Shown here: piece by piece, positions 1 through 64,000 of the stretch | Layout: the number at the start of each line of letters is the position of its first letter | Numbering within the stretch: position 1 is the stretch's first letter | Virus record (IMG/VR): IMGVR_UViG_3300047548_001372 | Coordinates: 1-64,000 of that record | DNA: 64,000 nucleotides | Direction: 5' to 3' (one strand) | DNA from: a virus | The notes under the pieces: model-generated | Databases searched by the model: none | What the model saw: only the letters and a program-made list of their open reading frames with translations | Told to the model about the DNA's origin: nothing | Position numbers and translations under genes: made by a program

Positions 1-291
1 TTGTAATAGCGTTGTTCTTTTCTTTGTATGAATGTATAAATAACGTAGTGTAATTTTATTGTTACCTTACCCCCGCAAGGTGTAATCTGGAATTGCGGAT
101 AGATCACACACGCTACAATACCTCTGTGGCTTTACAGGAGCCATTTTCAGGCATTGTAGATCGATTCTGGTGTAATATGACCTGAAACGATTTTCAGAGC
201 CTTAAAATCGATTTTAGCCTATAAAAGTATTTTATGGATTAAATATGCTTTTCAGGATATTGCAATACAGTTATAGAATTGTTTATCAAAA

Positions 292-328
292 CAAAAAAAA
301 GAAGCTATCAGGATTTTCCTGATAGCTT
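292..328 (-). terminator. Rho-independent terminator ending the leftward early transcript
   Basis: aagctatcagga/tcctgatagctt hairpin preceded by an A-run on + (U-tail on -). Confidence 0.75.
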
Positions 329-440
329 GCGCGGGAATTATAAAATCTATACGATAAAAATCCTGAAAATAGAATTATAAGTAAAAATGCTATCGTATAG
401 GTTTTATCCTACCTAATGTATTTATATTTATACTTCTAGT

Positions 441-953
441 TTATACTTCTAGCGCGCTAAACTTTAGGAAAGCATAAAGCTTTCCATCCTGTAAATGAAA
501 ACCGTTATACAATGCGTTGATGTGATCAGCTTCCCGCAATGCCATATTGTGCTGATGTGCTAAACGCTCTGTCAAGTATGTGTTATCAATATACTCCTTT
601 TCTAAGAACGTATATACTACCCACGCCATCACGTGTCCCAAACCTGTCCATCGATATGATACCATGTTGTGAGAAAACACGGTATATTGTACATTGTTTA
701 GGTATTGCTTCACACCATGCAAGCCCCTTTGCTCGTAAGCAAGATTCAATTCAACTTTGTTATAGTTTGTGTGGTATTGTAGCATACTGTATCCCAGCTT
801 GTAATCAACACAGGATGCAACATAGTAATGCACAGTATCAAGCTCTTCTACCAATTCACAATACTTTACAAAATCCATACGATCGCTATAGTACAGAGTG
901 TCAAGCGCCTTGAAATATGCTTGCTGTGCGATCTTAGCGTTCGTGGTTGTCAT
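441..953 (-). CDS. early protein, paralogue family A
   Basis: 170 aa with its own promoter; shares YHTN...L..vQYTVF.....RW.g..h.m motif with 3178, 3831, 12487, 13022. Confidence 0.8.
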   Translation of the reverse strand: MTTTNAKIAQQAYFKALDTLYYSDRMDFVKYCELVEELDTVHYYVASCVDYKLGYSMLQYHTNYNKVELNLAYEQRGLHGVKQYLNNVQYTVFSHNMVSYRWTGLGHVMAWVVYTFLEKEYIDNTYLTERLAHQHNMALREADHINALYNGFHLQDGKLYAFLKFSALEV

Positions 954-990
954 GGTTGTTTTACTTTCCTTGTTAACTGATTACTTTGGT

Positions 991-1057
991 ATTATATCAC
1001 TTGCCGCGCACGATGTCAAGAGCTTTGTGTTAGAGAAGCATTAACATCGTGCGCGGG
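991..1057 (-). promoter_or_regulatory. early promoter cassette copy 1
   Basis: TTGACA(1019-1014)-17-TATAAT(996-991); arms ccgcgcacgatgt/acatcgtgcgcgg. Confidence 0.9.
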
Positions 1058-1063
1058 AATAGC

Positions 1064-1408
1064 CTACCATAGATCTACAGACACATCCCAATTCTTAGGA
1101 AAGAACTGATCTACAAACACTCCTACAGACCTAACATCATCTTGCGTAACAGTACTACGCTCTGTAAGAGCTTCACTATTTACAAAGACTCTGTTATTAA
1201 AACTATCAAAAACTACATTACAGTTACAGACATTGCCTACAATCTCAAAATCTAAACACGCATCATCATTATCCATACCCTGCATGAAAACGCTTACCAG
1301 AATATCATTATGAATAAACCAAAGCCTACCATGCAAATCGTTTACCAAATCGCCTAGAAACGTCGTGTTGTTCTTGAGGATGTTACGAACTGAGGTAACG
1401 TTGTTCAT
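1064..1408 (-). CDS. hypothetical early protein
   Basis: 114 aa between cassette copies; AGAAAG RBS. Confidence 0.75.
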   Translation of the reverse strand: MNNVTSVRNILKNNTTFLGDLVNDLHGRLWFIHNDILVSVFMQGMDNDDACLDFEIVGNVCNCNVVFDSFNNRVFVNSEALTERSTVTQDDVRSVGVFVDQFFPKNWDVSVDLW

Positions 1409-1450
1409 TGTGGTTTATTCTTTCTTACTAACTTGCTTGATTACACCAGC

Positions 1451-1517
1451 ATTATACCACAGCCCGCACATCCTGTCAAGAGCTTTCTGTTAGATAAGTG
1501 TTAACAGGATGCGCGGG
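1451..1517 (-). promoter_or_regulatory. early promoter cassette copy 2
   Basis: TTGACA-17-TATAAT, box and inverted repeat. Confidence 0.9.
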
Positions 1518-1528
1518 AATATCTAATA

Positions 1529-1987
1529 CTACTTTACAAAAATTGTCTTAAGTGTTTCAAATAACTCATTTGCAACACTATTTGAAAAATCAATACGCAA
1601 TTCAGCAAATCCTAGTTGCTTTTTTCCAAAATCTGGTACCTTTACCGCATACCGTACCATAAAATAAAATGGTACACTGTTATTACTTAGCTGCGAATTA
1701 TTTACTACTATTTTTAGATAAGGGCTATTGTTGCGCCTATACCAATGATCATAGTACGTGTTATTACTATCTGTAGTGGTAAACCCGTGCCGATCATCAT
1801 CATCAAGCACATACGTATGCAAGTTGTGCGTGCACCGATCTACAGACACATTTACAATACTATCATCACGCTTTACACCGTAAAGCATAAACTTGGTTGG
1901 AGTAATTACAAACTTAGCAGGATTTGTAATTACATAATATACATAGCTTTTCACATACGACGTAGTACCATCGAATTGGGTTTTCAT
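1529..1987 (-). CDS. early protein, paralogue family B
   Basis: likely start MKTQF (the track's start lies inside the promoter); PAKFvITP..F...DsIVNvSVDR.TH shared with 8982..9458. Confidence 0.8.
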   Translation of the reverse strand: MKTQFDGTTSYVKSYVYYVITNPAKFVITPTKFMLYGVKRDDSIVNVSVDRCTHNLHTYVLDDDDRHGFTTTDSNNTYYDHWYRRNNSPYLKIVVNNSQLSNNSVPFYFMVRYAVKVPDFGKKQLGFAELRIDFSNSVANELFETLKTIFVK

Positions 1988-2023
1988 TACTTTTTCTCTA
2001 TCTACTTGCTTGACTACACTGGT

Positions 2024-2090
2024 ATTATACCACTTGCCGCGCATCCTGTCAAGAGCTTTTTGTTAGAAGATCGTTAGCAGGATGCGCGGC
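2024..2090 (-). promoter_or_regulatory. early promoter cassette copy 3
   Basis: TTGACA-17-TATAAT, box and inverted repeat. Confidence 0.9.
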
Positions 2091-2095
2091 TAATG

Positions 2096-2365
2096 TTATT
2101 GCATATGACTAATGATAAAATCGTTAAACCAGCTCTTGGTATACTCCTTTACCTCACTACCATTATATACAATAGTAATCAAATCATCACTATAAAAATC
2201 TGTACCCCATGGTACAACTGCATGTAGTTTGAATTGCATATTTGTTTTACAATAACTCCCTAGCACACACTCACCATGATGCTCAAACGCAAACCAACAA
2301 GTGTTGTCATTATTGAAAACTACGTGCATACCAAAATCTTTTAGTGTTGTTGTTACTTCTGACAT
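2096..2365 (-). CDS. hypothetical early protein
   Basis: 89 aa with its own promoter and RBS. Confidence 0.75.
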   Translation of the reverse strand: MSEVTTTLKDFGMHVVFNNDNTCWFAFEHHGECVLGSYCKTNMQFKLHAVVPWGTDFYSDDLITIVYNGSEVKEYTKSWFNDFIISHMQ

Positions 2366-2402
2366 TGTCTGTTTCTTTCTAGCTAGCTTCGATTACATTT
2401 GT

Positions 2403-2467
2403 ATTATACCACTTGCCGCGCATCCTGTCAAGAGCTTTTTGTTAGAAAAGTGTTAACATCGTGCGCG
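2403..2467 (-). promoter_or_regulatory. early promoter cassette copy 4 (mismatched, chimeric arms)
   Basis: left arm ccgcgcatcctgt, right arm acatcgtgcgcg. Confidence 0.9.
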
Positions 2468-2498
2468 AGAATAGTTAATTACTCTTTTACATAAAATA

Positions 2499-2744
2499 TC
2501 ATGTGCGGGGGTTTTGGTCTAATAGCCGTGCCACCATCACATACCGCGCATAGAACGCAGTATGCACGCACAGATCATCTAATGCGTGTAAAACGTTATT
2601 ATGTTCTGATTCTGGAATTAAAGCCAGAATAGATTTTACTACATTTTCCACATACTCCTTGTCACCTTCAGAAACAGCACACATGTTCGCAAGGATTGAA
2701 CGATGGTGTGCTGGAGTTACGTTTGGATAAAGATTGTCAAACAT
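2499..2744 (-). CDS. hypothetical early protein
   Basis: 81 aa with its own promoter and RBS. Confidence 0.75.
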   Translation of the reverse strand: MFDNLYPNVTPAHHRSILANMCAVSEGDKEYVENVVKSILALIPESEHNNVLHALDDLCVHTAFYARYVMVARLLDQNPRT

Positions 2745-2782
2745 TGTGTTATCCTTCTTTCTATAACTTCGATTACACTAGT

Positions 2783-2837
2783 ATTATACCATACCCGCCC
2801 AACATTGTCTACTGGTTTTTGTTAGAGATGTGCTAAC
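2783..2837 (-). promoter_or_regulatory. early promoter cassette copy 5 (no outer arm)
   Basis: TAGACA-17-TATAAT; box TGTTAG-n5-TGCTAA overlaps the upstream gene's stop. Confidence 0.85.
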
Positions 2838-3054
2838 GAGTGTTATCTACCCAAATAGCACTAGTGTTGAGAATACGCTTTATATAGTTGTACGCATCCC
2901 AATCGCAAAACTCCCATTTACTCTCGTCGTTATACTTTTCTACCGATAAAATACCGTCGTATTTTCGTATATACACACGATATACATCATCCGGACTTGT
3001 TATTATTAACTCTTCTACACCATCTATACGAGAAACCAGAATAATTGTATACAT
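2833..3054 (-). CDS. hypothetical early protein
   Basis: likely start MYTII after AAGGAGG RBS. Confidence 0.75.
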   Translation of the reverse strand: MYTIILVSRIDGVEELIITSPDDVYRVYIRKYDGILSVEKYNDESKWEFCDWDAYNYIKRILNTSAIWVDNTR

Positions 3055-3090
3055 TGTTTTGCCCTCCTTGTTAACTCTGATTACACCAGT

Positions 3091-3156
3091 ATTATACCAC
3101 AGCCCGCGCATCCTGTCAATAGGTTTGTGTTAGAAAAGTGTTAACAGGATGCGCGG
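3091..3156 (-). promoter_or_regulatory. early promoter cassette copy 6
   Basis: TTGACA-17-TATAAT, box and inverted repeat. Confidence 0.9.
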
Positions 3157-3177
3157 CAATTATAAACACCTTAGAAA

Positions 3178-3729
3178 TTAGAAAATAGCTACCCTACTCT
3201 CTCTGGGAAAAGCATACAGCGTGTCATCTTTAATGTGAAACGATGTATACTTTTCTGTCAAAGCAGCGCCACTGTCAAGCGCCATTTTTAAGTTATGTTC
3301 CGCATAATTCTCAAAAACAAAATCATAGGTTGGATTCCTTTTGTAATCGCAATATTGCCATGTTATCCATTGGATAACATGATTTGCCGATGCCCATCGG
3401 CAAATCATAGATTCATTTGTAAAAACATAGAATTGCGTAGCTTTCAGGTAACTTTGCAAGCCATACACACCAGCTACTGCAAGCGCATGTTCCGCATCTG
3501 TACTGACAAAATTGGTATGGTATTTTGCGTACACTGCTACCATAGGGTGTGATTCTACAGAGTCTTTAATATACCAAAAAAGATCCTGTAATTGTGTTGC
3601 AATTTCTCTGTAATCATCCTGATCCATGTCAACAGCGTTTGTTAAATTGGCCAAACGAGGGGCATTAAACAGCCCCATAAGGCGCGTATAGGCATCTAGT
3701 GCTCGTGTGCCGCAATTTACTTCTGTCAT
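3178..3729 (-). CDS. early protein, paralogue family A
   Basis: likely start MTEVNCG; tandem duplicate of 3831..4424. Confidence 0.85.
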   Translation of the reverse strand: MTEVNCGTRALDAYTRLMGLFNAPRLANLTNAVDMDQDDYREIATQLQDLFWYIKDSVESHPMVAVYAKYHTNFVSTDAEHALAVAGVYGLQSYLKATQFYVFTNESMICRWASANHVIQWITWQYCDYKRNPTYDFVFENYAEHNLKMALDSGAALTEKYTSFHIKDDTLYAFPRESRVAIF

Positions 3730-3771
3730 TACTTTCCTCTCTCTCTCTCTCGTTAACTTGATTACACTGGT

Positions 3772-3827
3772 ATTATACCACTTCCCGCGCATCCTGTCAA
3801 GAGCTTTCTGTTAGAAAAGTGTTAACA
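3772..3827 (-). promoter_or_regulatory. early promoter cassette copy 7
   Basis: TTGACA-17-TATAAT and box; outer arm lost. Confidence 0.9.
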
Positions 3828-3830
3828 AAA

Positions 3831-4424
3831 TCACGGGTATATTACAACTATTTTAGAAAATGGTATTGATATAGGTACGATATTACTACGTGAAAAAGCA
3901 CACAGCACATTGTTATTAATGTGAAAAGAAGTATACTTTTTTGTCATGGAACTACCATCATCAAGTGCCATTTTGAAATTATCTTCTGCATAATTCTGAA
4001 AAGACGTATCATAAATTGGATTCTTTTTCCAATCGCAATATTGCCAAACAATCCAATTCATAATGTGATCTAATGATGCCCACCGACAAATAATAGACTT
4101 ATTTGTAAAAGTGTAAAATTGGCAAGCTTTCAAGTAAGTATGCAAACCATGCATACCTGCCAACTCACACGCATGTTCTGCATCAGCATATACAAAATTA
4201 GTATGATATCTCTCAACATCTTGATACGCCAGCATCATAGGATGCGTTTCTACAGATTCTTTGATATACCAGAAGAGATCTTTGAGCTGGGTAAAAATCT
4301 CTTTGTAATCATCCTGATCTATCTGATCCACGTTAGTAACATTTACCAAACGAGGGGCATTAAACAGCCCCACAAGGCGCGTATAGGCATCTAGCGCACG
4401 TGTCCCACAATTTACTTCTGTCAT
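3831..4424 (-). CDS. early protein, paralogue family A
   Basis: 197 aa; N-terminus MTEVNCGTRALDAYTRL identical to the neighbouring gene. Confidence 0.85.
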   Translation of the reverse strand: MTEVNCGTRALDAYTRLVGLFNAPRLVNVTNVDQIDQDDYKEIFTQLKDLFWYIKESVETHPMMLAYQDVERYHTNFVYADAEHACELAGMHGLHTYLKACQFYTFTNKSIICRWASLDHIMNWIVWQYCDWKKNPIYDTSFQNYAEDNFKMALDDGSSMTKKYTSFHINNNVLCAFSRSNIVPISIPFSKIVVIYP

Positions 4425-4460
4425 TTTTATCTCTTTCTTTCGCTAGCTTATTACACTAGT

Positions 4461-4526
4461 ATTATACCACTTACCGCGCACGATGTCAAGAGCTTTCTGT
4501 TAGAAAAGTGTTAACATCGTGCACGG
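4461..4526 (-). promoter_or_regulatory. early promoter cassette copy 8
   Basis: TTGACA-17-TATAAT; cacgat-type arms. Confidence 0.9.
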
Positions 4527-4539
4527 CAGGTGCTAGGAT

Positions 4540-4737
4540 TCACTCCATCACAGACTCATACATAGCTACCGCATCCAAATATTCACACGCAGTAATAAAA
4601 TCACGAACAGGGCGATATTCAAACGCATGTACCATACCATACACAGGATGCTCTTCTGATCGTACATACTTACCAATTCCTGGTAGTTCTAGCCGCTCAT
4701 CTGCTTGACGATCATGAAACCATACTAGAAACTTCAT
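4540..4737 (-). CDS. hypothetical early protein
   Basis: 65 aa; AAGAAAGGA RBS and its own promoter. Confidence 0.75.
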   Translation of the reverse strand: MKFLVWFHDRQADERLELPGIGKYVRSEEHPVYGMVHAFEYRPVRDFITACEYLDAVAMYESVME

Positions 4738-4765
4738 ACTTGTATCCTTTCTTGATTACACTAGC

Positions 4766-4831
4766 ATTATACCACGTGCCGCGCATCCTGTCAACTACTT
4801 TTTGTTAGAAGATCATTAACAGAATGCGCGG
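4766..4831 (-). promoter_or_regulatory. early promoter cassette copy 9
   Basis: TTGACA-17-TATAAT, box and inverted repeat. Confidence 0.9.
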
Positions 4832-4840
4832 TAAGAATTA

Positions 4841-5098
4841 TTACAAGTACATCTCAAAATCTTCGATAGCGATCAATCCCCGCTTCGAAGAGATCACGCG
4901 ATTCACGTGCGCAAGGAACTTCTTGGCGAACTTCTCATCAAAGAAGCTGATCCAATCGTTGGTAAGGGAGTCATGGCGGAAGTTGTAAATCTTCCCTCCC
5001 GGCTTCTTTTCCTGCATAACCTTGTAGGCTACGCCATCATACTCCACATAGTAGCTAACGTACGCACCGCCAATGTCCTGCATGAAGATGTTACGCAT
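4841..5098 (-). CDS. hypothetical early protein
   Basis: 85 aa; visibly higher GC than its neighbours. Confidence 0.75.
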   Translation of the reverse strand: MRNIFMQDIGGAYVSYYVEYDGVAYKVMQEKKPGGKIYNFRHDSLTNDWISFFDEKFAKKFLAHVNRVISSKRGLIAIEDFEMYL

Positions 5099-5135
5099 TG
5101 GGTTTTGCTTTCTAGTTAACTTCGATTACATTCGT

Positions 5136-5201
5136 ATTATAGCACAGCCGCGCATATTTGTCTACAGGTTTTTGTTAGAGAAGTGTTAACGTTATGCGCG
5201 G
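5136..5201 (-). promoter_or_regulatory. early promoter cassette copy 10
   Basis: TAGACA-17-TATAAT, box and inverted repeat. Confidence 0.85.
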
Positions 5202-5204
5202 GTA

Positions 5205-5591
5205 TTACATAACCTTCACATCAGGATTACACAAACCATTTATCCATAATCCCAATATCAAAGAGTCTGCAAAAGACAGCTCCACATGGCTATGCTCCAC
5301 ACCGCCAAACCTCACATACCAGACCGCTTTGTAATCTTCTGTATAATGTTTGAATTGTGCTATTAGTAAAGGATTCTCAACACTAAAGGCAGCGTTTGCA
5401 TAACTGTAATTAAATACATACGTTGGATTCTCTTCTGCATTTTTTAAGAACGAAGTTGCTTTACGGAAGCCATGCGCATGGAACATTTGAGCGTGTGCGT
5501 TTATACATACTGTCTTGTGATCCATGTATAACGACAGTAATGTTAAACTATCTTTACTATCGCCCTTGATAAAAATATGATCTCTTTCCAT
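5205..5591 (-). CDS. hypothetical early protein (possible distant family B member)
   Basis: 128 aa; C-terminal W.vr......v.lsF pattern. Confidence 0.7.
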   Translation of the reverse strand: MERDHIFIKGDSKDSLTLLSLYMDHKTVCINAHAQMFHAHGFRKATSFLKNAEENPTYVFNYSYANAAFSVENPLLIAQFKHYTEDYKAVWYVRFGGVEHSHVELSFADSLILGLWINGLCNPDVKVM

Positions 5592-5629
5592 AACCTTCGG
5601 CTCTTTCTATTTCAATTGATTACACAAGC

Positions 5630-5686
5630 ATCATACCATACTGAAAGCTACTCTGTCAACTAGTTTGTGTTAGAGAAACGTTAACA
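5630..5686 (-). promoter_or_regulatory. early promoter cassette copy 11 (no inverted repeat)
   Basis: TTGACA-18-TATGAT and box; upstream TAA stop lies in GTTAAC. Confidence 0.8.
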
Positions 5687-6058
5687 TACCTTCATCTTGA
5701 CAAGCTCTATCCCATTGTGGTATACTACGTAGGCTATACCTGCCTCATATATCAAATCATAACATGATTGACAAGGTTTTGATATTGTAGGTTTATTATT
5801 TCTATCTATTCTAGCGCTATAACATATAGTGTTTGTAATATCAGCCCGCGCACGTATGATAGCGCGTGCTTCGGCATGGATTGTACAAACACTTGATCTA
5901 TAACGCTGCTGCACAGGATGCGTGCGATAACAATTGCACGCAACAGAAAAGACACGCTTTCCAGAAGCTATAATACTACCGTGTTTATAATTACATTGCG
6001 ATAATTCCGCAACTTTGAGCGCTAGTTGAAAATTGGTATAATCTCTGTTAGTAAGCAT
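5681..6058 (-). CDS. cytidine/dCMP deaminase-family zinc protein
   Basis: HAE...PCxxC motifs (TIHAEARA, KPCQSC). Confidence 0.85.
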   Translation of the reverse strand: MLTNRDYTNFQLALKVAELSQCNYKHGSIIASGKRVFSVACNCYRTHPVQQRYRSSVCTIHAEARAIIRARADITNTICYSARIDRNNKPTISKPCQSCYDLIYEAGIAYVVYHNGIELVKMKVC

Positions 6059-6098
6059 AAAAAAAAAATAATCCCTATATGTTTGTATAGGGATTATT
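6058..6098 (-). terminator. Rho-independent terminator
   Basis: aataatccctata/tatagggattatt hairpin plus long A-run on +. Confidence 0.7.
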
Positions 6099-6105
6099 GT
6101 AAAAA

Positions 6106-6618
6106 CTACTTATCTACTGCTACGTAAAACTTTCCTACTTGCCCCAAATTTACTTCATAATTCCAAAACGTTTCACCATCATGCACCATTTCAATACTTG
6201 CTTTTACTTTACATCGTGTAGTGATAATTCCTCCAATCCGATACACTCCCACAGTACCAGTATGAACGCTACCATACAGTACCGAAGTATTACGCTGCAC
6301 AGCAGCATCATACTCTTCTTTTGTAATTTGCTTTTCTAAAAGCTGTTTGTCTAGCTTATTAGCCTCATACGTACTATTGTATTTGAAGACACGCAAATCT
6401 AAGGTGTCTTGCTTTTCGCCAAGATATTCAAAACCATCTTCGAATATCTGATTTAGATAAACTGTTGGCTTTTGTAGTTTCCACACAAGCCATCCTGTTT
6501 CACGATCTACAATATAATAATTTCCCTTCTGCTCTTTACCATCACACTTGATAATCAAAAACCGTGATAGAAAACTAGCCTTGCGATCCTTCTTAGCCTT
6601 TGCTGCTGCTGATGGCAT
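6106..6618 (-). CDS. hypothetical protein
   Basis: 170 aa with AAAGGA RBS. Confidence 0.75.
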   Translation of the reverse strand: MPSAAAKAKKDRKASFLSRFLIIKCDGKEQKGNYYIVDRETGWLVWKLQKPTVYLNQIFEDGFEYLGEKQDTLDLRVFKYNSTYEANKLDKQLLEKQITKEEYDAAVQRNTSVLYGSVHTGTVGVYRIGGIITTRCKVKASIEMVHDGETFWNYEVNLGQVGKFYVAVDK

Positions 6619-6750
6619 GAAACATTCCTTTGCTAAAAATCCTGAAAAGAGAATTGCTTACCTAGTTGCTTACCTTATGGTTTTATTATACCATACGTTG
6701 CGCGGGAATAGTGTTAGAGAAGTATTATACTTACCCCCGCGCAATATCAG

Positions 6751-6999
6751 TTACTTTGTTACAATATTAAACTCATAAATAGAATAGTCATCACGTAGAT
6801 CATCGATGTCCATAGAATATCCTAATGACTTACTGATATTCTTTAGCACATCATAGATCGTAGCTACACAACGATCGTATGTGAAGTTAGGGTTAGATGA
6901 CCAGTACAAGTTATCTGAACCTGGAGTATGATATAGCGCCATGTCATTGTCATACAATGATGCTAGCTTGCATCCTGAAATAAAAAACGTGTTATTCAT
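6751..6999 (-). CDS. hypothetical protein
   Basis: 82 aa; GAGGAG RBS. Confidence 0.7.
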   Translation of the reverse strand: MNNTFFISGCKLASLYDNDMALYHTPGSDNLYWSSNPNFTYDRCVATIYDVLKNISKSLGYSMDIDDLRDDYSIYEFNIVTK

Positions 7000-7002
7000 T
7001 AT

Positions 7003-7095
7003 TTACTCCTCAAAGCTCTTCATTACAAGCCAAAGCACATACAAAATCACCAGTGTACCAAGGATCACCATAATGCTGCTGCCTAATCCATCCAT
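7003..7095 (-). CDS. small membrane peptide (30 aa)
   Basis: MDGLGSSIMVILGTLVILYVLWLVMKSFEE read manually; AAGGAG RBS directly after promoter copy 12. Confidence 0.6.
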   Translation of the reverse strand: MDGLGSSIMVILGTLVILYVLWLVMKSFEE

Positions 7096-7127
7096 AGGTT
7101 TTTACTCCTTTGCTTGATTACGTTTGT

Positions 7128-7181
7128 ATTATACCACTTCCCGCGCATCCTGTCAAGAGCTTTGTGTTAGAAAAGTGTTAG
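7128..7181 (-). promoter_or_regulatory. early promoter cassette copy 12
   Basis: TTGACA-17-TATAAT and box. Confidence 0.9.
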
Positions 7182-7514
7182 CTATACCATATATACAATA
7201 TTTTTTGAAAATCCTACAATAGACAATTCAAAAACATCCTTGATTTTCTCAAAAATATTATTGCTACAATCACGAACTTCTACTTGTAGCGTGTCATTAT
7301 TAAACTGACAATACAAATCTACCAACACACTATCAATAACTATGTAGAAAATACACCCATCCTGAAACTTATAAGTAATTTTGTAATCAGGATCTACCCA
7401 AGGACTATTGTCATACATATATACATACTGATGCGTGGTGTGGTTTAGTGGTACCGTTTTTACAATAGTACCAATCTTTTCCAAACCGCTCTTAATACTA
7501 TCTGCTGCGTTCAT
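7182..7514 (-). CDS. hypothetical early protein
   Basis: 110 aa with its own promoter. Confidence 0.7.
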   Translation of the reverse strand: MNAADSIKSGLEKIGTIVKTVPLNHTTHQYVYMYDNSPWVDPDYKITYKFQDGCIFYIVIDSVLVDLYCQFNNDTLQVEVRDCSNNIFEKIKDVFELSIVGFSKNIVYMV

Positions 7515-7541
7515 AGTTTTTGTTTTCTTGATTACTCTGTC

Positions 7542-7610
7542 ATTATACCATTAGCCGCGCAAGATGTCAAGAGCTTTTTGTTAAAAACCCGTTAACACCT
7601 TGCGCGGCTA
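7542..7610 (-). promoter_or_regulatory. early promoter cassette copy 13
   Basis: TTGACA-17-TATAAT; arms tagccgcgcaag/cttgcgcggcta. Confidence 0.9.
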
Positions 7611-7615
7611 ATGTA

Positions 7616-8131
7616 TTACTTAATACAATTGATCCATCTACACTCATCAAATGTACTAGTGTTCTTAATAACTACACTCATATCAGCTTCACGAAACACA
7701 GACCTAGTAAACTCATTTTCCTCTAACTTCACGCTAAAAAACCATGGTGAAGTAATATCACATACAGTAAAATAATTGCGCAAGAATTGCGCATTTGTTA
7801 AGTTACACTGAAACAGATGTGCTCTGTTGAAAGAGCAGTTAATAAAGATACAATCACTAAACTCTACGTACCGTGCTTGCACAAAATCAAAATGACAGTT
7901 GACAAACACGGTACCAGAAAAACTGCTACCAGAAAAATCACTACCGTTGAAAGACGCCTTATTAAACACACACCCACGCATGTTATCCGGCATCCTACAT
8001 TCGTGAAACGCTACGCTTGTCGTAGTAAGGTTATCAAACGTTAGGCCGTAAAACGACACACCAAGAAACGTATCGTATGGAGTAGGATTGGTAAGGCTGT
8101 CAATCTGTGCACTGGTAGGGTTGGTAAGCAC
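7616..8131 (-). CDS. pentapeptide-repeat protein
   Basis: repeats ASFNG SDFSG SSFSG TVFVN CHFDF ... AHLFQ CNLTN AQFLR. Confidence 0.85.
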   Translation of the reverse strand: MLTNPTSAQIDSLTNPTPYDTFLGVSFYGLTFDNLTTTSVAFHECRMPDNMRGCVFNKASFNGSDFSGSSFSGTVFVNCHFDFVQARYVEFSDCIFINCSFNRAHLFQCNLTNAQFLRNYFTVCDITSPWFFSVKLEENEFTRSVFREADMSVVIKNTSTFDECRWINCIK

Positions 8132-8166
8132 TGTTTTTATTCTTTCTATTTTAGATTACTTTTAGA

Positions 8167-8361
8167 TTACTTTTCAAATCGATTGTTTAATGCTTGAGCT
8201 GTAGCAGCATACTCCGCCCTCGTGACGCATTTAGGATCTTTCCGACAAGCCTCTTCTACTTGCTGCTGTGTCATATTTCTGTGTGGCATATCAGCAGCAC
8301 CACATGCCAGAATAAACAGTAACATTCCGATTGACAGACCTACTACAATAATTCGCTTCAC
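8167..8361 (-). CDS. small lipoprotein
   Basis: signal peptide MKRIIVVGLSIGMLLFILA-C with lipobox-like ILAC. Confidence 0.65.
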   Translation of the reverse strand: MKRIIVVGLSIGMLLFILACGAADMPHRNMTQQQVEEACRKDPKCVTRAEYAATAQALNNRFEK

Positions 8362-8398
8362 GATTAGTTTACTTTCTAACTAACTTGATTACTCCACT

Positions 8399-8464
8399 AT
8401 TATACCATACCCGCCCAACGTTGTCTACTGGTTTTTGTTAGAAAAACGTTAACATTGGGCGGGT
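8399..8464 (-). promoter_or_regulatory. early promoter cassette copy 14
   Basis: TAGACA-17-TATAAT; variant arms cccgcccaa/ttgggcggg. Confidence 0.9.
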
Positions 8465-8475
8465 TTAGGGAAACG

Positions 8476-8862
8476 TTAGATCTGGTATACCTCTACACCA
8501 TTACAAATACTATTTAGCTTTTCCTTTAACTTTTGTAAACCACTTTCTGATAACGGATTACACTCTGCCCCTATTTGCAAACGTACGCTACCATCAGCAG
8601 TGTAAAAGTTATCTGTAGCGCTGTTATACATAATATCAATATCTATTTCACCATATACTGCAATGCTCATAATGTCTTCATCGAAACATGCACAGAGGAG
8701 TTTTTTACCAAACATAAAGTAAATCCATGTTTGATCATACTTATCCCATCGACCAAACCCTAACACTTTTACATTACGACGTGTGATAAACGGCTCAAAT
8801 GCTCTGATTACATCCTTGTTTTGCAAATTGTGAAGCATTGTCCTGTTATACGTGCTGCTCAT
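8476..8862 (-). CDS. hypothetical early protein
   Basis: 128 aa with its own promoter. Confidence 0.75.
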   Translation of the reverse strand: MSSTYNRTMLHNLQNKDVIRAFEPFITRRNVKVLGFGRWDKYDQTWIYFMFGKKLLCACFDEDIMSIAVYGEIDIDIMYNSATDNFYTADGSVRLQIGAECNPLSESGLQKLKEKLNSICNGVEVYQI

Positions 8863-8908
8863 TGTGTTGTTTCCTAGCTAACTAACTAACTAACTTGATT
8901 ACTTTGTT

Positions 8909-8974
8909 ATTATACCACAGCCCGCGCATCCTGTCAATAGGTTTTTGTTAGAACTTTGTTAACAGGATGCGCGG
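8909..8974 (-). promoter_or_regulatory. early promoter cassette copy 15
   Basis: TTGACA-17-TATAAT, box and inverted repeat. Confidence 0.9.
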
Positions 8975-8981
8975 CAATTAT

Positions 8982-9458
8982 TTAATAACGATATACAAAA
9001 GCATCCTTTAACATCCTGAAAATCTCTCTCCCTTCATCATTAGGAAAATAGATACAAGCTCCAATAGATTGTAGCTGTCTTTCCCGAAAGCCTCTAATAC
9101 GTGTTGGCACGTGTGCTGTGAAGTAAAATGGTACGTTATCATCATCTAACTGTGAATCATATACCGTAATCATTAAACTAGGATTATCCAAACGATTATG
9201 GATAGAATGATAGTATTGTGATGTGATGTCTGTAGCAGTAAAGTTATTCATATGATCATAAATAACATCATGATCATCAGACAACGTACGTGAAACCCGT
9301 GTACATGTGGTATGCGTGCGCCTATCTACAGACGCATTGACAATATCACCATACTTTGTAGCAGTAAATGAAAACCTGTTTGGAGTAATCAGAAACTTAG
9401 CAGGGTAGTTTTCCCAAACGCCATCTACGATACGCTTTGAAAATCCTTCGAATTGCAT
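8982..9458 (-). CDS. early protein, paralogue family B
   Basis: clear paralogue of 1529..1987. Confidence 0.8.
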   Translation of the reverse strand: MQFEGFSKRIVDGVWENYPAKFLITPNRFSFTATKYGDIVNASVDRRTHTTCTRVSRTLSDDHDVIYDHMNNFTATDITSQYYHSIHNRLDNPSLMITVYDSQLDDDNVPFYFTAHVPTRIRGFRERQLQSIGACIYFPNDEGREIFRMLKDAFVYRY

Positions 9459-9485
9459 GATAGTTGTTCTTTCTATTTACTAACT

Positions 9486-9532
9486 CCCGCGCATCGTTTC
9501 TAAAACATATAGTTATTAAAGCGATGCGCGGG
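9486..9532. repeat. promoter-less inverted repeat of the cassette type
   Basis: cccgcgcatcg...cgatgcgcggg between two genes. Confidence 0.7.
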
Positions 9533-9543
9533 AATACTAAGCA

Positions 9544-9915
9544 CTATCCAATATAATACCCGTACAATCCACTCAAATCATTCGTATATTTGATAAGCGC
9601 AACTTCGATCGTGTCCAGTGTTACTGGAGTATCACCAACAGCGCCAGCGCCACGTACGCCACCAGCAGGACGAACACCTAGCGCTAACGTGTTACCATCC
9701 CAGAAGCCACGCTTGGCTTCTGGCAAACTAGGACAGAGATCACGCAACACGTTTACTGTTGCTGCGTGTCCGTTTAGGTTTTCCGTAACACGTGCTAGCA
9801 TAGCTGGAAGCTCTGCGATAGAGATACGCTTCCATACCAACATACCATCATCAAACGAGGGTGAAACGATCGTGCTAATCAGCGTGAGCTTGGTATCCTT
9901 GTGTAGTGAGAACAT
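9544..9915 (-). CDS. putative AcrIII-1/DUF1874 (STIV B116/YddF-like) cA4 ring nuclease
   Basis: 123 aa; N-terminal L-I-S-T-x-x-x-P strand, kRIs..E helix, and GHAAT matching the family's GH-x-A-T catalytic His motif. Confidence 0.55.
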   Translation of the reverse strand: MFSLHKDTKLTLISTIVSPSFDDGMLVWKRISIAELPAMLARVTENLNGHAATVNVLRDLCPSLPEAKRGFWDGNTLALGVRPAGGVRGAGAVGDTPVTLDTIEVALIKYTNDLSGLYGYYIG

Positions 9916-9949
9916 GGTGTATTGTCCTTTCTTGATTACTTACATTGGT

Positions 9950-10004
9950 ATTATACCACTTCCCGCGTAACTTGTCTATAGACTTTTGTTAGAAGATCGT
10001 TAAC
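9950..10004 (-). promoter_or_regulatory. early promoter cassette copy 16
   Basis: TAGACA-17-TATAAT and box; upstream stop lies in GTTAAC. Confidence 0.85.
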
Positions 10005-10125
10005 AAAAATCGCTGTAATCAATACCAGTATGTGTTGGATATTGCCTACTGTTATTGATTTTTGCTAGCTCATTCCGCTGCGTGCGTGCGAGAATATAAA
10101 ACATAACCATCTTGATAAACTTCAT
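10000..10125 (-). CDS. small hypothetical protein (41 aa)
   Basis: MKFIKMVMFYILART... read manually; AGAAAGAG RBS. Confidence 0.5.
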   Translation of the reverse strand: MKFIKMVMFYILARTQRNELAKINNSRQYPTHTGIDYSDFC

Positions 10126-10152
10126 TGTATACACTCTTTCTAATTAGTTAGC

Positions 10153-10377
10153 CTATCGTGCTAGTACATCTTCCTTGACACCATCATACTCAAATTGCCA
10201 AGCCAAGATTGTAGGAAAATCTTCACACTTTTTGATAAAAGAAGGTAAATCAATGTTCTTAAATTTTTCTGGTGCTACCTTCCACACCGCAAATGATCCA
10301 CAATCTTTTATTTTGTCTAATCCCTTGATAGCCAACGTTTCCTTATTATCAATATATAGTTTAATTCCTACAATCAT
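10153..10377 (-). CDS. hypothetical early protein
   Basis: 74 aa; AAGGA RBS. Confidence 0.7.
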   Translation of the reverse strand: MIVGIKLYIDNKETLAIKGLDKIKDCGSFAVWKVAPEKFKNIDLPSFIKKCEDFPTILAWQFEYDGVKEDVLAR

Positions 10378-10413
10378 GATAGTTATTCCTTGTTATTATT
10401 ATTATTATTATTA

Positions 10414-10761
10414 TTACACTGCGTGATATACGTGATCGTCAAAGTATTCTTCCATACATTCATCATAATCACGATTATACCAATCGTTACTACATTCGCC
10501 ATCAGCCAGCAACTCCTGCATACATTCATGATCATACGTTCGCCAAAACCTACCATTGGTAACGTCAAACGTATGTTCACGAAAATCCGATCTACCGCGT
10601 GTTTCAAGAAACATAATAGCAAAATCTAGCGCATCGTTCGCGGTGTGGAAGATTCTGCTGTGATACTTCTCAAGATTTTCATCAACTCCAATTACAATAA
10701 AGCTGTTATTTTCCGTGCTTGCGGTATGGATGTAACACGCTGGCATACCTGGAGTAAGCAT
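10414..10761 (-). CDS. acidic hypothetical early protein
   Basis: 115 aa with a D/E-rich C-terminus and its own promoter. Confidence 0.75.
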   Translation of the reverse strand: MLTPGMPACYIHTASTENNSFIVIGVDENLEKYHSRIFHTANDALDFAIMFLETRGRSDFREHTFDVTNGRFWRTYDHECMQELLADGECSNDWYNRDYDECMEEYFDDHVYHAV

Positions 10762-10798
10762 TGGTAACTTCTTTCTATGTAAATTCGATTACACTGGT

Positions 10799-10864
10799 AT
10801 TATACCACTTCCCGCGCAAGGTGTCAAGAGCTTTTTGTTAGAGAAGTGTTAACACCTTGCGCGG
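10799..10864 (-). promoter_or_regulatory. early promoter cassette copy 17
   Basis: TTGACA-17-TATAAT; perfect arms ccgcgcaaggtgt/acaccttgcgcgg. Confidence 0.9.
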
Positions 10865-10872
10865 ATAATGTA

Positions 10873-11259
10873 TTACGCAAAATTGTTATACATAACACCC
10901 AGTTGCTCTTGAAGCAAAATACCAAAAGCAGCGCTATGTGTGAAGTATACTTCTAGGTGTGTGCTGTTGGAGTCTGCTTTTGCGTACATCCCATCAGCCA
11001 TCTTTTCAGGATTGAAAATCATTTCCCAACTACGATCACTCCAAAATAACAACACTGTTCCGTTTTTGTACGTAATGCGATAGCCGTTCTGACATTCACG
11101 TACAATCTTTACTAATCCCTGCAAATTGTGCTTCTCATTCACACCATACTTCGAATTGTAAAACGATACGTCAAAAAACTCTAGCCCTAGTACAAACGTA
11201 CCCTTATAGTGTACGGAGTAATCATCCTGTCCGTGAACTACCATGTCTGACATCAGCAT
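10873..11259 (-). CDS. hypothetical early protein (possible distant family B member)
   Basis: 128 aa with its own promoter. Confidence 0.75.
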   Translation of the reverse strand: MLMSDMVVHGQDDYSVHYKGTFVLGLEFFDVSFYNSKYGVNEKHNLQGLVKIVRECQNGYRITYKNGTVLLFWSDRSWEMIFNPEKMADGMYAKADSNSTHLEVYFTHSAAFGILLQEQLGVMYNNFA

Positions 11260-11297
11260 TGCGTTTGTTCTTTCTAACTAACTTCGATTACATTCGT

Positions 11298-11363
11298 ATT
11301 ATATCACAGCCGCGCACCATTGTCTACTGGTTTTTGTTAGAGTAGCGTTAACGTTATGCGCGG
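11298..11363 (-). promoter_or_regulatory. early promoter cassette copy 18
   Basis: TAGACA-17-TATAAT; outer arm lies inside the last codons (IRA*) of the upstream gene. Confidence 0.85.
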
Positions 11364-11839
11364 ATATTTATACTTGCATTTGTATAAAAATATCGAATAA
11401 GGTTTTTAATTTCTGGAATATACTTTGTAGCATCTGTCACAAGGCTTGCGCTTGCTACCAGCTGCTCAAATGTACATGTGTTTGTAATTGGATTATCACT
11501 CTTGTGATATGAAAACACACCATCAGCAAAGGTGAAATTACACAACGAACTAATATCACCAATAATAATAAAGCGTGTATATTTTCCTGCATCCTGCTGC
11601 TCTTCTGCTGCAAGATTTGTACAAACTTGTTTGATTAAAATCTGATCTGGCAAAGTAAACATACTTCTGCTATAGATCCAATATAGCACAGCCTCATTAT
11701 CAGTAATTGTGTATCCAATACACTTTGTACAATACCAATCTTCTTTTAATTTTGAAAACGTAGTTGGAAAACTACCTAAAACATCACGACTATGCAACAC
11801 ACGATACGTAAAACCAGGACTAACTTCTCTTACCTTCAT
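11354..11839 (-). CDS. hypothetical early protein
   Basis: 161 aa ORF. Confidence 0.7.
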   Translation of the reverse strand: MKVREVSPGFTYRVLHSRDVLGSFPTTFSKLKEDWYCTKCIGYTITDNEAVLYWIYSRSMFTLPDQILIKQVCTNLAAEEQQDAGKYTRFIIIGDISSLCNFTFADGVFSYHKSDNPITNTCTFEQLVASASLVTDATKYIPEIKNLIRYFYTNASINIRA

Positions 11840-11857
11840 AGGTACATTTTACTCTTT

Positions 11858-12220
11858 CTAAATTACTTGTAGATTTTCTCGAATTGCACACACTTCTTCA
11901 TCGGAGAAAACTACATACATGTGCTGGGTAGGATTGCCATCAAATATACGAATATACCAAATATTTAGATCGTTTTTTGCTACAGTCATCATAATTTTAG
12001 GAGAAAATATCCAATCTTTAGGATATTTGTATTTAATAACATAACCATCAGGATAATTTGTAAGACGAATACTCTGTAAGCAAAGATACTGTCTTTCTAT
12101 ATTTTTAAAATTAAATATAAACGAAGTTTTATCGATACCTATGTTTGCATAAAGGTCTACTGATGAAAGATCAACATCAAAATACTGCACTACTCTTGGC
12201 ATAAGATGTAAACTTTTCAT
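11858..12220 (-). CDS. hypothetical early protein (possible distant family B member)
   Basis: 120 aa; AAGGAG RBS. Confidence 0.75.
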   Translation of the reverse strand: MKSLHLMPRVVQYFDVDLSSVDLYANIGIDKTSFIFNFKNIERQYLCLQSIRLTNYPDGYVIKYKYPKDWIFSPKIMMTVAKNDLNIWYIRIFDGNPTQHMYVVFSDEEVCAIRENLQVI

Positions 12221-12272
12221 ATTTTCTCCTTATTCTGTATTTAGATATGCGGTGTGCTTTTGGTATATTGGT

Positions 12273-12339
12273 ATTTTACCATACCCCGCGCATCCTGTCA
12301 ACTACTTTTTGTTAGAAGATTGCTAACAGTTTGCGCGGG
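12273..12339 (-). promoter_or_regulatory. early promoter cassette copy 19
   Basis: TTGACA-17-TAAAAT, box and partial inverted repeat. Confidence 0.8.
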
Positions 12340-12343
12340 AATA

Positions 12344-12484
12344 CTATATCACTTTACACAACACCCAACTACCAGCTACAAACTTATAGACTAATCCAAC
12401 ACTATCTTGATATACCGCCTTATATTGCATACCAAGCAGAGTATAGTAGTATACTGTTGTTGCTTGTTTTTTAACACATACCAT
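12344..12484 (-). CDS. small hypothetical protein (46 aa)
   Basis: MVCVKKQATTVYYYTLLG... read manually; fills the gap between genes. Confidence 0.45.
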   Translation of the reverse strand: MVCVKKQATTVYYYTLLGMQYKAVYQDSVGLVYKFVAGSWVLCKVI

Positions 12485-12486
12485 AA

Positions 12487-13011
12487 TTATACTTCTACAT
12501 AATTACATAGAGGCTTAGCAACAAGCCTACCAGTGTAATTTATTGTAAAGTTACAATACTTATTGCTAATATCAGCACCAGCATATTCACCCCTACGAAT
12601 AATATCACGATTGTTAGAATCAATGGATTCATCTGGCAAATAAAGCAGGATAATAACATCCATTAGTGCTTCTAAACCTACCCAACGAAAAAACACATAA
12701 TCCATATGAAATACAGTGTAACGAAGATTTGCAATACAATATTCCAAATCCTCGTTATCACGGAAATAATCAAATGTGTCATGAAAATATAGTGGGAGCT
12801 CTTTTGCTATCGCTTCTCGATTCTGCACCATCATACAAAGTTTACCATTGTTTTCTAAATCATTCTTAAATAAGAGCTCTGCATGATAGTGAAACCTTGC
12901 TAGACTAAGCCATATATCACTAGAACTATAATCATTTTCTAACATATCCATAATACGATTGTATTGCCGCAATGCCTCTTGTGCGTGATTCATTAAACGC
13001 TCCTTTTGCAT
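12487..13011 (-). CDS. early protein, paralogue family A
   Basis: AQEAL.QYNRIMDML shared with 13022..13558; YTVFH....FRWVG. Confidence 0.85.
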   Translation of the reverse strand: MQKERLMNHAQEALRQYNRIMDMLENDYSSSDIWLSLARFHYHAELLFKNDLENNGKLCMMVQNREAIAKELPLYFHDTFDYFRDNEDLEYCIANLRYTVFHMDYVFFRWVGLEALMDVIILLYLPDESIDSNNRDIIRRGEYAGADISNKYCNFTINYTGRLVAKPLCNYVEV

Positions 13012-13021
13012 ATTATATAAT

Positions 13022-13558
13022 TTATACGTCTACACAAACCATCAGCCTACCAAAGTATGTTTTAGCAAAATAACTATACTTATCGGCAATATACTTATCA
13101 GTAAGGTTTTTACCTGCAATTTTACCAGTATGAATAATATCACGATTCTCAGAATCAATGGATTCATTTGGTAAATAAAGCAAAATAATAACATCTATAA
13201 TTTTTTCAATACCTACCCAGCGGAAAAATGCGCGTTTAGTATGAAACACTGTATATTGAATATTTGCAAGATACTCTTTACTTTCTCCAAGAAGTAAACT
13301 ACCGTCGAAATTATAGCTTTCATAATTCGTATGAAAATATACAGGATATATAATTCCAGTAGATGCCTCATTCTGTGCTAGTGTATACAACGTGCCGTCG
13401 TTTTCCAAATCATACTTAAATAATGATTCTACTGTATAATGAAATGCTGCTACGTTATTTGACATATCATCATCACTAAAACTACCATCAGCTAGCATAT
13501 CCATAATACGATTGTATTGTAGCAATGCCTCTTGTGCGTACATTTGTGCGTAGTTCAT
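13022..13558 (-). CDS. early protein, paralogue family A
   Basis: tandem duplicate of 12487..13011. Confidence 0.85.
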   Translation of the reverse strand: MNYAQMYAQEALLQYNRIMDMLADGSFSDDDMSNNVAAFHYTVESLFKYDLENDGTLYTLAQNEASTGIIYPVYFHTNYESYNFDGSLLLGESKEYLANIQYTVFHTKRAFFRWVGIEKIIDVIILLYLPNESIDSENRDIIHTGKIAGKNLTDKYIADKYSYFAKTYFGRLMVCVDV

Positions 13559-13578
13559 TAAATACCTCTTTCATACGT

Positions 13579-13632
13579 AGTATAGCACATTGTTACCCAA
13601 TGTGCTATACTTTTTTGCTAGAATATTGTTAG
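13579..13632 (-). promoter_or_regulatory. early promoter copy 20: poor -35 (TAGCAC) but box at the canonical offset
   Basis: TG-c-TATACT -10; TGCTAG-n5-TGTTAG at 13616-13632; overlaps an agtatagcacattg hairpin. Confidence 0.65.
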
Positions 13633-13635
13633 AAC

Positions 13636-14046
13636 TTATACCGGCCAATAGTACTTACGTTCTGGTTTTTCTTCCCAGTTGTATTTACTATAGAATGTAT
13701 AATCCTTGTGTAGTAATGCTGCTCTGTGCGTGGTGTGAATATCCTTCCCCCACCATGGGGGAATGTAGGTTTTTGTAAAGCTGTTATGGAATGCTTGGAT
13801 TTTTTCTAGGCAGGTATCCTTAAAGCCACGATCAACCCATGCTTCACACATATACACACCATATTCTACTAACGCATTAGTATAACCCTTCCACATTTTT
13901 GTAGCAGGATGGTTTACCCATCCTTTTGACAGCCCATGCAGCGTATTGAGAATTTGAAGCGTTTCTACACGCTGCTTACCTAAACGCTTGTCATCAAGCA
14001 CAGACGCACACAAAGGCATATCAGGATACGGTACAAAGGTTTGCAT
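13636..14046 (-). CDS. pyrimidine-dimer DNA glycosylase / MSMEG_6728-family protein
   Basis: MQTFVPY...LDDKRLGKQRVETLQIL...W.NHPA..MW.GY. Confidence 0.85.
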   Translation of the reverse strand: MQTFVPYPDMPLCASVLDDKRLGKQRVETLQILNTLHGLSKGWVNHPATKMWKGYTNALVEYGVYMCEAWVDRGFKDTCLEKIQAFHNSFTKTYIPPWWGKDIHTTHRAALLHKDYTFYSKYNWEEKPERKYYWPV

Positions 14047-14258
14047 TAGTCAATGCTTTCTACTACGTCACGCAGCGATTTTACATGACGCAAATTGATT
14101 TTGGTATCATCATCGGAAAGAATAACGTTTGTGTATTTTGGCTGTTTGATAATAGGCTTTTCTGCCTTTGGCATATTGCGCTGTGCCTTGTCTTTTAGTT
14201 TTCGCGCACGTCGTTTTGCTAGTTCCGACTTTACTTCGCTTGTGGACTTATCGTACAT
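14046..14258 (-). CDS. basic hypothetical protein
   Basis: 70 aa; TAATG-coupled to the glycosylase gene. Confidence 0.7.
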   Translation of the reverse strand: MYDKSTSEVKSELAKRRARKLKDKAQRNMPKAEKPIIKQPKYTNVILSDDDTKINLRHVKSLRDVVESID

Positions 14259-14303
14259 GATGTGATTCCTTGTCTAATTGATTACGCTGCTGATTACTTT
14301 GCT

Positions 14304-14358
14304 AGTATACCACACGTTGTTTAATCTGTCAAGAGCTTTTTGTTAGAGAAACGTTAAC
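14304..14358 (-). promoter_or_regulatory. early promoter cassette copy 21
   Basis: TTGACA-17-TATACT and box; upstream stop lies in GTTAAC. Confidence 0.85.
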
Positions 14359-14800
14359 GCGGCATCCATCGTACTTCTTTACCATGTGCAACTACAAGAG
14401 AGCCAAGAGCGCGTACAAATGACTCATGCTCTACATGCGTGAACATAATACGAACAATTGTTGTTCTATTTTTAGAATCTGCTATTACAATCTCCCAGAT
14501 AGGATTTCCTATATCAGCCCTACGAAAAATCGTAACATCAGATGTATAAACATTCCTATTTGTATATCTAAATTCAAAACGATTATCTACATAGTTAGCA
14601 TATTCCATAGTAGCTAAATTATGTTCATGTGTATATCCTTCTCGAATGACGCTTAGCTCAAATGTGTCTTTATCAACTTCAATTTGTACTTGCGAAGAAG
14701 TTAAATCATAGTAGTCTACTGTTGTACCGGCATGCAGCATTGAACTATATGCAAACGTAGAATACTTTACTGGTTTACCAGTAAACACTTTTGTTTCCAT
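14354..14800 (-). CDS. hypothetical early protein (possible distant family B member)
   Basis: likely start METKV after AGAAAGA. Confidence 0.75.
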   Translation of the reverse strand: METKVFTGKPVKYSTFAYSSMLHAGTTVDYYDLTSSQVQIEVDKDTFELSVIREGYTHEHNLATMEYANYVDNRFEFRYTNRNVYTSDVTIFRRADIGNPIWEIVIADSKNRTTIVRIMFTHVEHESFVRALGSLVVAHGKEVRWMPR

Positions 14801-14837
14801 TGTTGTTATTCTTTCTGTATGTTTTTGATATGCTGTG

Positions 14838-14904
14838 ATTATACCAATTGCCGCGCAAAATATCAAGATGTTTGTGTTAGAAAATCGTTAACATCTTGCG
14901 CGGC
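14838..14904 (-). promoter_or_regulatory. early promoter cassette copy 22
   Basis: TTGATA-17-TATAAT, box and inverted repeat. Confidence 0.85.
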
Positions 14905-14914
14905 TAATGTATAA

Positions 14915-15154
14915 CTAATTTAACTTTGACACATTACGCAATTCTGCATTAAGATCTAAATACACATCAGCTTTAGTTACCGCATCATCACGTAACATAC
15001 GCAATTCTGGAGTAGCACGATTCAGCACAGAGTCATACCGCGCATCCTGTGCTTTTCGCCCATACACTGCTACCAATTGATGCGCATATCGCTTATCGGC
15101 TTCCATGGCTTCCACAAACGCTTTTACCACACGATTATACAAATCAGTGCTCAT
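14915..15154 (-). CDS. hypothetical protein
   Basis: likely start MSTDL after TAGGAG. Confidence 0.7.
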   Translation of the reverse strand: MSTDLYNRVVKAFVEAMEADKRYAHQLVAVYGRKAQDARYDSVLNRATPELRMLRDDAVTKADVYLDLNAELRNVSKLN

Positions 15155-15162
15155 AACTACTC

Positions 15163-15369
15163 CTAGTCTACAATCCCTACTGGTACCAATTCCGATCGCT
15201 TTACCCATCCATAATAGTATTTAATTCCAGGATAGGTTTCTATCAATACATCATCTGAGGTAATTCCATACTCATGTTCTTTTGGCTCTTCACGTACAAT
15301 TACGACAGGATACTGTACTCCATATTTTGTATACAGGTATAGCTGTTGTGGTTTTTGTGGTGGGTGCAT
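15163..15369 (-). CDS. hypothetical protein
   Basis: 68 aa ORF within an operon. Confidence 0.65.
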   Translation of the reverse strand: MHPPQKPQQLYLYTKYGVQYPVVIVREEPKEHEYGITSDDVLIETYPGIKYYYGWVKRSELVPVGIVD

Positions 15370-15372
15370 TAT

Positions 15373-15669
15373 CTATACTTTCTTTTCAAAAGCTCGTGGG
15401 CTTGCCAAGTATTTGATCAGTGTTTCCACATCATCCTCTCGCATCCACCAGTAATATCCGTTGGAGCGCTGATCAGGATGTGACGCTGTGAATAGACTCT
15501 GTCTGGGCATCTCTAAGCCACCCCAAAGTTGAACTAAATACCAGTTAAATTGATTATTAAAATCTGTATTTTTTGATGGGTCTGCTTCCTTCACGTGGTA
15601 AAGCGTTACCCCATGATGTTCCAGAAAATCTAAATCACTCTGTGAAAAACTACTTTTGAAGCGCTTCAT
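15373..15669 (-). CDS. hypothetical protein
   Basis: 98 aa; AGAAAGG RBS, first gene after copy 23. Confidence 0.75.
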   Translation of the reverse strand: MKRFKSSFSQSDLDFLEHHGVTLYHVKEADPSKNTDFNNQFNWYLVQLWGGLEMPRQSLFTASHPDQRSNGYYWWMREDDVETLIKYLASPRAFEKKV

Positions 15670-15713
15670 ACTATTTTGCCTTTCTGTTTCGTCTCATTGC
15701 TTCACACATATGC

Positions 15714-15768
15714 AGTATAGCACAGGCTATGCTGCTAGTCAACTAGGTTTTGTTAGAGCATTGTTAAC
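15714..15768 (-). promoter_or_regulatory. early promoter cassette copy 23 (first in transcription order)
   Basis: TTGACT-17-TATACT plus TGTTAG-n5-TGTTAA. Confidence 0.8.
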
Positions 15769-15889
15769 GTTTTTGTTCTTGTGTATAGGTTTTTGTATAT
15801 ACATAGAACGCGCACGCATGCATGCGCGATCTTATTGCATACGTGCGTGTGCATGCGCCTATGTATTATGCACTCACGGAATATAGCAG

Positions 15890-15953
15890 ATAACTCATAA
15901 CACTAGTACATTATCCCTGATAGCTGCTGTAATGTACTAGTGTTATGAATTAT
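15890..15953. terminator. long hairpin between thyX and the early array
   Basis: ataactcataacactagtacatta...taatgtactagtgttatgaattat, ~24-bp arms. Confidence 0.55.
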
Positions 15954-15968
15954 TCTACCTACTACAGC

Positions 15969-16661
15969 CTATAGACGCTGCCGGTGTTGCCAAGTCTTAG
16001 GCCATAGCTGCTCCATGATTCCACCTATAATGTGCGCATACTTTTTAATTTCTTGCTGAGCTTCTTCATGATCTCGAAGATTGACAAAATGTGCTACCGC
16101 TTGAAAACTTGCTGTCCAATAAAAATTAGTGTACATTGCCATTCCAAGCATCGCTCTTGCTTGCTCTGGTGCAATACCATCTTCCACCATATCATTGTAC
16201 AGATCAATCTGCATCTTCATTAGATGTTCATACTGATCTAACCAGAAGGATGAATTAGGATGCGCTGTGTCAATACTTCCCTGCTTTTTGTTTTCTGCTG
16301 CAACTCGGAAGTAAGAAGGCTTCCAGTATCCATCATACTCAATGTACCTACCACTCTGCTCACTCCATGGAGCATCTTTGTACTGTTCATGACTCCATTC
16401 ACAGCCTACAAGGTGTTTTTGCCATTGCCGCGCAACAAACAGTGGAGCTTTTACCTGAAAGGTAATCATTGCGTGTCGGAATGGTGTGGTGTGTGCTGGT
16501 TCTGCTTCTGCTAGGAACTTGATAAGACGCTCATCTTTACTGTCTAGTGTTTCTTTCTGTTTATTAAAACTTGCCCGCGCAGCGTTTACCGCAGTAAGAT
16601 CGCTTCCCATATAGTCAATAACACGAACAAACCCTACTTCATCATCTAGAAAATACTGCAT
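15969..16661 (-). CDS. thyX: FAD-dependent thymidylate synthase
   Basis: AVNAARASF, HTTPFRH, APLFVARQW.KH, SEQSGRY, GIAPEQAR; likely start MQYFL. Confidence 0.95.
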   Translation of the reverse strand: MQYFLDDEVGFVRVIDYMGSDLTAVNAARASFNKQKETLDSKDERLIKFLAEAEPAHTTPFRHAMITFQVKAPLFVARQWQKHLVGCEWSHEQYKDAPWSEQSGRYIEYDGYWKPSYFRVAAENKKQGSIDTAHPNSSFWLDQYEHLMKMQIDLYNDMVEDGIAPEQARAMLGMAMYTNFYWTASFQAVAHFVNLRDHEEAQQEIKKYAHIIGGIMEQLWPKTWQHRQRL

Positions 16662-16704
16662 AAACTTTCTCCTTTTTTTATTTTCAAAAATTCTGAAAAT
16701 AGAA

Positions 16705-17205
16705 CTACACGATATTTCCCTGTGCGTCAAGTTTTATCTCACCCCACACAACCCTGCCTTCCTGAATTGCACGCTGTACTGCACGTTGATGCTTTGATAG
16801 TTTTGATTCACCAGTCTTAATTTCCAGAAATACAATCTCTTTTACTTCAGAAGCAACTCCATCTTTTACATCAGTGTATCCATCAATAACAATATAGTCT
16901 GCAAAATCACCAAGGAAGCGATAGTCATACGGATTATACTTTCCTGTAAGTGTAGGAATGAATTGTTGTAGTACTTGCCCTCGAATAGCATTACGTGCTG
17001 CATCATTACTCTTCTTTGCCTTCTGTGCATATGCAGCCTCATACTCCTTCCGAATACTCTCTTTGCTAGCAGAAAGCTGATCCTCGTAGCGCTTCTTATA
17101 GGTTTCCTCCAGGTATTGCTTTGTGCGGCGAATAAAATACACATAACCTACAATACATACGATAACAATACACCCTGTAATGATAATCTCTACTAGCATA
17201 TCCAT
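16705..17205 (-). CDS. membrane-anchored Holliday-junction-resolvase-like endonuclease
   Basis: N-terminal TM helix; RG...qQf.P...Y.P.D.RFLG...DYIV.DG...IVFLEIKTGES.LS..Q. Confidence 0.8.
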   Translation of the reverse strand: MDMLVEIIITGCIVIVCIVGYVYFIRRTKQYLEETYKKRYEDQLSASKESIRKEYEAAYAQKAKKSNDAARNAIRGQVLQQFIPTLTGKYNPYDYRFLGDFADYIVIDGYTDVKDGVASEVKEIVFLEIKTGESKLSKHQRAVQRAIQEGRVVWGEIKLDAQGNIV

Positions 17206-17223
17206 AATGAGTACTCCTTTTGT

Positions 17224-17562
17224 TTAGTGGTTTTGTGCGTGGTGTTTTAAATACCGCGCAAACTCTTCCAGCTTCGACCAAGCATACCGCTGCTTTGCAC
17301 GCATCATCAACTGATTATCAGATATACGTAGCATTGTAGCAATATCTTCAATGCTAATGGTAAGCATTGCACTAATATGCTCAACAGTTCTATTAGTAGC
17401 AGCAGCCAACTCATCCACAGTAAATCCATACGCATAGAGTAAGAGTAGTCGTTTACGAAACGGTGGGATTTGTGTGAGGGCAACATCAATATCACACCGT
17501 GTTTCTACATCTACTTTATTATCTACATAATCAATAAGCAACTCCTTCATATATGCTGACAT
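17224..17562 (-). CDS. sigma-70 region-4-like HTH protein (putative phage sigma factor or regulator)
   Basis: D...AL.qIP...kR.LLLY..GfT.dElA...n.t; likely start MSAYM. Confidence 0.6.
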   Translation of the reverse strand: MSAYMKELLIDYVDNKVDVETRCDIDVALTQIPPFRKRLLLLYAYGFTVDELAAATNRTVEHISAMLTISIEDIATMLRISDNQLMMRAKQRYAWSKLEEFARYLKHHAQNH

Positions 17563-17572
17563 AGTTGTACCT

Positions 17573-18364
17573 TTAATAACATGTTGAGAAGAACATACAC
17601 TGCTTACACTCCTGATCAAGCAGCCTGCGTGCGGGGGGAATAGTAAATACTCTGCTCACCAAATCTTGTACATCACCAGTAAACCGATCAAGTAGTACAT
17701 CATAGTTTGAGAGATCTACAGGAAAAAACTCACCAGTCTTTAAATGATGCCAAACGACACGGTATGGAGCACTACCATAGATCTGCTCGTATGCCCATCG
17801 ATACACAAGAAATTGTGGATCTTGCTTGAGATCTTTTTCTGAAGGAGCTTTACTGTTACTCTTGTGATCTACAATGGTACCATCTTTGGTAATCATATCA
17901 ATAATTCCTTCCATCCAGCAGGTTGGTGATTCTGCATTTGGAAATGGAAGAGCGAAGCGATACTCCATAACATCTGGAACGAGGGTGTGATAGGATAGTT
18001 TGCGTAGGATTTCTTTTCCGTCTTTTAGTGCTGCCCCCGCATACTCCTCGCCTACTACGGGTGCTTCTTCCTGCCATGTGCTGAGTGTGGTAAGAAGTGT
18101 TTCCTGATACATTGCGAGCGCTTTGTTCAACGCTTTTACTTCATCTGCATCTTTGTTGTACATTGTGTAATAGGCTTCAATTGAAGCATGTAGTGCAGTA
18201 CCTTTAAGTGCGTAGATATTCTTCTGTTCTTCTGGACGTTGATCTTTTGGTAGGATGTAGCGTAGGTAATACTTCCGCGCACACGTTCGATACATCTTCA
18301 CCCGGGAGACAGAAAGTGTAGGAAGATCGTGAACATTAGGAACAATTGCTGGTTGTTTATACAT
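17573..18364 (-). CDS. PD-(D/E)XK Cas4/RecB-like exonuclease
   Basis: LSVSRV..Y..CAR.YY, GT.LH, G.ID...IVDHKS, Q..vY, C-terminal CxxC..C. Confidence 0.85.
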   Translation of the reverse strand: MYKQPAIVPNVHDLPTLSVSRVKMYRTCARKYYLRYILPKDQRPEEQKNIYALKGTALHASIEAYYTMYNKDADEVKALNKALAMYQETLLTTLSTWQEEAPVVGEEYAGAALKDGKEILRKLSYHTLVPDVMEYRFALPFPNAESPTCWMEGIIDMITKDGTIVDHKSNSKAPSEKDLKQDPQFLVYRWAYEQIYGSAPYRVVWHHLKTGEFFPVDLSNYDVLLDRFTGDVQDLVSRVFTIPPARRLLDQECKQCMFFSTCY

Positions 18365-18375
18365 TGTGTAACCTT

Positions 18376-18816
18376 TCAATATAGTCTTTCATCTAACTCA
18401 ACACCGTCTTCAGTATACCACACTCTTGGTAATCCTGCAAGTCTCGCAATGTCAAACATGTGCTTTACCCCAGTATCATATGGTAGGTAGTTATGAAATA
18501 CTATTACAAGATCTGGCCTACCTTCAGAAAGCATTTGCTTATTGCGATATATTCCAGCAACTTTACCAAACCTATCCCAGTTTGCTGGAAACTTCTTTAC
18601 TGGTATTTTAAAAACCACATCACATAGATGAATTACAATGGTATCTAATCCACGAGAACAACCACTTACTACAACAAAGTGATTGTAACGATCTTTACAC
18701 TCCTGGAGTACTTGTCGAACTAATCCTACATTCTTCCAATCAAGATCGCCGCAAAACAGAATAGTATATGGTGCTGAAGGATCTCTTGGTACTGGTGGTA
18801 ACGTAGTTGGTAACAT
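18376..18816 (-). CDS. SLOG/DUF2493 (YspA-like) protein
   Basis: ILFCG..DW, VVSG..RG.D, FPA.W...GK.AG..RN.QML...PD.VI.F. Confidence 0.8.
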   Translation of the reverse strand: MLPTTLPPVPRDPSAPYTILFCGDLDWKNVGLVRQVLQECKDRYNHFVVVSGCSRGLDTIVIHLCDVVFKIPVKKFPANWDRFGKVAGIYRNKQMLSEGRPDLVIVFHNYLPYDTGVKHMFDIARLAGLPRVWYTEDGVELDERLY

Positions 18817-18818
18817 AA

Positions 18819-19211
18819 TTACTTCATATCCGTTTTTGCTTTCAATGCGAATGTACTAGATGCGTACATATGACGAATATACTCCAGCTTTTTTACACGT
18901 ACATCGTATACTTCAATCTCTGCTTCAATAGCTGCTAGCTCTTCTTGAAGATCTTGGGTGTGGATAATGATTTGTTTCTTTACCTCAGCCCCACGCGGTT
19001 TATCAGCATCGATTGTTAACTTATCCTCTATCTCTGTAATTTGCCTACGTAATACTCTTGCTTGCTTTCGCAAGTTACCCAGTGTATCAAAAGCATTTAC
19101 TACTGTATAGTAATCTGGAGGATTTTCAAGCCAAGAATTAAGACGATCTTCAATCACTTGGTTAGGTGTTTTTTCCTGCTGTGCGCGGCCAGTTACAAGA
19201 TCTAATTTCAT
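18819..19211 (-). CDS. coiled-coil protein, possible UvsY-like recombination mediator
   Basis: 130 aa helical protein near recA. Confidence 0.45.
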   Translation of the reverse strand: MKLDLVTGRAQQEKTPNQVIEDRLNSWLENPPDYYTVVNAFDTLGNLRKQARVLRRQITEIEDKLTIDADKPRGAEVKKQIIIHTQDLQEELAAIEAEIEVYDVRVKKLEYIRHMYASSTFALKAKTDMK

Positions 19212-19387
19212 TTTTCACTCCTACACTGTGTAAGAATATCAGTAAGCCCTACAAGAAGCGTACGCAGCTCATTGATCTCTACACGGATCTCTTTCTTATC
19301 AAATGTATCTACAATAAAAATCCACCACGTATTACCAACATACACACGGCTAAGCTGAAAACGATCATTGACAATAATTGGCTGCAT
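19208..19387 (-). CDS. hypothetical protein (59 aa)
   Basis: MQPIIVNDRFQLSRVYVG... read manually; AGAAAGGA RBS; ATGA overlap with the next gene. Confidence 0.6.
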   Translation of the reverse strand: MQPIIVNDRFQLSRVYVGNTWWIFIVDTFDKKEIRVEINELRTLLVGLTDILTQCRSEK

Positions 19388-19417
19388 AGCACTATCCTTT
19401 CTAACCAGCTCTAATTT

Positions 19418-20386
19418 TTAACTAATTCCTAGCTTTTCAATAACAAGTGTACGTAGACGATTTATGTCGAATGTTTGCATTGCTTTTTCCATACCGTGTG
19501 CTTTGGTTTCTTCAAATGTATACCTTGCCCCCGCACGTTCTACAATACCCAACTCTTCACCCATTGCAATAAGATGTTGTTTGTAGTTAATTCCTTCACC
19601 ATACTCTAATTGGAAATGTACCTGTCTACCTTCTGGGCCTAGCTTGGTTTTTTCTACAGTAGCAACAACTTCTGCTTTTGTATCTTCATTCTTCACTCGC
19701 ACCAGCTCAATAGTTACTCGTGATACGTACTGTACAATACGTGCACCGTATGCTTTCTTTTCCTTCCTACTCATCGTAGAAATATTTGCGCGGTATTGAT
19801 TAATAAGAATAACTAACGCATCAGCAGCAGATACGAGATGAATAAGCCTTCGTAGAATACGAGTAAGAGGATTAGCGCTAGAGCTCATCTTTTCTGGATC
19901 AGTAAGCGCTTTGTCTTCTTCGCTTTTCGGCTCAAACATTGGAATACTATCGACAATAACAAGCTGTAATCCTTCAGTAAGAAATGCTTCTACCAGTGCA
20001 AATGCTTCCTCACCATAGCGTGATTCAACTACCAGTAACTTGTCAAGATCAATACCAATCTTTTTTGCATATACTGGATCAAAGCTATGCTCAAAGTCAA
20101 GCCAAATAGCATTGACAAAACGTGTTGCTTTCTGGTATGGGATCTCTATTCCTTTAATATCGGTCTCTTGTGCGCGGGCTACAAAATCCGCAGCAAGAGT
20201 GCTCTTCCCATGCTTCGGCTCTCCAATCAACTGAATAATACTTCCACCAGGAATATATCCACCAATACCAAGAGCTGCGTTTAGTCCAGGTAAACCTGTA
20301 CGAAACTTGTGATGATCTACATGCTCATTACCAAAGCGAATGGTATCTTTTTGATCTGCTAATAGTTTTGAAATAAGTTGGCTCAT
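19418..20386 (-). CDS. recA: RecA/UvsX-like recombinase
   Basis: LN.ALGIGG.IP.G, Walker A GEPKHGKST, D.EHSFDP.YA..IG.D, VIVDS, LINQ.R. Confidence 0.9.
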   Translation of the reverse strand: MSQLISKLLADQKDTIRFGNEHVDHHKFRTGLPGLNAALGIGGYIPGGSIIQLIGEPKHGKSTLAADFVARAQETDIKGIEIPYQKATRFVNAIWLDFEHSFDPVYAKKIGIDLDKLLVVESRYGEEAFALVEAFLTEGLQLVIVDSIPMFEPKSEEDKALTDPEKMSSSANPLTRILRRLIHLVSAADALVILINQYRANISTMSRKEKKAYGARIVQYVSRVTIELVRVKNEDTKAEVVATVEKTKLGPEGRQVHFQLEYGEGINYKQHLIAMGEELGIVERAGARYTFEETKAHGMEKAMQTFDINRLRTLVIEKLGIS

Positions 20387-20407
20387 AGAGTATCCTTGTC
20401 TGTATCC

Positions 20408-22393
20408 TTATTTATCATACCTGCTGCTAACCTTTGGATCTACTGATGTACCTTCATACTTTCCTACTTCATGTGCTACGTTTGGTAATACTTCTGCGAT
20501 AGATTGTTCCATAGTGGTTTTTAGTAGTAGCGCGCATGCTTCTACATAATCATCATCACATTCTACCACAATTTCATCATGAACGCAAATGATCATTGCT
20601 GCTTTGCTACGATCAACCTGCTCCCAAAACAATTGAATTGCACGCTTGGTCATGGTAGCAGAACTGCTCTGAATACTTGCATTCTTCCCTTCACGCTCTG
20701 CTGCAAGCCTCTTCCATTTATCAAAGAATGTATTCTGATCCCAGTTTCTACGTCTACCCCAAGCATCAACTACATATCCGTCACGTACCGCTTTACGAGC
20801 GTTACCATTCAGATACCCAGCAGTAGTAGGGAAGAGAGAATACCAGCGTTCAATAAGATCATCACCATCTTGAGGGGTAATCTTATATCCTTGTGATGCA
20901 AGCATGACGTTTAACGTTTCAGCTAGGTTTCTACCAGTTGTACCATAGGCAATTCCATAACTCAATGTCTTTGCTGCATCTCTCCAGTACTTGTGTGGTT
21001 CTTTCTTCTTGTTTTGTGGAGTAATGTCAGTGTATTTTAGTACCTCGCGCACTACATACGTATGCACATCACCACGTAAGATCTCATCTAGTAGGTTCTT
21101 GTCGTTACTTAGTGCAGCAAGGATAACTAACTCAATACTTGCAAAGTCTGCAATAAGTAGCTTTCTTCCAGGTGGTGCTTCAATACAGTTGCGAATTGAA
21201 TACTTTCCTAATCCTAACAGTTGTAGTTTCTTATCTGTAGGAACATTCTGGAAGTTCGGTCGGGTAGAAGAGTATCTTCCAGTAGCCATTGCACCAAGGC
21301 TGTTGAAGGATGGATGTACTCTACTAGTTTTTGGATTAACTGCATCAAGAATACCATGGATAAACGTACTAAGCAAGATGCGTGCGCCCTTCAAAAACCC
21401 TAATGCACGCAAATACTTATTCTCAATACCAGGATACCCATCAATAGCAGAAGCAATCTCTTCATCATCAACAAAATCACTGTAGTTAAAGTCAAACTTT
21501 GTATTCTTCTTTTTCTTTTTACGCTGCTCTAATTCCCATCGTTGAACGTCCTTCACATTCAATGACGGAACATCTACACCAACTTTTAGTAGCATAGCCT
21601 TGAGCTGATCATTACTACTTGTGTTTACACAACTATAACCATCTTTGGTAAAGACAATAGTGTCTGCTGCTCCTTGACTGATAAAGAGATCTTGTAAAAC
21701 TTTATCAGCCACGCGCACATATTCACTGAATGGGCCAATCATCGCAGAGAGCATTTCAGTATTTACATACACACCAGTATATTCCATCATTGCGGTAGGA
21801 GCAATGATAGCCATCTCTAAGTGATAGACACGAGTAAGTCCCTTCTCCTTAATTTCTTTCATCTGTTGATCATAGATTGGTAGAAGATAGGTTGTATCAT
21901 CTGCTGCATATTGTAGTTCTTCATTACTGAAGAATGATTCTGTGCGATTGATAAAACCCTCGCGCACACTCTTATCTCTAGTAATATTGAGACGACGCTT
22001 GCTTACATCAGCAAGACTAAAACCAACCTTATATCCTACTGCCCAGATAAGACGATCTGCAATCATGGTATCGTGCATTGATACCATAGCAATACCATGG
22101 TGATAGAAGATCTTATAATCATACGTAAGGTTATGACCAATCTTAAGAATATGTGGATTTTCCAATACTTCCTTAAAAATACTCATCGGTAGTTTTGTCA
22201 TATCAAAGACAAAGCTATCATCACCATCAATTGGTGCGCGGGTACTTAAAGACACCAACAACGGTCTAGCCTGATACGGATCAAGAGATGTCGTTTCAGT
22301 ATCCACCCCAAGAATAGTATCATCCATCCAAGAGAGATCCTGTATTGCTGATAGGATAATAGCTGCTTGTGATTTGTTTGTAATATACTTCAT
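20408..22393 (-). CDS. polA: family A DNA polymerase with 3'-5' exonuclease
   Basis: DTETT, GHNL.YD, YAA.D; ATGRYSS..PN.QN, ADFASIEL, AKTLSYGIAYG, VHDEIV. Confidence 0.95.
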   Translation of the reverse strand: MKYITNKSQAAIILSAIQDLSWMDDTILGVDTETTSLDPYQARPLLVSLSTRAPIDGDDSFVFDMTKLPMSIFKEVLENPHILKIGHNLTYDYKIFYHHGIAMVSMHDTMIADRLIWAVGYKVGFSLADVSKRRLNITRDKSVREGFINRTESFFSNEELQYAADDTTYLLPIYDQQMKEIKEKGLTRVYHLEMAIIAPTAMMEYTGVYVNTEMLSAMIGPFSEYVRVADKVLQDLFISQGAADTIVFTKDGYSCVNTSSNDQLKAMLLKVGVDVPSLNVKDVQRWELEQRKKKKKNTKFDFNYSDFVDDEEIASAIDGYPGIENKYLRALGFLKGARILLSTFIHGILDAVNPKTSRVHPSFNSLGAMATGRYSSTRPNFQNVPTDKKLQLLGLGKYSIRNCIEAPPGRKLLIADFASIELVILAALSNDKNLLDEILRGDVHTYVVREVLKYTDITPQNKKKEPHKYWRDAAKTLSYGIAYGTTGRNLAETLNVMLASQGYKITPQDGDDLIERWYSLFPTTAGYLNGNARKAVRDGYVVDAWGRRRNWDQNTFFDKWKRLAAEREGKNASIQSSSATMTKRAIQLFWEQVDRSKAAMIICVHDEIVVECDDDYVEACALLLKTTMEQSIAEVLPNVAHEVGKYEGTSVDPKVSSRYDK

Positions 22394-22791
22394 ACGCGCA
22401 CAAAACTTTCTTTATCAACGCTAGTTACAGCTGATCCAGCAATCTTCACGACAAACGACCCAGTAGCCGACCCAGTCTCCGACCCAGTTACATTTGGTCT
22501 AATAGTAACACATGCGACGCCAATTGTCCAATCAACATCTTCATCTACAAAAACCAACTCATTCTGATTATCAAAGACTAGTTTGATAAGTGTGGGTGAA
22601 TAGGCTTTACCATCTTCACCCACACGCTTCTCTGGAGCTAGTTTAAAACCTGTTGTTTTCTGTATGGCAATGTCAGTAAGTATACCACAAAACTCATGTG
22701 TGTCAAATGTGATTATACACGCATGACCTAACAGTGTATAAAATAAACTACGAATAGCTTCAACTCTCTGCTGCTGTCCTTTTGTTGCCAT
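22390..22791 (-). CDS. hypothetical protein
   Basis: 133 aa; AGGAG RBS; overlaps the polA start. Confidence 0.7.
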   Translation of the reverse strand: MATKGQQQRVEAIRSLFYTLLGHACIITFDTHEFCGILTDIAIQKTTGFKLAPEKRVGEDGKAYSPTLIKLVFDNQNELVFVDEDVDWTIGVACVTIRPNVTGSETGSATGSFVVKIAGSAVTSVDKESFVRV

Positions 22792-22833
22792 ACATACTCC
22801 TAACTGATTATACTAACTGTTTATACTAGCTGT

Positions 22834-23934
22834 TTATACTTCTACTGCTGATAGTACTTTATACATAAGATCTCGTAGGAAGTATAAAGGCATAAAGTAT
22901 ATCGTCTTTTCAGCCTTATTGATATAGAGTGAGATCTTTGCAAATCGTACGCTTATACTTTCCCCCGCACTATCTTGAATAAACTGAACTTTCATAGCGT
23001 TCTCAATTGCATCGAGAAACATCATGATATTTGGTGAATACTTTACTGAATTATCTTTTCTCATACTAGGATTACCACGATGCGTAGAGATGTATGACCA
23101 ATTCTCTGTAGTAGGTGATGAAAGCATATACTCTAGTATAGCACGATCACAGTCATATGTCAAGAGCTTTCGTACAGCCTCTTCTGTCAGCAATGCACAG
23201 TAAAATGGTGTGTCATGAAAATGCAATACAATAGTACCTAGCTTTGCGCGGGTAACGTATACCTCATTCTCTAACTGATCAAACCATTCATCACCTTTAA
23301 AAATAATAGCAGGACGATTGTAACGTAGCTTTGCGGTCATCTTACATTCAACAATCATCATCCCATCTTCATACCGCTTATCATCTACCTGAACGTATAA
23401 AGGAACCATAACATCACCCTTCCAACTTCTTCCTGCTCCTGATAACGGTACCCTTTTCCCTTTCAGGTATTTTGCTACATAGTTTTCCATTCTCCGCGCA
23501 CGATCTTTATTTAATCTATTTGTTTTTGCACGATCTTCCATAATTTCCTTTCTTCCAGCATTGCCTGATTTTGTCAGCTGCTTGGACGGCTTTCCTCGTA
23601 CAAGCACCCTTGCTACAGACTGCTGGAATATGTATTCATGAATATTATCCTTTCCCACTAATCTATATCGCTCATCAACAAAGCCTGGCTTTGTTACTGG
23701 AATATCCTTTGTTCTTGCATTAAACGCCTTAGACACCCCAGGATCAATGTCCTGGAGTGTCTTTGGAAAGCGTAGTGTAGTATCTGCTGGTTTAGGTGCT
23801 CTGCTGTGCATTGAACGCTGTAGAGTGTATTTCCTTGAGCGCACAATACCCAACCTCTTTTCCAGTTTTTCTACTCCTAATAACCTTCCTTTAAATCTAC
23901 GTTTTACTTTTGTATGTACCTTTGTGCGCGGCAT
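22834..23934 (-). CDS. Hjc-like PD-(D/E)XK resolvase with a long basic N-terminal extension
   Basis: RRMEN.VA..L...RVPLSGA....KGDV....IVECK. Confidence 0.65.
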   Translation of the reverse strand: MPRTKVHTKVKRRFKGRLLGVEKLEKRLGIVRSRKYTLQRSMHSRAPKPADTTLRFPKTLQDIDPGVSKAFNARTKDIPVTKPGFVDERYRLVGKDNIHEYIFQQSVARVLVRGKPSKQLTKSGNAGRKEIMEDRAKTNRLNKDRARRMENYVAKYLKGKRVPLSGAGRSWKGDVMVPLYVQVDDKRYEDGMMIVECKMTAKLRYNRPAIIFKGDEWFDQLENEVYVTRAKLGTIVLHFHDTPFYCALLTEEAVRKLLTYDCDRAILEYMLSSPTTENWSYISTHRGNPSMRKDNSVKYSPNIMMFLDAIENAMKVQFIQDSAGESISVRFAKISLYINKAEKTIYFMPLYFLRDLMYKVLSAVEV

Positions 23935-23936
23935 GC

Positions 23937-25184
23937 CTATACATCCATTCCCTTAAACCGCTGATATGGCCCACAGAAAAGGATAGACGTTGTACCAATA
24001 GGCCCAAAGCGATTCTTTAAGAAGTTCACTTCTACATTACGAACTTCTGTGTTGGTATCATCAGGATTAAGCAGAAACACCACATCTGCTACCTGTGCAA
24101 TCTCACCACTATCACGAATACCATCAAGCCCCTGACCATTGCGATTAAGTTGCGAGAGTGCTACAATGGTGATGTTTAATTCCTTGGCAAGAGCTTTTAG
24201 CGTTTCTGCTACTTCGCCAAGATCACTATTGGTATTTCCTGTTGGATTATGATTTACGATCTGAATATAGTCAAGGAATACTACACGTACACCATTCTGG
24301 ATGACATGCTCCCTAATTTCCTTTACCATCTTATAGAGCGTAATCTTTCCATTATCAATAACATACATTGGTAACTTTTGCAGTGTGGTAACAACACGCT
24401 CAATATCCTGTGTCTGCTCTGGTGTCAACCTACCACTTGCAATGTATCGGCTATCGATACTGAGTGTATCAGCAATCCATTTGACAAAGAGATCTTCTTT
24501 TGACATCTCAAGACTAAAGAATAGGCTTGGTGTAGGATCGTGATCACCATTGGTGTTAACCTGCCTTGCCATCTCTAGCATACTGTTCGCTACCAGTGTT
24601 GTCTTACCACCACCTGGCCCTGCTGCAAGTACAATAAAAGCCTTTGGCTTCCACTCACCACCCATTCGGATGTCCAACCAAGGCATACCAGTAGAAGCAA
24701 AACGATACTTCTTACCTAGCTTTGCGTGAAGATTACCAAGAAACTCTACAGCACCACCAGTAGTTGAACTATCTTCACCAGCACCTACTGCATGGAAGGA
24801 TAGTGATCGCATAATATCACCATCGCTAGGACTAAACTGGCTTGCAATAAACTCAAACTCTTCTGCTTTCTGCCGTGCAACACGCTTCGTAGCTAGACGC
24901 ACACAGTCATCAAATACCGCTGCAATAGATGTTGTGTGAGATGCAAGAAGCTCTCCTGGAACTTCACCCTTGAGATGCAGTGATAGACCTCTAAGATCAA
25001 GAGAGCCATACTGAGTAAAAGTATCACGTAGTGCGCGAAAGACAATAACACGCTCTTCAGTAAACATCACCTCATTAATACGATGAAGATAGACAGCGTT
25101 CTTTGGATCAAGAAGAGCTGCAAGTAGCTTCCACTCACTTACCTCATCAACGAACACATTGCTGAAAGAAATACTTTTTGTCAT
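23937..25184 (-). CDS. dnaB: DnaB-like replicative helicase
   Basis: AGPGGGKTT, FFSLEM, FLDYIQ, ALSQLNR, RDSG.I.Q.AD, KNRFG; likely start MTKSI. Confidence 0.93.
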   Translation of the reverse strand: MTKSISFSNVFVDEVSEWKLLAALLDPKNAVYLHRINEVMFTEERVIVFRALRDTFTQYGSLDLRGLSLHLKGEVPGELLASHTTSIAAVFDDCVRLATKRVARQKAEEFEFIASQFSPSDGDIMRSLSFHAVGAGEDSSTTGGAVEFLGNLHAKLGKKYRFASTGMPWLDIRMGGEWKPKAFIVLAAGPGGGKTTLVANSMLEMARQVNTNGDHDPTPSLFFSLEMSKEDLFVKWIADTLSIDSRYIASGRLTPEQTQDIERVVTTLQKLPMYVIDNGKITLYKMVKEIREHVIQNGVRVVFLDYIQIVNHNPTGNTNSDLGEVAETLKALAKELNITIVALSQLNRNGQGLDGIRDSGEIAQVADVVFLLNPDDTNTEVRNVEVNFLKNRFGPIGTTSILFCGPYQRFKGMDV

Positions 25185-25219
25185 AAAGAACCTTTCTAAT
25201 AGAGATACTGGTAGAGAGA

Positions 25220-26092
25220 TTAATAGCGAAATTGTAGCCACGTTTCATAAGGAAGCGCAGCTTGAAGAATACAGGGGAATAAGTCTGGTGCTTCTAGTAG
25301 GAATGAATCAATATCCATCTTCTCTTTACCTAATGACGGTAGTGTTGCTACTCGGCAGGTGTCGAAGTTGGATGCAATGTTTATCACTGCCCGCGCAATA
25401 GTATACCGCTGCTCTGGTTGTGTGTCAAATAGAATAATCACATCTTGACCATACTGCTGTCGAAAGCCTTTCCTCCATGTATTCATACCTGGAAGTGCTA
25501 TAGTAGGATATCCATGTTGAAATGCAATAGCGGCTTTAATTTCACCCTCTGTAAGAATGAGTGTTTTATTTTTTGATAGAAAGTAATTGTATGGATAATC
25601 TGCTCCTCTGAAGTATGTACTATGTCGTGGTGATTTGTATTTTTGTTCAGCTGTTTTTTCTAGTGTGCGCGCACGAATATCAGAAACCACACCATCAAAA
25701 CCTATATAAGGAAACGTAACACGATTAGCAAAAAATGCTTTTCCCTGAACTGCTAATCCAGCATGCCGTGCTACATCCGTACGATACCAGATAGCAGAAT
25801 CATCTGGACAATATCCAATACGTAGTTGAACAATTGTAGTATCTGTAAAGCCTCGTTGATATAACCATGCAGTAACTTCTGGTGTTAAGCAACTATGATA
25901 GTAGTTACTCATACGATCATAGTAATCACGAATATGATCAAGTAATGGGCTTCTAGTAAGTGTGGTTGTTTTTTCTACACCATCAATATAGGCTTTATAA
26001 CTACAACTAAAACAATACCCAAGATTATTATGACTAGTAATGTAAAAATTACTTTTACCACAATGTGGGCATTCCTCTTTTTTTCCAGACAT
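25220..26092 (-). CDS. DNA primase (zinc finger + TOPRIM)
   Basis: CPHC...CFSC, RVTFP, KY.SP, LTEGEIKA, lfD, DiD; likely start MSGKK. Confidence 0.9.
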   Translation of the reverse strand: MSGKKEECPHCGKSNFYITSHNNLGYCFSCSYKAYIDGVEKTTTLTRSPLLDHIRDYYDRMSNYYHSCLTPEVTAWLYQRGFTDTTIVQLRIGYCPDDSAIWYRTDVARHAGLAVQGKAFFANRVTFPYIGFDGVVSDIRARTLEKTAEQKYKSPRHSTYFRGADYPYNYFLSKNKTLILTEGEIKAAIAFQHGYPTIALPGMNTWRKGFRQQYGQDVIILFDTQPEQRYTIARAVINIASNFDTCRVATLPSLGKEKMDIDSFLLEAPDLFPCILQAALPYETWLQFRY

Positions 26093-26146
26093 AATATATA
26101 CCTTTATAACAAAGAGTATAACAAAAAGTATAACAGAAAGATATAA

Positions 26147-26184
26147 CAAAAAAGATAGGGCATAGCCGAAACTATGCCCTATTT
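26147..26184 (-). terminator. Rho-independent terminator after the SSB gene
   Basis: atagggcatag/ctatgccctat hairpin plus A-run on +. Confidence 0.75.
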
Positions 26185-26199
26185 TCTATCTACCCTTAA

Positions 26200-27066
26200 C
26201 TACTCGCCGTCTTCTTCAGTTGCCCCTTCTAGTTGCGGGAAGAGTACAATACCAGAGTCCTTCATCACCTCATCAAAATCTTCACCGTCAAGCAGTGCGT
26301 TGATCACGCTATGTGGCCAAGGCTTCACCCAACTCTTCAGATCGTAGCGAGGAAGATTGACGTGCTCCTCTGCAAGAGGACGAAAATCACCAGCCACCTG
26401 AAACGCACGACGAGTATCAGTACCATCACCAGTTACACGCAGTGCAATATCAAACTCATACAACTGAAGCACACGATCCTCGTTATCTGGTGCGGTAACA
26501 CTACCTACAAGATCATTGAGTCCTTGCAGCATATGCTTACCACCAGGCTTACCATTACTGCCCTCTAGGATGCGCACCTGAAGCAATGGTGAAGGAGTAC
26601 CGTCTAGCTTTGTCGTAGTACCGTTGACTTCGACATAGTACTGATTATTCTCTGAAGGATAGGCAACCTTATTGTTTGGTAGCTTAATCACCTTCGTCTT
26701 ATCCAACACATTGATCGCAAAACGCTGCTTTGCCAGTACACGATCACGGTTAGGCTTACCATTTACCTCACGAGGAAGATCGTGGTACAGACGCTCCCAG
26801 ATAGGATTACTGAACGGCTTGTACGGATCAACCATCACGCGCTGCTGCCGCTGCTGTCCCTGCTTCATCACTGGGATCCAGTACTCTGCAAATGGTACTT
26901 CATCCTGCATCGCCATACCAGCTGACGTAACGTGCGGGAGAATACGAAACACACGACGCCCAGTACGATAAATACCACGCAGAGGATCAATCCATGGATT
27001 AACAAAATCTTCCGTAGAACCAGTACTAGCACCACGAGTGTTCTTCATGCTGTCACCAAATGCCAT
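26200..27066 (-). CDS. single-stranded DNA-binding protein (gp32-like)
   Basis: RVFRILP, RFAINVLD, fDI.l..tG.G.dT, acidic C-terminus EEDGE; adjacent to primase. Confidence 0.65.
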   Translation of the reverse strand: MAFGDSMKNTRGASTGSTEDFVNPWIDPLRGIYRTGRRVFRILPHVTSAGMAMQDEVPFAEYWIPVMKQGQQRQQRVMVDPYKPFSNPIWERLYHDLPREVNGKPNRDRVLAKQRFAINVLDKTKVIKLPNNKVAYPSENNQYYVEVNGTTTKLDGTPSPLLQVRILEGSNGKPGGKHMLQGLNDLVGSVTAPDNEDRVLQLYEFDIALRVTGDGTDTRRAFQVAGDFRPLAEEHVNLPRYDLKSWVKPWPHSVINALLDGEDFDEVMKDSGIVLFPQLEGATEEDGE

Positions 27067-27124
27067 AGTAGACCTCCATTCAGTATTGTCTAGCTGCTGT
27101 ACATCAGCTGCTCTTCATATTGTC

Positions 27125-27178
27125 AGTATATCACGAGTAATGCTTGTTGTCAAGTGGTTTATGTTAGCGTTGTGTTAG
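27125..27178 (-). promoter_or_regulatory. SSB promoter carrying the early box without the inverted repeat
   Basis: TTGACA-17-TATACT; TGTTAG-n5-TGTTAG 8 nt beyond the -35. Confidence 0.85.
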
Positions 27179-27489
27179 CGAATTAGTTTTGTTGTTGTTG
27201 TTGTGTGTGGATTGTAATCTTCTGCCTGCATAACCCTCTGTATAAACTGCTCAAACTCTTTAGGATCAACACGGTTAATGGTAAGATCCACAGAGTCCCA
27301 TGGCATCTGTAGAAGAATTGGCCCATTTGTTGCTACAATCCCTGTAAGAATCTCTTGCACTTCAGGATTCCAAATAATGATAGACTGCATATTAGAATCG
27401 ATAGCGATGTATACCTTTGCCTCTTCTCTAAATGATACCCTCTGCGTTTCTTGCTCTTGTACTGGTTCTTGTGTCATGTCTTGTGTCAT
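27175..27489 (-). CDS. hypothetical protein
   Basis: 104 aa; AAGGAG RBS. Confidence 0.75.
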   Translation of the reverse strand: MTQDMTQEPVQEQETQRVSFREEAKVYIAIDSNMQSIIIWNPEVQEILTGIVATNGPILLQMPWDSVDLTINRVDPKEFEQFIQRVMQAEDYNPHTTTTTKLIR

Positions 27490-27519
27490 GTGTTACTCCT
27501 TTTTATTCTTGCCCGCGCA

Positions 27520-27738
27520 TTACGCACACCATCGTTCAAAGCTCATTGCATCAACCTTCATGATCTCTTGAGCCATCTCAATAAGATCTACCCGATCACA
27601 GTCCATGTGGTTTGCTACATAGTTTACAAACAGTTTAAGTAATTCATCTTCTACAATATGCGCCATTTCATGATCTCCGATTGATGCGTAAGTTGAGATC
27701 TCTTCGATACGTTCGCGCACATGCTCAATGGTTAGCAT
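27520..27738 (-). CDS. small acidic conserved phage protein
   Basis: GD.E.AH..ED.L...F.RWCA pattern, recalled from other phage proteins; function uncertain. Confidence 0.6.
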   Translation of the reverse strand: MLTIEHVRERIEEISTYASIGDHEMAHIVEDELLKLFVNYVANHMDCDRVDLIEMAQEIMKVDAMSFERWCA

Positions 27739-27750
27739 AAGTATGCTCCT

Positions 27751-28125
27751 TTACACTACATATCTAGAATCGTAACGATCTCCGATAGTTGTATCAGTAG
27801 CGATCTGTTTTGCATTGATAACTTCAATGTCTAGTATAGCAGATTCCCACATAGCGTAATAATGATCAAGTAAAACTACTTCTCGTAAACTTTGCTCTTC
27901 TCTTACATAGAAGATAAAGCTCTCTTGAATAAGATCCATGACTAATTCACGTGCGTGATGTACTGCTAAGCCTAGATGATGTAGTGCAAGTAGGTAACTA
28001 TGGTAGTTATTTTGATTACAGTTTTGAAATGTATTCAACTTATTTTTTAACAGTTGATACTGAATATACATTTTTCTAATAACTTCTATTGCTTGATCTT
28101 CGCTTGCTGTTCGTTCGTTACTCAT
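27751..28125 (-). CDS. hypothetical protein
   Basis: 124 aa ORF with RBS. Confidence 0.7.
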   Translation of the reverse strand: MSNERTASEDQAIEVIRKMYIQYQLLKNKLNTFQNCNQNNYHSYLLALHHLGLAVHHARELVMDLIQESFIFYVREEQSLREVVLLDHYYAMWESAILDIEVINAKQIATDTTIGDRYDSRYVV

Positions 28126-28136
28126 AGCGATCCTTT

Positions 28137-28508
28137 CTATTCTGTGCGCGCACAGTATACACTACTATACCACAACTCATAAATAATATGCAAAGATGAA
28201 AGGGGTGAGTAGGATACATTATTCCTTTCCAGACTAGCAAGAAGTAGATCACGAACAAACTCTTGTGACATAATCTTACCTGCGTTTATCGCAGAGATGC
28301 TATCGGATACGCGACGTGGTAGGCTGTATGGTGTGTAGATAAGTGCAGAATCAAACGCATCGATAGTTCGCTCTAATGCTACGTAGCAATGATAGATGTC
28401 CATAATCTCATTTGGATCTGCGTTATGGATAATCGATTCCTCAGGCTCATTCCGAAAAGCCTTTCGTTGATTATAAGCAATAGGTGTTGAAAGATCTTTG
28501 TTATTCAT
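28137..28508 (-). CDS. hypothetical protein
   Basis: 123 aa; TAATG-coupled. Confidence 0.7.
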   Translation of the reverse strand: MNNKDLSTPIAYNQRKAFRNEPEESIIHNADPNEIMDIYHCYVALERTIDAFDSALIYTPYSLPRRVSDSISAINAGKIMSQEFVRDLLLASLERNNVSYSPLSSLHIIYELWYSSVYCARTE

Positions 28509-28903
28509 TAAAATGCCTCAAAGCTATCAGAAGTATCACTAGGCGTGTCGAAGAACGCTGCCGAGTTGGTAAGCATAGCCAAATCAAGCGCAGCAAGTAC
28601 GTGATCGCCATCCTCGTCACGATCTACACCATGAAGTTTCCAAAAAAGTGACGTAAACTCAGCCTCCATATACCCAATAACATATTGGTATCCAATATGT
28701 TCCCAAGGTTGAAGATTGTGCGTGTTATTTTTTGCATTTGTAATAAACTTCTGCACAAAATCTAGAGCCTCCTCTAAAGCCTCATGGGACGATGCGTTAT
28801 GAACTGCTGCTGTTGCACCAATAAAACCTGAAAGAAGCAGTGTGCGTACATTCGCAATAAACGCATCCTTACGATCCTCAAGCATCTTAATATGATCTTC
28901 CAT
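28508..28903 (-). CDS. hypothetical protein
   Basis: 131 aa; AGAAAGGA RBS and its own promoter. Confidence 0.75.
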   Translation of the reverse strand: MEDHIKMLEDRKDAFIANVRTLLLSGFIGATAAVHNASSHEALEEALDFVQKFITNAKNNTHNLQPWEHIGYQYVIGYMEAEFTSLFWKLHGVDRDEDGDHVLAALDLAMLTNSAAFFDTPSDTSDSFEAF

Positions 28904-28953
28904 AATGCTTCCTTTCTTGCTTTTCTTTATGCTTGCTTTTTCTTACCACGAAC

Positions 28954-29008
28954 ATCATAGCACAAGTCAAGCATCCTGTCAATAGGTAATTTTACCTATG
29001 TGTGCGCG
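28954..29008 (-). promoter_or_regulatory. class-2 sigma70 promoter with a palindrome abutting the -35
   Basis: ataggtaaaattacctaTTGACA-17-TATGAT. Confidence 0.75.
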
Positions 29009-29012
29009 AGTA

Positions 29013-29198
29013 CTAATACCCTAATTCCTTTTCCACATCACGAGTAAAATCATTCATCCCATCAAGAATAATCTTACGTAGTGTTGGTGTAACTAGATTT
29101 TGTTTTTCTAATTCTAAGAGCATACGCTTAATATACTTCCCGCGCAAATGTAGTAAAACCCTCTGAGTAATAGTTTTCTGTCGTAATTCTGTAAGCAT
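29013..29198 (-). CDS. hypothetical protein
   Basis: 61 aa ORF following the glycosyltransferase. Confidence 0.6.
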   Translation of the reverse strand: MLTELRQKTITQRVLLHLRGKYIKRMLLELEKQNLVTPTLRKIILDGMNDFTRDVEKELGY

Positions 29199-29203
29199 TC
29201 CCT

Positions 29204-30388
29204 TTATTCCTTAATAAGATTGTTAAACACTGCTTCAAATTGTGCGGCTACGGTATCCCAAAGGTACTCCCTTTGCGTAACCAACGCATATCCAGATTCA
29301 GCAATATACTCACGATACAATGAATCAGTATACATTTTTTCTAAACCATCAATATAACTTTGCATACTTGCCTGTGCGTGAATAGTATTTAGTCCATTGG
29401 TAGTAACGTATGGAATATCTGAAGGTTCGATATAATGTACTCCCCCGCGAGCCCATTCAGATAGTGCAGCAGTATTGACTACCATATTAGCAGTTCGTGT
29501 AGCCATACTTTCCATCGTACATAAGCCCCATCCCTCACCACCACTGGTTGATACTCGTACATCAGCAGCATTGTAGACTGCATTTAGCACACTTGTACTA
29601 ACTCCATGTGCAGGATCAAGGTTCTTTACCGTATAGATCATACGATCGGTAATACCAAAAAACTCTGCAAGCTGGGCAATATCATATCCTACATCAAGCA
29701 AAGCACCATGATACCAGAGCTTTACATTTTTTGGTTTATTGTTTGACCAAAGAGCAAACCCATACATTGCAAGATCAATTCGTTTACGTTGTGAATTACG
29801 ATCTACTACTTGTACAATGAAATCTTCTGGATCTACATTATCTGTTAATGATTTGTTTTTAATCTCAGCCCGCACAGCTTTTTTATCCATTGGAAAAAAC
29901 TCCTGCAAATCAATTCCATGGGGAATAACTGCAAGATTTTTGCTATATCCAGATTGCTGAAGTACTGATCCACCAAAATAGGTGTAAACTACTCCTTGAG
30001 TAAAGGTATGGAGTGGTTCAACAAATACTGATTTTACATTTACTGCATCAACTGGAGTATAGAACACATGTGCTGTTGGATAGGCTTTTGGTATCTCTTT
30101 TGCATACTCTGATAAAATCCAAGGATCGTTAAGATAAAAAACCACATCAGGTTTAATTTTTGTAGTAAGTTCTACAATACGTGTTAATCCATATACATCA
30201 TTAAAATCACGTAACCTGGGATTAAATAGTTTTGCTACTTGAGAAATTGGATGATAATCTCCATCGTAGTTTACTCCAAGAATATATAAATCCCAGTTAT
30301 TAGCCCAACGGTATGCAAGACTGTGGAGTACTTTTGCAAAGCCTGTATCAGCTGCTGCATCACCAACAAGAAGTAGTTTCTTTTTCAT
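29204..30388 (-). CDS. GT-B (GT4-like) glycosyltransferase
   Basis: TGFA.V, IPHGID...F.P, RN..RKR.D, YNAADV..S.S.GEGWGL...ESMA. Confidence 0.9.
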   Translation of the reverse strand: MKKKLLLVGDAAADTGFAKVLHSLAYRWANNWDLYILGVNYDGDYHPISQVAKLFNPRLRDFNDVYGLTRIVELTTKIKPDVVFYLNDPWILSEYAKEIPKAYPTAHVFYTPVDAVNVKSVFVEPLHTFTQGVVYTYFGGSVLQQSGYSKNLAVIPHGIDLQEFFPMDKKAVRAEIKNKSLTDNVDPEDFIVQVVDRNSQRKRIDLAMYGFALWSNNKPKNVKLWYHGALLDVGYDIAQLAEFFGITDRMIYTVKNLDPAHGVSTSVLNAVYNAADVRVSTSGGEGWGLCTMESMATRTANMVVNTAALSEWARGGVHYIEPSDIPYVTTNGLNTIHAQASMQSYIDGLEKMYTDSLYREYIAESGYALVTQREYLWDTVAAQFEAVFNNLIKE

Positions 30389-30406
30389 AAAATATCCTTG
30401 TATAGA

Positions 30407-30440
30407 GTGGTATTATATGTGCGCGCACATATAATACCAC
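30407..30440. repeat. perfect 34-bp palindrome
   Basis: gtggtattatatgtgcg|cgcacatataataccac. Confidence 0.95.
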
Positions 30441-30453
30441 ACATCCATCCTAA

Positions 30454-31095
30454 TTACAACTCACGAGAAACCAACACTGTATCAGTAATCTCTGAAAGAT
30501 AAATATCATGCAAGCCTGGAATATATCCAATAGGATACTCCAGACGAACAGGAGATGCTAGTTTCTTTCGGAAATAATCATCAAGAGCTTTAATATCAGC
30601 ATCTAGCAAGCGCTGAAGTGATCGCTCTTTACTAAGATTGGTAAAACGAATATCTTCAGTTGACCACGATACTAATTCCTCTGATGAACTAGAAACCCTC
30701 GCTTTACGCAGCAGGTAGGTTGCAGCAAGAACGATTGGTGTTTCATCATCAGACAGTAATACTGGTTGTGGTACTGAAAAATCAAGATAGGGATTACGAA
30801 ACACATCACCAGATGTTAAACCTGAAGGAATGTAGGCTTGACCATCAACGGTGTTTGCTAACACATATCCAGCAGGTACATTTGGTGGTTGTGGTGAAAC
30901 AACAATTGCAGATTCAAACACTTGATATTTTGATGACCACTTCTTCTGAAGATAGCGGATAGCATTAACTAATGCTGTGCGCACTGTGGTATCGGTGAAG
31001 ATTGATCCATCAAGATCACCAAAGTTTAAACGAATCTGCGATAGTAAGTACTCAATGTTAATTGGAGTACTGTAATACGTAACAGAAGTTGGCAT
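30454..31095 (-). CDS. putative head-tail adaptor
   Basis: l...IRl..GD......tD...aL...; C-terminal sWstedir.t..s motif. Confidence 0.55.
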   Translation of the reverse strand: MPTSVTYYSTPINIEYLLSQIRLNFGDLDGSIFTDTTVRTALVNAIRYLQKKWSSKYQVFESAIVVSPQPPNVPAGYVLANTVDGQAYIPSGLTSGDVFRNPYLDFSVPQPVLLSDDETPIVLAATYLLRKARVSSSSEELVSWSTEDIRFTNLSKERSLQRLLDADIKALDDYFRKKLASPVRLEYPIGYIPGLHDIYLSEITDTVLVSREL

Positions 31096-31259
31096 TATGC
31101 CTCCTCTGACTGTTTTGTAAGTTTTTCTGTAAGTTTTTCTAACTCATTTGCAGCAGTAAGTAATGCAGTAATTTGTGTTTCTGCTTGTCGTTTTACTTCT
31201 TCTGCTTGTTGTTTTAATTCTTGCACGCGCTTTAAAATAGTTCCCTGTGGTACGTTCAT
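31095..31259 (-). CDS. small coiled-coil protein (54 aa)
   Basis: MNVPQGTILKRVQELKQQ... read manually; TAATG overlap. Confidence 0.6.
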   Translation of the reverse strand: MNVPQGTILKRVQELKQQAEEVKRQAETQITALLTAANELEKLTEKLTKQSEEA

Positions 31260-31313
31260 TTATTATACTCCATGAGCTGACAGCATAATTTAACTACTCG
31301 TTACATGACACAG

Positions 31314-31574
31314 CTACACACCACTCCCCCCTCCTGCGGCACTCATCTGCGCTTGGTAATCTGCAATTACCTCCGGTGTGTGGATAACATTACACACAGC
31401 CCTTACTTTTTCTGCCTCTTTGCTATAATCTTGGCCTGGAGCAATGGTGTGGCGGTGATAGAATCTGCTTAGCTCTTTACCATCTTCGACGATTTTGGTG
31501 GCTGTCCTGACCTGTACAATACCGCTTTCCACAACTTCAATCTGATCAACCATCGTTAGTTTTTCTAGTGGCAT
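31314..31574 (-). CDS. tail-fibre-associated small protein (chaperone-like)
   Basis: VDQIEV.E.G.VQVRTAT.I.EDG.ELSR.YHRH pattern, which I recall following DYEEG.WT fibre genes. Confidence 0.7.
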   Translation of the reverse strand: MPLEKLTMVDQIEVVESGIVQVRTATKIVEDGKELSRFYHRHTIAPGQDYSKEAEKVRAVCNVIHTPEVIADYQAQMSAAGGGSGV

Positions 31575-31594
31575 GTTTAACTCCCTGTGATGTA

Positions 31595-32335
31595 TTAAAC
31601 AAAGTAAGACATTGAAAACATAATAGCAGAGTTGTTAGCAAAATCTGCATTTGTCAACGCTGTAAGTGCTCCAGCGTTAGTTGTTTCACCTAAAGCAATA
31701 TTTGTACTGTTAATAACAGCGTATGCCTGCGGAAAGTCCGCAAATGTGATGTTTTGAAACAATCCTATTGATGCTGAAGGATATGCTGAAGCTAAGTTTA
31801 GCACTGCAAATGGCAGTCCTGTTATTGTAGCAGATCCAGTAGAAGTTCCTTTGTTTGAAAGAATTACATAACCAGAAACCGTGACTTGTCTGCCAATTTT
31901 TGTATATGTTCCTGCATTGATCGTGTAAGTCACACCAACACTCGCCCCACCAAACGCAATACCAATCGTCCAGGTACCCTCCTCATAATCATTAAGTATT
32001 TCTGATGTCATCCCGGTCGCTTCTGACGTAGCAGCAAAGCTGAGACCAATACCGCTTGGAAAAACAATATTTTGATTGAATGTATTTATACCAGTAAATG
32101 TCTGATTTGCGTTCAGCCTAGCTGCTGTTCCTGTACCATCAACAGTTAGTGTATAGTTTCCTGTTGCGGGGGAAGTGGTAATTTTTATACCTCCGCCCCC
32201 GCCTTTTACTGTCGCAATATCTCCATTTGTATCTGCATAGAGATTGATAAAGTTAGTTGCTACACCCGTGGGTGGGGTAACTTGATCTGCAAGTCGAATA
32301 CTCGTAATATTCGCTGCATTAATATTTACTGTCAT
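31595..32335 (-). CDS. short tail fibre / receptor-binding protein
   Basis: C-terminal DYEEGTWT...YTKIGRQVTV...ITGLPF domain; likely start MTVNI. Confidence 0.75.
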   Translation of the reverse strand: MTVNINAANITSIRLADQVTPPTGVATNFINLYADTNGDIATVKGGGGGIKITTSPATGNYTLTVDGTGTAARLNANQTFTGINTFNQNIVFPSGIGLSFAATSEATGMTSEILNDYEEGTWTIGIAFGGASVGVTYTINAGTYTKIGRQVTVSGYVILSNKGTSTGSATITGLPFAVLNLASAYPSASIGLFQNITFADFPQAYAVINSTNIALGETTNAGALTALTNADFANNSAIMFSMSYFV

Positions 32336-32346
32336 GTAATTTTCTC

Positions 32347-35300
32347 CTAAACACAATAGCTAATAGTTGCTTCAAGAATATTAGCAACAAATCCAGTCGC
32401 CATATCTGCTGGTGCAAGAACAAGAGTATCTCCGTCAGCTGTATTTCTAAAGTACAGATTTGCGTATTTTGTATTTGGTTGCACTGCAATTGCGCTTGGT
32501 CGATCGTCGGCAAAGTCTACTGATCGTGCAATAGATCCTGCTGCACTGGCATTAAGCACGTTTGCTGCTGTAAAAGGTAATCCTTCAACACATACTGTTC
32601 CTGAAGCACTGCCTATTGTCATAGCAGAAGTAGAAAGTACAAACCAGGCAGTAACCATATTACCAATTTTGGTATATCTACCGTATCTAATCGCGTATGT
32701 TACTGATGTAAAATTAGTTCCAGTAGTTGTGTATGTTGGTGTCCAATTACCTTCTTCATAATCAACAAGCACTTTTGATGTCATTCCAATAGCACCGCTA
32801 TTACTGGAAAAATCAATACCATTTCCAGATGAAAATGACACATTATTTGTTACAATAGAAACTGGTGCACTAATGATAAAATTGTCTGACCATAACCTAA
32901 CCTCATTATCAGCAGTCATCCATAAATCTTCTGCATCTAGCCTCAAAGTATAAGTAGAGCGTATGTCAATTTCTTGTGGAAAAAATGTTGAACCACTTAC
33001 ATATGCTGGTGTAGCAGTAATTTCTCCGATTTGTACAATATTATTTGATTCATAAAATGAAATACGATTAAACCTACCACCCGCAACTTCTATAAATCGT
33101 ATCTCATCATTCTCCATACGAATACCTGCGCTAGCAGTTGTAATTACTGCATTTGTAGCAAACAAAGTACCGTCAGCTTCTACACGGAATGGTGCGGTGT
33201 TTGGATCTACGTTACCAGCATAAATACGCCATGTGTTACCTCTGATAAGTGCACCATTTTCATCAATCAGATCATTAGTACCATCTGTTACAACTCCAGC
33301 AGATCCGTTTAGTGCTGCAATTGAATTGTCGCTACCAGCGGTGATTGTTGTTGCTGATGAAATACGATCACCAGTAATAGTACCTGCTTGAATCTGTAAT
33401 GCAGTAATACTACCAGTAGTAATCTTACCCCCACTAATAGTAGTAACGTTAGCATTAACATCGGCAGCAGCTCCACCAGTGGTAATTTTAGTGCTTGGAT
33501 CATAACTTGCCGCAAACGTAACATCACCATCTATTGTAATTCTATTTCCAGCAATACGAATACCTTCTGTTGATGCGTTAATAGAAGTTACTACATTACC
33601 AGTTTGTACAGGGGTGAAGTTAAGATTTGTTACGGTGATAGTATTTACATCTATCTCATCACCAGTAATGCTTCTTGCAGATATTTGCGCAGCGCTGATT
33701 GTTTTTGCTGCAATGTTAATAGCTTTAATTGATTCTGCTTCAATATCATCTGACTGCACTAACCTGCGTGGATAGAACTCTGCTATGGTGTAATTGCTTG
33801 TTGTGTTTCTATGATAGAGCCGCACAAAACGAGCCTCCACAATAACTGGTAAATCCCAGCGTGTGGTTAAACTTGCTGAGCTAGCACTAATCGCATTACT
33901 TGCTGCCGCGGGTTGATCTGGTTGTTCAGTGAGTGTTGCTCCAGCAGCGCTTACATTTATTAAATCTCCAGCAAACCACCTCCAATTACTACCATCAATA
34001 GATGTAGCAAAATAAAATTGTGTATTTGTTGGACTAAATAATCCAGCAGTAATGGTACGATAGCGCTCTAAAAGAGCCCTACTCATTTGAGTCCAGCGAT
34101 ATGTTGAACCTACTGTATACGCTACTTCAGGAGATGTAAGATTGTTATCTGCTAGTACTTGTTTTAGTTGTTGATCTGGTGTTGGTGGTGTAAGGCTGTC
34201 GGTGTATTTTGCTTCAGCGCGCAACTCTTCAAGTGTTAGTGCATCCGCAATTGCGATGTTGCTTGATGTTTCAGCAGATGTTCTGCCAAACACATCAACT
34301 TCAGCAACATGCACTTGATATGATCCATCAGTAATAATTGCAACAGAATAAATACTTTGAGGAATAAGTGCATTGTAATTACTACCTGTTTCATACCCTA
34401 ATTGCTGTGCTGGAGAGCTGCTATCAAGAAGAATATTTGAACTATCTGTTAAAACAGTAATTGCTGATGGATCAGTTGTTGTAGTACCGCCAATAGTTAC
34501 TCGATATTGATAAAACTCAGTAAATACAGTACGTGTATGTGCAACTGTTGCAGTTAGCACATCAAAATACACTTGCAGTGTAACTGCATCTGGTTGTGTA
34601 GGTGCTGGTGCTGTAGCACTTGCAGTAGCAGCTGATGTGGATATTTGTCCTAGCGCATCAATTGCCCATAACTCAACATTCAGCGTTGCATCCGCTGCAC
34701 CACTATGTTCGATCCTGTTTTGTGCTAGTGTATACACATACCTATTTGTGTATCCTATCTCTCTAGAAAGATTATCTACCTCCATCCTGTAACCGACTAC
34801 ACTTGTTGAGACAGTCCAATTGACAACCAAGTCTGGTGCAGTAAAGTTTAACGTTAAATTTTCTGGTTGTGCAGGAGGGCTTAACGTAGCAGTTCCAGTT
34901 ACCGCAGTAGGTGATACTCTGCCCAAACCATTCACACCTACAATATTCCATGATAATGTAGGATCAGCAGTAGTGTTATGTTCTGCGCGGTTTTGATCAA
35001 GTGTATAGGTATAGGATGTACCAGTAACGGTGCGGGCTACATTGTCAATTGTCAAACGATAGCTAGTAGTATTTGCGAGAGGATCCCATTTCCATGTACA
35101 CTCACCAGTTGCACCATTCCAAGTAGCACTTACATTCTGTACTGTTCCAGGATCATTCAGTGTAGCGGTATCTGATGTAGCGGTAGTAGATACTTGACCG
35201 AAAGCATCAACACCAACGATATTCCATGATAATACATTATCTGCTGTACCGTTGTGCTCTGATGCGTTCTGTTGAACACTGTAGGTATAGGTAGTGCTGT

Positions 35301-36183
35301 ATACATCTCTGGTGATGTTATCAATAGTGAGTCTATAGTAACTTGCCCGCGCAGCAGCATTCCAGCGCCATGTTGCACTGCCTGTAACAAAATCAAATGT
35401 AGGAGATCCAGCTACCAATGTAACATTTGCAGGAGTACTAAGCGTTGTAGTTAGGTTGACAGGAGTGCTATAAACGGTACCACTTGAAGCCCAACTACGT
35501 GCTTCAAGGATAACGTAGACTGATGGATCACCTCCCGTAGAATCACTTATATTTTGTGCGCGAGTATAGATATATGATTGACCACTAACAAACACTGTTC
35601 TGTAAAGTGTAGTTTGTGCGGAACTGTTAAATATACGTAGCCTCACATCACGAAAGTTTACATCAGTAGGATTAGTCCAGGTAATAGTAAGATCACCAGT
35701 AAGACTATCCCATGTACCAGCGGGTGAACTTACTGGTGCTGTTGCAACTGCATCATCTTCGCTCTCTATTTGTACGGTGTCTGTCCATTGGCTAACGACG
35801 TTTCTATGCACAGCCCGCACACGAAAACGATAAAATGTTTTTAGCCCAACAGAAATGGTAGCAGCAATATTATACGAAATTACACGCTGTGGATCAGAGA
35901 ATGTTTTTGTCGTATTGTTCCATTCACTACTTCTACCATACTCAATTTCATAGTAGGTTGGAACAATTCCTACAGGAGAACGCCATGTAAGATTGATGTA
36001 TGCTTCAGGTTTTACTGGAGACCGCGCAATACCACCATTTGCTGCTTGTAGGTTTGTTGGTTTTGCAATATTTCCTACTGGTGGTGGTACAACAGTCACG
36101 GACTGACTACGTAATGATCCACCGCCAGTTATATCTGGTTTTGTATCAATGATACGTACGGTATCTTTTTTTGATCTTGGCAT
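32347..36183 (-). CDS. central tail fibre / host-specificity protein
   Basis: 1278 aa with FN3-like repeats, a galactose-binding-like domain, I.a..Ita..I fibre repeats and a DYEEG.WT tip domain. Confidence 0.85.
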   Translation of the reverse strand: MPRSKKDTVRIIDTKPDITGGGSLRSQSVTVVPPPVGNIAKPTNLQAANGGIARSPVKPEAYINLTWRSPVGIVPTYYEIEYGRSSEWNNTTKTFSDPQRVISYNIAATISVGLKTFYRFRVRAVHRNVVSQWTDTVQIESEDDAVATAPVSSPAGTWDSLTGDLTITWTNPTDVNFRDVRLRIFNSSAQTTLYRTVFVSGQSYIYTRAQNISDSTGGDPSVYVILEARSWASSGTVYSTPVNLTTTLSTPANVTLVAGSPTFDFVTGSATWRWNAAARASYYRLTIDNITRDVYSTTYTYSVQQNASEHNGTADNVLSWNIVGVDAFGQVSTTATSDTATLNDPGTVQNVSATWNGATGECTWKWDPLANTTSYRLTIDNVARTVTGTSYTYTLDQNRAEHNTTADPTLSWNIVGVNGLGRVSPTAVTGTATLSPPAQPENLTLNFTAPDLVVNWTVSTSVVGYRMEVDNLSREIGYTNRYVYTLAQNRIEHSGAADATLNVELWAIDALGQISTSAATASATAPAPTQPDAVTLQVYFDVLTATVAHTRTVFTEFYQYRVTIGGTTTTDPSAITVLTDSSNILLDSSSPAQQLGYETGSNYNALIPQSIYSVAIITDGSYQVHVAEVDVFGRTSAETSSNIAIADALTLEELRAEAKYTDSLTPPTPDQQLKQVLADNNLTSPEVAYTVGSTYRWTQMSRALLERYRTITAGLFSPTNTQFYFATSIDGSNWRWFAGDLINVSAAGATLTEQPDQPAAASNAISASSASLTTRWDLPVIVEARFVRLYHRNTTSNYTIAEFYPRRLVQSDDIEAESIKAINIAAKTISAAQISARSITGDEIDVNTITVTNLNFTPVQTGNVVTSINASTEGIRIAGNRITIDGDVTFAASYDPSTKITTGGAAADVNANVTTISGGKITTGSITALQIQAGTITGDRISSATTITAGSDNSIAALNGSAGVVTDGTNDLIDENGALIRGNTWRIYAGNVDPNTAPFRVEADGTLFATNAVITTASAGIRMENDEIRFIEVAGGRFNRISFYESNNIVQIGEITATPAYVSGSTFFPQEIDIRSTYTLRLDAEDLWMTADNEVRLWSDNFIISAPVSIVTNNVSFSSGNGIDFSSNSGAIGMTSKVLVDYEEGNWTPTYTTTGTNFTSVTYAIRYGRYTKIGNMVTAWFVLSTSAMTIGSASGTVCVEGLPFTAANVLNASAAGSIARSVDFADDRPSAIAVQPNTKYANLYFRNTADGDTLVLAPADMATGFVANILEATISYCV

Positions 36184-36208
36184 TGATTTTTACCTTTGTG
36201 CGCGAATG

Positions 36209-37732
36209 TTATACATCACTCAAAAACTCAGCAGCATATACTACATCACCACGTAAGAAATACTCTACCCCAGGAAATAGTCCTTCAAATTGGTTAAGAG
36301 AAAACACCTTTGTTTCTAAATCATTACTAGTTAGCGTATGCTCATAATCATACGTAATATCAATATCTACTTCATCACCACTGATTGGTTTATATGCTGT
36401 TGTACCATATCCTAGTTTTATATTTCTTCCGCGCACCCAAAGAACATCACCAACACGTACTTTTCGATGCTGATATTCTTCTTCAAAGAAATCTAACTGA
36501 AAATCATCCACCGCAAATGATGAACGAAATATTTCTGCTTTATTCCAGACATTGGTATTGGTATTAATCAGCGTTTCAGCCGCATTTGCAATAGAAATAT
36601 AGGTATTTAGTGAAGGAATAATTGTATCATAACCACTATTTGCTAGTGAAGTAAATGTTGTTACCGAAGTTACTGCGGTTTCTGTAGCTTTATATACTTC
36701 TACACCACTTAAAATAACACGATCTGCTCGTGTAGATGTGCCGTTATCAAAATCTTGATCAATGCGTACAAATAAATCACTGTTTGCTGCCGGAGGATTA
36801 CCAGTTGATGGATTAACAAACGTGTTTAATGGAAGTTCGATTACACCATTCGTTGGGTATGATGTATCTTGCGGTATTGTATAGGATTCAATATGACCGT
36901 TTACGTTAATACGCAGCCTGGTACTTGTGTGATAGCAAAAGTACGTAATGTATATTCGTAGGTGTGTTGCATCTCCAGTGTTAATTTTTGTATAATATAA
37001 TTCTAATGTTGCTGGTCCACCATTATTTTCATACCGCGCACACATTACCATTTTGTAACATGGTTGTGGATTCATCGGAACAATAGACATCCTGTCAACT
37101 AACCAGTCTAATTTATTTGAAAGATCATTTAACTTTGATGTGTTTAACGTAACTGGTGTAGTAGGCCCTGGAGTAGCAAATGCAGTGAGTGTGGGGTTAA
37201 CAATCGGTAAACTTACTGTATTTAACGGGAATACATATGCGTCAAACACAGTAATAAGACCAGTAAGGTCATTTGGATCAGCAGTATTGGCAGGATCATA
37301 AGAAACCTTTACAAGTACTGTTACAATTTCTCTATCAGTAAAACCATATGTATTGATAGGTAAATCAATAGAGAATGGATATGGGACAGATGTATTTGGT
37401 GGAACTCCGACAATATCTGCACGCTGTGAATGACGTACGGTATCATTAAGTAAAATCTGTAATTGATTTCCAGATCCCATGTTTCCTGGTGTGAGAATGT
37501 TTATAACAAATCGCGCAGTAGTCATCCCTGTGCGATACTGAAATGCTCCACGAAAAATCCATGTCTCTGTAACCCATGGCCCTGATATTCGTGCAAACGG
37601 AACAACTCCAGGATACCTTCTGCTCATTGACTCGACGATTGTAGCATTCGTTGCAAGTGTATTTAGGTTTGTTGCAGAAAGTGGTGTGTTTGCATAAAAT
37701 GTAGGGCTATCAGTGTATGCTTGAATTGCCAT
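36209..37732 (-). CDS. minor tail protein
   Basis: 507 aa; LSA.NLN.L motif; position in the tail operon. Confidence 0.7.
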   Translation of the reverse strand: MAIQAYTDSPTFYANTPLSATNLNTLATNATIVESMSRRYPGVVPFARISGPWVTETWIFRGAFQYRTGMTTARFVINILTPGNMGSGNQLQILLNDTVRHSQRADIVGVPPNTSVPYPFSIDLPINTYGFTDREIVTVLVKVSYDPANTADPNDLTGLITVFDAYVFPLNTVSLPIVNPTLTAFATPGPTTPVTLNTSKLNDLSNKLDWLVDRMSIVPMNPQPCYKMVMCARYENNGGPATLELYYTKINTGDATHLRIYITYFCYHTSTRLRINVNGHIESYTIPQDTSYPTNGVIELPLNTFVNPSTGNPPAANSDLFVRIDQDFDNGTSTRADRVILSGVEVYKATETAVTSVTTFTSLANSGYDTIIPSLNTYISIANAAETLINTNTNVWNKAEIFRSSFAVDDFQLDFFEEEYQHRKVRVGDVLWVRGRNIKLGYGTTAYKPISGDEVDIDITYDYEHTLTSNDLETKVFSLNQFEGLFPGVEYFLRGDVVYAAEFLSDV

Positions 37733-39303
37733 TAGAATGACACCTTTTTGTTATCTGTAGAAACATAGCTGTTTCCAACAATATACATGTCATTTGTTTG
37801 TAACATACCATCAACCGTAATAAGATCAATATCCATAGATGTACCAGTTGCATTATGGCCTATTCTGATAATACGATAGAGTGTGCTGTCTGTAACAAAA
37901 GATGTACCATTGTATGTCATATTATCAGAGTTGAAGATTTGTACTAATTCCCCCACAAATCGATCTGGATCATAAATGCAATTTGACAGGGTAATAATTC
38001 TTCGCGCACTACTAAAAAACGTGTGTACCATAGTTGCTAACTGAAGCGCATGTGATCTACTTTGAATGTACGGGTTGTCTTCTACAGTCTGTACTGGGGT
38101 GGTAGATCCAACCTCAACCTCGCCTTCCTCATCTACGGCCAATGGCTTTCCTCGTAATGTGATGCCAGTCATTACTACAGGAAAACTACCACTATTCGTG
38201 ATGCTGAGTGTAACTTGGCCAGCATATTGACTCGTTACTGTTACCGTAAGTGTAGCAGAAGCACTTGTAATTGTTTGAAATGCAGAAGCTACACTGTTAG
38301 TAATTGGTTCATACTCAAACACTGGTAACGATGTATTACATGTAAATGTTTTTGTTTCAGAAGGAAGAAACAAATAGGGAGTTTTATCAGAATACACGTC
38401 CTGTAATGGCTGTATTCTACGAGTTGCAAACTTACACGTTACTTTTCCAGCAATATTTTCAATAGATAATGATTTAGAAAAACTAGTATACGTACTTTCA
38501 CTAAAGTTATAGTATCCTGTATACCCAGTTGTATCAGCAAAAGCTAATGGATTAATAAACCGAAGAACGGAATACCCTACCCCACCATTAATATCTACGG
38601 ATTCATAAATCTGCCCACCTGTTGCGCGGGCAAGAAGAAACATCTCATCTACTAAGTTTTCACCAGAAACCCACAGCCACTCTGGATTGATAAGGCTTTG
38701 ATTACAAGAGTACCAGAATGGAGGATTAGAAGCACTGTAATCAACAAATCTTTCCCAGGGTCTACCGCCAGCTTCCCAGAAAATCCTGTTGATAATACCA
38801 GCAGCATATCCAGGAGCAGAGGGATCTTCGATACTTGAAGCAGTAGTTAGTGTAGCAATTGGCCTATTATAAAAAATTGTAGTGTAAAACTTAATATTTC
38901 GAAAATACTCAAGCACACCTACAATTTCATAGGTGAGATCTTGACCAGTAATAGTGTATGATTTAATTACTCCAACAAAAATTGGTTTATACGCACTTGT
39001 TTCAAATGCTTGAGAAATGCGAATACGTCGGTTAATCCAGTAACTATTGTCATAGCCTTGAGTGATAGCTGGATACGTAGTTTTTAATACTAAAAAACGC
39101 AGAAGTATTACTGATGCAGATGGTTCAACATACGATCCAAAAGAAAGTCCATTTTGAATATTACCAGAACTAATCATACTTCCATTAATACTAAGGATAT
39201 GATCATCTGGTATTTGATAAAATGTTCCTTGATGATCTATTTCTACACGATACTTTGGTTGATTAAAGTTTCGTGTGATTTGTGCTCTTGTTGGTAATGT
39301 CAT
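37732..39303 (-). CDS. tail hub/baseplate (Tal-like) protein
   Basis: 523 aa; iF.G.I, dNPYIQS...A..la; follows the Dit-like gene. Confidence 0.7.
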   Translation of the reverse strand: MTLPTRAQITRNFNQPKYRVEIDHQGTFYQIPDDHILSINGSMISSGNIQNGLSFGSYVEPSASVILLRFLVLKTTYPAITQGYDNSYWINRRIRISQAFETSAYKPIFVGVIKSYTITGQDLTYEIVGVLEYFRNIKFYTTIFYNRPIATLTTASSIEDPSAPGYAAGIINRIFWEAGGRPWERFVDYSASNPPFWYSCNQSLINPEWLWVSGENLVDEMFLLARATGGQIYESVDINGGVGYSVLRFINPLAFADTTGYTGYYNFSESTYTSFSKSLSIENIAGKVTCKFATRRIQPLQDVYSDKTPYLFLPSETKTFTCNTSLPVFEYEPITNSVASAFQTITSASATLTVTVTSQYAGQVTLSITNSGSFPVVMTGITLRGKPLAVDEEGEVEVGSTTPVQTVEDNPYIQSRSHALQLATMVHTFFSSARRIITLSNCIYDPDRFVGELVQIFNSDNMTYNGTSFVTDSTLYRIIRIGHNATGTSMDIDLITVDGMLQTNDMYIVGNSYVSTDNKKVSF

Positions 39304-39385
39304 GATGTTTCCTTGTTCTACATAACGCGCACATTATTCTACTTTTTAACAAGCTCTTTTCTAACAAAATAATGTGCGCGTCATA

Positions 39386-39736
39386 TTATACTTGCTCTAA
39401 CCTCAACGTAACATCATAATAGAAAAACCCATCTCTACGCATCTTATCAGCAGCTAATGTTACTTCAAAGCCACCAGGAGGAACAAGGACAGTATAATTG
39501 GTACTGTTTTCATCAGTAAATGTAAAACTACTCGTAAGCTCTGCAATTGTTCTAATTCCTGATAAATCAGTCTCTGGTAAACTTGTCCACACAAGCTCCC
39601 AGTTACGTTTATTTGCGCGGTGATAGTAGTATAGTGTACCATTCGCCGCACGCTTGAGATCACCAATTTTATCCAATGAAGACGTAATAGCAGTTGGATA
39701 AAAATTAGTACTGTTTAATACAATATAATTATTCAT
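39386..39736 (-). CDS. distal tail (Dit-like) protein
   Basis: 116 aa directly after the tape measure gene; R.anG.l...., Y.vtl.l.qv. Confidence 0.65.
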   Translation of the reverse strand: MNNYIVLNSTNFYPTAITSSLDKIGDLKRAANGTLYYYHRANKRNWELVWTSLPETDLSGIRTIAELTSSFTFTDENSTNYTVLVPPGGFEVTLAADKMRRDGFFYYDVTLRLEQV

Positions 39737-39743
39737 AATTTAT

Positions 39744-41657
39744 TTATCTTGAAACAATCTGAGGAGCAGGCATACGAATCTTACCAATAGCATCTACTGT
39801 TGTTCCTGCACTATCGTATACTGCGGTAATAACTTCAGCTAGTTTATTTTCTAGCCGCGCACCAATAGTCTGTAGTGTTGCAGTAAGTACACGATCGTGT
39901 ACTTCAGATAGTGCTTGCATTGATGTTACCGCAGTAGGGGTTGCGTTTGATGGCGCTACTGCTGAAGGTTGTGGGGCTTGAATAACAACATTTGGTGTGT
40001 CAATCTTCAACTCTGGTACTGTATACTCAGTAGCAGCAGGAGCTGTTGGTGTTTCTGGTGCTAATGCTGGTGGTGCCGAATTAGTCGTAATTCCTACTGC
40101 TTTATTTGCTGCATCCTTACCAAGCAATTTATAAATATCATAGTAAAGATCTAATTGCTTTTGTAGCAGTTGATTTTCTTCACCAATAACTTTCTTTGAT
40201 CGTTCAGCAGCAGTAATTTTTGCATCAGCTTGATCCTTTGCGGCAGTAGCAATTTTCTGCGTTTGCTCTCCATATTGCTTTGCTTCTTCAGCAAGTTGAT
40301 CGGCAAGCTCTGTCTGGTTTTTATCTCCGCCCTCCATAAGTTGCTTCAGCTCTTCAGCTTGTGCATCTTCAAGCAGCTTTTTAATACCTTGTAGATATTC
40401 TAGCTTTGCTTGCTTTGTTGTTTCTGGAAGATCCTTATCTGTGCGCACATCAGCCATTTCTTTTTCAAGATCAATCATCTCATTTAATTGATCTTGGCGC
40501 AGATCAAGAAACTCTTTTGAAAGTGCTGCTTTGCCTTCTTGTGCAATGCGCTGTGCTTCTAGAAAGATTTGCTCATATTGCGCGGAAAAGGTAGTAACAT
40601 CAATACCCTCTACATTAGTAAGTGATTGATAGAAGGATGCTCTACTACGTCGTTTATCACGTTCGTTGGTTTGTTCTGCTTCTTTCTGTTTCCGCGCAAA
40701 CTCTTTCTGGATATCCAACACATTTTGTTGGTATTCCTTCTCAGCATCCTCCATATCGCTATAAAACTCTGTGCGAATATCAGAAAGCTCATAAAGTAAC
40801 TTTTCCAGCTCGGTTACTTGCCCTTCCTTTGTAGCAGTACTACCACCCCCACCACCAGTACCCGCACGCTCTCGTGCTAGTTGTTCTTCTAGTTGTTTAA
40901 TTTGGCTAAGCGTTGACCAGTACTCTTTGTTGCTTGTAGTTAATCCTTGTAGCTTTGTGTTTAGTGATGCAATTTTACCAGCAGTACCTAATAAGCTAAA
41001 CTCATAATCAGCTTGTGCCTCTGCTGCATCAGCTGTTGCTTTTGCTGTATCTTCTAAAACAGTTGCGTACTCCTCCATCTGCGAGCCAATAGCCGCCCAA
41101 TCAAGAGACTCCAAACCACCAAACATGTCTACTGCACTTTCTGTAATAAGCGTTTGTAGTTTATCTGCACCCCCTTCAACTTCACCAGCAATATTTCTTG
41201 CGCTTACTTGAGCTTGCCAATTTTTTACTTGTTTAAGTGCATTTACAAGCAAAAGAGCATCAGCTTTTGCAATACCAAAGTTTGATCCCATAAGTGCAGC
41301 AGCTTCAGCAGTGCTTATTAGTCCAGAAGCAGCCATCTGTGCAATTTCTGCGAGGGTATTTTGTGCTTCGGAAAGCAGTGCTGTTTCAGCGCTAGCAACA
41401 ATTGTTGCGGAAGCATTTTCGTTTGCTTTGGTAGTAAGTTCTTGAAGTTTTATCCCTGCTTGAGCCATAGCGCTAACAGAATCATTGAGGGCTTGACGGC
41501 GGTTTTCTTCTCCTACAATAAGCGATTGAATTGATGCGTATGCTTGTTGCTCGGTTACAATACCAGAGTTCATTGCATCTACGTAATTTAAAATACCTGT
41601 ACTAATTTCTGGATATTTATTAATTAATCCTTGAATATAAACTTTCTCCTTGATCAA
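39744..41657 (-). CDS. tape measure protein, C-terminal part
   Basis: long Ala/Gln-rich helical ORF; overlaps the upstream half in the +1 frame; no good canonical start. Confidence 0.75.
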   Translation of the reverse strand: MIKEKVYIQGLINKYPEISTGILNYVDAMNSGIVTEQQAYASIQSLIVGEENRRQALNDSVSAMAQAGIKLQELTTKANENASATIVASAETALLSEAQNTLAEIAQMAASGLISTAEAAALMGSNFGIAKADALLLVNALKQVKNWQAQVSARNIAGEVEGGADKLQTLITESAVDMFGGLESLDWAAIGSQMEEYATVLEDTAKATADAAEAQADYEFSLLGTAGKIASLNTKLQGLTTSNKEYWSTLSQIKQLEEQLARERAGTGGGGGSTATKEGQVTELEKLLYELSDIRTEFYSDMEDAEKEYQQNVLDIQKEFARKQKEAEQTNERDKRRSRASFYQSLTNVEGIDVTTFSAQYEQIFLEAQRIAQEGKAALSKEFLDLRQDQLNEMIDLEKEMADVRTDKDLPETTKQAKLEYLQGIKKLLEDAQAEELKQLMEGGDKNQTELADQLAEEAKQYGEQTQKIATAAKDQADAKITAAERSKKVIGEENQLLQKQLDLYYDIYKLLGKDAANKAVGITTNSAPPALAPETPTAPAATEYTVPELKIDTPNVVIQAPQPSAVAPSNATPTAVTSMQALSEVHDRVLTATLQTIGARLENKLAEVITAVYDSAGTTVDAIGKIRMPAPQIVSR

Positions 41658-43407
41658 GTTGAAATTTATCTATATCTTTAATACGATTAGAAAGATCGTC
41701 AATAGATAAACGGTACCTCTGCGCAAACTCTGCGGCTTGGTCAAAAGACATACCAGATTTTACAAGACTTTCTAAAACTCTATATTGAGCATCTGTAAAC
41801 ATACCTATATCTTCATCAAATGCTTGCAGCTGCCATCGGGCTTTATAAATATTGTTAGAATATTGTTGATATGCACCACCAGCTTCAATAGCAGCTTTTG
41901 CTGCGTTAAGGTTTGCAGTTTGCAGCTCAACAGTACGTTTTTCTAAAGCGTTTACCCTATCTAAAAGGTAGTCTGCTACCCCTCTAAAAGCAAAATCAGC
42001 AGCTCCTGCAGCAGGACGAGCTAGTTCTGCACTTAACCTACCAAATGCAGCAATTGTATCGTTAAAAGATCCAACAAGTTTATCATATGTAGTAGCGGCG
42101 AGCTGTGTTTTTTGATCAAGGATTTGCATCCCAATACCCATATCTTCTAACAACACATCAAGCCCTTCCAGACGTTCTATTTCCGACCCTAATGCTTTGA
42201 TACTATTAAGAGAGCTTCTACTAATTTCAAAGCGTCGTGAAAGTGACTGAATATCGCCGCTGAAAAATTCTTTTAATGCTACTGATGCACCTTTCATACC
42301 CTGAGCAGGATCAATAATAGCTAACCTACGAGCTGTGTTTGCTAAACGATCTACTGCAATACCAGTCTGATTTGAAACATAAATAAAACCTGAAAGATCT
42401 TCAAGATTTTCCTGCAAACTACCGCCATACAACTCTTGTTGATTACGAGCAGCTTGCATAATATCATTAAATCTTGCCTGTGACTTACTTAACGCTTCAA
42501 CAGTGCTTGTAATTTTTTCGAGCTCATTACCAGCAGTAATAACTGCTCCAATGTTTGTAAATACTGCATTAAGTGCATATGCTGCACCAACATATGAATT
42601 TAAACCTTTTACTAATGCAAATAATGTACCATTTAATCTACGTGAATCGGAGTCTGTTTGTTTCTGGTAACGCGCAAGTTGTGCTTGTGCGTTTGACCAT
42701 TGAATTGTTTTAGTAATAACATCTCCAAACTCTTTTTCAAGAGTATTAAGAGATGCTTGTAAATTATTTATAGCTTGAGCATGATTCTTTGCCGCTGCTT
42801 GCGCTCGTGCATCTGCCTGGGCTTTTTGTAAAATAGCTACCGCAGATTTTTGAACTTCCTGTTTTACACGTTCTTCAGCTTGTTTACGTTTATTTAATAC
42901 AGAGCTTTGTTGTTTTTCTAAGTCAATAATTTTTGCAATTATACCTTTATACTGAGCAAGAGTATTGTTGGAGTTTAATAATTCTATTTTTAACTTAGTG
43001 AGTGATGCCGAAAATTGATTTGTACCAATTGCAAGTTTTGCGTTAGCAACTGCTAGATCAATAGCTGCTTGCCTAGATGCTTGTAGTGTTGCTTGATAAA
43101 GCGCAGAGTATTTTGCTCCTGTAATTGTTTTATCAGTAAATTGCTCTGAGTTTTTCGTCAATATACCCATTGCATTGTTTAATTGACCAGCAGCAGCACG
43201 CTGCTTTACAATAGCACTAATATACGCTAGGTTGGCAGCTTTTGCACGTTCTTGTATAGCTTGCTGTCTGTCTAGGTTTTGCGTAAGTATCTGCGCTCCT
43301 TGAGCAGCCTGCTGCATAGCTTGTGATGCCTCACGCATCACTTGACCAAGTCCTACGTCTTTACCAGAAATAGTTACCTGAACTGTTCCTAAATCGGCTG
43401 TTGTCAT
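41620..43407 (-). CDS. tape measure protein, N-terminal part
   Basis: MTTADLGTVQVTISGKD start, coiled coils, and tape-measure-like ALKEFFSGD..SL..RF. Confidence 0.85.
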   Translation of the reverse strand: MTTADLGTVQVTISGKDVGLGQVMREASQAMQQAAQGAQILTQNLDRQQAIQERAKAANLAYISAIVKQRAAAGQLNNAMGILTKNSEQFTDKTITGAKYSALYQATLQASRQAAIDLAVANAKLAIGTNQFSASLTKLKIELLNSNNTLAQYKGIIAKIIDLEKQQSSVLNKRKQAEERVKQEVQKSAVAILQKAQADARAQAAAKNHAQAINNLQASLNTLEKEFGDVITKTIQWSNAQAQLARYQKQTDSDSRRLNGTLFALVKGLNSYVGAAYALNAVFTNIGAVITAGNELEKITSTVEALSKSQARFNDIMQAARNQQELYGGSLQENLEDLSGFIYVSNQTGIAVDRLANTARRLAIIDPAQGMKGASVALKEFFSGDIQSLSRRFEISRSSLNSIKALGSEIERLEGLDVLLEDMGIGMQILDQKTQLAATTYDKLVGSFNDTIAAFGRLSAELARPAAGAADFAFRGVADYLLDRVNALEKRTVELQTANLNAAKAAIEAGGAYQQYSNNIYKARWQLQAFDEDIGMFTDAQYRVLESLVKSGMSFDQAAEFAQRYRLSIDDLSNRIKDIDKFQLDQGESLYSRIN

Positions 43408-43416
43408 GAGTACACC

Positions 43417-43884
43417 TTATTTTTGTTGTTGTTTAAGTAATTCGAGGATTTTTGCCTCGTTTTCTACCTGCCGCGCACGCTGATTCTCCTTTTTTGCATT
43501 TATCCTGCTTTCGATAACAAGCCTCCTTGCCACCAATTCACGTGCTAACATACCAGTTGTCATATAGCCAAACTGAGAAAGAGATTTTTCACCAGTTTCA
43601 ATTTGCTGTGAATAAAGAATAAGAAGAATAGAAAGCATTTCTGTAGTAAAAAACTTTCTATTTTCTCTCTGTATTGTAGTGTTTTTAAATTGTGTGGGCG
43701 GGGGTGTATTTCTTTTTTCGCGCACAGTAATAAACCCTTCACACATCATAGAAGGAATAACAGGAATAACAGGTAAAGTTGGAGCGTTCAATCTCCAACT
43801 TTTCCGCTGTTTAGTTATCTGGTTAAATACTGTTGAAAGATTATTATTTCTTTCGTTTCTCTTCAAGCTCTTTTTCCACATCAC
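43417..43884 (-). CDS. putative second tail assembly chaperone (T-like); start uncertain
   Basis: lies between the chaperone and tape measure genes; C-terminal ~70 aa look protein-like. Confidence 0.45.
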   Translation of the reverse strand: MMWKKSLKRNERNNNLSTVFNQITKQRKSWRLNAPTLPVIPVIPSMMCEGFITVREKRNTPPPTQFKNTTIQRENRKFFTTEMLSILLILYSQQIETGEKSLSQFGYMTTGMLARELVARRLVIESRINAKKENQRARQVENEAKILELLKQQQK

Positions 43885-44260
43885 TTAGTTCCTTTAGTTT
43901 TGCAATATAGTCATCAAATACCTGCTTTGGAATACGCCCAATATTCCAGATCTCATCAGCGAGTGTAGAAATAACTTGTCCGTTCTTACTAAGTAATTGT
44001 TTTGCTTGTGCGTATGTTACTGCTGGCCGCACAATACCATGCACCAATGTCCAAAGCACCCATTCTAAATGATTAAGATTTCCATCCTTATCAGTGCTTT
44101 TTTGATTAACTTCTTCCTGCTTCTCAAAAGAGAGTGCGCGAATACGAAACTTCTTTTTTAATCCAGTAACATGTACATCTGTTTCTACCAGATCACTTTC
44201 AATAAGATATTCTTCAATTGCATCGTAATAATCGACTGATGTGTTATGATGTTGTAGCAT
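43844..44260 (-). CDS. tail assembly chaperone
   Basis: v.v.gl...fRIRaLs; ...gIv.P...; follows the tail tube gene; likely start MLQHH. Confidence 0.7.
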   Translation of the reverse strand: MLQHHNTSVDYYDAIEEYLIESDLVETDVHVTGLKKKFRIRALSFEKQEEVNQKSTDKDGNLNHLEWVLWTLVHGIVRPAVTYAQAKQLLSKNGQVISTLADEIWNIGRIPKQVFDDYIAKLKELSDVEKELEEKRKK

Positions 44261-44274
44261 ATATCCTCCATAAT

Positions 44275-44312
44275 AAAAAAAAAATGCCCTACGGTATGTT
44301 GTAGGGCATTTT
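44275..44312 (-). terminator. terminator after the major tail gene
   Basis: aaaatgccctac/gtagggcatttt hairpin plus A-run. Confidence 0.75.
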
Positions 44313-44326
44313 CTCCTTATCACTGA

Positions 44327-44731
44327 TTACGCAATAGTAAAGTTGCCGTTAGCCATAAAATCAGCGCTAATGCTGGTTGTTTCACCAGCATCTTGACCAA
44401 GAGTTAGCGATGTAATTAGTCCGCTTGGTACAGTAATAGTGTATCCACCAGTAGTTGTTAATACAAGCTTCACATAGGTTGATCCTGTAGCGTTTGTTAC
44501 AAGCAATGTTTGACCTGCATTTTTACCAGAAGGAACTACACCATCAAATGATCCATTCAGCGATACAGCAGTGTTGTATGTATACATAGCACCACCGTCA
44601 TTGATAAATGGGCCAATTGTCTGATTGTCATTTTCTACACTTACTTCCCAAGAACTAATCCAGCCAACTGGAGTATCTGATGCCCCAATGGTAATAGTTC
44701 CAGCAAACCCACGAATAGGAGTACCGCTCAT
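44327..44731 (-). CDS. major tail tube protein
   Basis: 134 aa beta-rich protein; vG.I.sW.v, sl.GsfdG; followed by terminator and chaperone. Confidence 0.8.
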   Translation of the reverse strand: MSGTPIRGFAGTITIGASDTPVGWISSWEVSVENDNQTIGPFINDGGAMYTYNTAVSLNGSFDGVVPSGKNAGQTLLVTNATGSTYVKLVLTTTGGYTITVPSGLITSLTLGQDAGETTSISADFMANGNFTIA

Positions 44732-44746
44732 AGTTACCTCTTTGTA

Positions 44747-46102
44747 TTATAGCACACTAAACGCATCATTTGAAACAAAATCTGCACTAATCGTAGCCGT
44801 CTCACTGGAGTCTTGACTTAGTGTGACTGAAGATAATAGGCATTGTGGAACACTTATTGTATAGCCATTTGTTGTTTCTAATGTTAAAGATAGATATGTT
44901 GAGCTAAGTGCACCACTTACAACTAGTGTTTGACCAGCATCTTTATTTGAAGGAATAACACCATCAAAAGAACCAGTCAATGACTTTGATGTTTTATAAA
45001 TATAGGATGTTCCGTTATCGTTAATAAATGGCCCTAGTGTCTGTGTATCGCTCTCAATAGAACCTTCCCAAGAACTAATCCAACCTACTAACGAGTTTCT
45101 ATTTGAATAAAATGTGCCGATTGTATAACTTACTGGTGAATAATGATGCACTCTAATATATCTAGCTTGCTTTTCGCTAGGAAAGTTAAACTTTTCTACT
45201 TGTAGCACGCTCAAATCTACAGCATTAGAATCGACAAGAAGAACTGGCTGTGCTTGTGCAGCAGCCTCACTTGCATAGCTTGTAAGAGAGAGTACATTAC
45301 CAAAATCAGCAATCGGATTAAATTCTGCTAAAAAACTACCATCAACAGTGTTTTGATGTAAAACTCTAATATATTTTACTGGCACATTATCATATTCAAT
45401 GTTCCATCGAATAGTATTTGCATAACTACCAGCAGTTACCGACTGAGTACGAGCATTGGTTTCGTTTGTCTGTTCAGTAAGCGTAGCAATGCTGGTAGTG
45501 ACAGTAGTTACCGGCCCAGAAAACCAACGCCAAGCTACACCATCTGCTGATAGTGCAATGTAAAACTTCGTAGCAGAAGCACCCTGAGATCCAATTTTCA
45601 TCAATACGCTGTTACATACTTTTGCTTCTGTAAGTTCAACCTGAGTCCATCTCCATCCAGCATCAGCTGTATAAGGTACTGCATAATCAGTACCGCCTGT
45701 TAATTGATAGGTATTATCTCGAAGAACAGAGAGTGTTGCTGTGCTGCTACTAATACTATCAGTATAGGTAAATGTGTTTGGAATAGAGAAAAAATCCCAG
45801 TTTGTGTTATCAGTTGATGTTGAAAAATATACAAAAATTGGTTTTTGATAATCAACATCTCCAATAGTTACTGATTGATAACCTTGAGTATTAGAACCAG
45901 CAACAGTTGTAGATCGGTAAATACCACCAGTACCAGGTGTAAAACCAGCTGATGTGTATGTGGCAACTGAGGATGGATCGTTGTCTCGCAGTACTGTTAG
46001 CAGGGATGGTGTTGTTGATACACTATCTGTATATGTTAGTAACGGAACTGCGTTATCTAACGTTATTCTACCAGCAAACCCACGAATAGGAGTACCGCTC
46101 AT
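44747..46102 (-). CDS. tail-tube paralogue with nested carbohydrate-binding-like insertions
   Basis: N-terminal MSGTPIRGFAG and the last ~113 aa align with 44327..44731; ~320-aa insert between them. Confidence 0.8.
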   Translation of the reverse strand: MSGTPIRGFAGRITLDNAVPLLTYTDSVSTTPSLLTVLRDNDPSSVATYTSAGFTPGTGGIYRSTTVAGSNTQGYQSVTIGDVDYQKPIFVYFSTSTDNTNWDFFSIPNTFTYTDSISSSTATLSVLRDNTYQLTGGTDYAVPYTADAGWRWTQVELTEAKVCNSVLMKIGSQGASATKFYIALSADGVAWRWFSGPVTTVTTSIATLTEQTNETNARTQSVTAGSYANTIRWNIEYDNVPVKYIRVLHQNTVDGSFLAEFNPIADFGNVLSLTSYASEAAAQAQPVLLVDSNAVDLSVLQVEKFNFPSEKQARYIRVHHYSPVSYTIGTFYSNRNSLVGWISSWEGSIESDTQTLGPFINDNGTSYIYKTSKSLTGSFDGVIPSNKDAGQTLVVSGALSSTYLSLTLETTNGYTISVPQCLLSSVTLSQDSSETATISADFVSNDAFSVL

Positions 46103-46120
46103 AGGCTCCTCACTAGTTTA

Positions 46121-46534
46121 TTAGTTATATATTTCAACATCTGCTAATACTGCTGCGGTATAGTATGTTTGTGCAGATGATCGTTCAATTGGGAATTGTT
46201 GTGGGGTGCGTAGGGTGATTTGTACTGAATACCCCCCACTAATAGTTGTTAATCCTTGAAGTGCTTGCACTGCGGAAAGCAGCTTGTTCATTGCTCCACT
46301 TTGTGTCGTATCAATACTGCGAAATGCCATAAATCCTGTCCAACCATTTTGATCAAGAAAATCTGTTCGTTGTCCAAAAATATCTTGCTGTTGGTAAATC
46401 AGTAATGGAAAAGTTGCAGTAGGTGGAGCAGTGACAGAATATACACGACCACTGTATACAGGGCCTAGTGTTTGTGCTAATCCTTGTTGCAGTGCAGACA
46501 TGATTTTTGCTTGGAATGAGTGATCGTATGGCAT
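46121..46534 (-). CDS. tail terminator/completion protein (DUF3168-like)
   Basis: gRVY...AP..a.fP.liY; synteny. Confidence 0.75.
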   Translation of the reverse strand: MPYDHSFQAKIMSALQQGLAQTLGPVYSGRVYSVTAPPTATFPLLIYQQQDIFGQRTDFLDQNGWTGFMAFRSIDTTQSGAMNKLLSAVQALQGLTTISGGYSVQITLRTPQQFPIERSSAQTYYTAAVLADVEIYN

Positions 46535-46537
46535 TGT

Positions 46538-47032
46538 TTATTTTTTCTTTTTACCTTTTCCGCGCATCCTACTTTTTATCGTTTTTTCTACAATGCGAAC
46601 AACAGGAACTCTGCGTGCCGCTGGATAAAGATATGGCTGTGCAGGATGATTAACTGTACCAAACTCCTGGAAAACTGCGCGGGCATCTGGTAGATCTCTT
46701 CCGAACATAACCATAAGCCCACCTTCAGCAGGACGAATCTCCCCACTTCTTTGCAAAGCACTAGTGTCTACAGGGGCGTCTTCTCTTGCCTGATCAAGTA
46801 TTTTCTTTGCTGCTTCGTAAATACCCTCCCCCATTGCTGCAAGTGCTTCATCGTAAAATGCAGCAAACGCATCAAGATTTACATCAACCTGTATTGTTCT
46901 TGTAGAATTAGGCCATGCTTTTCTACCTTTAGGAGGGAAAAGATTAATTCTACGATAGCGTACTTTACTGCCCTCAGCCTCAAGCATTGCTTCAGGTATT
47001 CCAGTAGGTACTTTTCTGCGTCTGCGTGCCAT
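46538..47032 (-). CDS. HK97 gp10-like tail component
   Basis: APVDT..L.RS, A.FQEFGT...PAQPYL.PA. Confidence 0.85.
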   Translation of the reverse strand: MARRRRKVPTGIPEAMLEAEGSKVRYRRINLFPPKGRKAWPNSTRTIQVDVNLDAFAAFYDEALAAMGEGIYEAAKKILDQAREDAPVDTSALQRSGEIRPAEGGLMVMFGRDLPDARAVFQEFGTVNHPAQPYLYPAARRVPVVRIVEKTIKSRMRGKGKKKK

Positions 47033-47034
47033 GA

Positions 47035-47436
47035 CTACACTATCTCCTCAGCACCAATAATAAACGCACCCATTAAATCGTGTTGTGTTGGTACAAACAC
47101 CACATCAAGAACATATGTTTTTACACTATCAGTATACTCTAATCGATCTCCAACTTTTATACCAGTGCCATAGGGAAGCTGGATACGATAGGTTGAGTCA
47201 AAGTAGCTGTACTTTGGTTGACGATACTGAGATGATGTAGTAACACGAGATTCACCAGATCGTACAATGACTCGACATCGTACAGTAACTGGTGAGGCAT
47301 ACTGTGTAACACTCTCACCATCGATAACGACATCAGGTAATCTGCGTTTGAGTGTTATTGTATCCGCGCAAAAAACATCAGCAGCAGTACGTATCTGTTG
47401 TACTTGTGAGAGTAGTTGTGCTTCAGTAAATGCCAC
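47035..47436 (-). CDS. head closure / head-tail joining protein
   Basis: 133 aa; ...lP.gt.i..GDRl; synteny. Confidence 0.7.
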   Translation of the reverse strand: MAFTEAQLLSQVQQIRTAADVFCADTITLKRRLPDVVIDGESVTQYASPVTVRCRVIVRSGESRVTTSSQYRQPKYSYFDSTYRIQLPYGTGIKVGDRLEYTDSVKTYVLDVVFVPTQHDLMGAFIIGAEEIV

Positions 47437-47459
47437 AGGTTGTGTCCTTATTTATTTGT

Positions 47460-47990
47460 TTATTTGTTTAACGTAAGAAGATGTTCTTCTGCTGCTTTGA
47501 TGTATGATGCGCTTTTATCTAGCCGCGCAAGCACTGCAATAAGCCTTCCAACAGTTACTGGGCTGCTAATACCATACAACTGCTTTTTGTATGCAGTAAT
47601 TGGAGAAAGGTTTGCAATTGCTTCAAGATCAGCATCAGACATACTGTTGGTAGTATCTACTCCTGATGCTTCACCATCATACAAACGAATCAGTCCACGT
47701 TCAATAAGTGTTTTATTAAACCTTCGGAATAATCGAGCCTCATTATCGCTGTACAATTCCAATACTTCATCTTCATAGACCAGTGTAACTTTACTACTAC
47801 TGTCTGGAAAATCTTTCTTATTTAATTTTGTAAAATCAAAGTTTGTTGGATTGGTGCGAAGAACAAAGTCGATTGATTCCGAAGGTTTATAGGGATTAAG
47901 ACGTTTTCCACTTACCATATGAGAAACCGTCTTAATCCATCGTTCAACTACTTGTTGATCAAACTCAATAAATTGATGATTTTTTGACAT
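47460..47990 (-). CDS. hypothetical virion-region protein
   Basis: likely start MSKNH; directly downstream of the capsid gene. Confidence 0.65.
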   Translation of the reverse strand: MSKNHQFIEFDQQVVERWIKTVSHMVSGKRLNPYKPSESIDFVLRTNPTNFDFTKLNKKDFPDSSSKVTLVYEDEVLELYSDNEARLFRRFNKTLIERGLIRLYDGEASGVDTTNSMSDADLEAIANLSPITAYKKQLYGISSPVTVGRLIAVLARLDKSASYIKAAEEHLLTLNK

Positions 47991-48061
47991 ACCTATTCCT
48001 TGCAGCAAACAAATGTTTGCCTCTATCGTATAGTTTCTAAAACTATACTATCAATATACTG

Positions 48062-48805
48062 TTAGTGTGTGAGCTTTAGCACACCAATGCCTTCGGGATC
48101 ATCAACCATCATACCGTATGCCTGCCAGCAATGCAGCACATAGTTAGGTGGTTGAGTAGAAGGATCGGTGTAATCCTGAAACTCTGTTGCCCCGTAAAGA
48201 GCAATGATGCCAGGATTATCAGCAATAATCAGCACCTTGTCATCAGGGATAAGACGATCAGCGCGAAGATTACCGCTGTACGCATTTGCAGGTAGCAGGT
48301 TACGTGTTACCTGTGGTAGTTCGATAACAGGAATACCCGTGTAGCGAGTAACCTTGCGAGTGTTGGTAAACTCATTAAACGCAGACTCAATAGGAAATGC
48401 TACTGCATCCGTGTTGCTGCCGTTTAGCTCAAACTCACGAAACTGACCAAAGGTGTACATTGGTCGAAGAGCCTTGCGCGTACCCATAATAGCACGAACG
48501 TTCTGACCATTATCCAGCATACTTTCAATCATTGTATCCAGAGGAGTCTGGGTAAGAGGGCCAGCAAGATCCTCATAGTTGTTTGGCGTATCGCTTTCGT
48601 TCCAAGTCGTGGTAAGCAGGTTAAACACTTTGCTTACCAGATTGTCGAAAATATCAGCGCGAAGATCATTGCGCATCTGAGCAACACTACCAACTTCGCC
48701 CGAGTTAACTTCCCAGAGTGAGTGAGAAGTACCGGCGATAAGACGATCAAACACAAACGTATACTTGTCTACGAATGATGTCTGATCAGTGAGATGCTTT
48801 GAACC
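48062..48805 (-). CDS. major capsid protein, exon 2
   Basis: begins GSKHL after the intron's terminal G; Y.G.PV.ELP capsid-like motif. Confidence 0.8.
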   Translation of the reverse strand, partial: GSKHLTDQTSFVDKYTFVFDRLIAGTSHSLWEVNSGEVGSVAQMRNDLRADIFDNLVSKVFNLLTTTWNESDTPNNYEDLAGPLTQTPLDTMIESMLDNGQNVRAIMGTRKALRPMYTFGQFREFELNGSNTDAVAFPIESAFNEFTNTRKVTRYTGIPVIELPQVTRNLLPANAYSGNLRADRLIPDDKVLIIADNPGIIALYGATEFQDYTDPSTQPPNYVLHCWQAYGMMVDDPEGIGVLKLTH

Positions 48806-49831
48806 CAAAGATGTTCTGAATATATCGTTAAATATATTCCTTCCTATCACTAGGAAGATCAGACTATATCATCATCTCTTCGTATAGAAGAGAGCCTAAC
48901 ACGCGGTATGGTTATCTCTTGTGTTTACGGCTTCCCGCGCAGCGGTTTCGCGAAGAGCTTTTCGTTCCTTTAACCGATTGTACACGATAGTTTTATCAAC
49001 TTTATACGTAAAACTTGGTTGTACAAATGGAGTGACAATATCAAGCATGCGATCCACATCTTTTGTTGACAATTGCAGATAGTATAACAATGAACCAACT
49101 TTTGAACGATACTGCTTGACGTTCCAGTCTAAGTTAAACTTCTCTTTTAATGCACTGCGTAGTAACATTTGTTCTGCATAGCAGAATGATTCAGTGGAAA
49201 GTGCAATTTCATGACGAAAGGTATCTTTTCGGAATGATCCACTATGCCATCCATCTTGTACAAACCAGATAGCAAGAAACTCTGCATCTAGTAATGTAAG
49301 ATGATGTGGATCAATAACTTTACGTCCGATAGGATACATTCTCTCACGAAAGTTTGTGTAGAATGGATGATGTCGTGATCGTATGCGTATAGTTGGTTTG
49401 ATTGTTTTTGTTGCTGTTTTTACACCAGCCCGCACATCGTAACGAATACTTGTGATGTGTGATAAGCGATCTGCAATATAATCTAAATGATCAAGATGCT
49501 CTGATGTTTGTCCAAGTTCAAATCCGCTGTTTTCCTTATTCTTGCACGCAGTAACGTGCGCGTCTCCAAATAAACAAGCAGCTACAATCTTTGTAAGCTC
49601 TTTTCTATTTGGTGTAATGATAAGTGGTGCTTGAGTAACCACCTTCCTTGGTAGATTGACAGTAAGAACCTCTGTTTCTACTTCTTGTTCTAAACATACC
49701 ATAGTCGTTGCTCTTCTCCATCAGGAGTAAGATCAGGATTGTCAACAAAATACATAAATATTGTTGATGTTCCCTGAGTTCTGTTAGGTGAAACATACAG
49801 TATCACTACTGTACGGCCCAGTTCAGCAGCT
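48806..49831 (-). ncRNA. group I intron in the major capsid protein gene
   Basis: P1 GCCU|AG...CUGGGC with U.G at the splice site; P7 GACUA(49706-49702)/UAGUC(48866-48862); ends in G; removal restores the frame MVP|GSK. Confidence 0.88.
48896..49702 (-). CDS. intron-encoded LAGLIDADG homing endonuclease
   Basis: IVAACLFGDAHV and FLAIWFVQDG motifs; HPFYT..RERMY. Confidence 0.9.
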   Translation of the reverse strand: MVCLEQEVETEVLTVNLPRKVVTQAPLIITPNRKELTKIVAACLFGDAHVTACKNKENSGFELGQTSEHLDHLDYIADRLSHITSIRYDVRAGVKTATKTIKPTIRIRSRHHPFYTNFRERMYPIGRKVIDPHHLTLLDAEFLAIWFVQDGWHSGSFRKDTFRHEIALSTESFCYAEQMLLRSALKEKFNLDWNVKQYRSKVGSLLYYLQLSTKDVDRMLDIVTPFVQPSFTYKVDKTIVYNRLKERKALRETAAREAVNTRDNHTAC

Positions 49832-50059
49832 AGGCACCATCGTGCGAACAGGATACATACCACGACGAACACGGCGAGCAATTTCATCACCAGGAGCAAT
49901 AGTCATGGTGGGCATGAAAGAACTAAACAGATCAAGCGTGAGCTTGTTTGGCTGAATAACGTCCATCATCACTTCTGCATAGCTACTGCGACGGTTAGGG
50001 GCATTACCAGCACCGCGTGCATGTTCCGCAAGTGCCTTGATATATTTCTCTTCTAGCAT
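49832..50059 (-). CDS. major capsid protein, exon 1
   Basis: likely start MLEEK (GGAG RBS); 76 codons ending in CCT; spliced product ~323 aa. Confidence 0.8.
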
Positions 50060-50084
50060 TGACTTCTCCATAATAGATTACTGA

Positions 50085-50624
50085 CTACTGGCTAAGAGTG
50101 AATACAAGCACGCCAAGCGAACTGTTATACTCTTCGGTATATCCGACAGCTTCAGATTCGGTAGCAGTATATTCCCACTTACCACTTGCACCAACCTTAA
50201 TCTTGTTACCAGGAACACGAATGTTTGAGCTATCAGTAAATGCACCGGAAGGTACGGCGTAGGTACCACCACGCTGTGCAGTGGCAAGAACACCAGAAGG
50301 AAGTGTGGGGTTCCACAGTGTGCTCATACCGACAAGATACTGATTGCCGAGGTTGCGAATAGGATCAGCGTACCCACTGTTACGATCCATCACCACACTG
50401 GGATTAGCAGTGTAGAAGGCTTCACGAGTAGGACGTGAAAAATCATCTGGCGCGGCGATAAGAATAAACACGTTCACCGTTTCACCAGCAGTTGCAAGCG
50501 TAGCAGTAGGAAGATCAGGCTTGAGTGCATTTGCTGCACCAAGTTTCACTGCAAGACCTTCCTGAAATGCACCACCTAGACGTACACCACGTGAAACGTC
50601 AGAAAGACGACTAACATAAGCCAT
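50085..50624 (-). CDS. capsid decoration/cement protein
   Basis: 179 aa, Gly/Ala-rich, between the scaffold and capsid genes. Confidence 0.65.
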   Translation of the reverse strand: MAYVSRLSDVSRGVRLGGAFQEGLAVKLGAANALKPDLPTATLATAGETVNVFILIAAPDDFSRPTREAFYTANPSVVMDRNSGYADPIRNLGNQYLVGMSTLWNPTLPSGVLATAQRGGTYAVPSGAFTDSSNIRVPGNKIKVGASGKWEYTATESEAVGYTEEYNSSLGVLVFTLSQ

Positions 50625-50642
50625 GGATAATCTCCTACAATG

Positions 50643-52277
50643 TTATACAATTTTACGTAATGCTTCAGCTAATGAAGCATGCGTGATAAGTGATTCGGTA
50701 AAGATTGGTTCTGGAATTGGTTGATGGATGGATGCTTGTGATTTACTTTTATCCCGCGCATAATCACGAACATACTGTTCAAATACGCGGTCTGTCATCT
50801 CAAGAATGACTTCTTCGCGCTCAGCCCATTCAGCTTCGCGCATTACGACACCAGCCGAACTAAGTTGCTGTTTGCGTTGAACGATAAGCAATGCCTTTCG
50901 TTCTGCTTCTGCTTTTACTCGTTCAATCTCTGCGAGGGTGAATTGTGCTTTATGTAGATCTTCGCGCACATTTACAAGCTCAGCTTGTGACTTACTAAGC
51001 TCTTGCTGAAGTGATGTAATTCGCTGAACAAGATCTTGTAAACTTGCAGAAAATGATTCAGCAAAGGGCTTCATATCTATGTACTTCTTTTTGTTCTTTT
51101 TGTAGGCTTCTACCTCTGGTAGTAAATTATCAAATACGCCTACCATGGATGTTTGAAGCTGATTCATCATCATAAAAAACAATTCAATAAGTGCTTCAAA
51201 CTCTTCTTCTAATGGATCTTCCATATCATTTTCAGGCATAGCACCAGGCATATCACCTGAATATGGTTCATCCATACTTGATTCTGCTTCAAGTACAGGA
51301 TCTACATTTTGATCTTCAATAATACCTTTTGTAGTATCTTCAGTAGTATTTGACATTGCTTCACTTTTTGGTTCTTCACTTTGGCTTTCTGCCCAACTCA
51401 TTGCACGTCGTGAGCTGGTAGAAGATCCACCACCCCAGAGCGCGTGAGCAACAACACCAGGTGAAGGATAATCTTTGTGTCCAGGCTTTGCAGACGGAGC
51501 AGTAAGATCAACCATGTGACGAGCAAACCATGCAGCCATACGTTTTGCTTTATCACGACTAATTGATCCAGAAGCCATCTGCCTTGCTTCACGCACAGTT
51601 TGTGCTGTTACTCCACCTCCGGATTTTCCTTCCTCGTGCCATTTTAATCCACGCCGCGCATTATTTCTAATCCATTGAGGAACACTTACTGCTGCAACTT
51701 CATGCTCTTGTTCAGCTTCTTGTTCAATATTTTGCTCTTTCTTTGCAATAGTTTCTGCAATAGCAAGAATACGTGTTCTGTTTGGGCCATATGCGGGGGT
51801 ATCAACAATACACGTTCCAGCAAGGATACAATCACTTAACCACTCAACACCAGATTCATCTACCGTTGAATCGCTGTGATAGATCTCCCAAGATGTTCCA
51901 ACACCTTCAGCAAACATTTCTTTAAGATAAGTAGCAATATCGGAATGATCTTCTGTCCAAATAACTGCTTCCCCTTTTACTACTTCCCGCCCATTATCGG
52001 TATCTTCATATACTCGTACAATTGGGCCTAAAGGGATTGCTCCAGAATGACCATGAAATTGCTCACCATCAAAGTTAATGCGAAGCGGCATGTTTAATGC
52101 AGATCGCATAATGTTTGCTTTTTCACGTAATGGAATAGCTTGATTGTTAATGTTTGGCTCAAAGTCGGTAAGAATAAGCCCTACTCTTGTCTGTAGTGGG
52201 TTGTTTGATTCACTCACTGCGGCTGATGATTGAATATACCCACGAGCGAGTGCTTTATGCACTCTGGCTTCTGTCAT
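50643..52277 (-). CDS. prohead protease-scaffold fusion with an inserted accessory domain
   Basis: PN.N, H, SWEI, G.CIV..PAY protease motifs; central ARRGL.W...RMAAWFARH...ALWGG domain; C-terminal coiled coil. Confidence 0.8.
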   Translation of the reverse strand: MTEARVHKALARGYIQSSAAVSESNNPLQTRVGLILTDFEPNINNQAIPLREKANIMRSALNMPLRINFDGEQFHGHSGAIPLGPIVRVYEDTDNGREVVKGEAVIWTEDHSDIATYLKEMFAEGVGTSWEIYHSDSTVDESGVEWLSDCILAGTCIVDTPAYGPNRTRILAIAETIAKKEQNIEQEAEQEHEVAAVSVPQWIRNNARRGLKWHEEGKSGGGVTAQTVREARQMASGSISRDKAKRMAAWFARHMVDLTAPSAKPGHKDYPSPGVVAHALWGGGSSTSSRRAMSWAESQSEEPKSEAMSNTTEDTTKGIIEDQNVDPVLEAESSMDEPYSGDMPGAMPENDMEDPLEEEFEALIELFFMMMNQLQTSMVGVFDNLLPEVEAYKKNKKKYIDMKPFAESFSASLQDLVQRITSLQQELSKSQAELVNVREDLHKAQFTLAEIERVKAEAERKALLIVQRKQQLSSAGVVMREAEWAEREEVILEMTDRVFEQYVRDYARDKSKSQASIHQPIPEPIFTESLITHASLAEALRKIV

Positions 52278-52312
52278 AGCACACCCCTTGAGATAAAAAG
52301 TATCTCTATATA

Positions 52313-52333
52313 ATATGTAATAGTTTTTTCACA
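52313..52333 (-). promoter_or_regulatory. candidate late-promoter motif TGTGAAAAAACTATTAC
   Basis: identical 17-mer at 53538-53554; similar sequence at 55194 (+). Confidence 0.5.
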
Positions 52334-52336
52334 AAA

Positions 52337-53110
52337 TTAAAATACCGTACTACAGATACCAACACATTCAGTACTTGGATCGTAAGAAAATAAATCTAAT
52401 TGAAGTGATTCATTTTCTATCTGAATACGTAAATCTTCTAAACTCATTGATGAGTGAAATGTACACTTTTTTCCAACTTCTTTAGAAAACTGTTTTTCTA
52501 CTCGTTCTCTTTCTGCATATACTTCTGGAAGTGTTTTATAGAGATGTTTCCAACTGTTTATACCTTGGCGCACACATCCACCAGCACAATTGTTATGAGT
52601 AAAACCTAATTTGTATAATAAAGGTTGTTCAATATTTGCATCTTTAAGAAATTGATCTATCTGTTTATCAGTAACATTTTCAGTTATTAAAGGAAAGCGT
52701 AAGTAACATGGTTTATTATTTCTAGCAGAAAGAGAAGCGTATACATCTGTTATTCTTTTTGCACGATGTGATTCGTGCGGGGCAATACCAAAAACAAGAA
52801 TATCATGTGGTTGATAGAACTCCTGTAATCTCTTACCTTTTAACGTTGAAGAGCAGAATGGATGACGATCTGAACCAAGCATACCTTGCTCAAAGAAAAG
52901 ATCTTCAGGAGTCCTACCATCTACATCATATATAATTTCTTTAGTAAAGTACGTAGAAAGATCTTGTAAAAATCGATATAGATCACTGTGTTCCCATTTT
53001 GTATCGTTAAAATACAGAATAACAGAATCTTTAGGATAGGTCTTTAATGCCCAGTCTGCACACCATGCACTTGCTTTTCCTCCACTAAGTGCGACGATAA
53101 CTCTTGACAT
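52337..53110 (-). CDS. PAPS-reductase-family (PP-loop) protein
   Basis: SGGK.SA, F.DT..E..DLYRFL, CS..LK, Y.LGF.HNNC.GGCV. Confidence 0.8.
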   Translation of the reverse strand: MSRVIVALSGGKASAWCADWALKTYPKDSVILYFNDTKWEHSDLYRFLQDLSTYFTKEIIYDVDGRTPEDLFFEQGMLGSDRHPFCSSTLKGKRLQEFYQPHDILVFGIAPHESHRAKRITDVYASLSARNNKPCYLRFPLITENVTDKQIDQFLKDANIEQPLLYKLGFTHNNCAGGCVRQGINSWKHLYKTLPEVYAERERVEKQFSKEVGKKCTFHSSMSLEDLRIQIENESLQLDLFSYDPSTECVGICSTVF

Positions 53111-53511
53111 GCTTCTCCTTTAGATCGATATTTTTTAACAATAGCGCGCACTGTTTGATAGCTTACTGGATCATCTAGTAGCTTTGCGAGGGAACGATAT
53201 GATAGATTCTTATTTTTCATTCCACGCACAACTAAATCTCTGTCTTGATCATACAGCGCTAAAATATCATTTACTATTTTCCAGGAAATAGGAGGTCTTC
53301 CATTACGTTTCTGTATTTCTATTAAATTACCAGTATGATCAGTATAAAGAGAATAACATTCTTTTTGATCAATTGCTTGTTGTACATTATCCATACGCAA
53401 TAAACTAGTAAACCATGATTCTTTCATTGAATTACCGTATTGAAGAAAACACGATTTACACAACTTCATCTTTGGTGCAATCTTTGTAGTACAAAGAATA
53501 CATGTTCTCAT
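53044..53511 (-). CDS. zinc-finger/HTH DNA-binding protein
   Basis: N-terminal CxxC..CxxC; GRPP; lSYR.LA.....vS.qTV HTH. Confidence 0.65.
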   Translation of the reverse strand: MRTCILCTTKIAPKMKLCKSCFLQYGNSMKESWFTSLLRMDNVQQAIDQKECYSLYTDHTGNLIEIQKRNGRPPISWKIVNDILALYDQDRDLVVRGMKNKNLSYRSLAKLLDDPVSYQTVRAIVKKYRSKGEACQELSSHLVEEKQVHGVQTGH

Positions 53512-53595
53512 AGAGAAACTCCTTTACATGTATATAAGTAATAGTTTTTTCACACTTTTGTAGATACTTTTGCGCGCAAAAAGTATTACCCAGAT

Positions 53596-53624
53596 AGTAT
53601 ACCACAAAATACTATAGTTGTCAA
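53596..53624 (-). promoter_or_regulatory. leftward sigma70 promoter
   Basis: TTGACA-17-TATACT with an extended TG. Confidence 0.75.
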
Positions 53625-54079
53625 CTACTGCGTATTTTTAAAAACTCTTTACACTCTACCAGAAAGTTATCTGGTAAGCTACCCAGTAAGCTACCAGGTA
53701 TTATTTATGTATTTTTTTTTATATGCTTTCTGTACATGCTCTCTGTATATTCTTTCTGGTTATTCTTTCTGTATATAGCTATCTGGATGATCATGTATAT
53801 AGTATATAATATATACGCGCACACGCATGAGGGCATTATGTAAAGTTTTAATAGTGTGCGTGTTGATAAAAACTATCAATTATAGGCATATGCCCCTGTA
53901 AGCTCGTAGGAGCCATTCTCAGGCACTTTAGGTAAAAACCCTAGTCAGGGTACCAAAAGCATCTTTCCGTCGCTCCTAGACCCCTTGTAGGCCCTCACAG
54001 AAGCATTGTAGAATATTGATAGTTGTCGGAGTAATTTGATGGATGGTTTTTGAGATAATTCACTCACCCGCACATAAAA

Positions 54080-54127
54080 ATAGGGGAAAATTACCCTATT
54101 GACATTTGTCTATGTGCGTGCTATAAT
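54080..54127 (+). promoter_or_regulatory. rightward class-2 sigma70 promoter
   Basis: ataggggaaaattacccta-TTGACA(54099)-17-TATAAT(54122). Confidence 0.85.
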
Positions 54128-54159
54128 AAAACCTGAAAGCAACAAACAAAGGAGGTGAT

Positions 54160-54501
54160 ATGGTACGAATTAAAGTTGCATCAAAAGAGTTCTATATCCC
54201 AAAAGAAATTATGTTCTACCCAGATCAAATCCTTGATGAACGTACAAATATGTGGAGGATTTCATTTAATAGCGTCACAGAGCCTAGCTTGACTCAAACA
54301 ATAGCAAACTTTGCAGCAAGTCTTAATTATAAGACAACACAAGTTGTTATTAATAGTCCAACCACTACAGTAAAGTATTACAATGTTACGATTTCTGTTG
54401 TTCGTGATACCGTATTGTTTGTAGATTTTGAAACAGAAGCTAAGCCATCAAATGTTGTTGTATCATTTAAATCAAAGCAGCAACATGCGGGGGTAGTGTA
54501 A
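54160..54501 (+). CDS. hypothetical protein
   Basis: 113 aa; AAAGGAGGTG RBS. Confidence 0.8.
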   Translation: MVRIKVASKEFYIPKEIMFYPDQILDERTNMWRISFNSVTEPSLTQTIANFAASLNYKTTQVVINSPTTTVKYYNVTISVVRDTVLFVDFETEAKPSNVVVSFKSKQQHAGVV

Positions 54502-54522
54502 AACAATAATAAGGAGTATCGT

Positions 54523-55146
54523 ATGAAGATCAGTGACTACCCAACCCTAGCTATGCGAACCGCAGTATATCCTAAAGAGCATAGCTTGAGCTATCCAATT
54601 CTTGGACTTATCAGTGAGCTTACCGAACTACATGACAAGGCTTCACAGACTACGCCAAAGTATGCACAACACAATACACTTATCCGTGACAACATCCGTG
54701 CTGAACTTGGTGATGTGTATTGGTACATGGCTGCTATCTGTGTTCATTTTGATTGGAAGTTTGAAGAGCTTATTGATCCCGCGCACATGTCAAACACTGG
54801 ATATAATGCAAACTTCTATCTTCCTGATACTTATCTGCTTGGGCATATTGGAGATCTTGCTGGTAAAGCAAAGAAACTATTGCGCGGCGATTATACTCCC
54901 TATTCTGGAGCAGAAGATTACATCTGGCGATCACTACGATCCATTCACACTATTCTACTTGAGTGGATGTTGTACTTGTGTATTGATGAAGATCTGCCAG
55001 AAGCACCGCGAGATCTCTTTCCTGAGTCAAGCGTATGGCTCACTCGTGACTATGCGCTTATTTACGCAACATTGAATGAGAATATCGCAAAGCTATCACA
55101 GCGTCTAGATCGTGGAACCATTCAGGGTGATGGAGATAATCGGTAA
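54523..55146 (+). CDS. mazG: MazG-like nucleotide pyrophosphohydrolase
   Basis: TAVYP, LGL.sE..E, ELGDV.WY, N..KL..R..RG.IQG.GDNR. Confidence 0.85.
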   Translation: MKISDYPTLAMRTAVYPKEHSLSYPILGLISELTELHDKASQTTPKYAQHNTLIRDNIRAELGDVYWYMAAICVHFDWKFEELIDPAHMSNTGYNANFYLPDTYLLGHIGDLAGKAKKLLRGDYTPYSGAEDYIWRSLRSIHTILLEWMLYLCIDEDLPEAPRDLFPESSVWLTRDYALIYATLNENIAKLSQRLDRGTIQGDGDNR

Positions 55147-55243
55147 CTATTGTGCGCGTGAACATTAACAACTACATATTATGTAAATAGGAGTGTGAAA
55201 AAAGTATATCCTATATATACAGGATAAACAAGTACGTATGGAT

Positions 55244-55276
55244 GTTGGGCATATGAAAATATGCCCAACTATTTTT
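55244..55276 (+). terminator. hairpin/terminator
   Basis: gttgggcata/tatgcccaac followed by a T-run. Confidence 0.6.
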
Positions 55277-55292
55277 CATGAAAGGGATGATC

Positions 55293-55637
55293 ATGCAATA
55301 CCTCTTAATTAATAACGCGAGCGTGCTAAAACAGATTGGCGATGGTATTCTTGTGCGCTACTCTGTTTCTGCGTATGAAGGATCTCCTACAATTACGAAT
55401 AGTGATTATTCTTCTGGTTTGTTTTTAGGTGATTATGACTTAGTTATTCTTGTGCGCGCACAAGATACTACAGAAATGATCAAAAATGCACTTATTGCTG
55501 CATTTCAAGCAATCACTATTTCTAACGACAAAGCACTTGCATTACGCGGTCAGCGTGTGGATTGTTTGCTTACTGAAACTGCAAAACCTAAGCTACCAAA
55601 TTACACATTAAGTTATGGTGATAGTAATGTCAGTTAA
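55293..55637 (+). CDS. hypothetical protein
   Basis: likely start MQYLL. Confidence 0.65.
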   Translation: MQYLLINNASVLKQIGDGILVRYSVSAYEGSPTITNSDYSSGLFLGDYDLVILVRAQDTTEMIKNALIAAFQAITISNDKALALRGQRVDCLLTETAKPKLPNYTLSYGDSNVS

Positions 55638-55968
55638 AACGCTACCAAACCTTCGCGCATATTCTGTACGTAATGCAATTGTTGCTATGACAGATTTTAC
55701 GTACAAACATCGTCGTGTTGGAGTATTGTGGGTAGATAAAGATACTCACAAAAGCCTACAAGATTACTACGTAGGAGTAGTGTGCGCGAATGATAATACA
55801 GAGGCAATTCTTCACTTCATGATTAACACCAACGCTATTACAACATATGGGAAGGAGTATGTATTTGATGAACTAGTATTTTATTTTGAAAATTATCATC
55901 ATCAACTTCCAAAAATGTGTATATGGGATAATGATTCTTATTGTATTATTGATGAGTATGAGCAATGA
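55627..55968 (+). CDS. hypothetical protein
   Basis: likely start MSVKT; ATGA overlap with the methyltransferase. Confidence 0.65.
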   Translation: MSVKTLPNLRAYSVRNAIVAMTDFTYKHRRVGVLWVDKDTHKSLQDYYVGVVCANDNTEAILHFMINTNAITTYGKEYVFDELVFYFENYHHQLPKMCIWDNDSYCIIDEYEQ

Positions 55969-56762
55969 TTACATTACACCACAAAGACTGTCTAGAAATA
56001 CTAAAAACACTACCAAATGCAAGTATTGATGCAGTAATTACCGATCCTCCATATCTTACTACTGATTTACACTTTGATAAAGCGGGTAATGCGTTACCTA
56101 ATCCTCTACAATGGATTCATGAGCTTCTACGAGTAGTTAAACCAAATGGCTATTTAGCACTCTTTTCACCAGTAGAAGTACAAGCACAAGTTGCACAGAT
56201 TTGGTCAATGCGCTTTAGTGGGGCTTGGGTAAAACCAGCTGGCTCTATGCGTACACACTCAGCAAAGAAGCCTATGAACCAATGGGAATTATACTGCGTT
56301 TTTGCTCATCCAAAACATAAAGTATCAGAGTTAACTTGGAATAAAGCAATGTATCCAGCAAAACCATATAAGAAAGTAAAAAGAAACCTTGGTTATAAGC
56401 GTGATGGAAAAGATCAACTAGATCGCTCTGATACTTCTGCTTGGACAAAGGAAGGATATGTAGTAGAAAATAATGGTACAAGGTACTACACTGATACGCT
56501 TTTTGGTGGTCAGAAAGCCTATATGCCAATGGCAGAACGTACTATTCATCCTACACAGAAACCAATTGCAGTAGTAGAAGTACTTGTACAGTGGTTAACG
56601 AATACTGGTGAAACAGTACTTGATCCGTTTATGGGGTCTGGTACTACAGGAGTTGCTGCAAAGAAGTTTGATCGTCAGTTTATTGGTGTGGAATGTAATC
56701 ATGAGTATTTTTGTATTGCGAGAGATCGTATTGAGAGTTATACTGTGCGCGCACAAGAATAA
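55965..56762 (+). CDS. N4-C/N6-A DNA methyltransferase (beta class)
   Basis: TDPPY, HPTQKP, LDPFMGSGTT. Confidence 0.92.
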   Translation: MITLHHKDCLEILKTLPNASIDAVITDPPYLTTDLHFDKAGNALPNPLQWIHELLRVVKPNGYLALFSPVEVQAQVAQIWSMRFSGAWVKPAGSMRTHSAKKPMNQWELYCVFAHPKHKVSELTWNKAMYPAKPYKKVKRNLGYKRDGKDQLDRSDTSAWTKEGYVVENNGTRYYTDTLFGGQKAYMPMAERTIHPTQKPIAVVEVLVQWLTNTGETVLDPFMGSGTTGVAAKKFDRQFIGVECNHEYFCIARDRIESYTVRAQE

Positions 56763-56773
56763 GGGGAAATTAC

Positions 56774-57967
56774 ATGTCAACATTTAGTGATACTATTTTA
56801 GCTCATAAGTATTTAAACAAAGATCTTGGTGAAACATCATGGGATGATGTTGCTCGTCGTGTTGCTTGGGAGGTTGTGGGGAAGAATTATCCGAGGGCTT
56901 ACAAGGAAATCTACCAGATTATTAAAGATAAGAAGTTTATTCCTGGTGGACGTTACCTGTATGCTGCTGGACGTCCGTATCATCAGACACAAAACTGTTT
57001 TGCTGCTGAAACACGTGTTCCATTTTATGAAAATAGTCAATTCTGTGTAAAAACTGCACCAATTAAAGATCTTGTGGGAAAGCCAGATCTAGTGATTATG
57101 ACAACTGATGGCAAGTGGACACAGGCAGAGATTAAGTCATTTGGTGTGCAAAAGCTCTCAAAGATTACACTACAACGACAGATTAACATTTATATGATTT
57201 CTGATGGTGGTACGTTGGAGACGTATGAAGAGAAAGTGATTTATGCCACACCTGGTCATTCTTGGCGTGTGCGGGCTGTAAACACAGATACCAAAGAAGT
57301 AAAGAAGCAAGAAGTACAGACAAAGCATTTGAAGCCTAAGATGGAATTGTGGGATGTATATGATCGCGCACATCGTTGGGCTGTGATGTCTGTAGAAAAG
57401 ACAGATCGCGAAGAGGAAGTATTTTGCGCGGTAGTAGAAAATACTCATGAGTTTGTCATTGAAGGAGATATTCTCACAGGAAACTGTCTACTTCTTGATG
57501 TAGAAGATACTCGTCAAGCATGGGCTGATCTCTCTCGCAGATCGGTAGAAGGTCTTTCTACTGGTGCTGGTATTGGTGTGGTGTATTCAAAGATCCGCCC
57601 AAATGGAAGCCCTATCCGTGGTATGGGTGGTAAGGCTACTGGCCCTATTGCATTGATGCAGATGATCAATGAGCTTGGTAGGCATATTCAGCAGGGTGGA
57701 AGTAGGCGGTCGGCTCTTTGGGCTGGGCTTCACTGGAACCATGCAGATGTTCATGATTTTATTGCATTGAAGAATTGGATTCCTGAAGTGCGTGCGCTAA
57801 AGGAACAAGATTTTAATTTCCCCGCACCAATGGATGGTACGAACATTAGTGTTATTCTTGATGATGATTTCTTCAAAGCATATCATGATACCAATAATCC
57901 ACAACATGTTCATGCGCATGATGTGCATAAGAAGGTTGTGAGGAGTATGCTGAAGACTGGCGAGCCT
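56774..57967 (+). CDS. nrdJ: class II (B12-dependent) ribonucleotide reductase, exon 1 (contains an intein)
   Basis: F.PGGR.LY.AG, GAG.G..YS..RP.G, GG.RR.A; ends TGEP. Confidence 0.88.
56996..57484 (+). mobile_element. mini-intein (163 aa) in the RNR
   Basis: N-terminal CFAAET, block B ATPGHSW, C-terminal V.C..V..tH.Fv...iltGN followed by +1 Cys. Confidence 0.9.
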
Positions 57968-58848
57968 AAATTCTGGGCCATTGTTAAGTAATTAACATTG
58001 TAAACTAATCTAAAAACGGTGAAAATCCTACTGGGAAAACACCGTGCTAATCCGATATGGAAAGCGTAACGACTATGATAGCTAATAAAAAAGAGTTCAC
58101 CAAACTTGTATCGTCGTTTGTGTTGGGTGACGGATATTTGTCTACCACAAAGTCTTACTATCTTGTTGAACAGCGTACTGTAGAGCGTTCGCAATATAAC
58201 AGAAAGAAGAACTCTGCTTATCGGTTAAAGCAGTTAAAAGTTCATCAAGATTATGTGGAGTGGCAAGTATCTATTTTGGAAGAGCTTACATCTGTACACT
58301 TGGTAGTGGTTCCACACAGTGTAGACAGCCGTGGACATAATTCTAATGAAAGATATCAACTGTCTACAAAAACACATCCATTCTACACAGCAATGCGCGA
58401 GCGATTGTATAACAGTGGTGTCAAGCAGTTAGATCCACATTATCTAAAACTGTTTGACTGGCAATCAGCAGCAATTCTGTATATGGATGATGGTTGGATT
58501 GATGTAGAACCAAGGCTAACAAAAGAAACATATGTGCGGGCTAGTATAGCTTCTCACAGTTACACCTATGCAGAAAACCTTTTACTTAAGCAAGTACTAA
58601 AAGAGAAGCTAGGTATTGAGTTTAATGTACGACGTCACAAACAACGATCTGGTGAATACAAGTGGTACTTGGAAGCTAAAAAAGATCACGCAAAGCGGTT
58701 TCTTTCTGGTATAGAAAGATACGTATTTCCAAGTTTTTATTATAAGCTGTCGTATGATTAGCTCCTACTATAGCGTAGGATGGTGATATAGTCTCATCTG
58801 TATGGTAACATGCAGGTATAGTTGGAAACTTCTATACATAAGATTTTG
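57968..58848 (+). ncRNA. group I intron in the RNR gene
   Basis: P1 GCCU|A...UGGGC; P7 GACUA(58071)/UAGUC(58789); ends UUUG; splicing restores TGEP|GF. Confidence 0.88.
58075..58761 (+). CDS. intron-encoded LAGLIDADG homing endonuclease
   Basis: LVSSFVLGDGYL and AAILYMDDG; HPFYT.MRERLY; alternative start at 58057. Confidence 0.9.
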   Translation: MIANKKEFTKLVSSFVLGDGYLSTTKSYYLVEQRTVERSQYNRKKNSAYRLKQLKVHQDYVEWQVSILEELTSVHLVVVPHSVDSRGHNSNERYQLSTKTHPFYTAMRERLYNSGVKQLDPHYLKLFDWQSAAILYMDDGWIDVEPRLTKETYVRASIASHSYTYAENLLLKQVLKEKLGIEFNVRRHKQRSGEYKWYLEAKKDHAKRFLSGIERYVFPSFYYKLSYD

Positions 58849-59760
58849 GGATTTAGCATTGACGTTGGTAAGAATGCAGGTGAGCATCTTCGGAACGCTT
58901 GCACCGAGGTAACAAGTGCTGATGATTCAGATGTCTGTAACATTAGCTCTATCAATCTTGCTCGTATTGAAACACTGGATGAGTTTAAGCATGTAGTCAA
59001 TCTTGCAATGATCTTCCTACTCTGCGGTACCTTATACAGTAAAGTACCATTTGCAGAAGTTGCAGCAACACGTGAGAAGAATAGACGTCTTGGATTAGGT
59101 TTGATGGGCATGCATGAATGGCTTCTTGTGCGCGGGAAGAAGTATGGCCCAGATCCAGAATTAGCCACATGGCTAGAACACTACGCTACATCAACAGACA
59201 TTGCAGCAGGATATGCTGATGAACTTGGTATCAGCCGTTCGGTAAAGACACGGGCTATTGCTCCAACAGGCACCATTAGTATTATTGCAGAAACAACATC
59301 TGGTATCGAACCATTGTTCTGCTCTGCATTTAAGCGCCGATACTTGAAGGGAAATACCTGGCATTACCAATATGTGGTCGATGCAACAGCACAGCGTATT
59401 ATTGAGCGTGGTGTTGATCCTGATAGCATTGAAGACGCATACTCACTGGCAAATGATGTAGAACGTCGATTGGCATTCCAGTCGTTTGTACAGCAGTATG
59501 TTGACCACGGTATTTCTAGTACGATCAATCTTCCTGCTTGGGGAAGTGATTTGAATAACGAAACACGGGTTGACTCATTCGCTGATATGTTGATGAAGTA
59601 CCTTCCAACACTGCGCGGTATTACGACGTATCCTGATGGTGCTCGTGGTGGGCAGCCGTTGGTAGCAGTACCATATCGTGAAGCAGTGAATCAAACTGGT
59701 ACTGAGTTTATTGAGTATGGGAATGAGAATGCGTGTGTAAGTGGGGTGTGTGGGATTTAG
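58849..59760 (+). CDS. nrdJ: class II ribonucleotide reductase, exon 2
   Basis: NACTE radical Cys, VCN..S.NL, RRLGLG, IAPTGTIS, ISSTINLP, C-terminal CxxxxC. Confidence 0.9.
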   Translation, partial: GFSIDVGKNAGEHLRNACTEVTSADDSDVCNISSINLARIETLDEFKHVVNLAMIFLLCGTLYSKVPFAEVAATREKNRRLGLGLMGMHEWLLVRGKKYGPDPELATWLEHYATSTDIAAGYADELGISRSVKTRAIAPTGTISIIAETTSGIEPLFCSAFKRRYLKGNTWHYQYVVDATAQRIIERGVDPDSIEDAYSLANDVERRLAFQSFVQQYVDHGISSTINLPAWGSDLNNETRVDSFADMLMKYLPTLRGITTYPDGARGGQPLVAVPYREAVNQTGTEFIEYGNENACVSGVCGI

Positions 59761-59823
59761 GGTTATACTATTGGCGCACACAGGAATATAACTTGTGTGC
59801 GCCAATTCATACAAGGAAAACCA

Positions 59824-60999
59824 ATGTATACACTACACCACGGAGATTGTTTAGAAGTATTACAAACATTACCAGACAACAGTGTTGATTCTATTGTTAC
59901 TGATCCACCAGCAGGTATTGCATTTATGAATATGCAGTGGGATAAAGATAAAGGTGGAAGAGATGTTTGGATCGCATGGATGGAGAAAGTAGCAAAACAG
60001 TGTTTACGAATTATAAAACCTGGTGGTCATGCACTGGTTTGGTCATTGCCTAGAACTAGCCACTGGACTGGTACTGCATGGGAGAATGCTGGATGGGAGC
60101 CAAGGGATAAGATCTATTTTCTTTTTGGAACAGGTTTTCCAAAAAGTATGAATATTGGAAAGCAGATTGATAAAATGCGCGGGGCTATTAAAATACCAAT
60201 CACAGCACCAGCAACAGAAGAAGCAAAACAATGGGATGGTTGGGGTACAGGATTGAAACCAGCATCAGAAGAATGGTGGCTTTTCAGGAAACCTATTTCT
60301 GAATCAACTATTACAGACAATGTACTTCACTGGGGTACTGGTGGGTTGAATATTGATGGGTGTAGGATTGAACTTGATGATGCCTCCAAAGAGAGGGCTG
60401 GTAAGTTGAAGCAGAGAACTAACAAACCTTCAGGGAGAGGACTTCATCACAATCCTAAATCAGATATTCAAAGAATAAGATTGGATCGAGAGATTGACAC
60501 TTTTAAGTTGTCTGGTCGATGGCCAGCAAATGTAGTGCATGATGGTAGTGATGAAGTGGTGGAGATGTTTCCAGATGTAAAAGCTGGTACTGCTGTAAGA
60601 AAGAATGTAGGAGTATCTGGAGCTGGTTGGAAGTCAGTAGGATATGCAGATACAAAAAATGATGTCTCTTATAATGACTCTGGTTCAGCAGCACGCTTCT
60701 TTTATGGGGCAAAGGCAAGTGTGCGCGATAGGGATGAGGGGTTGAGTAAATCTGATACTACTACTACTCGCGCAAATATTCATCCTACGGTAAAGAGTAC
60801 TGAGTTGATGCGGTATTTGTGTCGTTTAATTACTCCCCCGCACGGAATAGTCCTTGATCCATTTACTGGTAGTGGAAGTACTGGAAAGGGTGCATTGAAA
60901 GAAGGTTTCCAGTTTATTGGTATTGAGATGGATGAAGAGTATGTTACTATTGCCCGCGCAAGGCTGGAGCATGTACTTCAGCAGAAAGGATCTTCATGA
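59824..60999 (+). CDS. N4-C/N6-A DNA methyltransferase
   Basis: TDPPA, GRWPAN, HPTVK, LDPFTGSGSTG; likely start MYTLH. Confidence 0.88.
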   Translation: MYTLHHGDCLEVLQTLPDNSVDSIVTDPPAGIAFMNMQWDKDKGGRDVWIAWMEKVAKQCLRIIKPGGHALVWSLPRTSHWTGTAWENAGWEPRDKIYFLFGTGFPKSMNIGKQIDKMRGAIKIPITAPATEEAKQWDGWGTGLKPASEEWWLFRKPISESTITDNVLHWGTGGLNIDGCRIELDDASKERAGKLKQRTNKPSGRGLHHNPKSDIQRIRLDREIDTFKLSGRWPANVVHDGSDEVVEMFPDVKAGTAVRKNVGVSGAGWKSVGYADTKNDVSYNDSGSAARFFYGAKASVRDRDEGLSKSDTTTTRANIHPTVKSTELMRYLCRLITPPHGIVLDPFTGSGSTGKGALKEGFQFIGIEMDEEYVTIARARLEHVLQQKGSS

Positions 61000-61934
61000 G
61001 CTTTTATGCAGACTTTGAAGATGTGATGATCGTTCCAACGTTTAGCCATCTAACAAGTAGGAAAGATGCAGAACTTACTGTTACGTATAAGTTTCCTTAT
61101 TCAATGTATCCATTTACTGGTGTTCCAATTGTAGCTTCAAATATGGATGGTGTTGGTACTCCTCAGATGGCTGAAGCACTAGCATCACATGGTATGCTTA
61201 CGTGTCTTACAAAGTCATATACAAGCCCCGCACATGGAATACGAACATTTGGCTTACGCGAAGGTATTTCAGCGGTAGAGCAGTATATTCTACAACATAA
61301 TCCAGAAATAATCTGTCTTGATGTAGCAAATGGGTATATGAGTACATTTGTAGACTTTGTACGCAGTGCGCGGAATGTGTATAATGGAACAATCATTGCA
61401 GGAAACGTTGTAACTCCCTCAGGAGTAGAAGCACTAGCCAATGCTGGTGCAGATATTGTAAAAATTGGTATTGGATCTGGGAGCATGTGTACTACCAGGT
61501 TAAAGGCTGGTGTGGGTGTTCCACAACTCACAGCAATTATTACATGCGCTGAAGCACATCTAGGAGTACATCTTATGAGCGATGGAGGATGTAGAAATCC
61601 TGGTGATGTAGTAAAAGCATTTGCTGCTGGTGCATCTTTTGTGATGCTTGGTGGAATGTTTGCAGGTCATACAGAGGGTGGGCATGTGCAAGGAGATCCA
61701 TTCTACGGAATGTCTAGTCATGTGGCTATGGAAAAGCATTATGGTGGTGTTGATGACTATCGTACATCGGAGGGAAGAGTAGCGCTTATCGATCATAAAG
61801 GATCAGTACATGATACAGTGCGTGATATTCTTGGTGGGTTGAGGAGTGGGATGTCATACATCGGCGCACGCACAATTCCAGAGATTAAACAAAAAGCACG
61901 ATTTATTCAAGTTAATCGACAGGTTAATCATTAG
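60996..61934 (+). CDS. guaC: GMP reductase
   Basis: NMDGVG, CLDVANGY, KIGIG.GS.CTTR, SDGGC..PGDV.KAF.AGA, FYGMSS, Y..SEGR. Confidence 0.85.
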   Translation: MSFYADFEDVMIVPTFSHLTSRKDAELTVTYKFPYSMYPFTGVPIVASNMDGVGTPQMAEALASHGMLTCLTKSYTSPAHGIRTFGLREGISAVEQYILQHNPEIICLDVANGYMSTFVDFVRSARNVYNGTIIAGNVVTPSGVEALANAGADIVKIGIGSGSMCTTRLKAGVGVPQLTAIITCAEAHLGVHLMSDGGCRNPGDVVKAFAAGASFVMLGGMFAGHTEGGHVQGDPFYGMSSHVAMEKHYGGVDDYRTSEGRVALIDHKGSVHDTVRDILGGLRSGMSYIGARTIPEIKQKARFIQVNRQVNH

Positions 61935-61944
61935 GAGGCTGTCT

Positions 61945-62169
61945 ATGCCAATGCCTAAACCGCGTCCACGAGAGAATGAGCAGGATTTTATTACACGCTG
62001 TATGGGAAATGATACCATGGTAACTGATTTTCCAGAGAACAATCAGCGTGCTGCGGTGTGCTACCAGCAGTGGAGGGATAGACGTCGTCCACGTAGCCCT
62101 GCTGAAAAGACTGAGGCGAAAGCTCCTTCACGCTTTGATAGTTTGAATACTGGTGAAGTTGATCAATGA
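61945..62169 (+). CDS. small protein with a head-gene-associated motif
   Basis: MP.PKP...E...DFI.RCM......FP...QR.AVCY.QW; TAGGAGG RBS. Confidence 0.7.
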   Translation: MPMPKPRPRENEQDFITRCMGNDTMVTDFPENNQRAAVCYQQWRDRRRPRSPAEKTEAKAPSRFDSLNTGEVDQ

Positions 62170-62183
62170 CAGTAATTTTTGAT

Positions 62184-62224
62184 AAAAAACATCCTCTTAT
62201 ATAGATAGGAGGATGTTTTTTTTT
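62184..62224. terminator. bidirectional terminator
   Basis: aaaaaacatcctc/gaggatgtttttt. Confidence 0.75.
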
Positions 62225-62228
62225 ATTT

Positions 62229-62302
62229 AGTTTGTACATAGTTTACAAGCAGTTTACACCTACTTTACAGATAGTTTACGTATACTTTGTGCAATGTTTA
62301 CC
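62229..62302 (+). repeat. seven 11-bp-phased A(G/C)TTTAC(A) repeats
   Basis: units at 62229, 62240, 62251, 62262, 62273, 62284, 62295. Confidence 0.8.
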
Positions 62303-62313
62303 AAGGATATACT

Positions 62314-63105
62314 ATGGGAAGAAGAAAAATTACTCAAACACAGCAGACACAAGCTCCTCAACCAGCTGTGCGCGTGACAGAAAAAGAAGAAAAACCAACA
62401 CCACCACAATTCAGTACACTTACAAAAGATCAAATTATCGAAGAGTATAAACGATCGTACGACATCGATAACCTAACAACACCAAATGATAGAGCTAATC
62501 TTGATACGATGATTATGAACGCATTAGCTATTCGATCACTACAAGAAAAGCTCTTAGAGTTAGCAGTAGAAAACGTTATTGATAATGCTTCTGATATTAA
62601 ACGCATCAATGACAGTATTCGCGATCTTACACAAACCAATCTTGCTATTGAACGACAGTTAAGTATTGATCGCAAGACAAGAAGGTCAGAATCTGAACAA
62701 TCAGTACTTGAATATATTAACTGGTTAAAAGATGCAGCATCAGAGTTTCTCAGCGATACTCCACGTCTCACAAAGATCTCTTGTAAGCGCTGTAATATTA
62801 TGGTTGGCAGAATTAGCGGTGTGTATGATACCACATTCTTTTCTGCGGAGTTTCAATGTCCACAATGTAAAAAACATATCTATATTCGTAGAGATGAGCG
62901 TGACACATTCTATGACATCAGAGATCCAGATTGGCGTAGAAAGTATCCTATTGAAATTATTCAGCCAAATAACGCTATCCTGGATGCACCGTTGGATACT
63001 GCATTAGTAGAAGATGATGTGGTTATTAGTAATACGGTACAGGATGTTACAGAGTATGAGGATAAGGTAGTTGAGGTTTTTAGTGAGCCGCGCACACAGG
63101 AATAA
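62314..63105 (+). CDS. putative terminase small subunit (with zinc ribbon)
   Basis: directly upstream of terL; helical oligomerisation-like region L.IDRK.R; CxxC..CxxC. Confidence 0.55.
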   Translation: MGRRKITQTQQTQAPQPAVRVTEKEEKPTPPQFSTLTKDQIIEEYKRSYDIDNLTTPNDRANLDTMIMNALAIRSLQEKLLELAVENVIDNASDIKRINDSIRDLTQTNLAIERQLSIDRKTRRSESEQSVLEYINWLKDAASEFLSDTPRLTKISCKRCNIMVGRISGVYDTTFFSAEFQCPQCKKHIYIRRDERDTFYDIRDPDWRRKYPIEIIQPNNAILDAPLDTALVEDDVVISNTVQDVTEYEDKVVEVFSEPRTQE

Positions 63106-63107
63106 CT

Positions 63108-64000
63108 ATGCCTATACGAAAAAAATTAGATGAAAAGGATTTAGATCTTTTAGAAGTACTAGAAGATGAAGTTTGGCTAACTGAGTTTTTACGCAATACA
63201 TCAGACGGTGAACATAACCGTGCACTTTGGCCAGCACAACCATGGAAGTATCGAGACTATCAAAAACAACTACTTACTGATAAATCAAAATACATCTCAC
63301 TTACTGGGGGACGTGCTATTGGTAAGTGTGAGCCTGGTGAAGCAAAGATCCTTACCGTAGGGCGTGGATATATGATGTTGAAAGATCTGGTGAAAGAAAC
63401 ATCATTTCCAGTGTATGCACTAGATCAATACTCTAATCTTGTTCAGCGTAGAGCACGAGTTACACCAGATGACATGGCTCCAGTAAAAAAGATTTATACT
63501 CGTGCGGGGCATTTAATACACGTCACAGCAGAACATCCAATCCTTACACCAGATGGATGGGTAAAAGCAGAAAATATTGATGTAGGATCGTTGGTTGGTG
63601 TATTGACACAAATACCCAACGATATGATCAGTCAAACATTTGCCTGGCATGAATTACGGTTTTTTGGATATATCTTACTAGATCCTCCATTGCGCGAAAG
63701 TACTGTTTTTGTACCAAAGTATAAAAAGATTGGAGAAGAGTTTAAGTACATCTGTTCTCTTTTACCAGTAGATGTATTTCCTCGTGAGAATGGGTTTGGT
63801 GTGCGTAGGATTAAAGGTGGGTATTTTTCTACAATCCGCGCACTTTACAATGATGTAGGTTTTGATGATGACTACGTATTTTCCTTGCGTATGTCAAGTA
63901 TGCCAGAGCTGCTACTGTTAGAATGTAAAGAAAATCTTAAAGTATTTCTTGAAGCGCTGTTTGCTCAATTTGCAGAAGTATCTGCGCGGGAGATTAGTAT
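63108..64000 (+). CDS. terL: terminase large subunit (partial, intein-containing)
   Basis: read manually: R.YQ Q-motif and Walker A GGRAIGK followed by an intein; runs off the window. Confidence 0.85.
   Translation, partial: MPIRKKLDEKDLDLLEVLEDEVWLTEFLRNTSDGEHNRALWPAQPWKYRDYQKQLLTDKSKYISLTGGRAIGKCEPGEAKILTVGRGYMMLKDLVKETSFPVYALDQYSNLVQRRARVTPDDMAPVKKIYTRAGHLIHVTAEHPILTPDGWVKAENIDVGSLVGVLTQIPNDMISQTFAWHELRFFGYILLDPPLRESTVFVPKYKKIGEEFKYICSLLPVDVFPRENGFGVRRIKGGYFSTIRALYNDVGFDDDYVFSLRMSSMPELLLLECKENLKVFLEALFAQFAEVSAREIS
63327..64000 (+). mobile_element. intein in the terminase Walker A with a degenerate LAGLIDADG domain
   Basis: C-EPGEAKI N-terminus, T.EHP.LT..GW block B; HEN motifs read FGYILLDPP and FLEALFAQF. 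Confidence 0.8.

Follow-up and report, generated by a model that had tools for sequence, protein, structure and literature searches.

A directional GC-rich word dispersed along the genome of an uncultured freshwater phage, a possible site for a DNA-binding factor

Introduction

Short words iterated along a genome are known from several systems. The stoperators of the cluster A mycobacteriophages (L5, Bxb1) exist in about 20–35 copies of 13–14 bp, nearly all co-oriented with transcription and mostly located at gene ends. The known Chi words are G-rich (GCTGGTGG in E. coli, GCGCGTG in L. lactis, AGCGG in B. subtilis); E. coli Chi is found in GT-rich islands and recombinases prefer GT-rich DNA. 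Among activator-dependent phage promoters, the MotA-box middle promoters of T4 represent a comparable case.

For phage T5, an excerpt of PMC3517423 gives four major nicks with the consensus 5'-R/GCGCRGG-3', and describes the nick sites of T5, tf and phiKMV-like phages as few and present on one strand only. In cyanobacteria, hyper-abundant short words accompany orphan methyltransferases, and selection may not be required for them to arise (excerpt of PMC4390886). ComA, a member of the sigma-r4/GerE-like fold class, reads TTGCGG hexamers (excerpt of PMC4797271).

Here, we describe an uncultured freshwater phage in which a short GC-rich word, flanked directionally by A/T-rich sequence, recurs approximately 160 times along the 85-kb contig. 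The window is the whole stretch of DNA analysed, 64,000 nucleotides of this contig; the features are listed in Table 1.

Abundance of the Word

The hexamer CGCGCA/TGCGCG occurred 128 times in the window (72 CGCGCA and 56 TGCGCG on the + strand), compared to 13.9 expected under a first-order Markov (dinucleotide) model. The order-3 expectation was 45.7, a value inflated by the motif's own sub-words. The 7-mer TGCGCGG was present 99 times for 3.5 expected, the excess being approximately 8-fold for the hexamer and 28-fold for the 7-mer. Beyond 15.9 kb, where the first-pass annotation had estimated about 80 sites, 88 were counted, the other 40 being at or before this position. The CCCGCAC variants, described there as many, numbered 19 in the window (11 CCCGCAC and 8 GTGCGGG, 2.0 expected).

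The same annotation had named a codon- and amino-acid-aware null as a possible refutation. In 200 within-gene synonymous-codon shuffles, the sense-strand TGCGCG averaged 15.2 (maximum 29) and CGCGCA 17.2 (maximum 28), compared to 74 and 45 observed. Both counts were above every shuffle, and therefore the enrichment persists under this null. Arg-Ala was spelled CGC-GCA in 30 of 120 instances (10.3 expected) and Ala-Arg was spelled GCG-CGN in 34 of 129 (13.0 expected). The enrichment reflects selection rather than composition, and a protein-binding signal is most likely the reason why selection retains the word.

The one-letter neighbours were enriched as well (TGTGCG, 117 for 37.5 expected; TGCGTG, 70 for 37.5; TGCGGG, 37 for 14.7), which is consistent with a degenerate binding motif and contrary to a conversion process, which would deplete them. 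It seems improbable that the word is a functionless by-product, either of biased repair, methylation-linked or other, or of a host signature copied in the manner of HIP1. The density of the word was uniform, selfish elements included. Three PF01555 DNA methyltransferases are encoded by the contig, two of them in the window as previously annotated. The avoidance of restriction sites (a single GGWCC site for about 55 expected; observed/expected ratios of 0.16 for CYCGRG and 0.10 for ATGCAT) hints at a cyanobacterial host. In the relative G001, the palindromic form TGCGCGCA was dominant and TGTGCG almost absent (4 for 33.6 expected), as would be expected after T-to-C conversion. In the present phage, however, these precursor words were enriched and not depleted, HIP1 had 0 copies, and neither the asymmetry nor the fixed-distance box and the 30-nt compositional tract described below would be predicted by a local repair bias. 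Another relative, G004, showed a similar avoidance of GGWCC (0 for 58.7 expected) without excess of the word. Motif IV was D-P-P-Y in two of the three methyltransferases, which we take to be the N6-adenine type, and T-D-P-P-A-G in the third. Judging from these motifs the enzymes look adenine-specific, whereas one strand of the core is devoid of adenine.

Structure of the Unit

The real unit is longer than the hexamer. It is asymmetric, directional and made of three parts: the core TGCG(C/G)GG, a TAWAAA-like box at +12 to +18, six or seven bases past the core, and beyond it a CA-rich, G-poor tract of approximately 30 bases extending to about +50. Position-specific words marked the box (GTA at +12, TAT/TAA at +13, AAA at +14 to +16), with p values from 1e-6 down to 1e-11. 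The A content of positions +12 to +18 was 3.60 at sense, 3.33 at antisense and 3.35 at intergenic sites, compared to backgrounds of 2.17/1.99. These similar values place the flank at the level of the DNA, whichever strand is coding. Between +19 and +49, 31 nt contained 4.61 G (6.24 expected, sd 0.22) and 7.75 C (6.24 expected); the tract was present at sense as well as antisense sites. The variant TGCGGG (n = 33) displayed the same box (3.39 A) and the CA tract. Eight of nine unrelated control hexamers stood at 1.5–2.2 A, the ninth, TGGGCG, at 2.36, and the controls were flat over the tract. At +18, the sixth position of the box, T represented only 16%. A sigma-70 -10 box needs this T, and therefore the single sites are not ordinary sigma-70 promoters.

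The first-pass annotation had offered two readings, a protein-binding site and a methyltransferase-linked signal. The asymmetric flanked unit, the identical flank of TGCGGG and the undepleted neighbours fit the former better; a methyltransferase link is not supported, considering the non-palindromic 7-mer, the motif IV types and the flank requirement.

Early Promoter Cassettes

The spacer of 17 early sigma-70 promoters contained the core, as TTGACA-N3-TGCGCGG-N7-TATAAT; promoter-type sites were defined as TGCGCGG followed by TAWAAT at +12 to +21. This arrangement of core and box is that of the dispersed sites shifted by one base. An inverted copy of the core upstream of the promoters co-varied with the spacer core, in agreement with the earlier description of a motif paired in early promoters and single elsewhere. 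Upstream arms and palindromes correspond to outward-pointing copies of the same core-box unit. In the example cassette (- strand), the upstream arm CCGCGCA occupies positions 1056–1050, the -35 box TTGACA 1019–1014, the spacer core TGCGCGG 1010–1004, the -10 box TATAAT 996–991 and the ATG 953–951. Two cassettes had the core TGGGCGG, one of the two with a matching change in its upstream arm, so that there the pairing is kept rather than the exact word. Only one of the five best sigma-70-like middle promoters carried the motif.

A 16-pair stem has the two cassette copies at its base. Its pairing was 82.8%, compared to 75.3% in shuffled sequences (0 of 500 reached the observed value) and 36–41% when slid, and three pairs showed 6–7 double changes each. 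A similar inverted pair, with the 13-nt complementary arms CGCGCACATTATT and AATAATGTGCGCG, was found in a late intergenic gap, and several sense-oriented sites at gene junctions were separated from the next start codon by only 17–30 nt, which is too little for them to drive the gene concerned. These features could speak for a signal acting at the RNA level, as a transcript hairpin clamp, a processing site or a stability element. Such a role is nevertheless very doubtful: the native-minus-shuffled MFE of single sites (-1.68) was that of random windows (-1.66), antisense copies with the same flank were threefold enriched (42 for 13.5 expected), the stems were followed by no T-run and were not picked up by the terminator scan, and no match was obtained in Rfam.

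Location of the Dispersed Sites

As annotated at first, sites occurred in both orientations and inside coding sequences: 107 of the 124 non-cassette sites (86%) were intragenic, 65 sense and 42 antisense, a mild bias (p = 0.033). Intergenic sites were about twice as frequent as under uniform placement (17 for 8.4), and a fraction of 0.23, for 0.12 expected, was within 30 nt of a gene boundary. The copies previously named at gene starts and ends all exist, and others were recovered in both endonuclease-like genes and both intein regions. The five GTGCGCGCAC palindromes reported earlier were present, the one at 30419 inside a perfect 32-bp palindrome. The motif-free segment previously placed at about 30,430–34,215 extends from 30422 to 34218; a maximal gap of at least this size had a probability of 0.16 in 2000 random placements and is not unusual.

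The spacing was Poisson-like (CV 0.90, random range 0.83–1.17), with one site per roughly 590 bp. The density was 1.70 per kilobase in core genes, 1.62 in accessory genes and 0.91 in early genes.

These properties recall a Chi-like or other nuclease or recombination signal, an oriented word on unwound DNA that would be recognised by a host RecBCD/AddAB-type enzyme, or by the phage PD-(D/E)XK nuclease with its RecA-like system. Such a signal would shield phage DNA that is broken or linear and give rise to recombination-dependent replication, and only the density of oriented copies would matter. A short asymmetric word in strong excess, mainly intragenic, in both orientations, randomly spaced at uniform density, unconserved in position and present in inteins and endonuclease genes resembles Chi in its statistics. 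The phage encodes a RecA-like protein, a PD-(D/E)XK nuclease and junction resolvases, and the complement of the CA tract is GT-rich. We hold this explanation to be unlikely, but deserving some weight. In this phage both the box and the tract are position-specific, whereas to our knowledge the known Chi sites require no flanking box at a fixed distance. In addition, the contig-wide orientation ratio was weak (90:74) and tracked transcription, the word also had a constant position in the 17 promoters, and the GT-rich flank lies 5' of a strand that is C-rich, unlike known Chi words.

A site-specific nick or priming site at T/GCGCGG, used by a phage nicking enzyme or primase, is another, improbable explanation, in which replication, recombination or repair would start from the many copies on both strands. 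The T5 consensus, as given in the excerpt cited above, matches the GCGCGG(G) of the motif, and TGCGCGGG was found 33 times in the window. The interval between sites is of the same order as that of lagging-strand priming, and a DnaG-like primase, a DnaB-like helicase and several endonucleases are encoded. However, the word is present here on both strands about 160 times, T and not a purine precedes GCGCGG, and the sequences read by known primases have three to five bases. At the protein level the phage is not akin to T5; the best named relatives are cyanophages, with 28% polymerase identity.

By analogy with DNA uptake sequences, the word could also be a packaging tag, the terminase or a partner preferring the core with its A/T flank and so phage over host DNA, and the word spreading by drive. 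The uptake sequences of the Pasteurellaceae have a parallel architecture. A GC-rich core with an A/T tract at a fixed distance, both orientations, intragenic copies, intergenic inverted pairs and a density kept rather than a position would all be in keeping with such a tag, as would the conserved gene of unknown function at 62287–63105, immediately upstream of the terminase large subunit gene. The idea is nonetheless highly improbable. We know of no phage terminase using a genome-wide word, no link from the terminase genes to the word was seen, the early genes had only half the density of the core genes, and the direct terminal repeats reported for G001 suggest defined ends.

Relatives and Candidate Readers

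The core enrichment was shared with one relative, G001 (polymerase 54% identical; core 84 compared to 30 for the reversed control, TGCGCGCA at 17 sites), and was absent from the seven other relatives compared. Site position is not conserved: none of 36 sites in 24 orthologous genes coincided with any of the 13 in G001. The flanks in G001 also differed, the A/T arms being symmetric and the CA tract absent.

The two HTH proteins that the first-pass annotation had named are candidates. The candidate reader at 17224–17562 belongs to the replication block. Its matches to the sigma-r4/GerE-LuxR fold class were weak (best PDB E = 0.024, Pfam below cut-off). Homologues were also found in G004 and L024, both without enrichment of the word, and the recognition-helix region showed no similarity specific to this phage and G001.

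Table 1. Position of the sites, palindromes and genes discussed in the text.
Feature	Position	Strand	Remarks
Early cassette array	328..15886	-	40 hexamer sites; 17 promoter-type; rest mostly inverted upstream arms
Example cassette control unit	991..1056	-	sequence read directly
Dispersed hexamer family, extended core TGCG(C/G)GG	328..63988	.	128 in window, 164 in contig
Candidate reader, 112-aa stand-alone HTH, sigma-region-4 / GerE-LuxR type	17224..17562	-	homologues in G001, G004, L024
GTGCGCGCAC palindrome	25665..25674	.	within primase-like gene 25220-26149
GTGCGCGCAC palindrome	28144..28153	.	junction of genes 28137-28508 and 27751-28125
32-bp perfect palindrome between genes, with GTGCGCGCAC at its centre	30408..30439	.	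two outward-pointing units, one core in common
Cassette-like inverted pair, late intergenic gap	39326..39380	-	CGCGCA 39326, TGCGCG 39375
Sites in second endonuclease-like ORF 48896-49702	48936, 49557
Second candidate, weak HTH protein	53044..53511	-	no family match obtained
TGCGCGCA palindrome	53571..53578	.	divergent intergenic region between - strand and + strand gene blocks
GTGCGCGCAC palindrome	55452..55461	.	within ORF 55278-55637
PF01555 DNA methyltransferase	55965..56762	+	motif IV D-P-P-Y
GTGCGCGCAC palindrome	56745..56754	.	end of methyltransferase gene 55965-56762; RNR start codon 28 nt on
Sites in weak intein match within RNR gene	57365, 57425
Site in LAGLIDADG gene 58057-58761	58394
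PF01555 DNA methyltransferase	59797..60999	+	motif IV T-D-P-P-A-G
Sites in terminase intein	63691, 63837, 63983
Third PF01555 methyltransferase	69516-70202		contig, outside window

Discussion

It is possible, judging from the sequence patterns, that a sequence-specific DNA-binding or transcription factor recognises the motif, and we tentatively propose this reading. The three-part element would be read on double-stranded DNA by a protein cooperating with the transcription machinery. The likeliest reader would be a phage-encoded tetrahelical HTH factor (sigma region 4 / GerE-LuxR), for example the product of 17224–17562. In the early cassettes the core lies at about -26 to -20, in a consensus sigma-70 spacer and beside the -10 box, where a bound factor could switch the promoter, a second outward-pointing copy being located upstream. 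The approximately 124 dispersed copies, which have the same core-to-box geometry without a -35 box, may be extra binding, initiation or roadblock sites; their number would count and not their exact place. We infer the reading by a protein, the identity of this reader and the effect on transcription.

Several observations go against a factor site. The intragenic and antisense copies are far beyond the needs of gene regulation, the spacing is random-like, and G001 has no shared positions and differing flanks. The same applies to the HTH homologues in unenriched relatives, the single middle promoter with the motif, the TGGGCGG cassettes, the scarcity of T at +18 and the sites close to start codons.

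Like the stoperators, the motif is one asymmetric word with early promoter and dispersed or coding copies. It differs from them by its copy number, its mixed orientation (65:42), its mainly intragenic location, and its second box and tract; in contrast to the stoperator phages, no repressor or sign of a temperate lifestyle was seen in this phage. With Chi it shares a short, oriented, over-represented word, intragenic by codon choice, and density over position, whereas Chi has no fixed-distance box and its orientation follows replication; we know of no Chi identical to the present word. The uptake sequences of Pasteurellaceae (USS) and Neisseriaceae (DUS) likewise have a GC core and an A/T flank, both orientations, intragenic copies and inverted pairs between genes, but they belong to competent bacteria and not to phages, and the pairs here lack terminator T-runs.

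As for the HIP1-type cyanobacterial palindromes, in the terms of the excerpt of PMC4390886, a short GC-rich word is in approximately 10-fold or higher excess and methyltransferase genes are present. The likeness extends to G001, in which a palindromic form predominates; the unit of the present phage is non-palindromic and needs a one-sided flank, and HIP1 itself is absent. Six to seven of the 7 letters of the T5 nick consensus (excerpt of PMC3517423) are common to the motif, and both phages have a G+C content of 39%. The T5 nicks described there are few and one-stranded, whereas the present word is abundant on both strands and T-preceded. The tetrahelical HTH activators, such as ComA in the excerpt of PMC4797271, likewise combine a GC-containing hexamer, a small HTH domain and a -10-like box, and this phage encodes a stand-alone HTH with weak matches to the ComA fold class. 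Unlike the ComA and MotA sites, the core is located here at -26 to -20, not at -30 or upstream of the polymerase site, and it exists in hundreds of copies.

The Phage Contig

The contig measured 85,328 bp with 39% G+C and a CheckV completeness of 63%, and the window covered its first 64 kb. Its gene content identified it as a tailed phage. A replication block encoded a PolA-type polymerase, a DnaB-like helicase, a DnaG-like primase, a RecA-like protein, a PD-(D/E)XK nuclease and ThyX. Also in the window was a class II ribonucleotide reductase carrying both an intein and a LAGLIDADG gene, and the contig encoded an intein-bearing terminase large subunit, a portal and three PF01555 methyltransferases, two of the latter in the window. 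The terminase and portal genes were located far from the capsid genes (see the table). Judging from the searches, no cultured phage is close to this genome (G000): the best named polymerase matches were cyanophages with at most 28% identity in the protein search, the named relatives of the portal protein were likewise at most 28% identical, and neither a 16-kb megablast search of the phage collection nor a blastn with one cassette returned a match.

The metagenome runs containing the phage DNA were labelled freshwater or aquatic, runs with a small share of phage DNA being left out as habitat evidence. Two runs contained half or more of the sampled words, both from one sample, which is possibly the source. 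No RNA run was seen among the listed runs containing phage DNA. Assembled contigs of related strains from four runs showed 2013 differences from the window. Several restriction-type palindromes were avoided in the window and contig: GGWCC (1 site for about 55 expected), GAATTC (0 vs 43, counting both strands), CTGCAG (2 vs 44), CYCGRG (observed/expected 0.16), CTTAAG (0.16), ATGCAT (0.10) and ACGCGT (0.09), and GATC was enriched 1.9-fold. This pattern, which in our view recalls the AvaI/AvaII/AvaIII systems of Nostocales, is a hint of a Nostocales-type host. Protein scans of genome contigs for the host (P0015; GMP-reductase-like protein) gave no match.

Features of the window and contig (contig coordinates beyond 64,000)
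Feature	Position	Strand	Remarks
First cassette promoter	1019-991	minus	Read base by base; ATG at 953
Small stand-alone HTH protein	17224-17562		112 aa; sigma-region-4/GerE type
Five perfect TTGACA-N16/17-TATACT or TATGAT matches (22679-28982)	28982, 27153, 25428, 23163, 22706	minus	Probable middle promoters serving the replication block
Terminator-like hairpin	26155-26182	minus	After the primase-like gene; 12 pairs, then CTTTTTTGTT
Segment missing in related strains	44734-46108/46118		Contigs from runs X3, X5 and X6 join across it, removing a 451-aa tube-like paralogue
Capsid genes	48-50 kb
PAPS-reductase-like gene	52336-53129		Skipped in one related-strain contig (run X6)
Extra CGCACA behind 53817	53816-53821		In related strains (runs X4, X5); longer alternating purine-pyrimidine run at motif site
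Intein-bearing 859-aa protein	63108-64000, on to 65687		Matches terminase large subunit (phrog_2)
Portal gene	65737-67230 (L191)		Next after terminase; matches Bacillus phage portals, 24-28% identity
Further cassette-like units	83372, 83544, 84102, 84136 (82.8-85.3 kb, L190)		Word with TATAAT/TATAAC boxes

Excess of the Word

CGCGCA/TGCGCG was, by a wide margin, the top-ranked hexamer of the window. The plus strand contained 72 CGCGCA and 56 TGCGCG, a total of 128 sites where the dinucleotide content predicted 13.9, and the whole contig contained 164. Forty sites were in the early cassette region (up to 15.9 kb) and 88 beyond it, in good agreement with the first-pass annotation, which had reported roughly 80 sites there and called the word over-represented. 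The CCCGCAC/GTGCGGG variants described at the same time were also found (19 vs 2.0 expected), and the five GTGCGCGCAC palindromes were all present where they had been placed. The excess was concentrated in TGCGCGG, with 99 copies for 3.5 expected (28-fold); TGCGCGA, TGCGCGC and TGCGCGT showed a far weaker excess.

A codon or amino-acid origin had been put forward as what might dissolve the signal, and this null was run as 200 within-gene permutations of synonymous codons. The 126 ORFs, called by a greedy longest-ORF rule and probably including a few spurious ones, gave a coding fraction of 0.90. The excess persisted, with 74 sense-strand TGCGCG against a shuffle mean of 15.2 (maximum 29) and 45 CGCGCA against 17.2 (maximum 28). 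Outside the cassettes, 100 shuffles gave 63 vs 12.2 and 42 vs 13.5, respectively, on the sense strand. Survival under synonymous shuffling excludes codon or amino-acid usage as the cause of the excess, and together the Markov and shuffle nulls ruled out chance, composition or codon artefact as its source. The word was spelled in all three reading frames, each time via Arg and Ala codons: Arg-Ala was written CGC-GCA in 30 of 120 cases (10.3 expected) and Ala-Arg as GCG-CGN in 34 of 129 (13.0 expected).

Architecture of the Unit

The flanks of the 124 contig sites beyond 16 kb were profiled after orienting each as TGCGCG. Upstream, a preference existed only at -2 (T, 56%) and -1 (G, 53%), and none further out. 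Downstream, G reached 51% at +6 and A 52% at +9, followed from +13 to +17 by a box of T (40%), A (58%), A/T, A (58%) and A (50%) in which C and G were nearly absent. The position-specific words were GTA at +12, TAT/TAA at +13, AAA at +14 to +16 and AAC at +16, with p from 1e-6 down to 1e-11. Past the box, a tract of about 30 nt was enriched in CA/AC/CC and depleted in G and T (per 31 nt, G 4.61 vs 6.24 and C 7.75 vs 6.24, sd 0.22). Box and tract are on one side only, which gives the element a direction. The variant TGCGGG, with 33 sites beyond 16 kb and 37 vs 14.7 on the contig, had both box and CA tract in common with it. Of nine unrelated hexamers, eight shared neither and the ninth (TGGGCG) was marginal. 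The element is therefore directional and reads TGCG(C/G)GG - N6 - (G)TAWAAA(C) - CA-rich tract.

The count of A in +12 to +18 was 3.60 at sense, 3.33 at antisense and 3.35 at intergenic sites, compared with sense- and antisense-strand backgrounds of 2.17 and 1.99. A box equally strong in the three situations is a feature of the DNA, not of the message. The CA tract was also found at both sense and antisense sites, and was missing around control hexamers.

The Early Cassettes

About 21 repeated control regions precede small minus-strand genes at 0.3-15.9 kb and again at the contig right end, where the cassette-like units at 82.8-85.3 kb indicate that the early array continues. Read on the minus strand, the cassette was TTGACA-N3-TGCGCGG-N7-TATAAT-ACC, which matches the sigma-70 promoter consensus with 17 bp between the hexamers and has the word at about -26 to -20. 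Seventeen promoter-type sites, with TTGACA-N3 and then TGCGCGG-N7-TA(T/A)AAT, conformed to a sigma-70 promoter.

An inverted copy of the word was located about 31 nt upstream of the promoter copy, and the two copies with their neighbours can form a 16-pair stem. In 19 aligned cassettes, 82.8% of the cells were paired vs 75.3% after shuffling (none of 500 shuffles reached 82.8%), and pairing fell to 36-41% when the stem partner was slid. Double changes numbered 6-7 at each of the three positions adjoining the core. The core pairs themselves hardly ever varied, which argues for a constraint on sequence in addition to that on pairing. In one cassette with GGGCGG/CCGCCC in both arms, the pairing was retained and the word was not. 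A role at the RNA level is plausible for the paired copies only, and as an account of the word it appears very unlikely. The upstream arms, read outward, showed a box and CA tract identical in kind to those of the single sites, and the palindromes corresponded to two outward-pointing units with one common core.

The Dispersed Sites

The 124 sites beyond 16 kb were distributed as 65 intragenic sense, 42 intragenic antisense and 17 intergenic (8.4 expected), the 65:42 ratio among the 107 intragenic sites giving p = 0.033. A gene boundary was at most 30 nt away for 29 of them (23% vs 12% for random positions). The spacing was Poisson-like, and the CV of 0.90 ruled out a regular arrangement. The absence of sites over 3.8 kb at 30.4-34.2 kb, which had attracted attention at first, was confirmed, but it does not stand as a meaningful gap (P = 0.16). 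Density was 1.70/kb in genes shared with relatives and 1.62/kb in accessory genes (p = 0.84), and early genes had about half the density (0.91/kb, p = 0.03).

The dispersed sites did not conform to a sigma-70 promoter: they had no -35, and T was present in just 16% of the 124 sites at +18, the sixth box position. Of the five matches in 22-41 kb that best resembled sigma-70 promoters, a single one, at 25428, carried the word, just past its -10. Hairpins around single sites were rejected, the native-minus-shuffled MFE being -1.68 at the sites and -1.66 in random windows. The terminator scan found no canonical terminators at the palindromes, and a search of the 64 kb against known RNA families gave no match at the gathering threshold. 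The clean terminator-like hairpin after the primase-like gene lacked the motif, which shows that the terminators of this phage do not use it.

In the polymerase gene, four of five sites were within conserved, ungapped stretches, which argues against insertions as the source of intragenic sites; the fifth (nt 153) adjoined a 4-residue extension. The four sites used existing V-R-E, V-R-V or A-C-A patterns, with Val for Ile in some.

The Word in Related Genomes

Among the 120 listed polymerase homologues, identity ranged from 98% down to 37%, those at 98-76% being close relatives. Protein scans (P0002, P0084, P0087) gave no locus of a close relative. The IMG/VR genome G001 (106,876 bp, 35% G+C), with a polymerase 54% identical, was syntenic with G000 and also showed the excess: TGCGCG occurred 84 times vs 30 for the reversed control, with 17 TGCGCGCA palindromes (34 counting both strands vs 2.2). 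This held under synonymous shuffling (34 vs 10.8; 29 vs 11.6). The flanks differed from those of G000, with symmetric A/T-rich arms abutting the core and no CA tract. None of 36 G000 sites in 24 orthologous genes coincided with any of the 13 G001 sites.

The excess was not seen in G004, whose polymerase is 53% identical (TGCGCGG 7 vs 8, TGCGCG 45 vs 36), nor in six records at about 40% identity, including G002 (65 vs 65), G003 (28 vs 22) and G005-G008, with 2, 0, 0 and 1 copies of the 7-mer. Present in two genomes and missing in seven other relatives, it is a lineage-specific trait of at least two divergent genomes, and a core common to one relative and missing in seven suggests a system young enough to trace. 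A different word, TTGGCCAA, was in excess in three record pieces of relatives at about 40% polymerase identity (L022, L023 and L025), with 8-12 copies vs 0.7-0.8 in 20-22 kb.

TGTGCG/CGCACA was strongly depleted in G001 (4 vs 33.6 expected in L179-L184) and enriched in G000 (117 vs 37.5).

A Proposed Recognition Site and Its Possible Reader

The first-pass annotation proposed either the site of a DNA-binding protein or a methyltransferase-linked signal; the former is likely, and the latter received no support. We propose that the word would be the recognition site of a protein working beside a -10-like box. Protein recognition is the simplest explanation for a directional, degenerate, bipartite element whose geometry is shared by 17 promoters and 124 further sites, and a transcription-linked DNA-binding factor is for this reason our first-ranked, still tentative, reading.

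Enrichment of the one-letter neighbours in G000 fits recognition, not conversion. The asymmetry of the word, its flank and these neighbours disfavour, in G000, a by-product of methylation or repair, or mimicry of the host, an origin we regard as improbable. Motif IV of the three PF01555 enzymes was D-P-P-Y, T-D-P-P-A-G and D-P-P-Y, of which D-P-P-Y is presumably of the adenine type, also against it. The depleted TGTGCG keeps the idea alive for G001.

For a protein reader, the candidate would be the HTH protein listed in the table. Its family matches were weak (Pfam below cut-off; best solved match ComA, E = 0.024), its language-model look-alikes belonged to the HTH_50, GerE and Sigma70_r4 clusters, and these matches are leads only. 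ComA binds TTGCGG hexamers (PMC4797271). Homologues of the HTH protein also exist in G004 and in the record piece L024, both without the excess, which makes its assignment as the reader a guess. No gene convincingly tracked the motif across the relatives, G004 and the others compared being fragments.

The copy number, the presence of 42 antisense copies, the freedom with which sites turn over and the box without its last T argue against a purely regulatory role and are as predicted for functions that depend on density. One of these would be a Chi-like signal read by a nuclease or recombinase, which we consider fairly unlikely. As with Chi, the word is short, oriented and over-represented, and its placement is mostly a matter of codon choice. 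The strand counts on the contig were 90 vs 74 and the bias flipped with the direction of transcription near 54 kb, so that replication skew and transcription are inseparable. A packaging tag appears highly improbable.

A nick or priming site is a quite doubtful alternative. GCGCGG(G) of the word matches the T5 major-nick consensus R/GCGCRGG (PMC3517423, the only match of a literature search of main texts for GCGCRGG). However, GCGCGG in the word is by definition preceded by T and not by R, and GCGCAGG was without excess (TGCGCAG 6 vs 9.0). The known nick sites are few and on one strand (PMC3517423), whereas the word is on both (72 vs 56 in the window).

Significance

Words iterated throughout the genome are well understood in bacteria, where they include Chi, uptake sequences, KOPS and HIP1. 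To our knowledge, few phage cases exist, such as the stoperators. Literature searches of main texts, with four 7-mers as whole words and for over-represented phage motifs, found nothing pertinent among the papers listed. Here, a phage of an uncultured freshwater clade carries about 160 directional copies, and in about 17 early promoters the position of the word is fixed. The excess is achieved through codon choice in most genes, and selection must be strong enough to bias codons.

It is conceivable, although unlikely, that the phage uses the word as a "self" signal, for which no viral example has been described, by which its recombination, replication or packaging machinery would recognise and process phage DNA. 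An oriented three-part word present about once per 600 bp on both strands, in genes, inteins and endonuclease genes, would then be to viruses what Chi or uptake sequences are to bacteria, and would in addition be wired into the early promoters. The reader, if found, could be a transcription factor, nuclease, nickase or terminase, and would reveal a new principle of phage gene control or self-recognition. The word is also a possible sequence tag for spotting this phage clade in metagenomes.

Comparison with Known Iterated Words

Nearly all copies of stoperators are co-oriented with transcription and lie mostly at the ends of genes or in the short gaps between them, whereas the word was found in 65 sense vs 42 antisense positions, with 17 of 124 sites intergenic and 29 of 124 near a boundary. 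Stoperators have a cognate repressor; in G000 only candidate HTH genes were found, among them 17224-17562 and 53044-53511 (155 aa). HIP-like words are palindromic, whereas TGCGCGG, with its 99 copies, is asymmetric; the contig has 8 occurrences of the palindromic TGCGCGCA (16 when both strands are counted) and HIP1 itself was absent from G000. DNA uptake sequences combine a core with an A/T-rich flank at a fixed distance, in both orientations and inside genes, and the word shows all of these; they belong, however, to naturally competent bacteria, and G000 is a phage contig. The word shares some features with stoperators, others with Chi and others with uptake sequences, and fits the definition of none of these systems.

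Follow-up and report, generated by a model that had tools for sequence, protein, structure and literature searches.

A putative tail-tube paralogue carrying a CBM32-like domain nested within a relative of itself

The tube gene pair and its surroundings

The window analysed here, a stretch of DNA of 64,000 nucleotides, corresponds to the first 64 kb of the metagenome-derived record of an uncultured virus, 85,328 bp in length. Its minus strand, from about 52 kb to about 31 kb, holds the structural module of a long-tailed phage, in which completion-like genes are followed by the tube, two small ORFs, long tape-measure-like ORFs, tip proteins and the fibre, as in related phages. The order of ORF sizes is common to the relatives L004, L005 and L007. 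The genes neighbouring the tube pair gave no family match, and their names are therefore inferred from position; Rfam and tRNA scans gave no matches either. Three genes of this module are considered below:

44747..46102, minus strand, gene of the 451-aa tube paralogue (P0001), from the ORF list and its translation, stop codon counted in
44327..44731, minus strand, gene of the 134-aa putative tail tube (major tail) protein (P0002), from the ORF list; its relatives belong to major-tail families
32347..36183, minus strand, gene of the central fibre, 1278 aa, from the ORF list

The 134-aa ORF starts 15 bases downstream of the 451-aa ORF, which lies between a terminator-like gene and the 134-aa tube gene. 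A Shine-Dalgarno motif is present in both genes, in the longer one as GAGGAG immediately 5′ of the ATG, and their 5′ ends are identical over the first 32 nucleotides. The longer frame is open across all 451 codons.

Homology, traced through intermediates only, points to the major tail or tail-tube proteins of siphophages as the family of both products. Scanned directly against Pfam, neither protein fell into a family; the direct PHROG scan of the tube proteins of the window returned a single weak match (PHROG 290, E 0.014), and the PDB sequence search with the tube profiles gave nothing below E 0.07. Among the 28 members of the tube family, matches were obtained to PHROG 290 for 13, to PHROG 1407 (“major tail protein”; the best at 4.6e-8) for nine, to the Pfam family Phage_tail_2 (PF06199) for four and to Phage_tube_2 (PF18906) for three. 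In particular, P0032, P0036 and P0040, which were recovered directly with the 451-aa query from a library of 1.84 billion proteins, match PHROG 1407 almost full-length at 2e-7, 3e-7 and 4.6e-8, respectively.

A tube-family HMM built from 28 relatives finds no more than these two genes in the whole 85-kb record, and it aligns with the longer protein in two pieces: positions 17-130 of the profile fall on aa 337-450, and positions 2-16 fall on aa 3-17, the latter match being weak when taken alone (iE 17). The tube profile is therefore interrupted between positions 16 and 17 by some 320 residues, an insert of 315-325 residues that would lie in the turn after the first tube strand. The tube parts are thus located as follows:

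46040..46102, minus strand, tube N-terminal strand, aa 1-21; the 134-aa tube has the same residues at 1-11
44750..45094, minus strand, tube body, aa 337-451 (tube HMM 17-130, E 4.9e-40)

Over the tube body, aa 339-450 of the longer protein and aa 22-133 of the shorter one share 61.6% identity (E 2e-48). Two of the nine conserved tube-family columns that are covered are altered in the paralogue (Gly to Asp and Thr to Ser), the replaced Gly being a residue near the C-terminus that is invariant in 28 of 28 family members. Taken together, the alignments indicate that the 451-aa ORF is most likely a tandem duplicate of the tail-tube gene of the phage in which the elements of the tube fold have been kept.

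A domain X within a domain X

The insert is made up of a domain, here called X, which in the 85-kb record is present once in the fibre and otherwise in the 451-aa protein alone. An X HMM was built from 26 X domains, namely that of the fibre of the window and those of 25 database fibres, leaving the 451-aa protein out, and the following matches were obtained:

45773..46036, minus strand, outer X, first part, aa 23-110 (X profile 10-91; 35.6 bits, 4.5e-13)
45314..45769, minus strand, inner X, complete, aa 112-263 (X profile 10-153; 95.3 bits, 1.9e-31)
45098..45304, minus strand, outer X, second part, aa 267-335 (X profile 93-155; 29.8 bits, 2.8e-11)
33748..34236, minus strand, fibre X, single and in line, aa 650-812 of the 1278-aa fibre (1.1e-63)

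Since the outer hits cover profile positions 10-91 and 93-155, the outer pieces are complementary, and one of the 160 profile columns is common to both. In these alignments a host domain lies in two nearly non-overlapping pieces around a complete guest, which is the arrangement of an A1-B1-C-B2-A2 nest. In Smith-Waterman comparisons with the fibre X, the Z scores were 34 for the inner X, 10.2 for the N-terminal outer piece and 9.1 for the C-terminal outer piece, and none of the 300 shuffles made for each reached the score. The inner X and the C-terminal outer piece resemble each other weakly (Z 3.5; two of 300 shuffles reached the score), and the three X copies are mutually 29-34% identical. 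The second part of the outer X contains an ARYIRV strand; this strand near the C-terminus of X is of the ARY[IV]R type, as in CBM32 and F5/8 type C domains.

Read from the sequence, then, the layout is tube, first half of X, whole X, second half of X, tube. An earlier sequence-only reading had proposed just this nesting, and the three X-profile matches together with the split tube profile bear it out; the residue ranges that it gave for the first half of X (about 22-106), the whole X (about 110-263) and the second half (about 264-333) are correct within about 4 residues. It had also recognized the tube N-terminus shared with the 134-aa protein, the rest of the tube at the C-terminal end and a third, intact X in the central fibre, all of which agree with the positions and identities given above.

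The AlphaFold2 model of the full-length protein, run from the single sequence, reached a pLDDT of 33, and models were made instead of the inner X alone and of the outer halves as two chains. With an alignment of 40 rows, the inner X was modelled as a beta-sandwich with a pLDDT of 87.8 and a pTM of 0.85, and the structural matches below agree with the eight-stranded sandwich of CBM32 and F5/8 type C domains. Against the PDB, the best Foldseek match was the CBM32 structure 5zu6 (E 7e-5), there were 16 matches at E <= 0.001, and the leading ones were all CBM32, F5/8C (factor V/VIII C) or galactose-oxidase N-domains. VIA-align placed the CBM32 chain 4a42_A first (Z 12.9, rmsd 2.5 Å, 121 of 127 residues aligned); 289 of the 994 chains had a Z of at least 8, and the best 50 were nearly all of the CBM32 / F5/8C fold class. 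Matches in a viral structure library include phage F5/8C proteins and minor tail proteins of Gordonia phages, and ESM Atlas feature matches (0.85), which are below trust level, point to viral F5/8C clusters.

At the level of families, five of the 29 X members, the inner X included, were found by the Pfam profile F5_F8_type_C (PF00754) at E <= 0.1 (best 0.002). The inner X scores 18.7 bits against a gathering cut-off of 28.2, and because it is below this cut-off, X is called here CBM32-like in fold and not a member of PF00754. The PDB sequence search with the fibre alignment returned FN3 matches only, outside X. By the fold of its model, X would be a CBM32 or discoidin-like, that is, galactose-binding-like, module.

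As for the outer X, the complete inner X interrupts it at the hairpin that links strands five and six, and the break coincides with a five-residue turn of the inner X model, between strands 84-92 and 98-104 in model numbering. The two halves, aa 12-111 and aa 262-338, were submitted to a two-chain prediction, each chain with its own alignment from the fibre-X family. Three runs gave ipSAE values of 0.71, 0.72 and 0.62, while the best of three controls gave 0.02; the predicted interface comprises about 300 contacts, with a partner pLDDT of 65-74 and a contact agreement between runs of at least 80%. Of 157 solved complexes, 116 attain the ipSAE mark, as do two of 215 mismatched pairs; these counts are only a rough guide here because alignments of our own making were used. 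In the tightest contacts, aa 90-96 lie against aa 315-321 and aa 104-105 against aa 276; these segments are the strands that flank the break and the central sheet partners, as expected of one sandwich.

The prediction supports a single sandwich re-formed by the outer halves, to which a likeness to solved single-chain CBM32 folds may contribute. Two further proposals of the sequence-only reading, that X is a discoidin or galactose-binding-like module and that its split halves form one domain, are in this way upheld by the Foldseek and VIA matches of the modelled inner X and, for the halves, by the predicted contacts. In the discoidin topology both termini lie at one end of the domain and the ligand “spikes” at the opposite one. 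By this topology, the broken hairpin of the outer X should be at the ligand end, so that the outer X would carry the inner X at its tip.

Relatives, history and possible role

A search of the 1.84 billion proteins with the 451-aa protein recovered 32 matches, made up of 22 proteins of 53-148 aa, nine long proteins that contain X and a fragment of the 451-aa protein itself, and among them the fusion of tube and X is confined to this phage lineage. Close variants of the 451-aa protein are encoded on other metagenome contigs: P0003, full-length and 98% identical, and P0004, 93% identical, which covers aa 168-451. The 26 long X proteins contain one significant X apiece, always in line. Likewise, 17 related loci, which represent 14 distinct tube sequences and include 11 with at least 2 kb of upstream sequence, have one plain tube gene each, with no second tube match and no X beside the tube gene; where the flank is long enough, X is found in the fibre, 8-10 kb downstream of the tube. 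The plain tubes of the search and of these loci measure 94-148 aa. No match to the 451-aa protein, to the 134-aa protein or to 12 kb of the DNA was found among GenBank phages (50,697 records). Viral contigs searched with the 451-aa protein gave seven pattern matches, none of them confirmed, and genome contigs searched with the tube alignment gave 54; as none of the 54 was confirmed, no prophage relative was found.

Compared with the 451-aa protein, P0004 has no change in 113 residues of the tube and 19 changes in 171 residues of the insert (Fisher test, p 4.8e-5); P0003 has one in 113 and eight in 317, a difference that is not significant. Among the 14 changes in the inner X, five fall in the hairpin that corresponds to the insertion site in the outer X. 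These substitution counts indicate that the tube part of the 451-aa protein is under constraint.

In the tube tree, the tube part of the paralogue clusters with P0002, P0005 and P0006 (SH-aLRT 99), so that the duplication would be recent relative to the family; its branch is longer than those of its sisters (0.35 vs 0.06-0.16). The X tree joins the two tube-borne X copies, weakly (SH-aLRT 39), on branches of 0.77 and 1.06 against a median of 0.27. These copies share 34% and 30% identity with the X of their own fibre, which is not the closest to either of them, and the latter is 55-58% identical to the X of other fibres.

The decorations of tail tubes are generally regarded as a means by which a phage first touches the glycans of the cell surface, weakly and reversibly. 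We lean towards a reading in which the 451-aa protein is a tube subunit assembled together with the plain one, showing a lectin-type domain on a lectin-derived stalk, for weak and reversible binding of host polysaccharide. The protein would polymerise with the 134-aa tube protein, or replace it, and the insert would face outward, with the outer X as the spacer and the inner X as the tip. The tip might then bind polysaccharide of the host surface weakly and reversibly, leading to higher adsorption; this role is proposed by analogy with the lectin modules on lactococcal tail tubes.

There is a smaller chance that, beyond this, the self-insertion is a length-setting device, with the outer X as a rigid spacer, the paralogue present at a set ratio or position, and gene conversion ongoing. 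With its apical hairpin taken up by the insert, the outer X would then have lost the ability to bind sugar there, and the inner X would be raised about two domain lengths off the tube. The tail would bear a brush of lectin stalks, tail-long or collar-like, the reach of which would be tuned by adding or removing levels of the nest. Furthermore, the 32 identical 5′ bases would mark a continuing gene conversion that keeps the subunits compatible.

The same architecture could instead be limited to one specialised ring, for instance by the terminator or the tail tip, forming a single lectin collar of six stalks. This would suit the long branch of the paralogue, the position of its gene next to the terminator-like one, and the loss of the invariant Gly of the C-terminal region, which could alter ring stacking; nevertheless, the 61.6% identity in the tube and the identical N-terminal strand favour interchangeable packing, and we regard a dedicated ring as unlikely. 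Less probable still is that the duplicate forms no part of the virion: the copy may be decaying, or it may act as a decoy or soluble lectin whose tube-like end is merely left over. The 17 related loci do manage with one tube gene each, and two conserved positions of the tube family are altered here. However, the frame of 451 codons is intact and preceded by a ribosome-binding site, the architecture is retained in P0003 and P0004, and it is precisely the tube part that is most conserved between variants, at the significance given above for P0004.

Two other accounts concern the nest itself. From the order of the pieces alone (N-N-C-C), a tandem pair with swapped halves, in which the first N goes with the first C and the second N with the second C, would be equally compatible with the sequence. 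Such pairing is very improbable, given that a hairpin turn of five residues links the middle N and C pieces, which are modelled with confidence as one domain, that the outer pieces are predicted to pack together, and that these are equally diverged from the fibre family while the inner X scores as one unit of 95 bits. As the record is a metagenome-derived virus contig, the repeated X might also have come from a chimeric assembly, which we find barely credible: the protein recurs on independent contigs, with 98% and 93% identity, and an assembler would not collapse or duplicate X copies that are only 29-34% identical.

If the favoured reading of a co-assembling, lectin-bearing subunit holds, there would be a third way for a genome to arrive at a tube that is decorated in part, in which the tube gene is duplicated and a loop of one copy takes up an insert; the other two are extension by frameshift and a fusion within the only tube gene. 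The protein would also provide a clean two-level case of a lectin domain inside a member of its own family, in a predicted virion protein whose plain-tube relatives allow comparison. In this sense it may serve as a test case, both for the tolerance of tube lattices towards large loop inserts and for whether a split host lectin domain remains functional, and it could be of use in engineering as an indication of where a tube subunit accepts cargo. No long-standing question is opened by the nested tube paralogue.

Comparison with known decorated tubes and nested domains

The decorations of lambda gpV, T5 pb6 and SPP1 gp17.1* are single C-terminal Ig/FN3 domains on the surface of tube subunits, non-essential and thought to aid adsorption. 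Lambda and T5 are also named among the decorated tube proteins in a published account (PMC11445458). Unlike these C-terminal Ig/FN3 domains, the decoration predicted here is a nested pair of lectin-type domains inserted in a loop of a paralogue. Nor does it correspond to a frameshift extension of the kind described for SPP1 gp17.1* and TpeX, as the insert is internal, the reading frame is single, and the gene has its own start and ribosome-binding site.

A close parallel is TpeX of the lactococcal 936 group (Skunavirus), in which some tail-tube subunits carry a carbohydrate-binding module beside plain ones, as an ancillary means of host binding, and GFP fusions of these tube lectin modules bind host cells specifically (PMC6669499). 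As with TpeX, a module of carbohydrate-binding type would be present on a tube subunit beside plain ones. TpeX is a C-terminal extension with a BppA-like module, produced by ribosomal frameshift from the sole tube gene (PMC6669499). The 451-aa protein, unlike it, is encoded by a separate paralogous gene and carries a near-N-terminal loop insert of CBM32-like fold in two nested copies.

An extra domain internal to the tube protein also has a precedent. In gp44 of the Pseudomonas phage JBD30, a decoration domain (residues 88-175) lies inside the tube beta-sandwich, flanked by core segments on both sides, and protrudes from the disc (PMC11445458), and the statement of the sequence-only reading that the present arrangement is unlike the usual C-terminal Ig fusions was, in view of this published case, too strong. 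The resemblance resides in the internal position of the domain; in JBD30 it is a single Ig-like domain after a peripheral helix, in the sole tube protein, so that every subunit is decorated (PMC11445458). Here, unlike in gp44, the decorated protein would come from a second tube gene, and the turn that follows its first strand would hold a nest of two lectin-type domains. A comparable internal insert of lectin type in a tail ring-type protein is that of evoDit, from siphophages of lactic acid bacteria, in which an internal carbohydrate-binding module aids host binding (PMC6669499). The protein hosting that module is Dit, at the tail tip, with one level of insertion and a BppA-like domain (PMC6669499), whereas the 451-aa protein is a putative tube paralogue.

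Nesting as such has likewise been published. A1-B1-C-B2-A2 insertions have been described, including same-family recursion to six levels in cyanobacterial RNA polymerase (PMC13114784). Like Si3 of the cyanobacterial RNA polymerase beta′ subunit, X would be a domain placed in a loop of a homologous domain that is itself an insert in a host domain (PMC13114784). The Si3 case concerns a cellular protein with the hybrid motif / HABAS fold and up to six levels (PMC13114784), and the present one a predicted virion protein with two levels of a lectin fold.

With regard to the fold, the model of X has the same beta-sandwich as CBM32 and F5/8 type C domains, for example CBM32-6 of the Clostridium perfringens GH89 enzyme (4a42). 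Sequence identity is 8-23% in the VIA matches listed, and 12% to 4a42. Two major tail protein genes have been annotated in Gordonia phages of cluster DJ (PMC10652937).

In the open-access literature we found no nested domain insertion in phage tubes and, among the matches listed, no loop-decorated tube paralogue. Tube proteins decorated with lectins, decoration domains placed internally and insertions of the nested kind had all been published before; what is new in the gene pair described here is the combination of a separate paralogue with an insert at the first hairpin and with the nesting of a CBM32-like domain in one of its own kind.

Identical starts of the two tube genes

The gene for the 451-aa tube paralogue and that for the 134-aa tail tube share 32 identical bases at their starts (window 46071-46102 and 44700-44731, minus strand), an identity that begins exactly at the ATG. 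Their bodies are 61.7% identical, with the same third codon position in 44 of 113 cases. At the rates of the tube body, ten identical third positions would be expected by chance with a probability of about 8e-5, which suggests that the start region has either undergone gene conversion or been kept the same by some constraint.

Interrupted capsid-like and tube genes

The capsid-like gene of the window is interrupted (48074-50035, minus strand), and about 1 kb separates its two pieces, as follows:

50035-49826, minus: first piece, matching residues 9-78 of a relative's 325-aa ORF
48896..49702: LAGLIDADG_2 endonuclease ORF inside the gap (Pfam, 1e-25)
48805-48074, minus: second piece, matching residues 77-322 of the same ORF

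Because the first piece ends in a stop, the gap looks intron-like; no group I match was found for it in Rfam. In the related phage L006, it is the tube gene that is interrupted (L006 9016-10276), at position 39/40 of the tube profile, by an insert of about 870 bases coding for a LAGLIDADG_2 endonuclease (2.4e-21).

Other regions in the window and its relatives

Between their head and tail genes, two related phages carry a large ORF without a Pfam match in either case, and no counterpart of that size lies at the same place in the window:

L004 6084-8756: 891 aa
L005 7691-9184: 498 aa

The tape-measure-like region of the window (39744-43407, minus strand) consists of two long ORFs rather than one, of 595 and 637 aa, which overlap at 41620-41657 and neither of which has a family match.

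Finally, the CBM32-like X domain of the fibre is disrupted in two other related phages, L024 (1063-2833) and L025 (1640-2908), being broken in both at X profile position 39 into two frames, between which additional partial X copies are found. The additional copy in L024 covers profile positions 67-156 (iE 1.4e-4) and lies on the opposite strand; in L025, an N-terminal piece occurs a second time, over profile positions 3-35 (iE 2e-6). These arrangements could correspond to a mobile insert or to a switching cassette.
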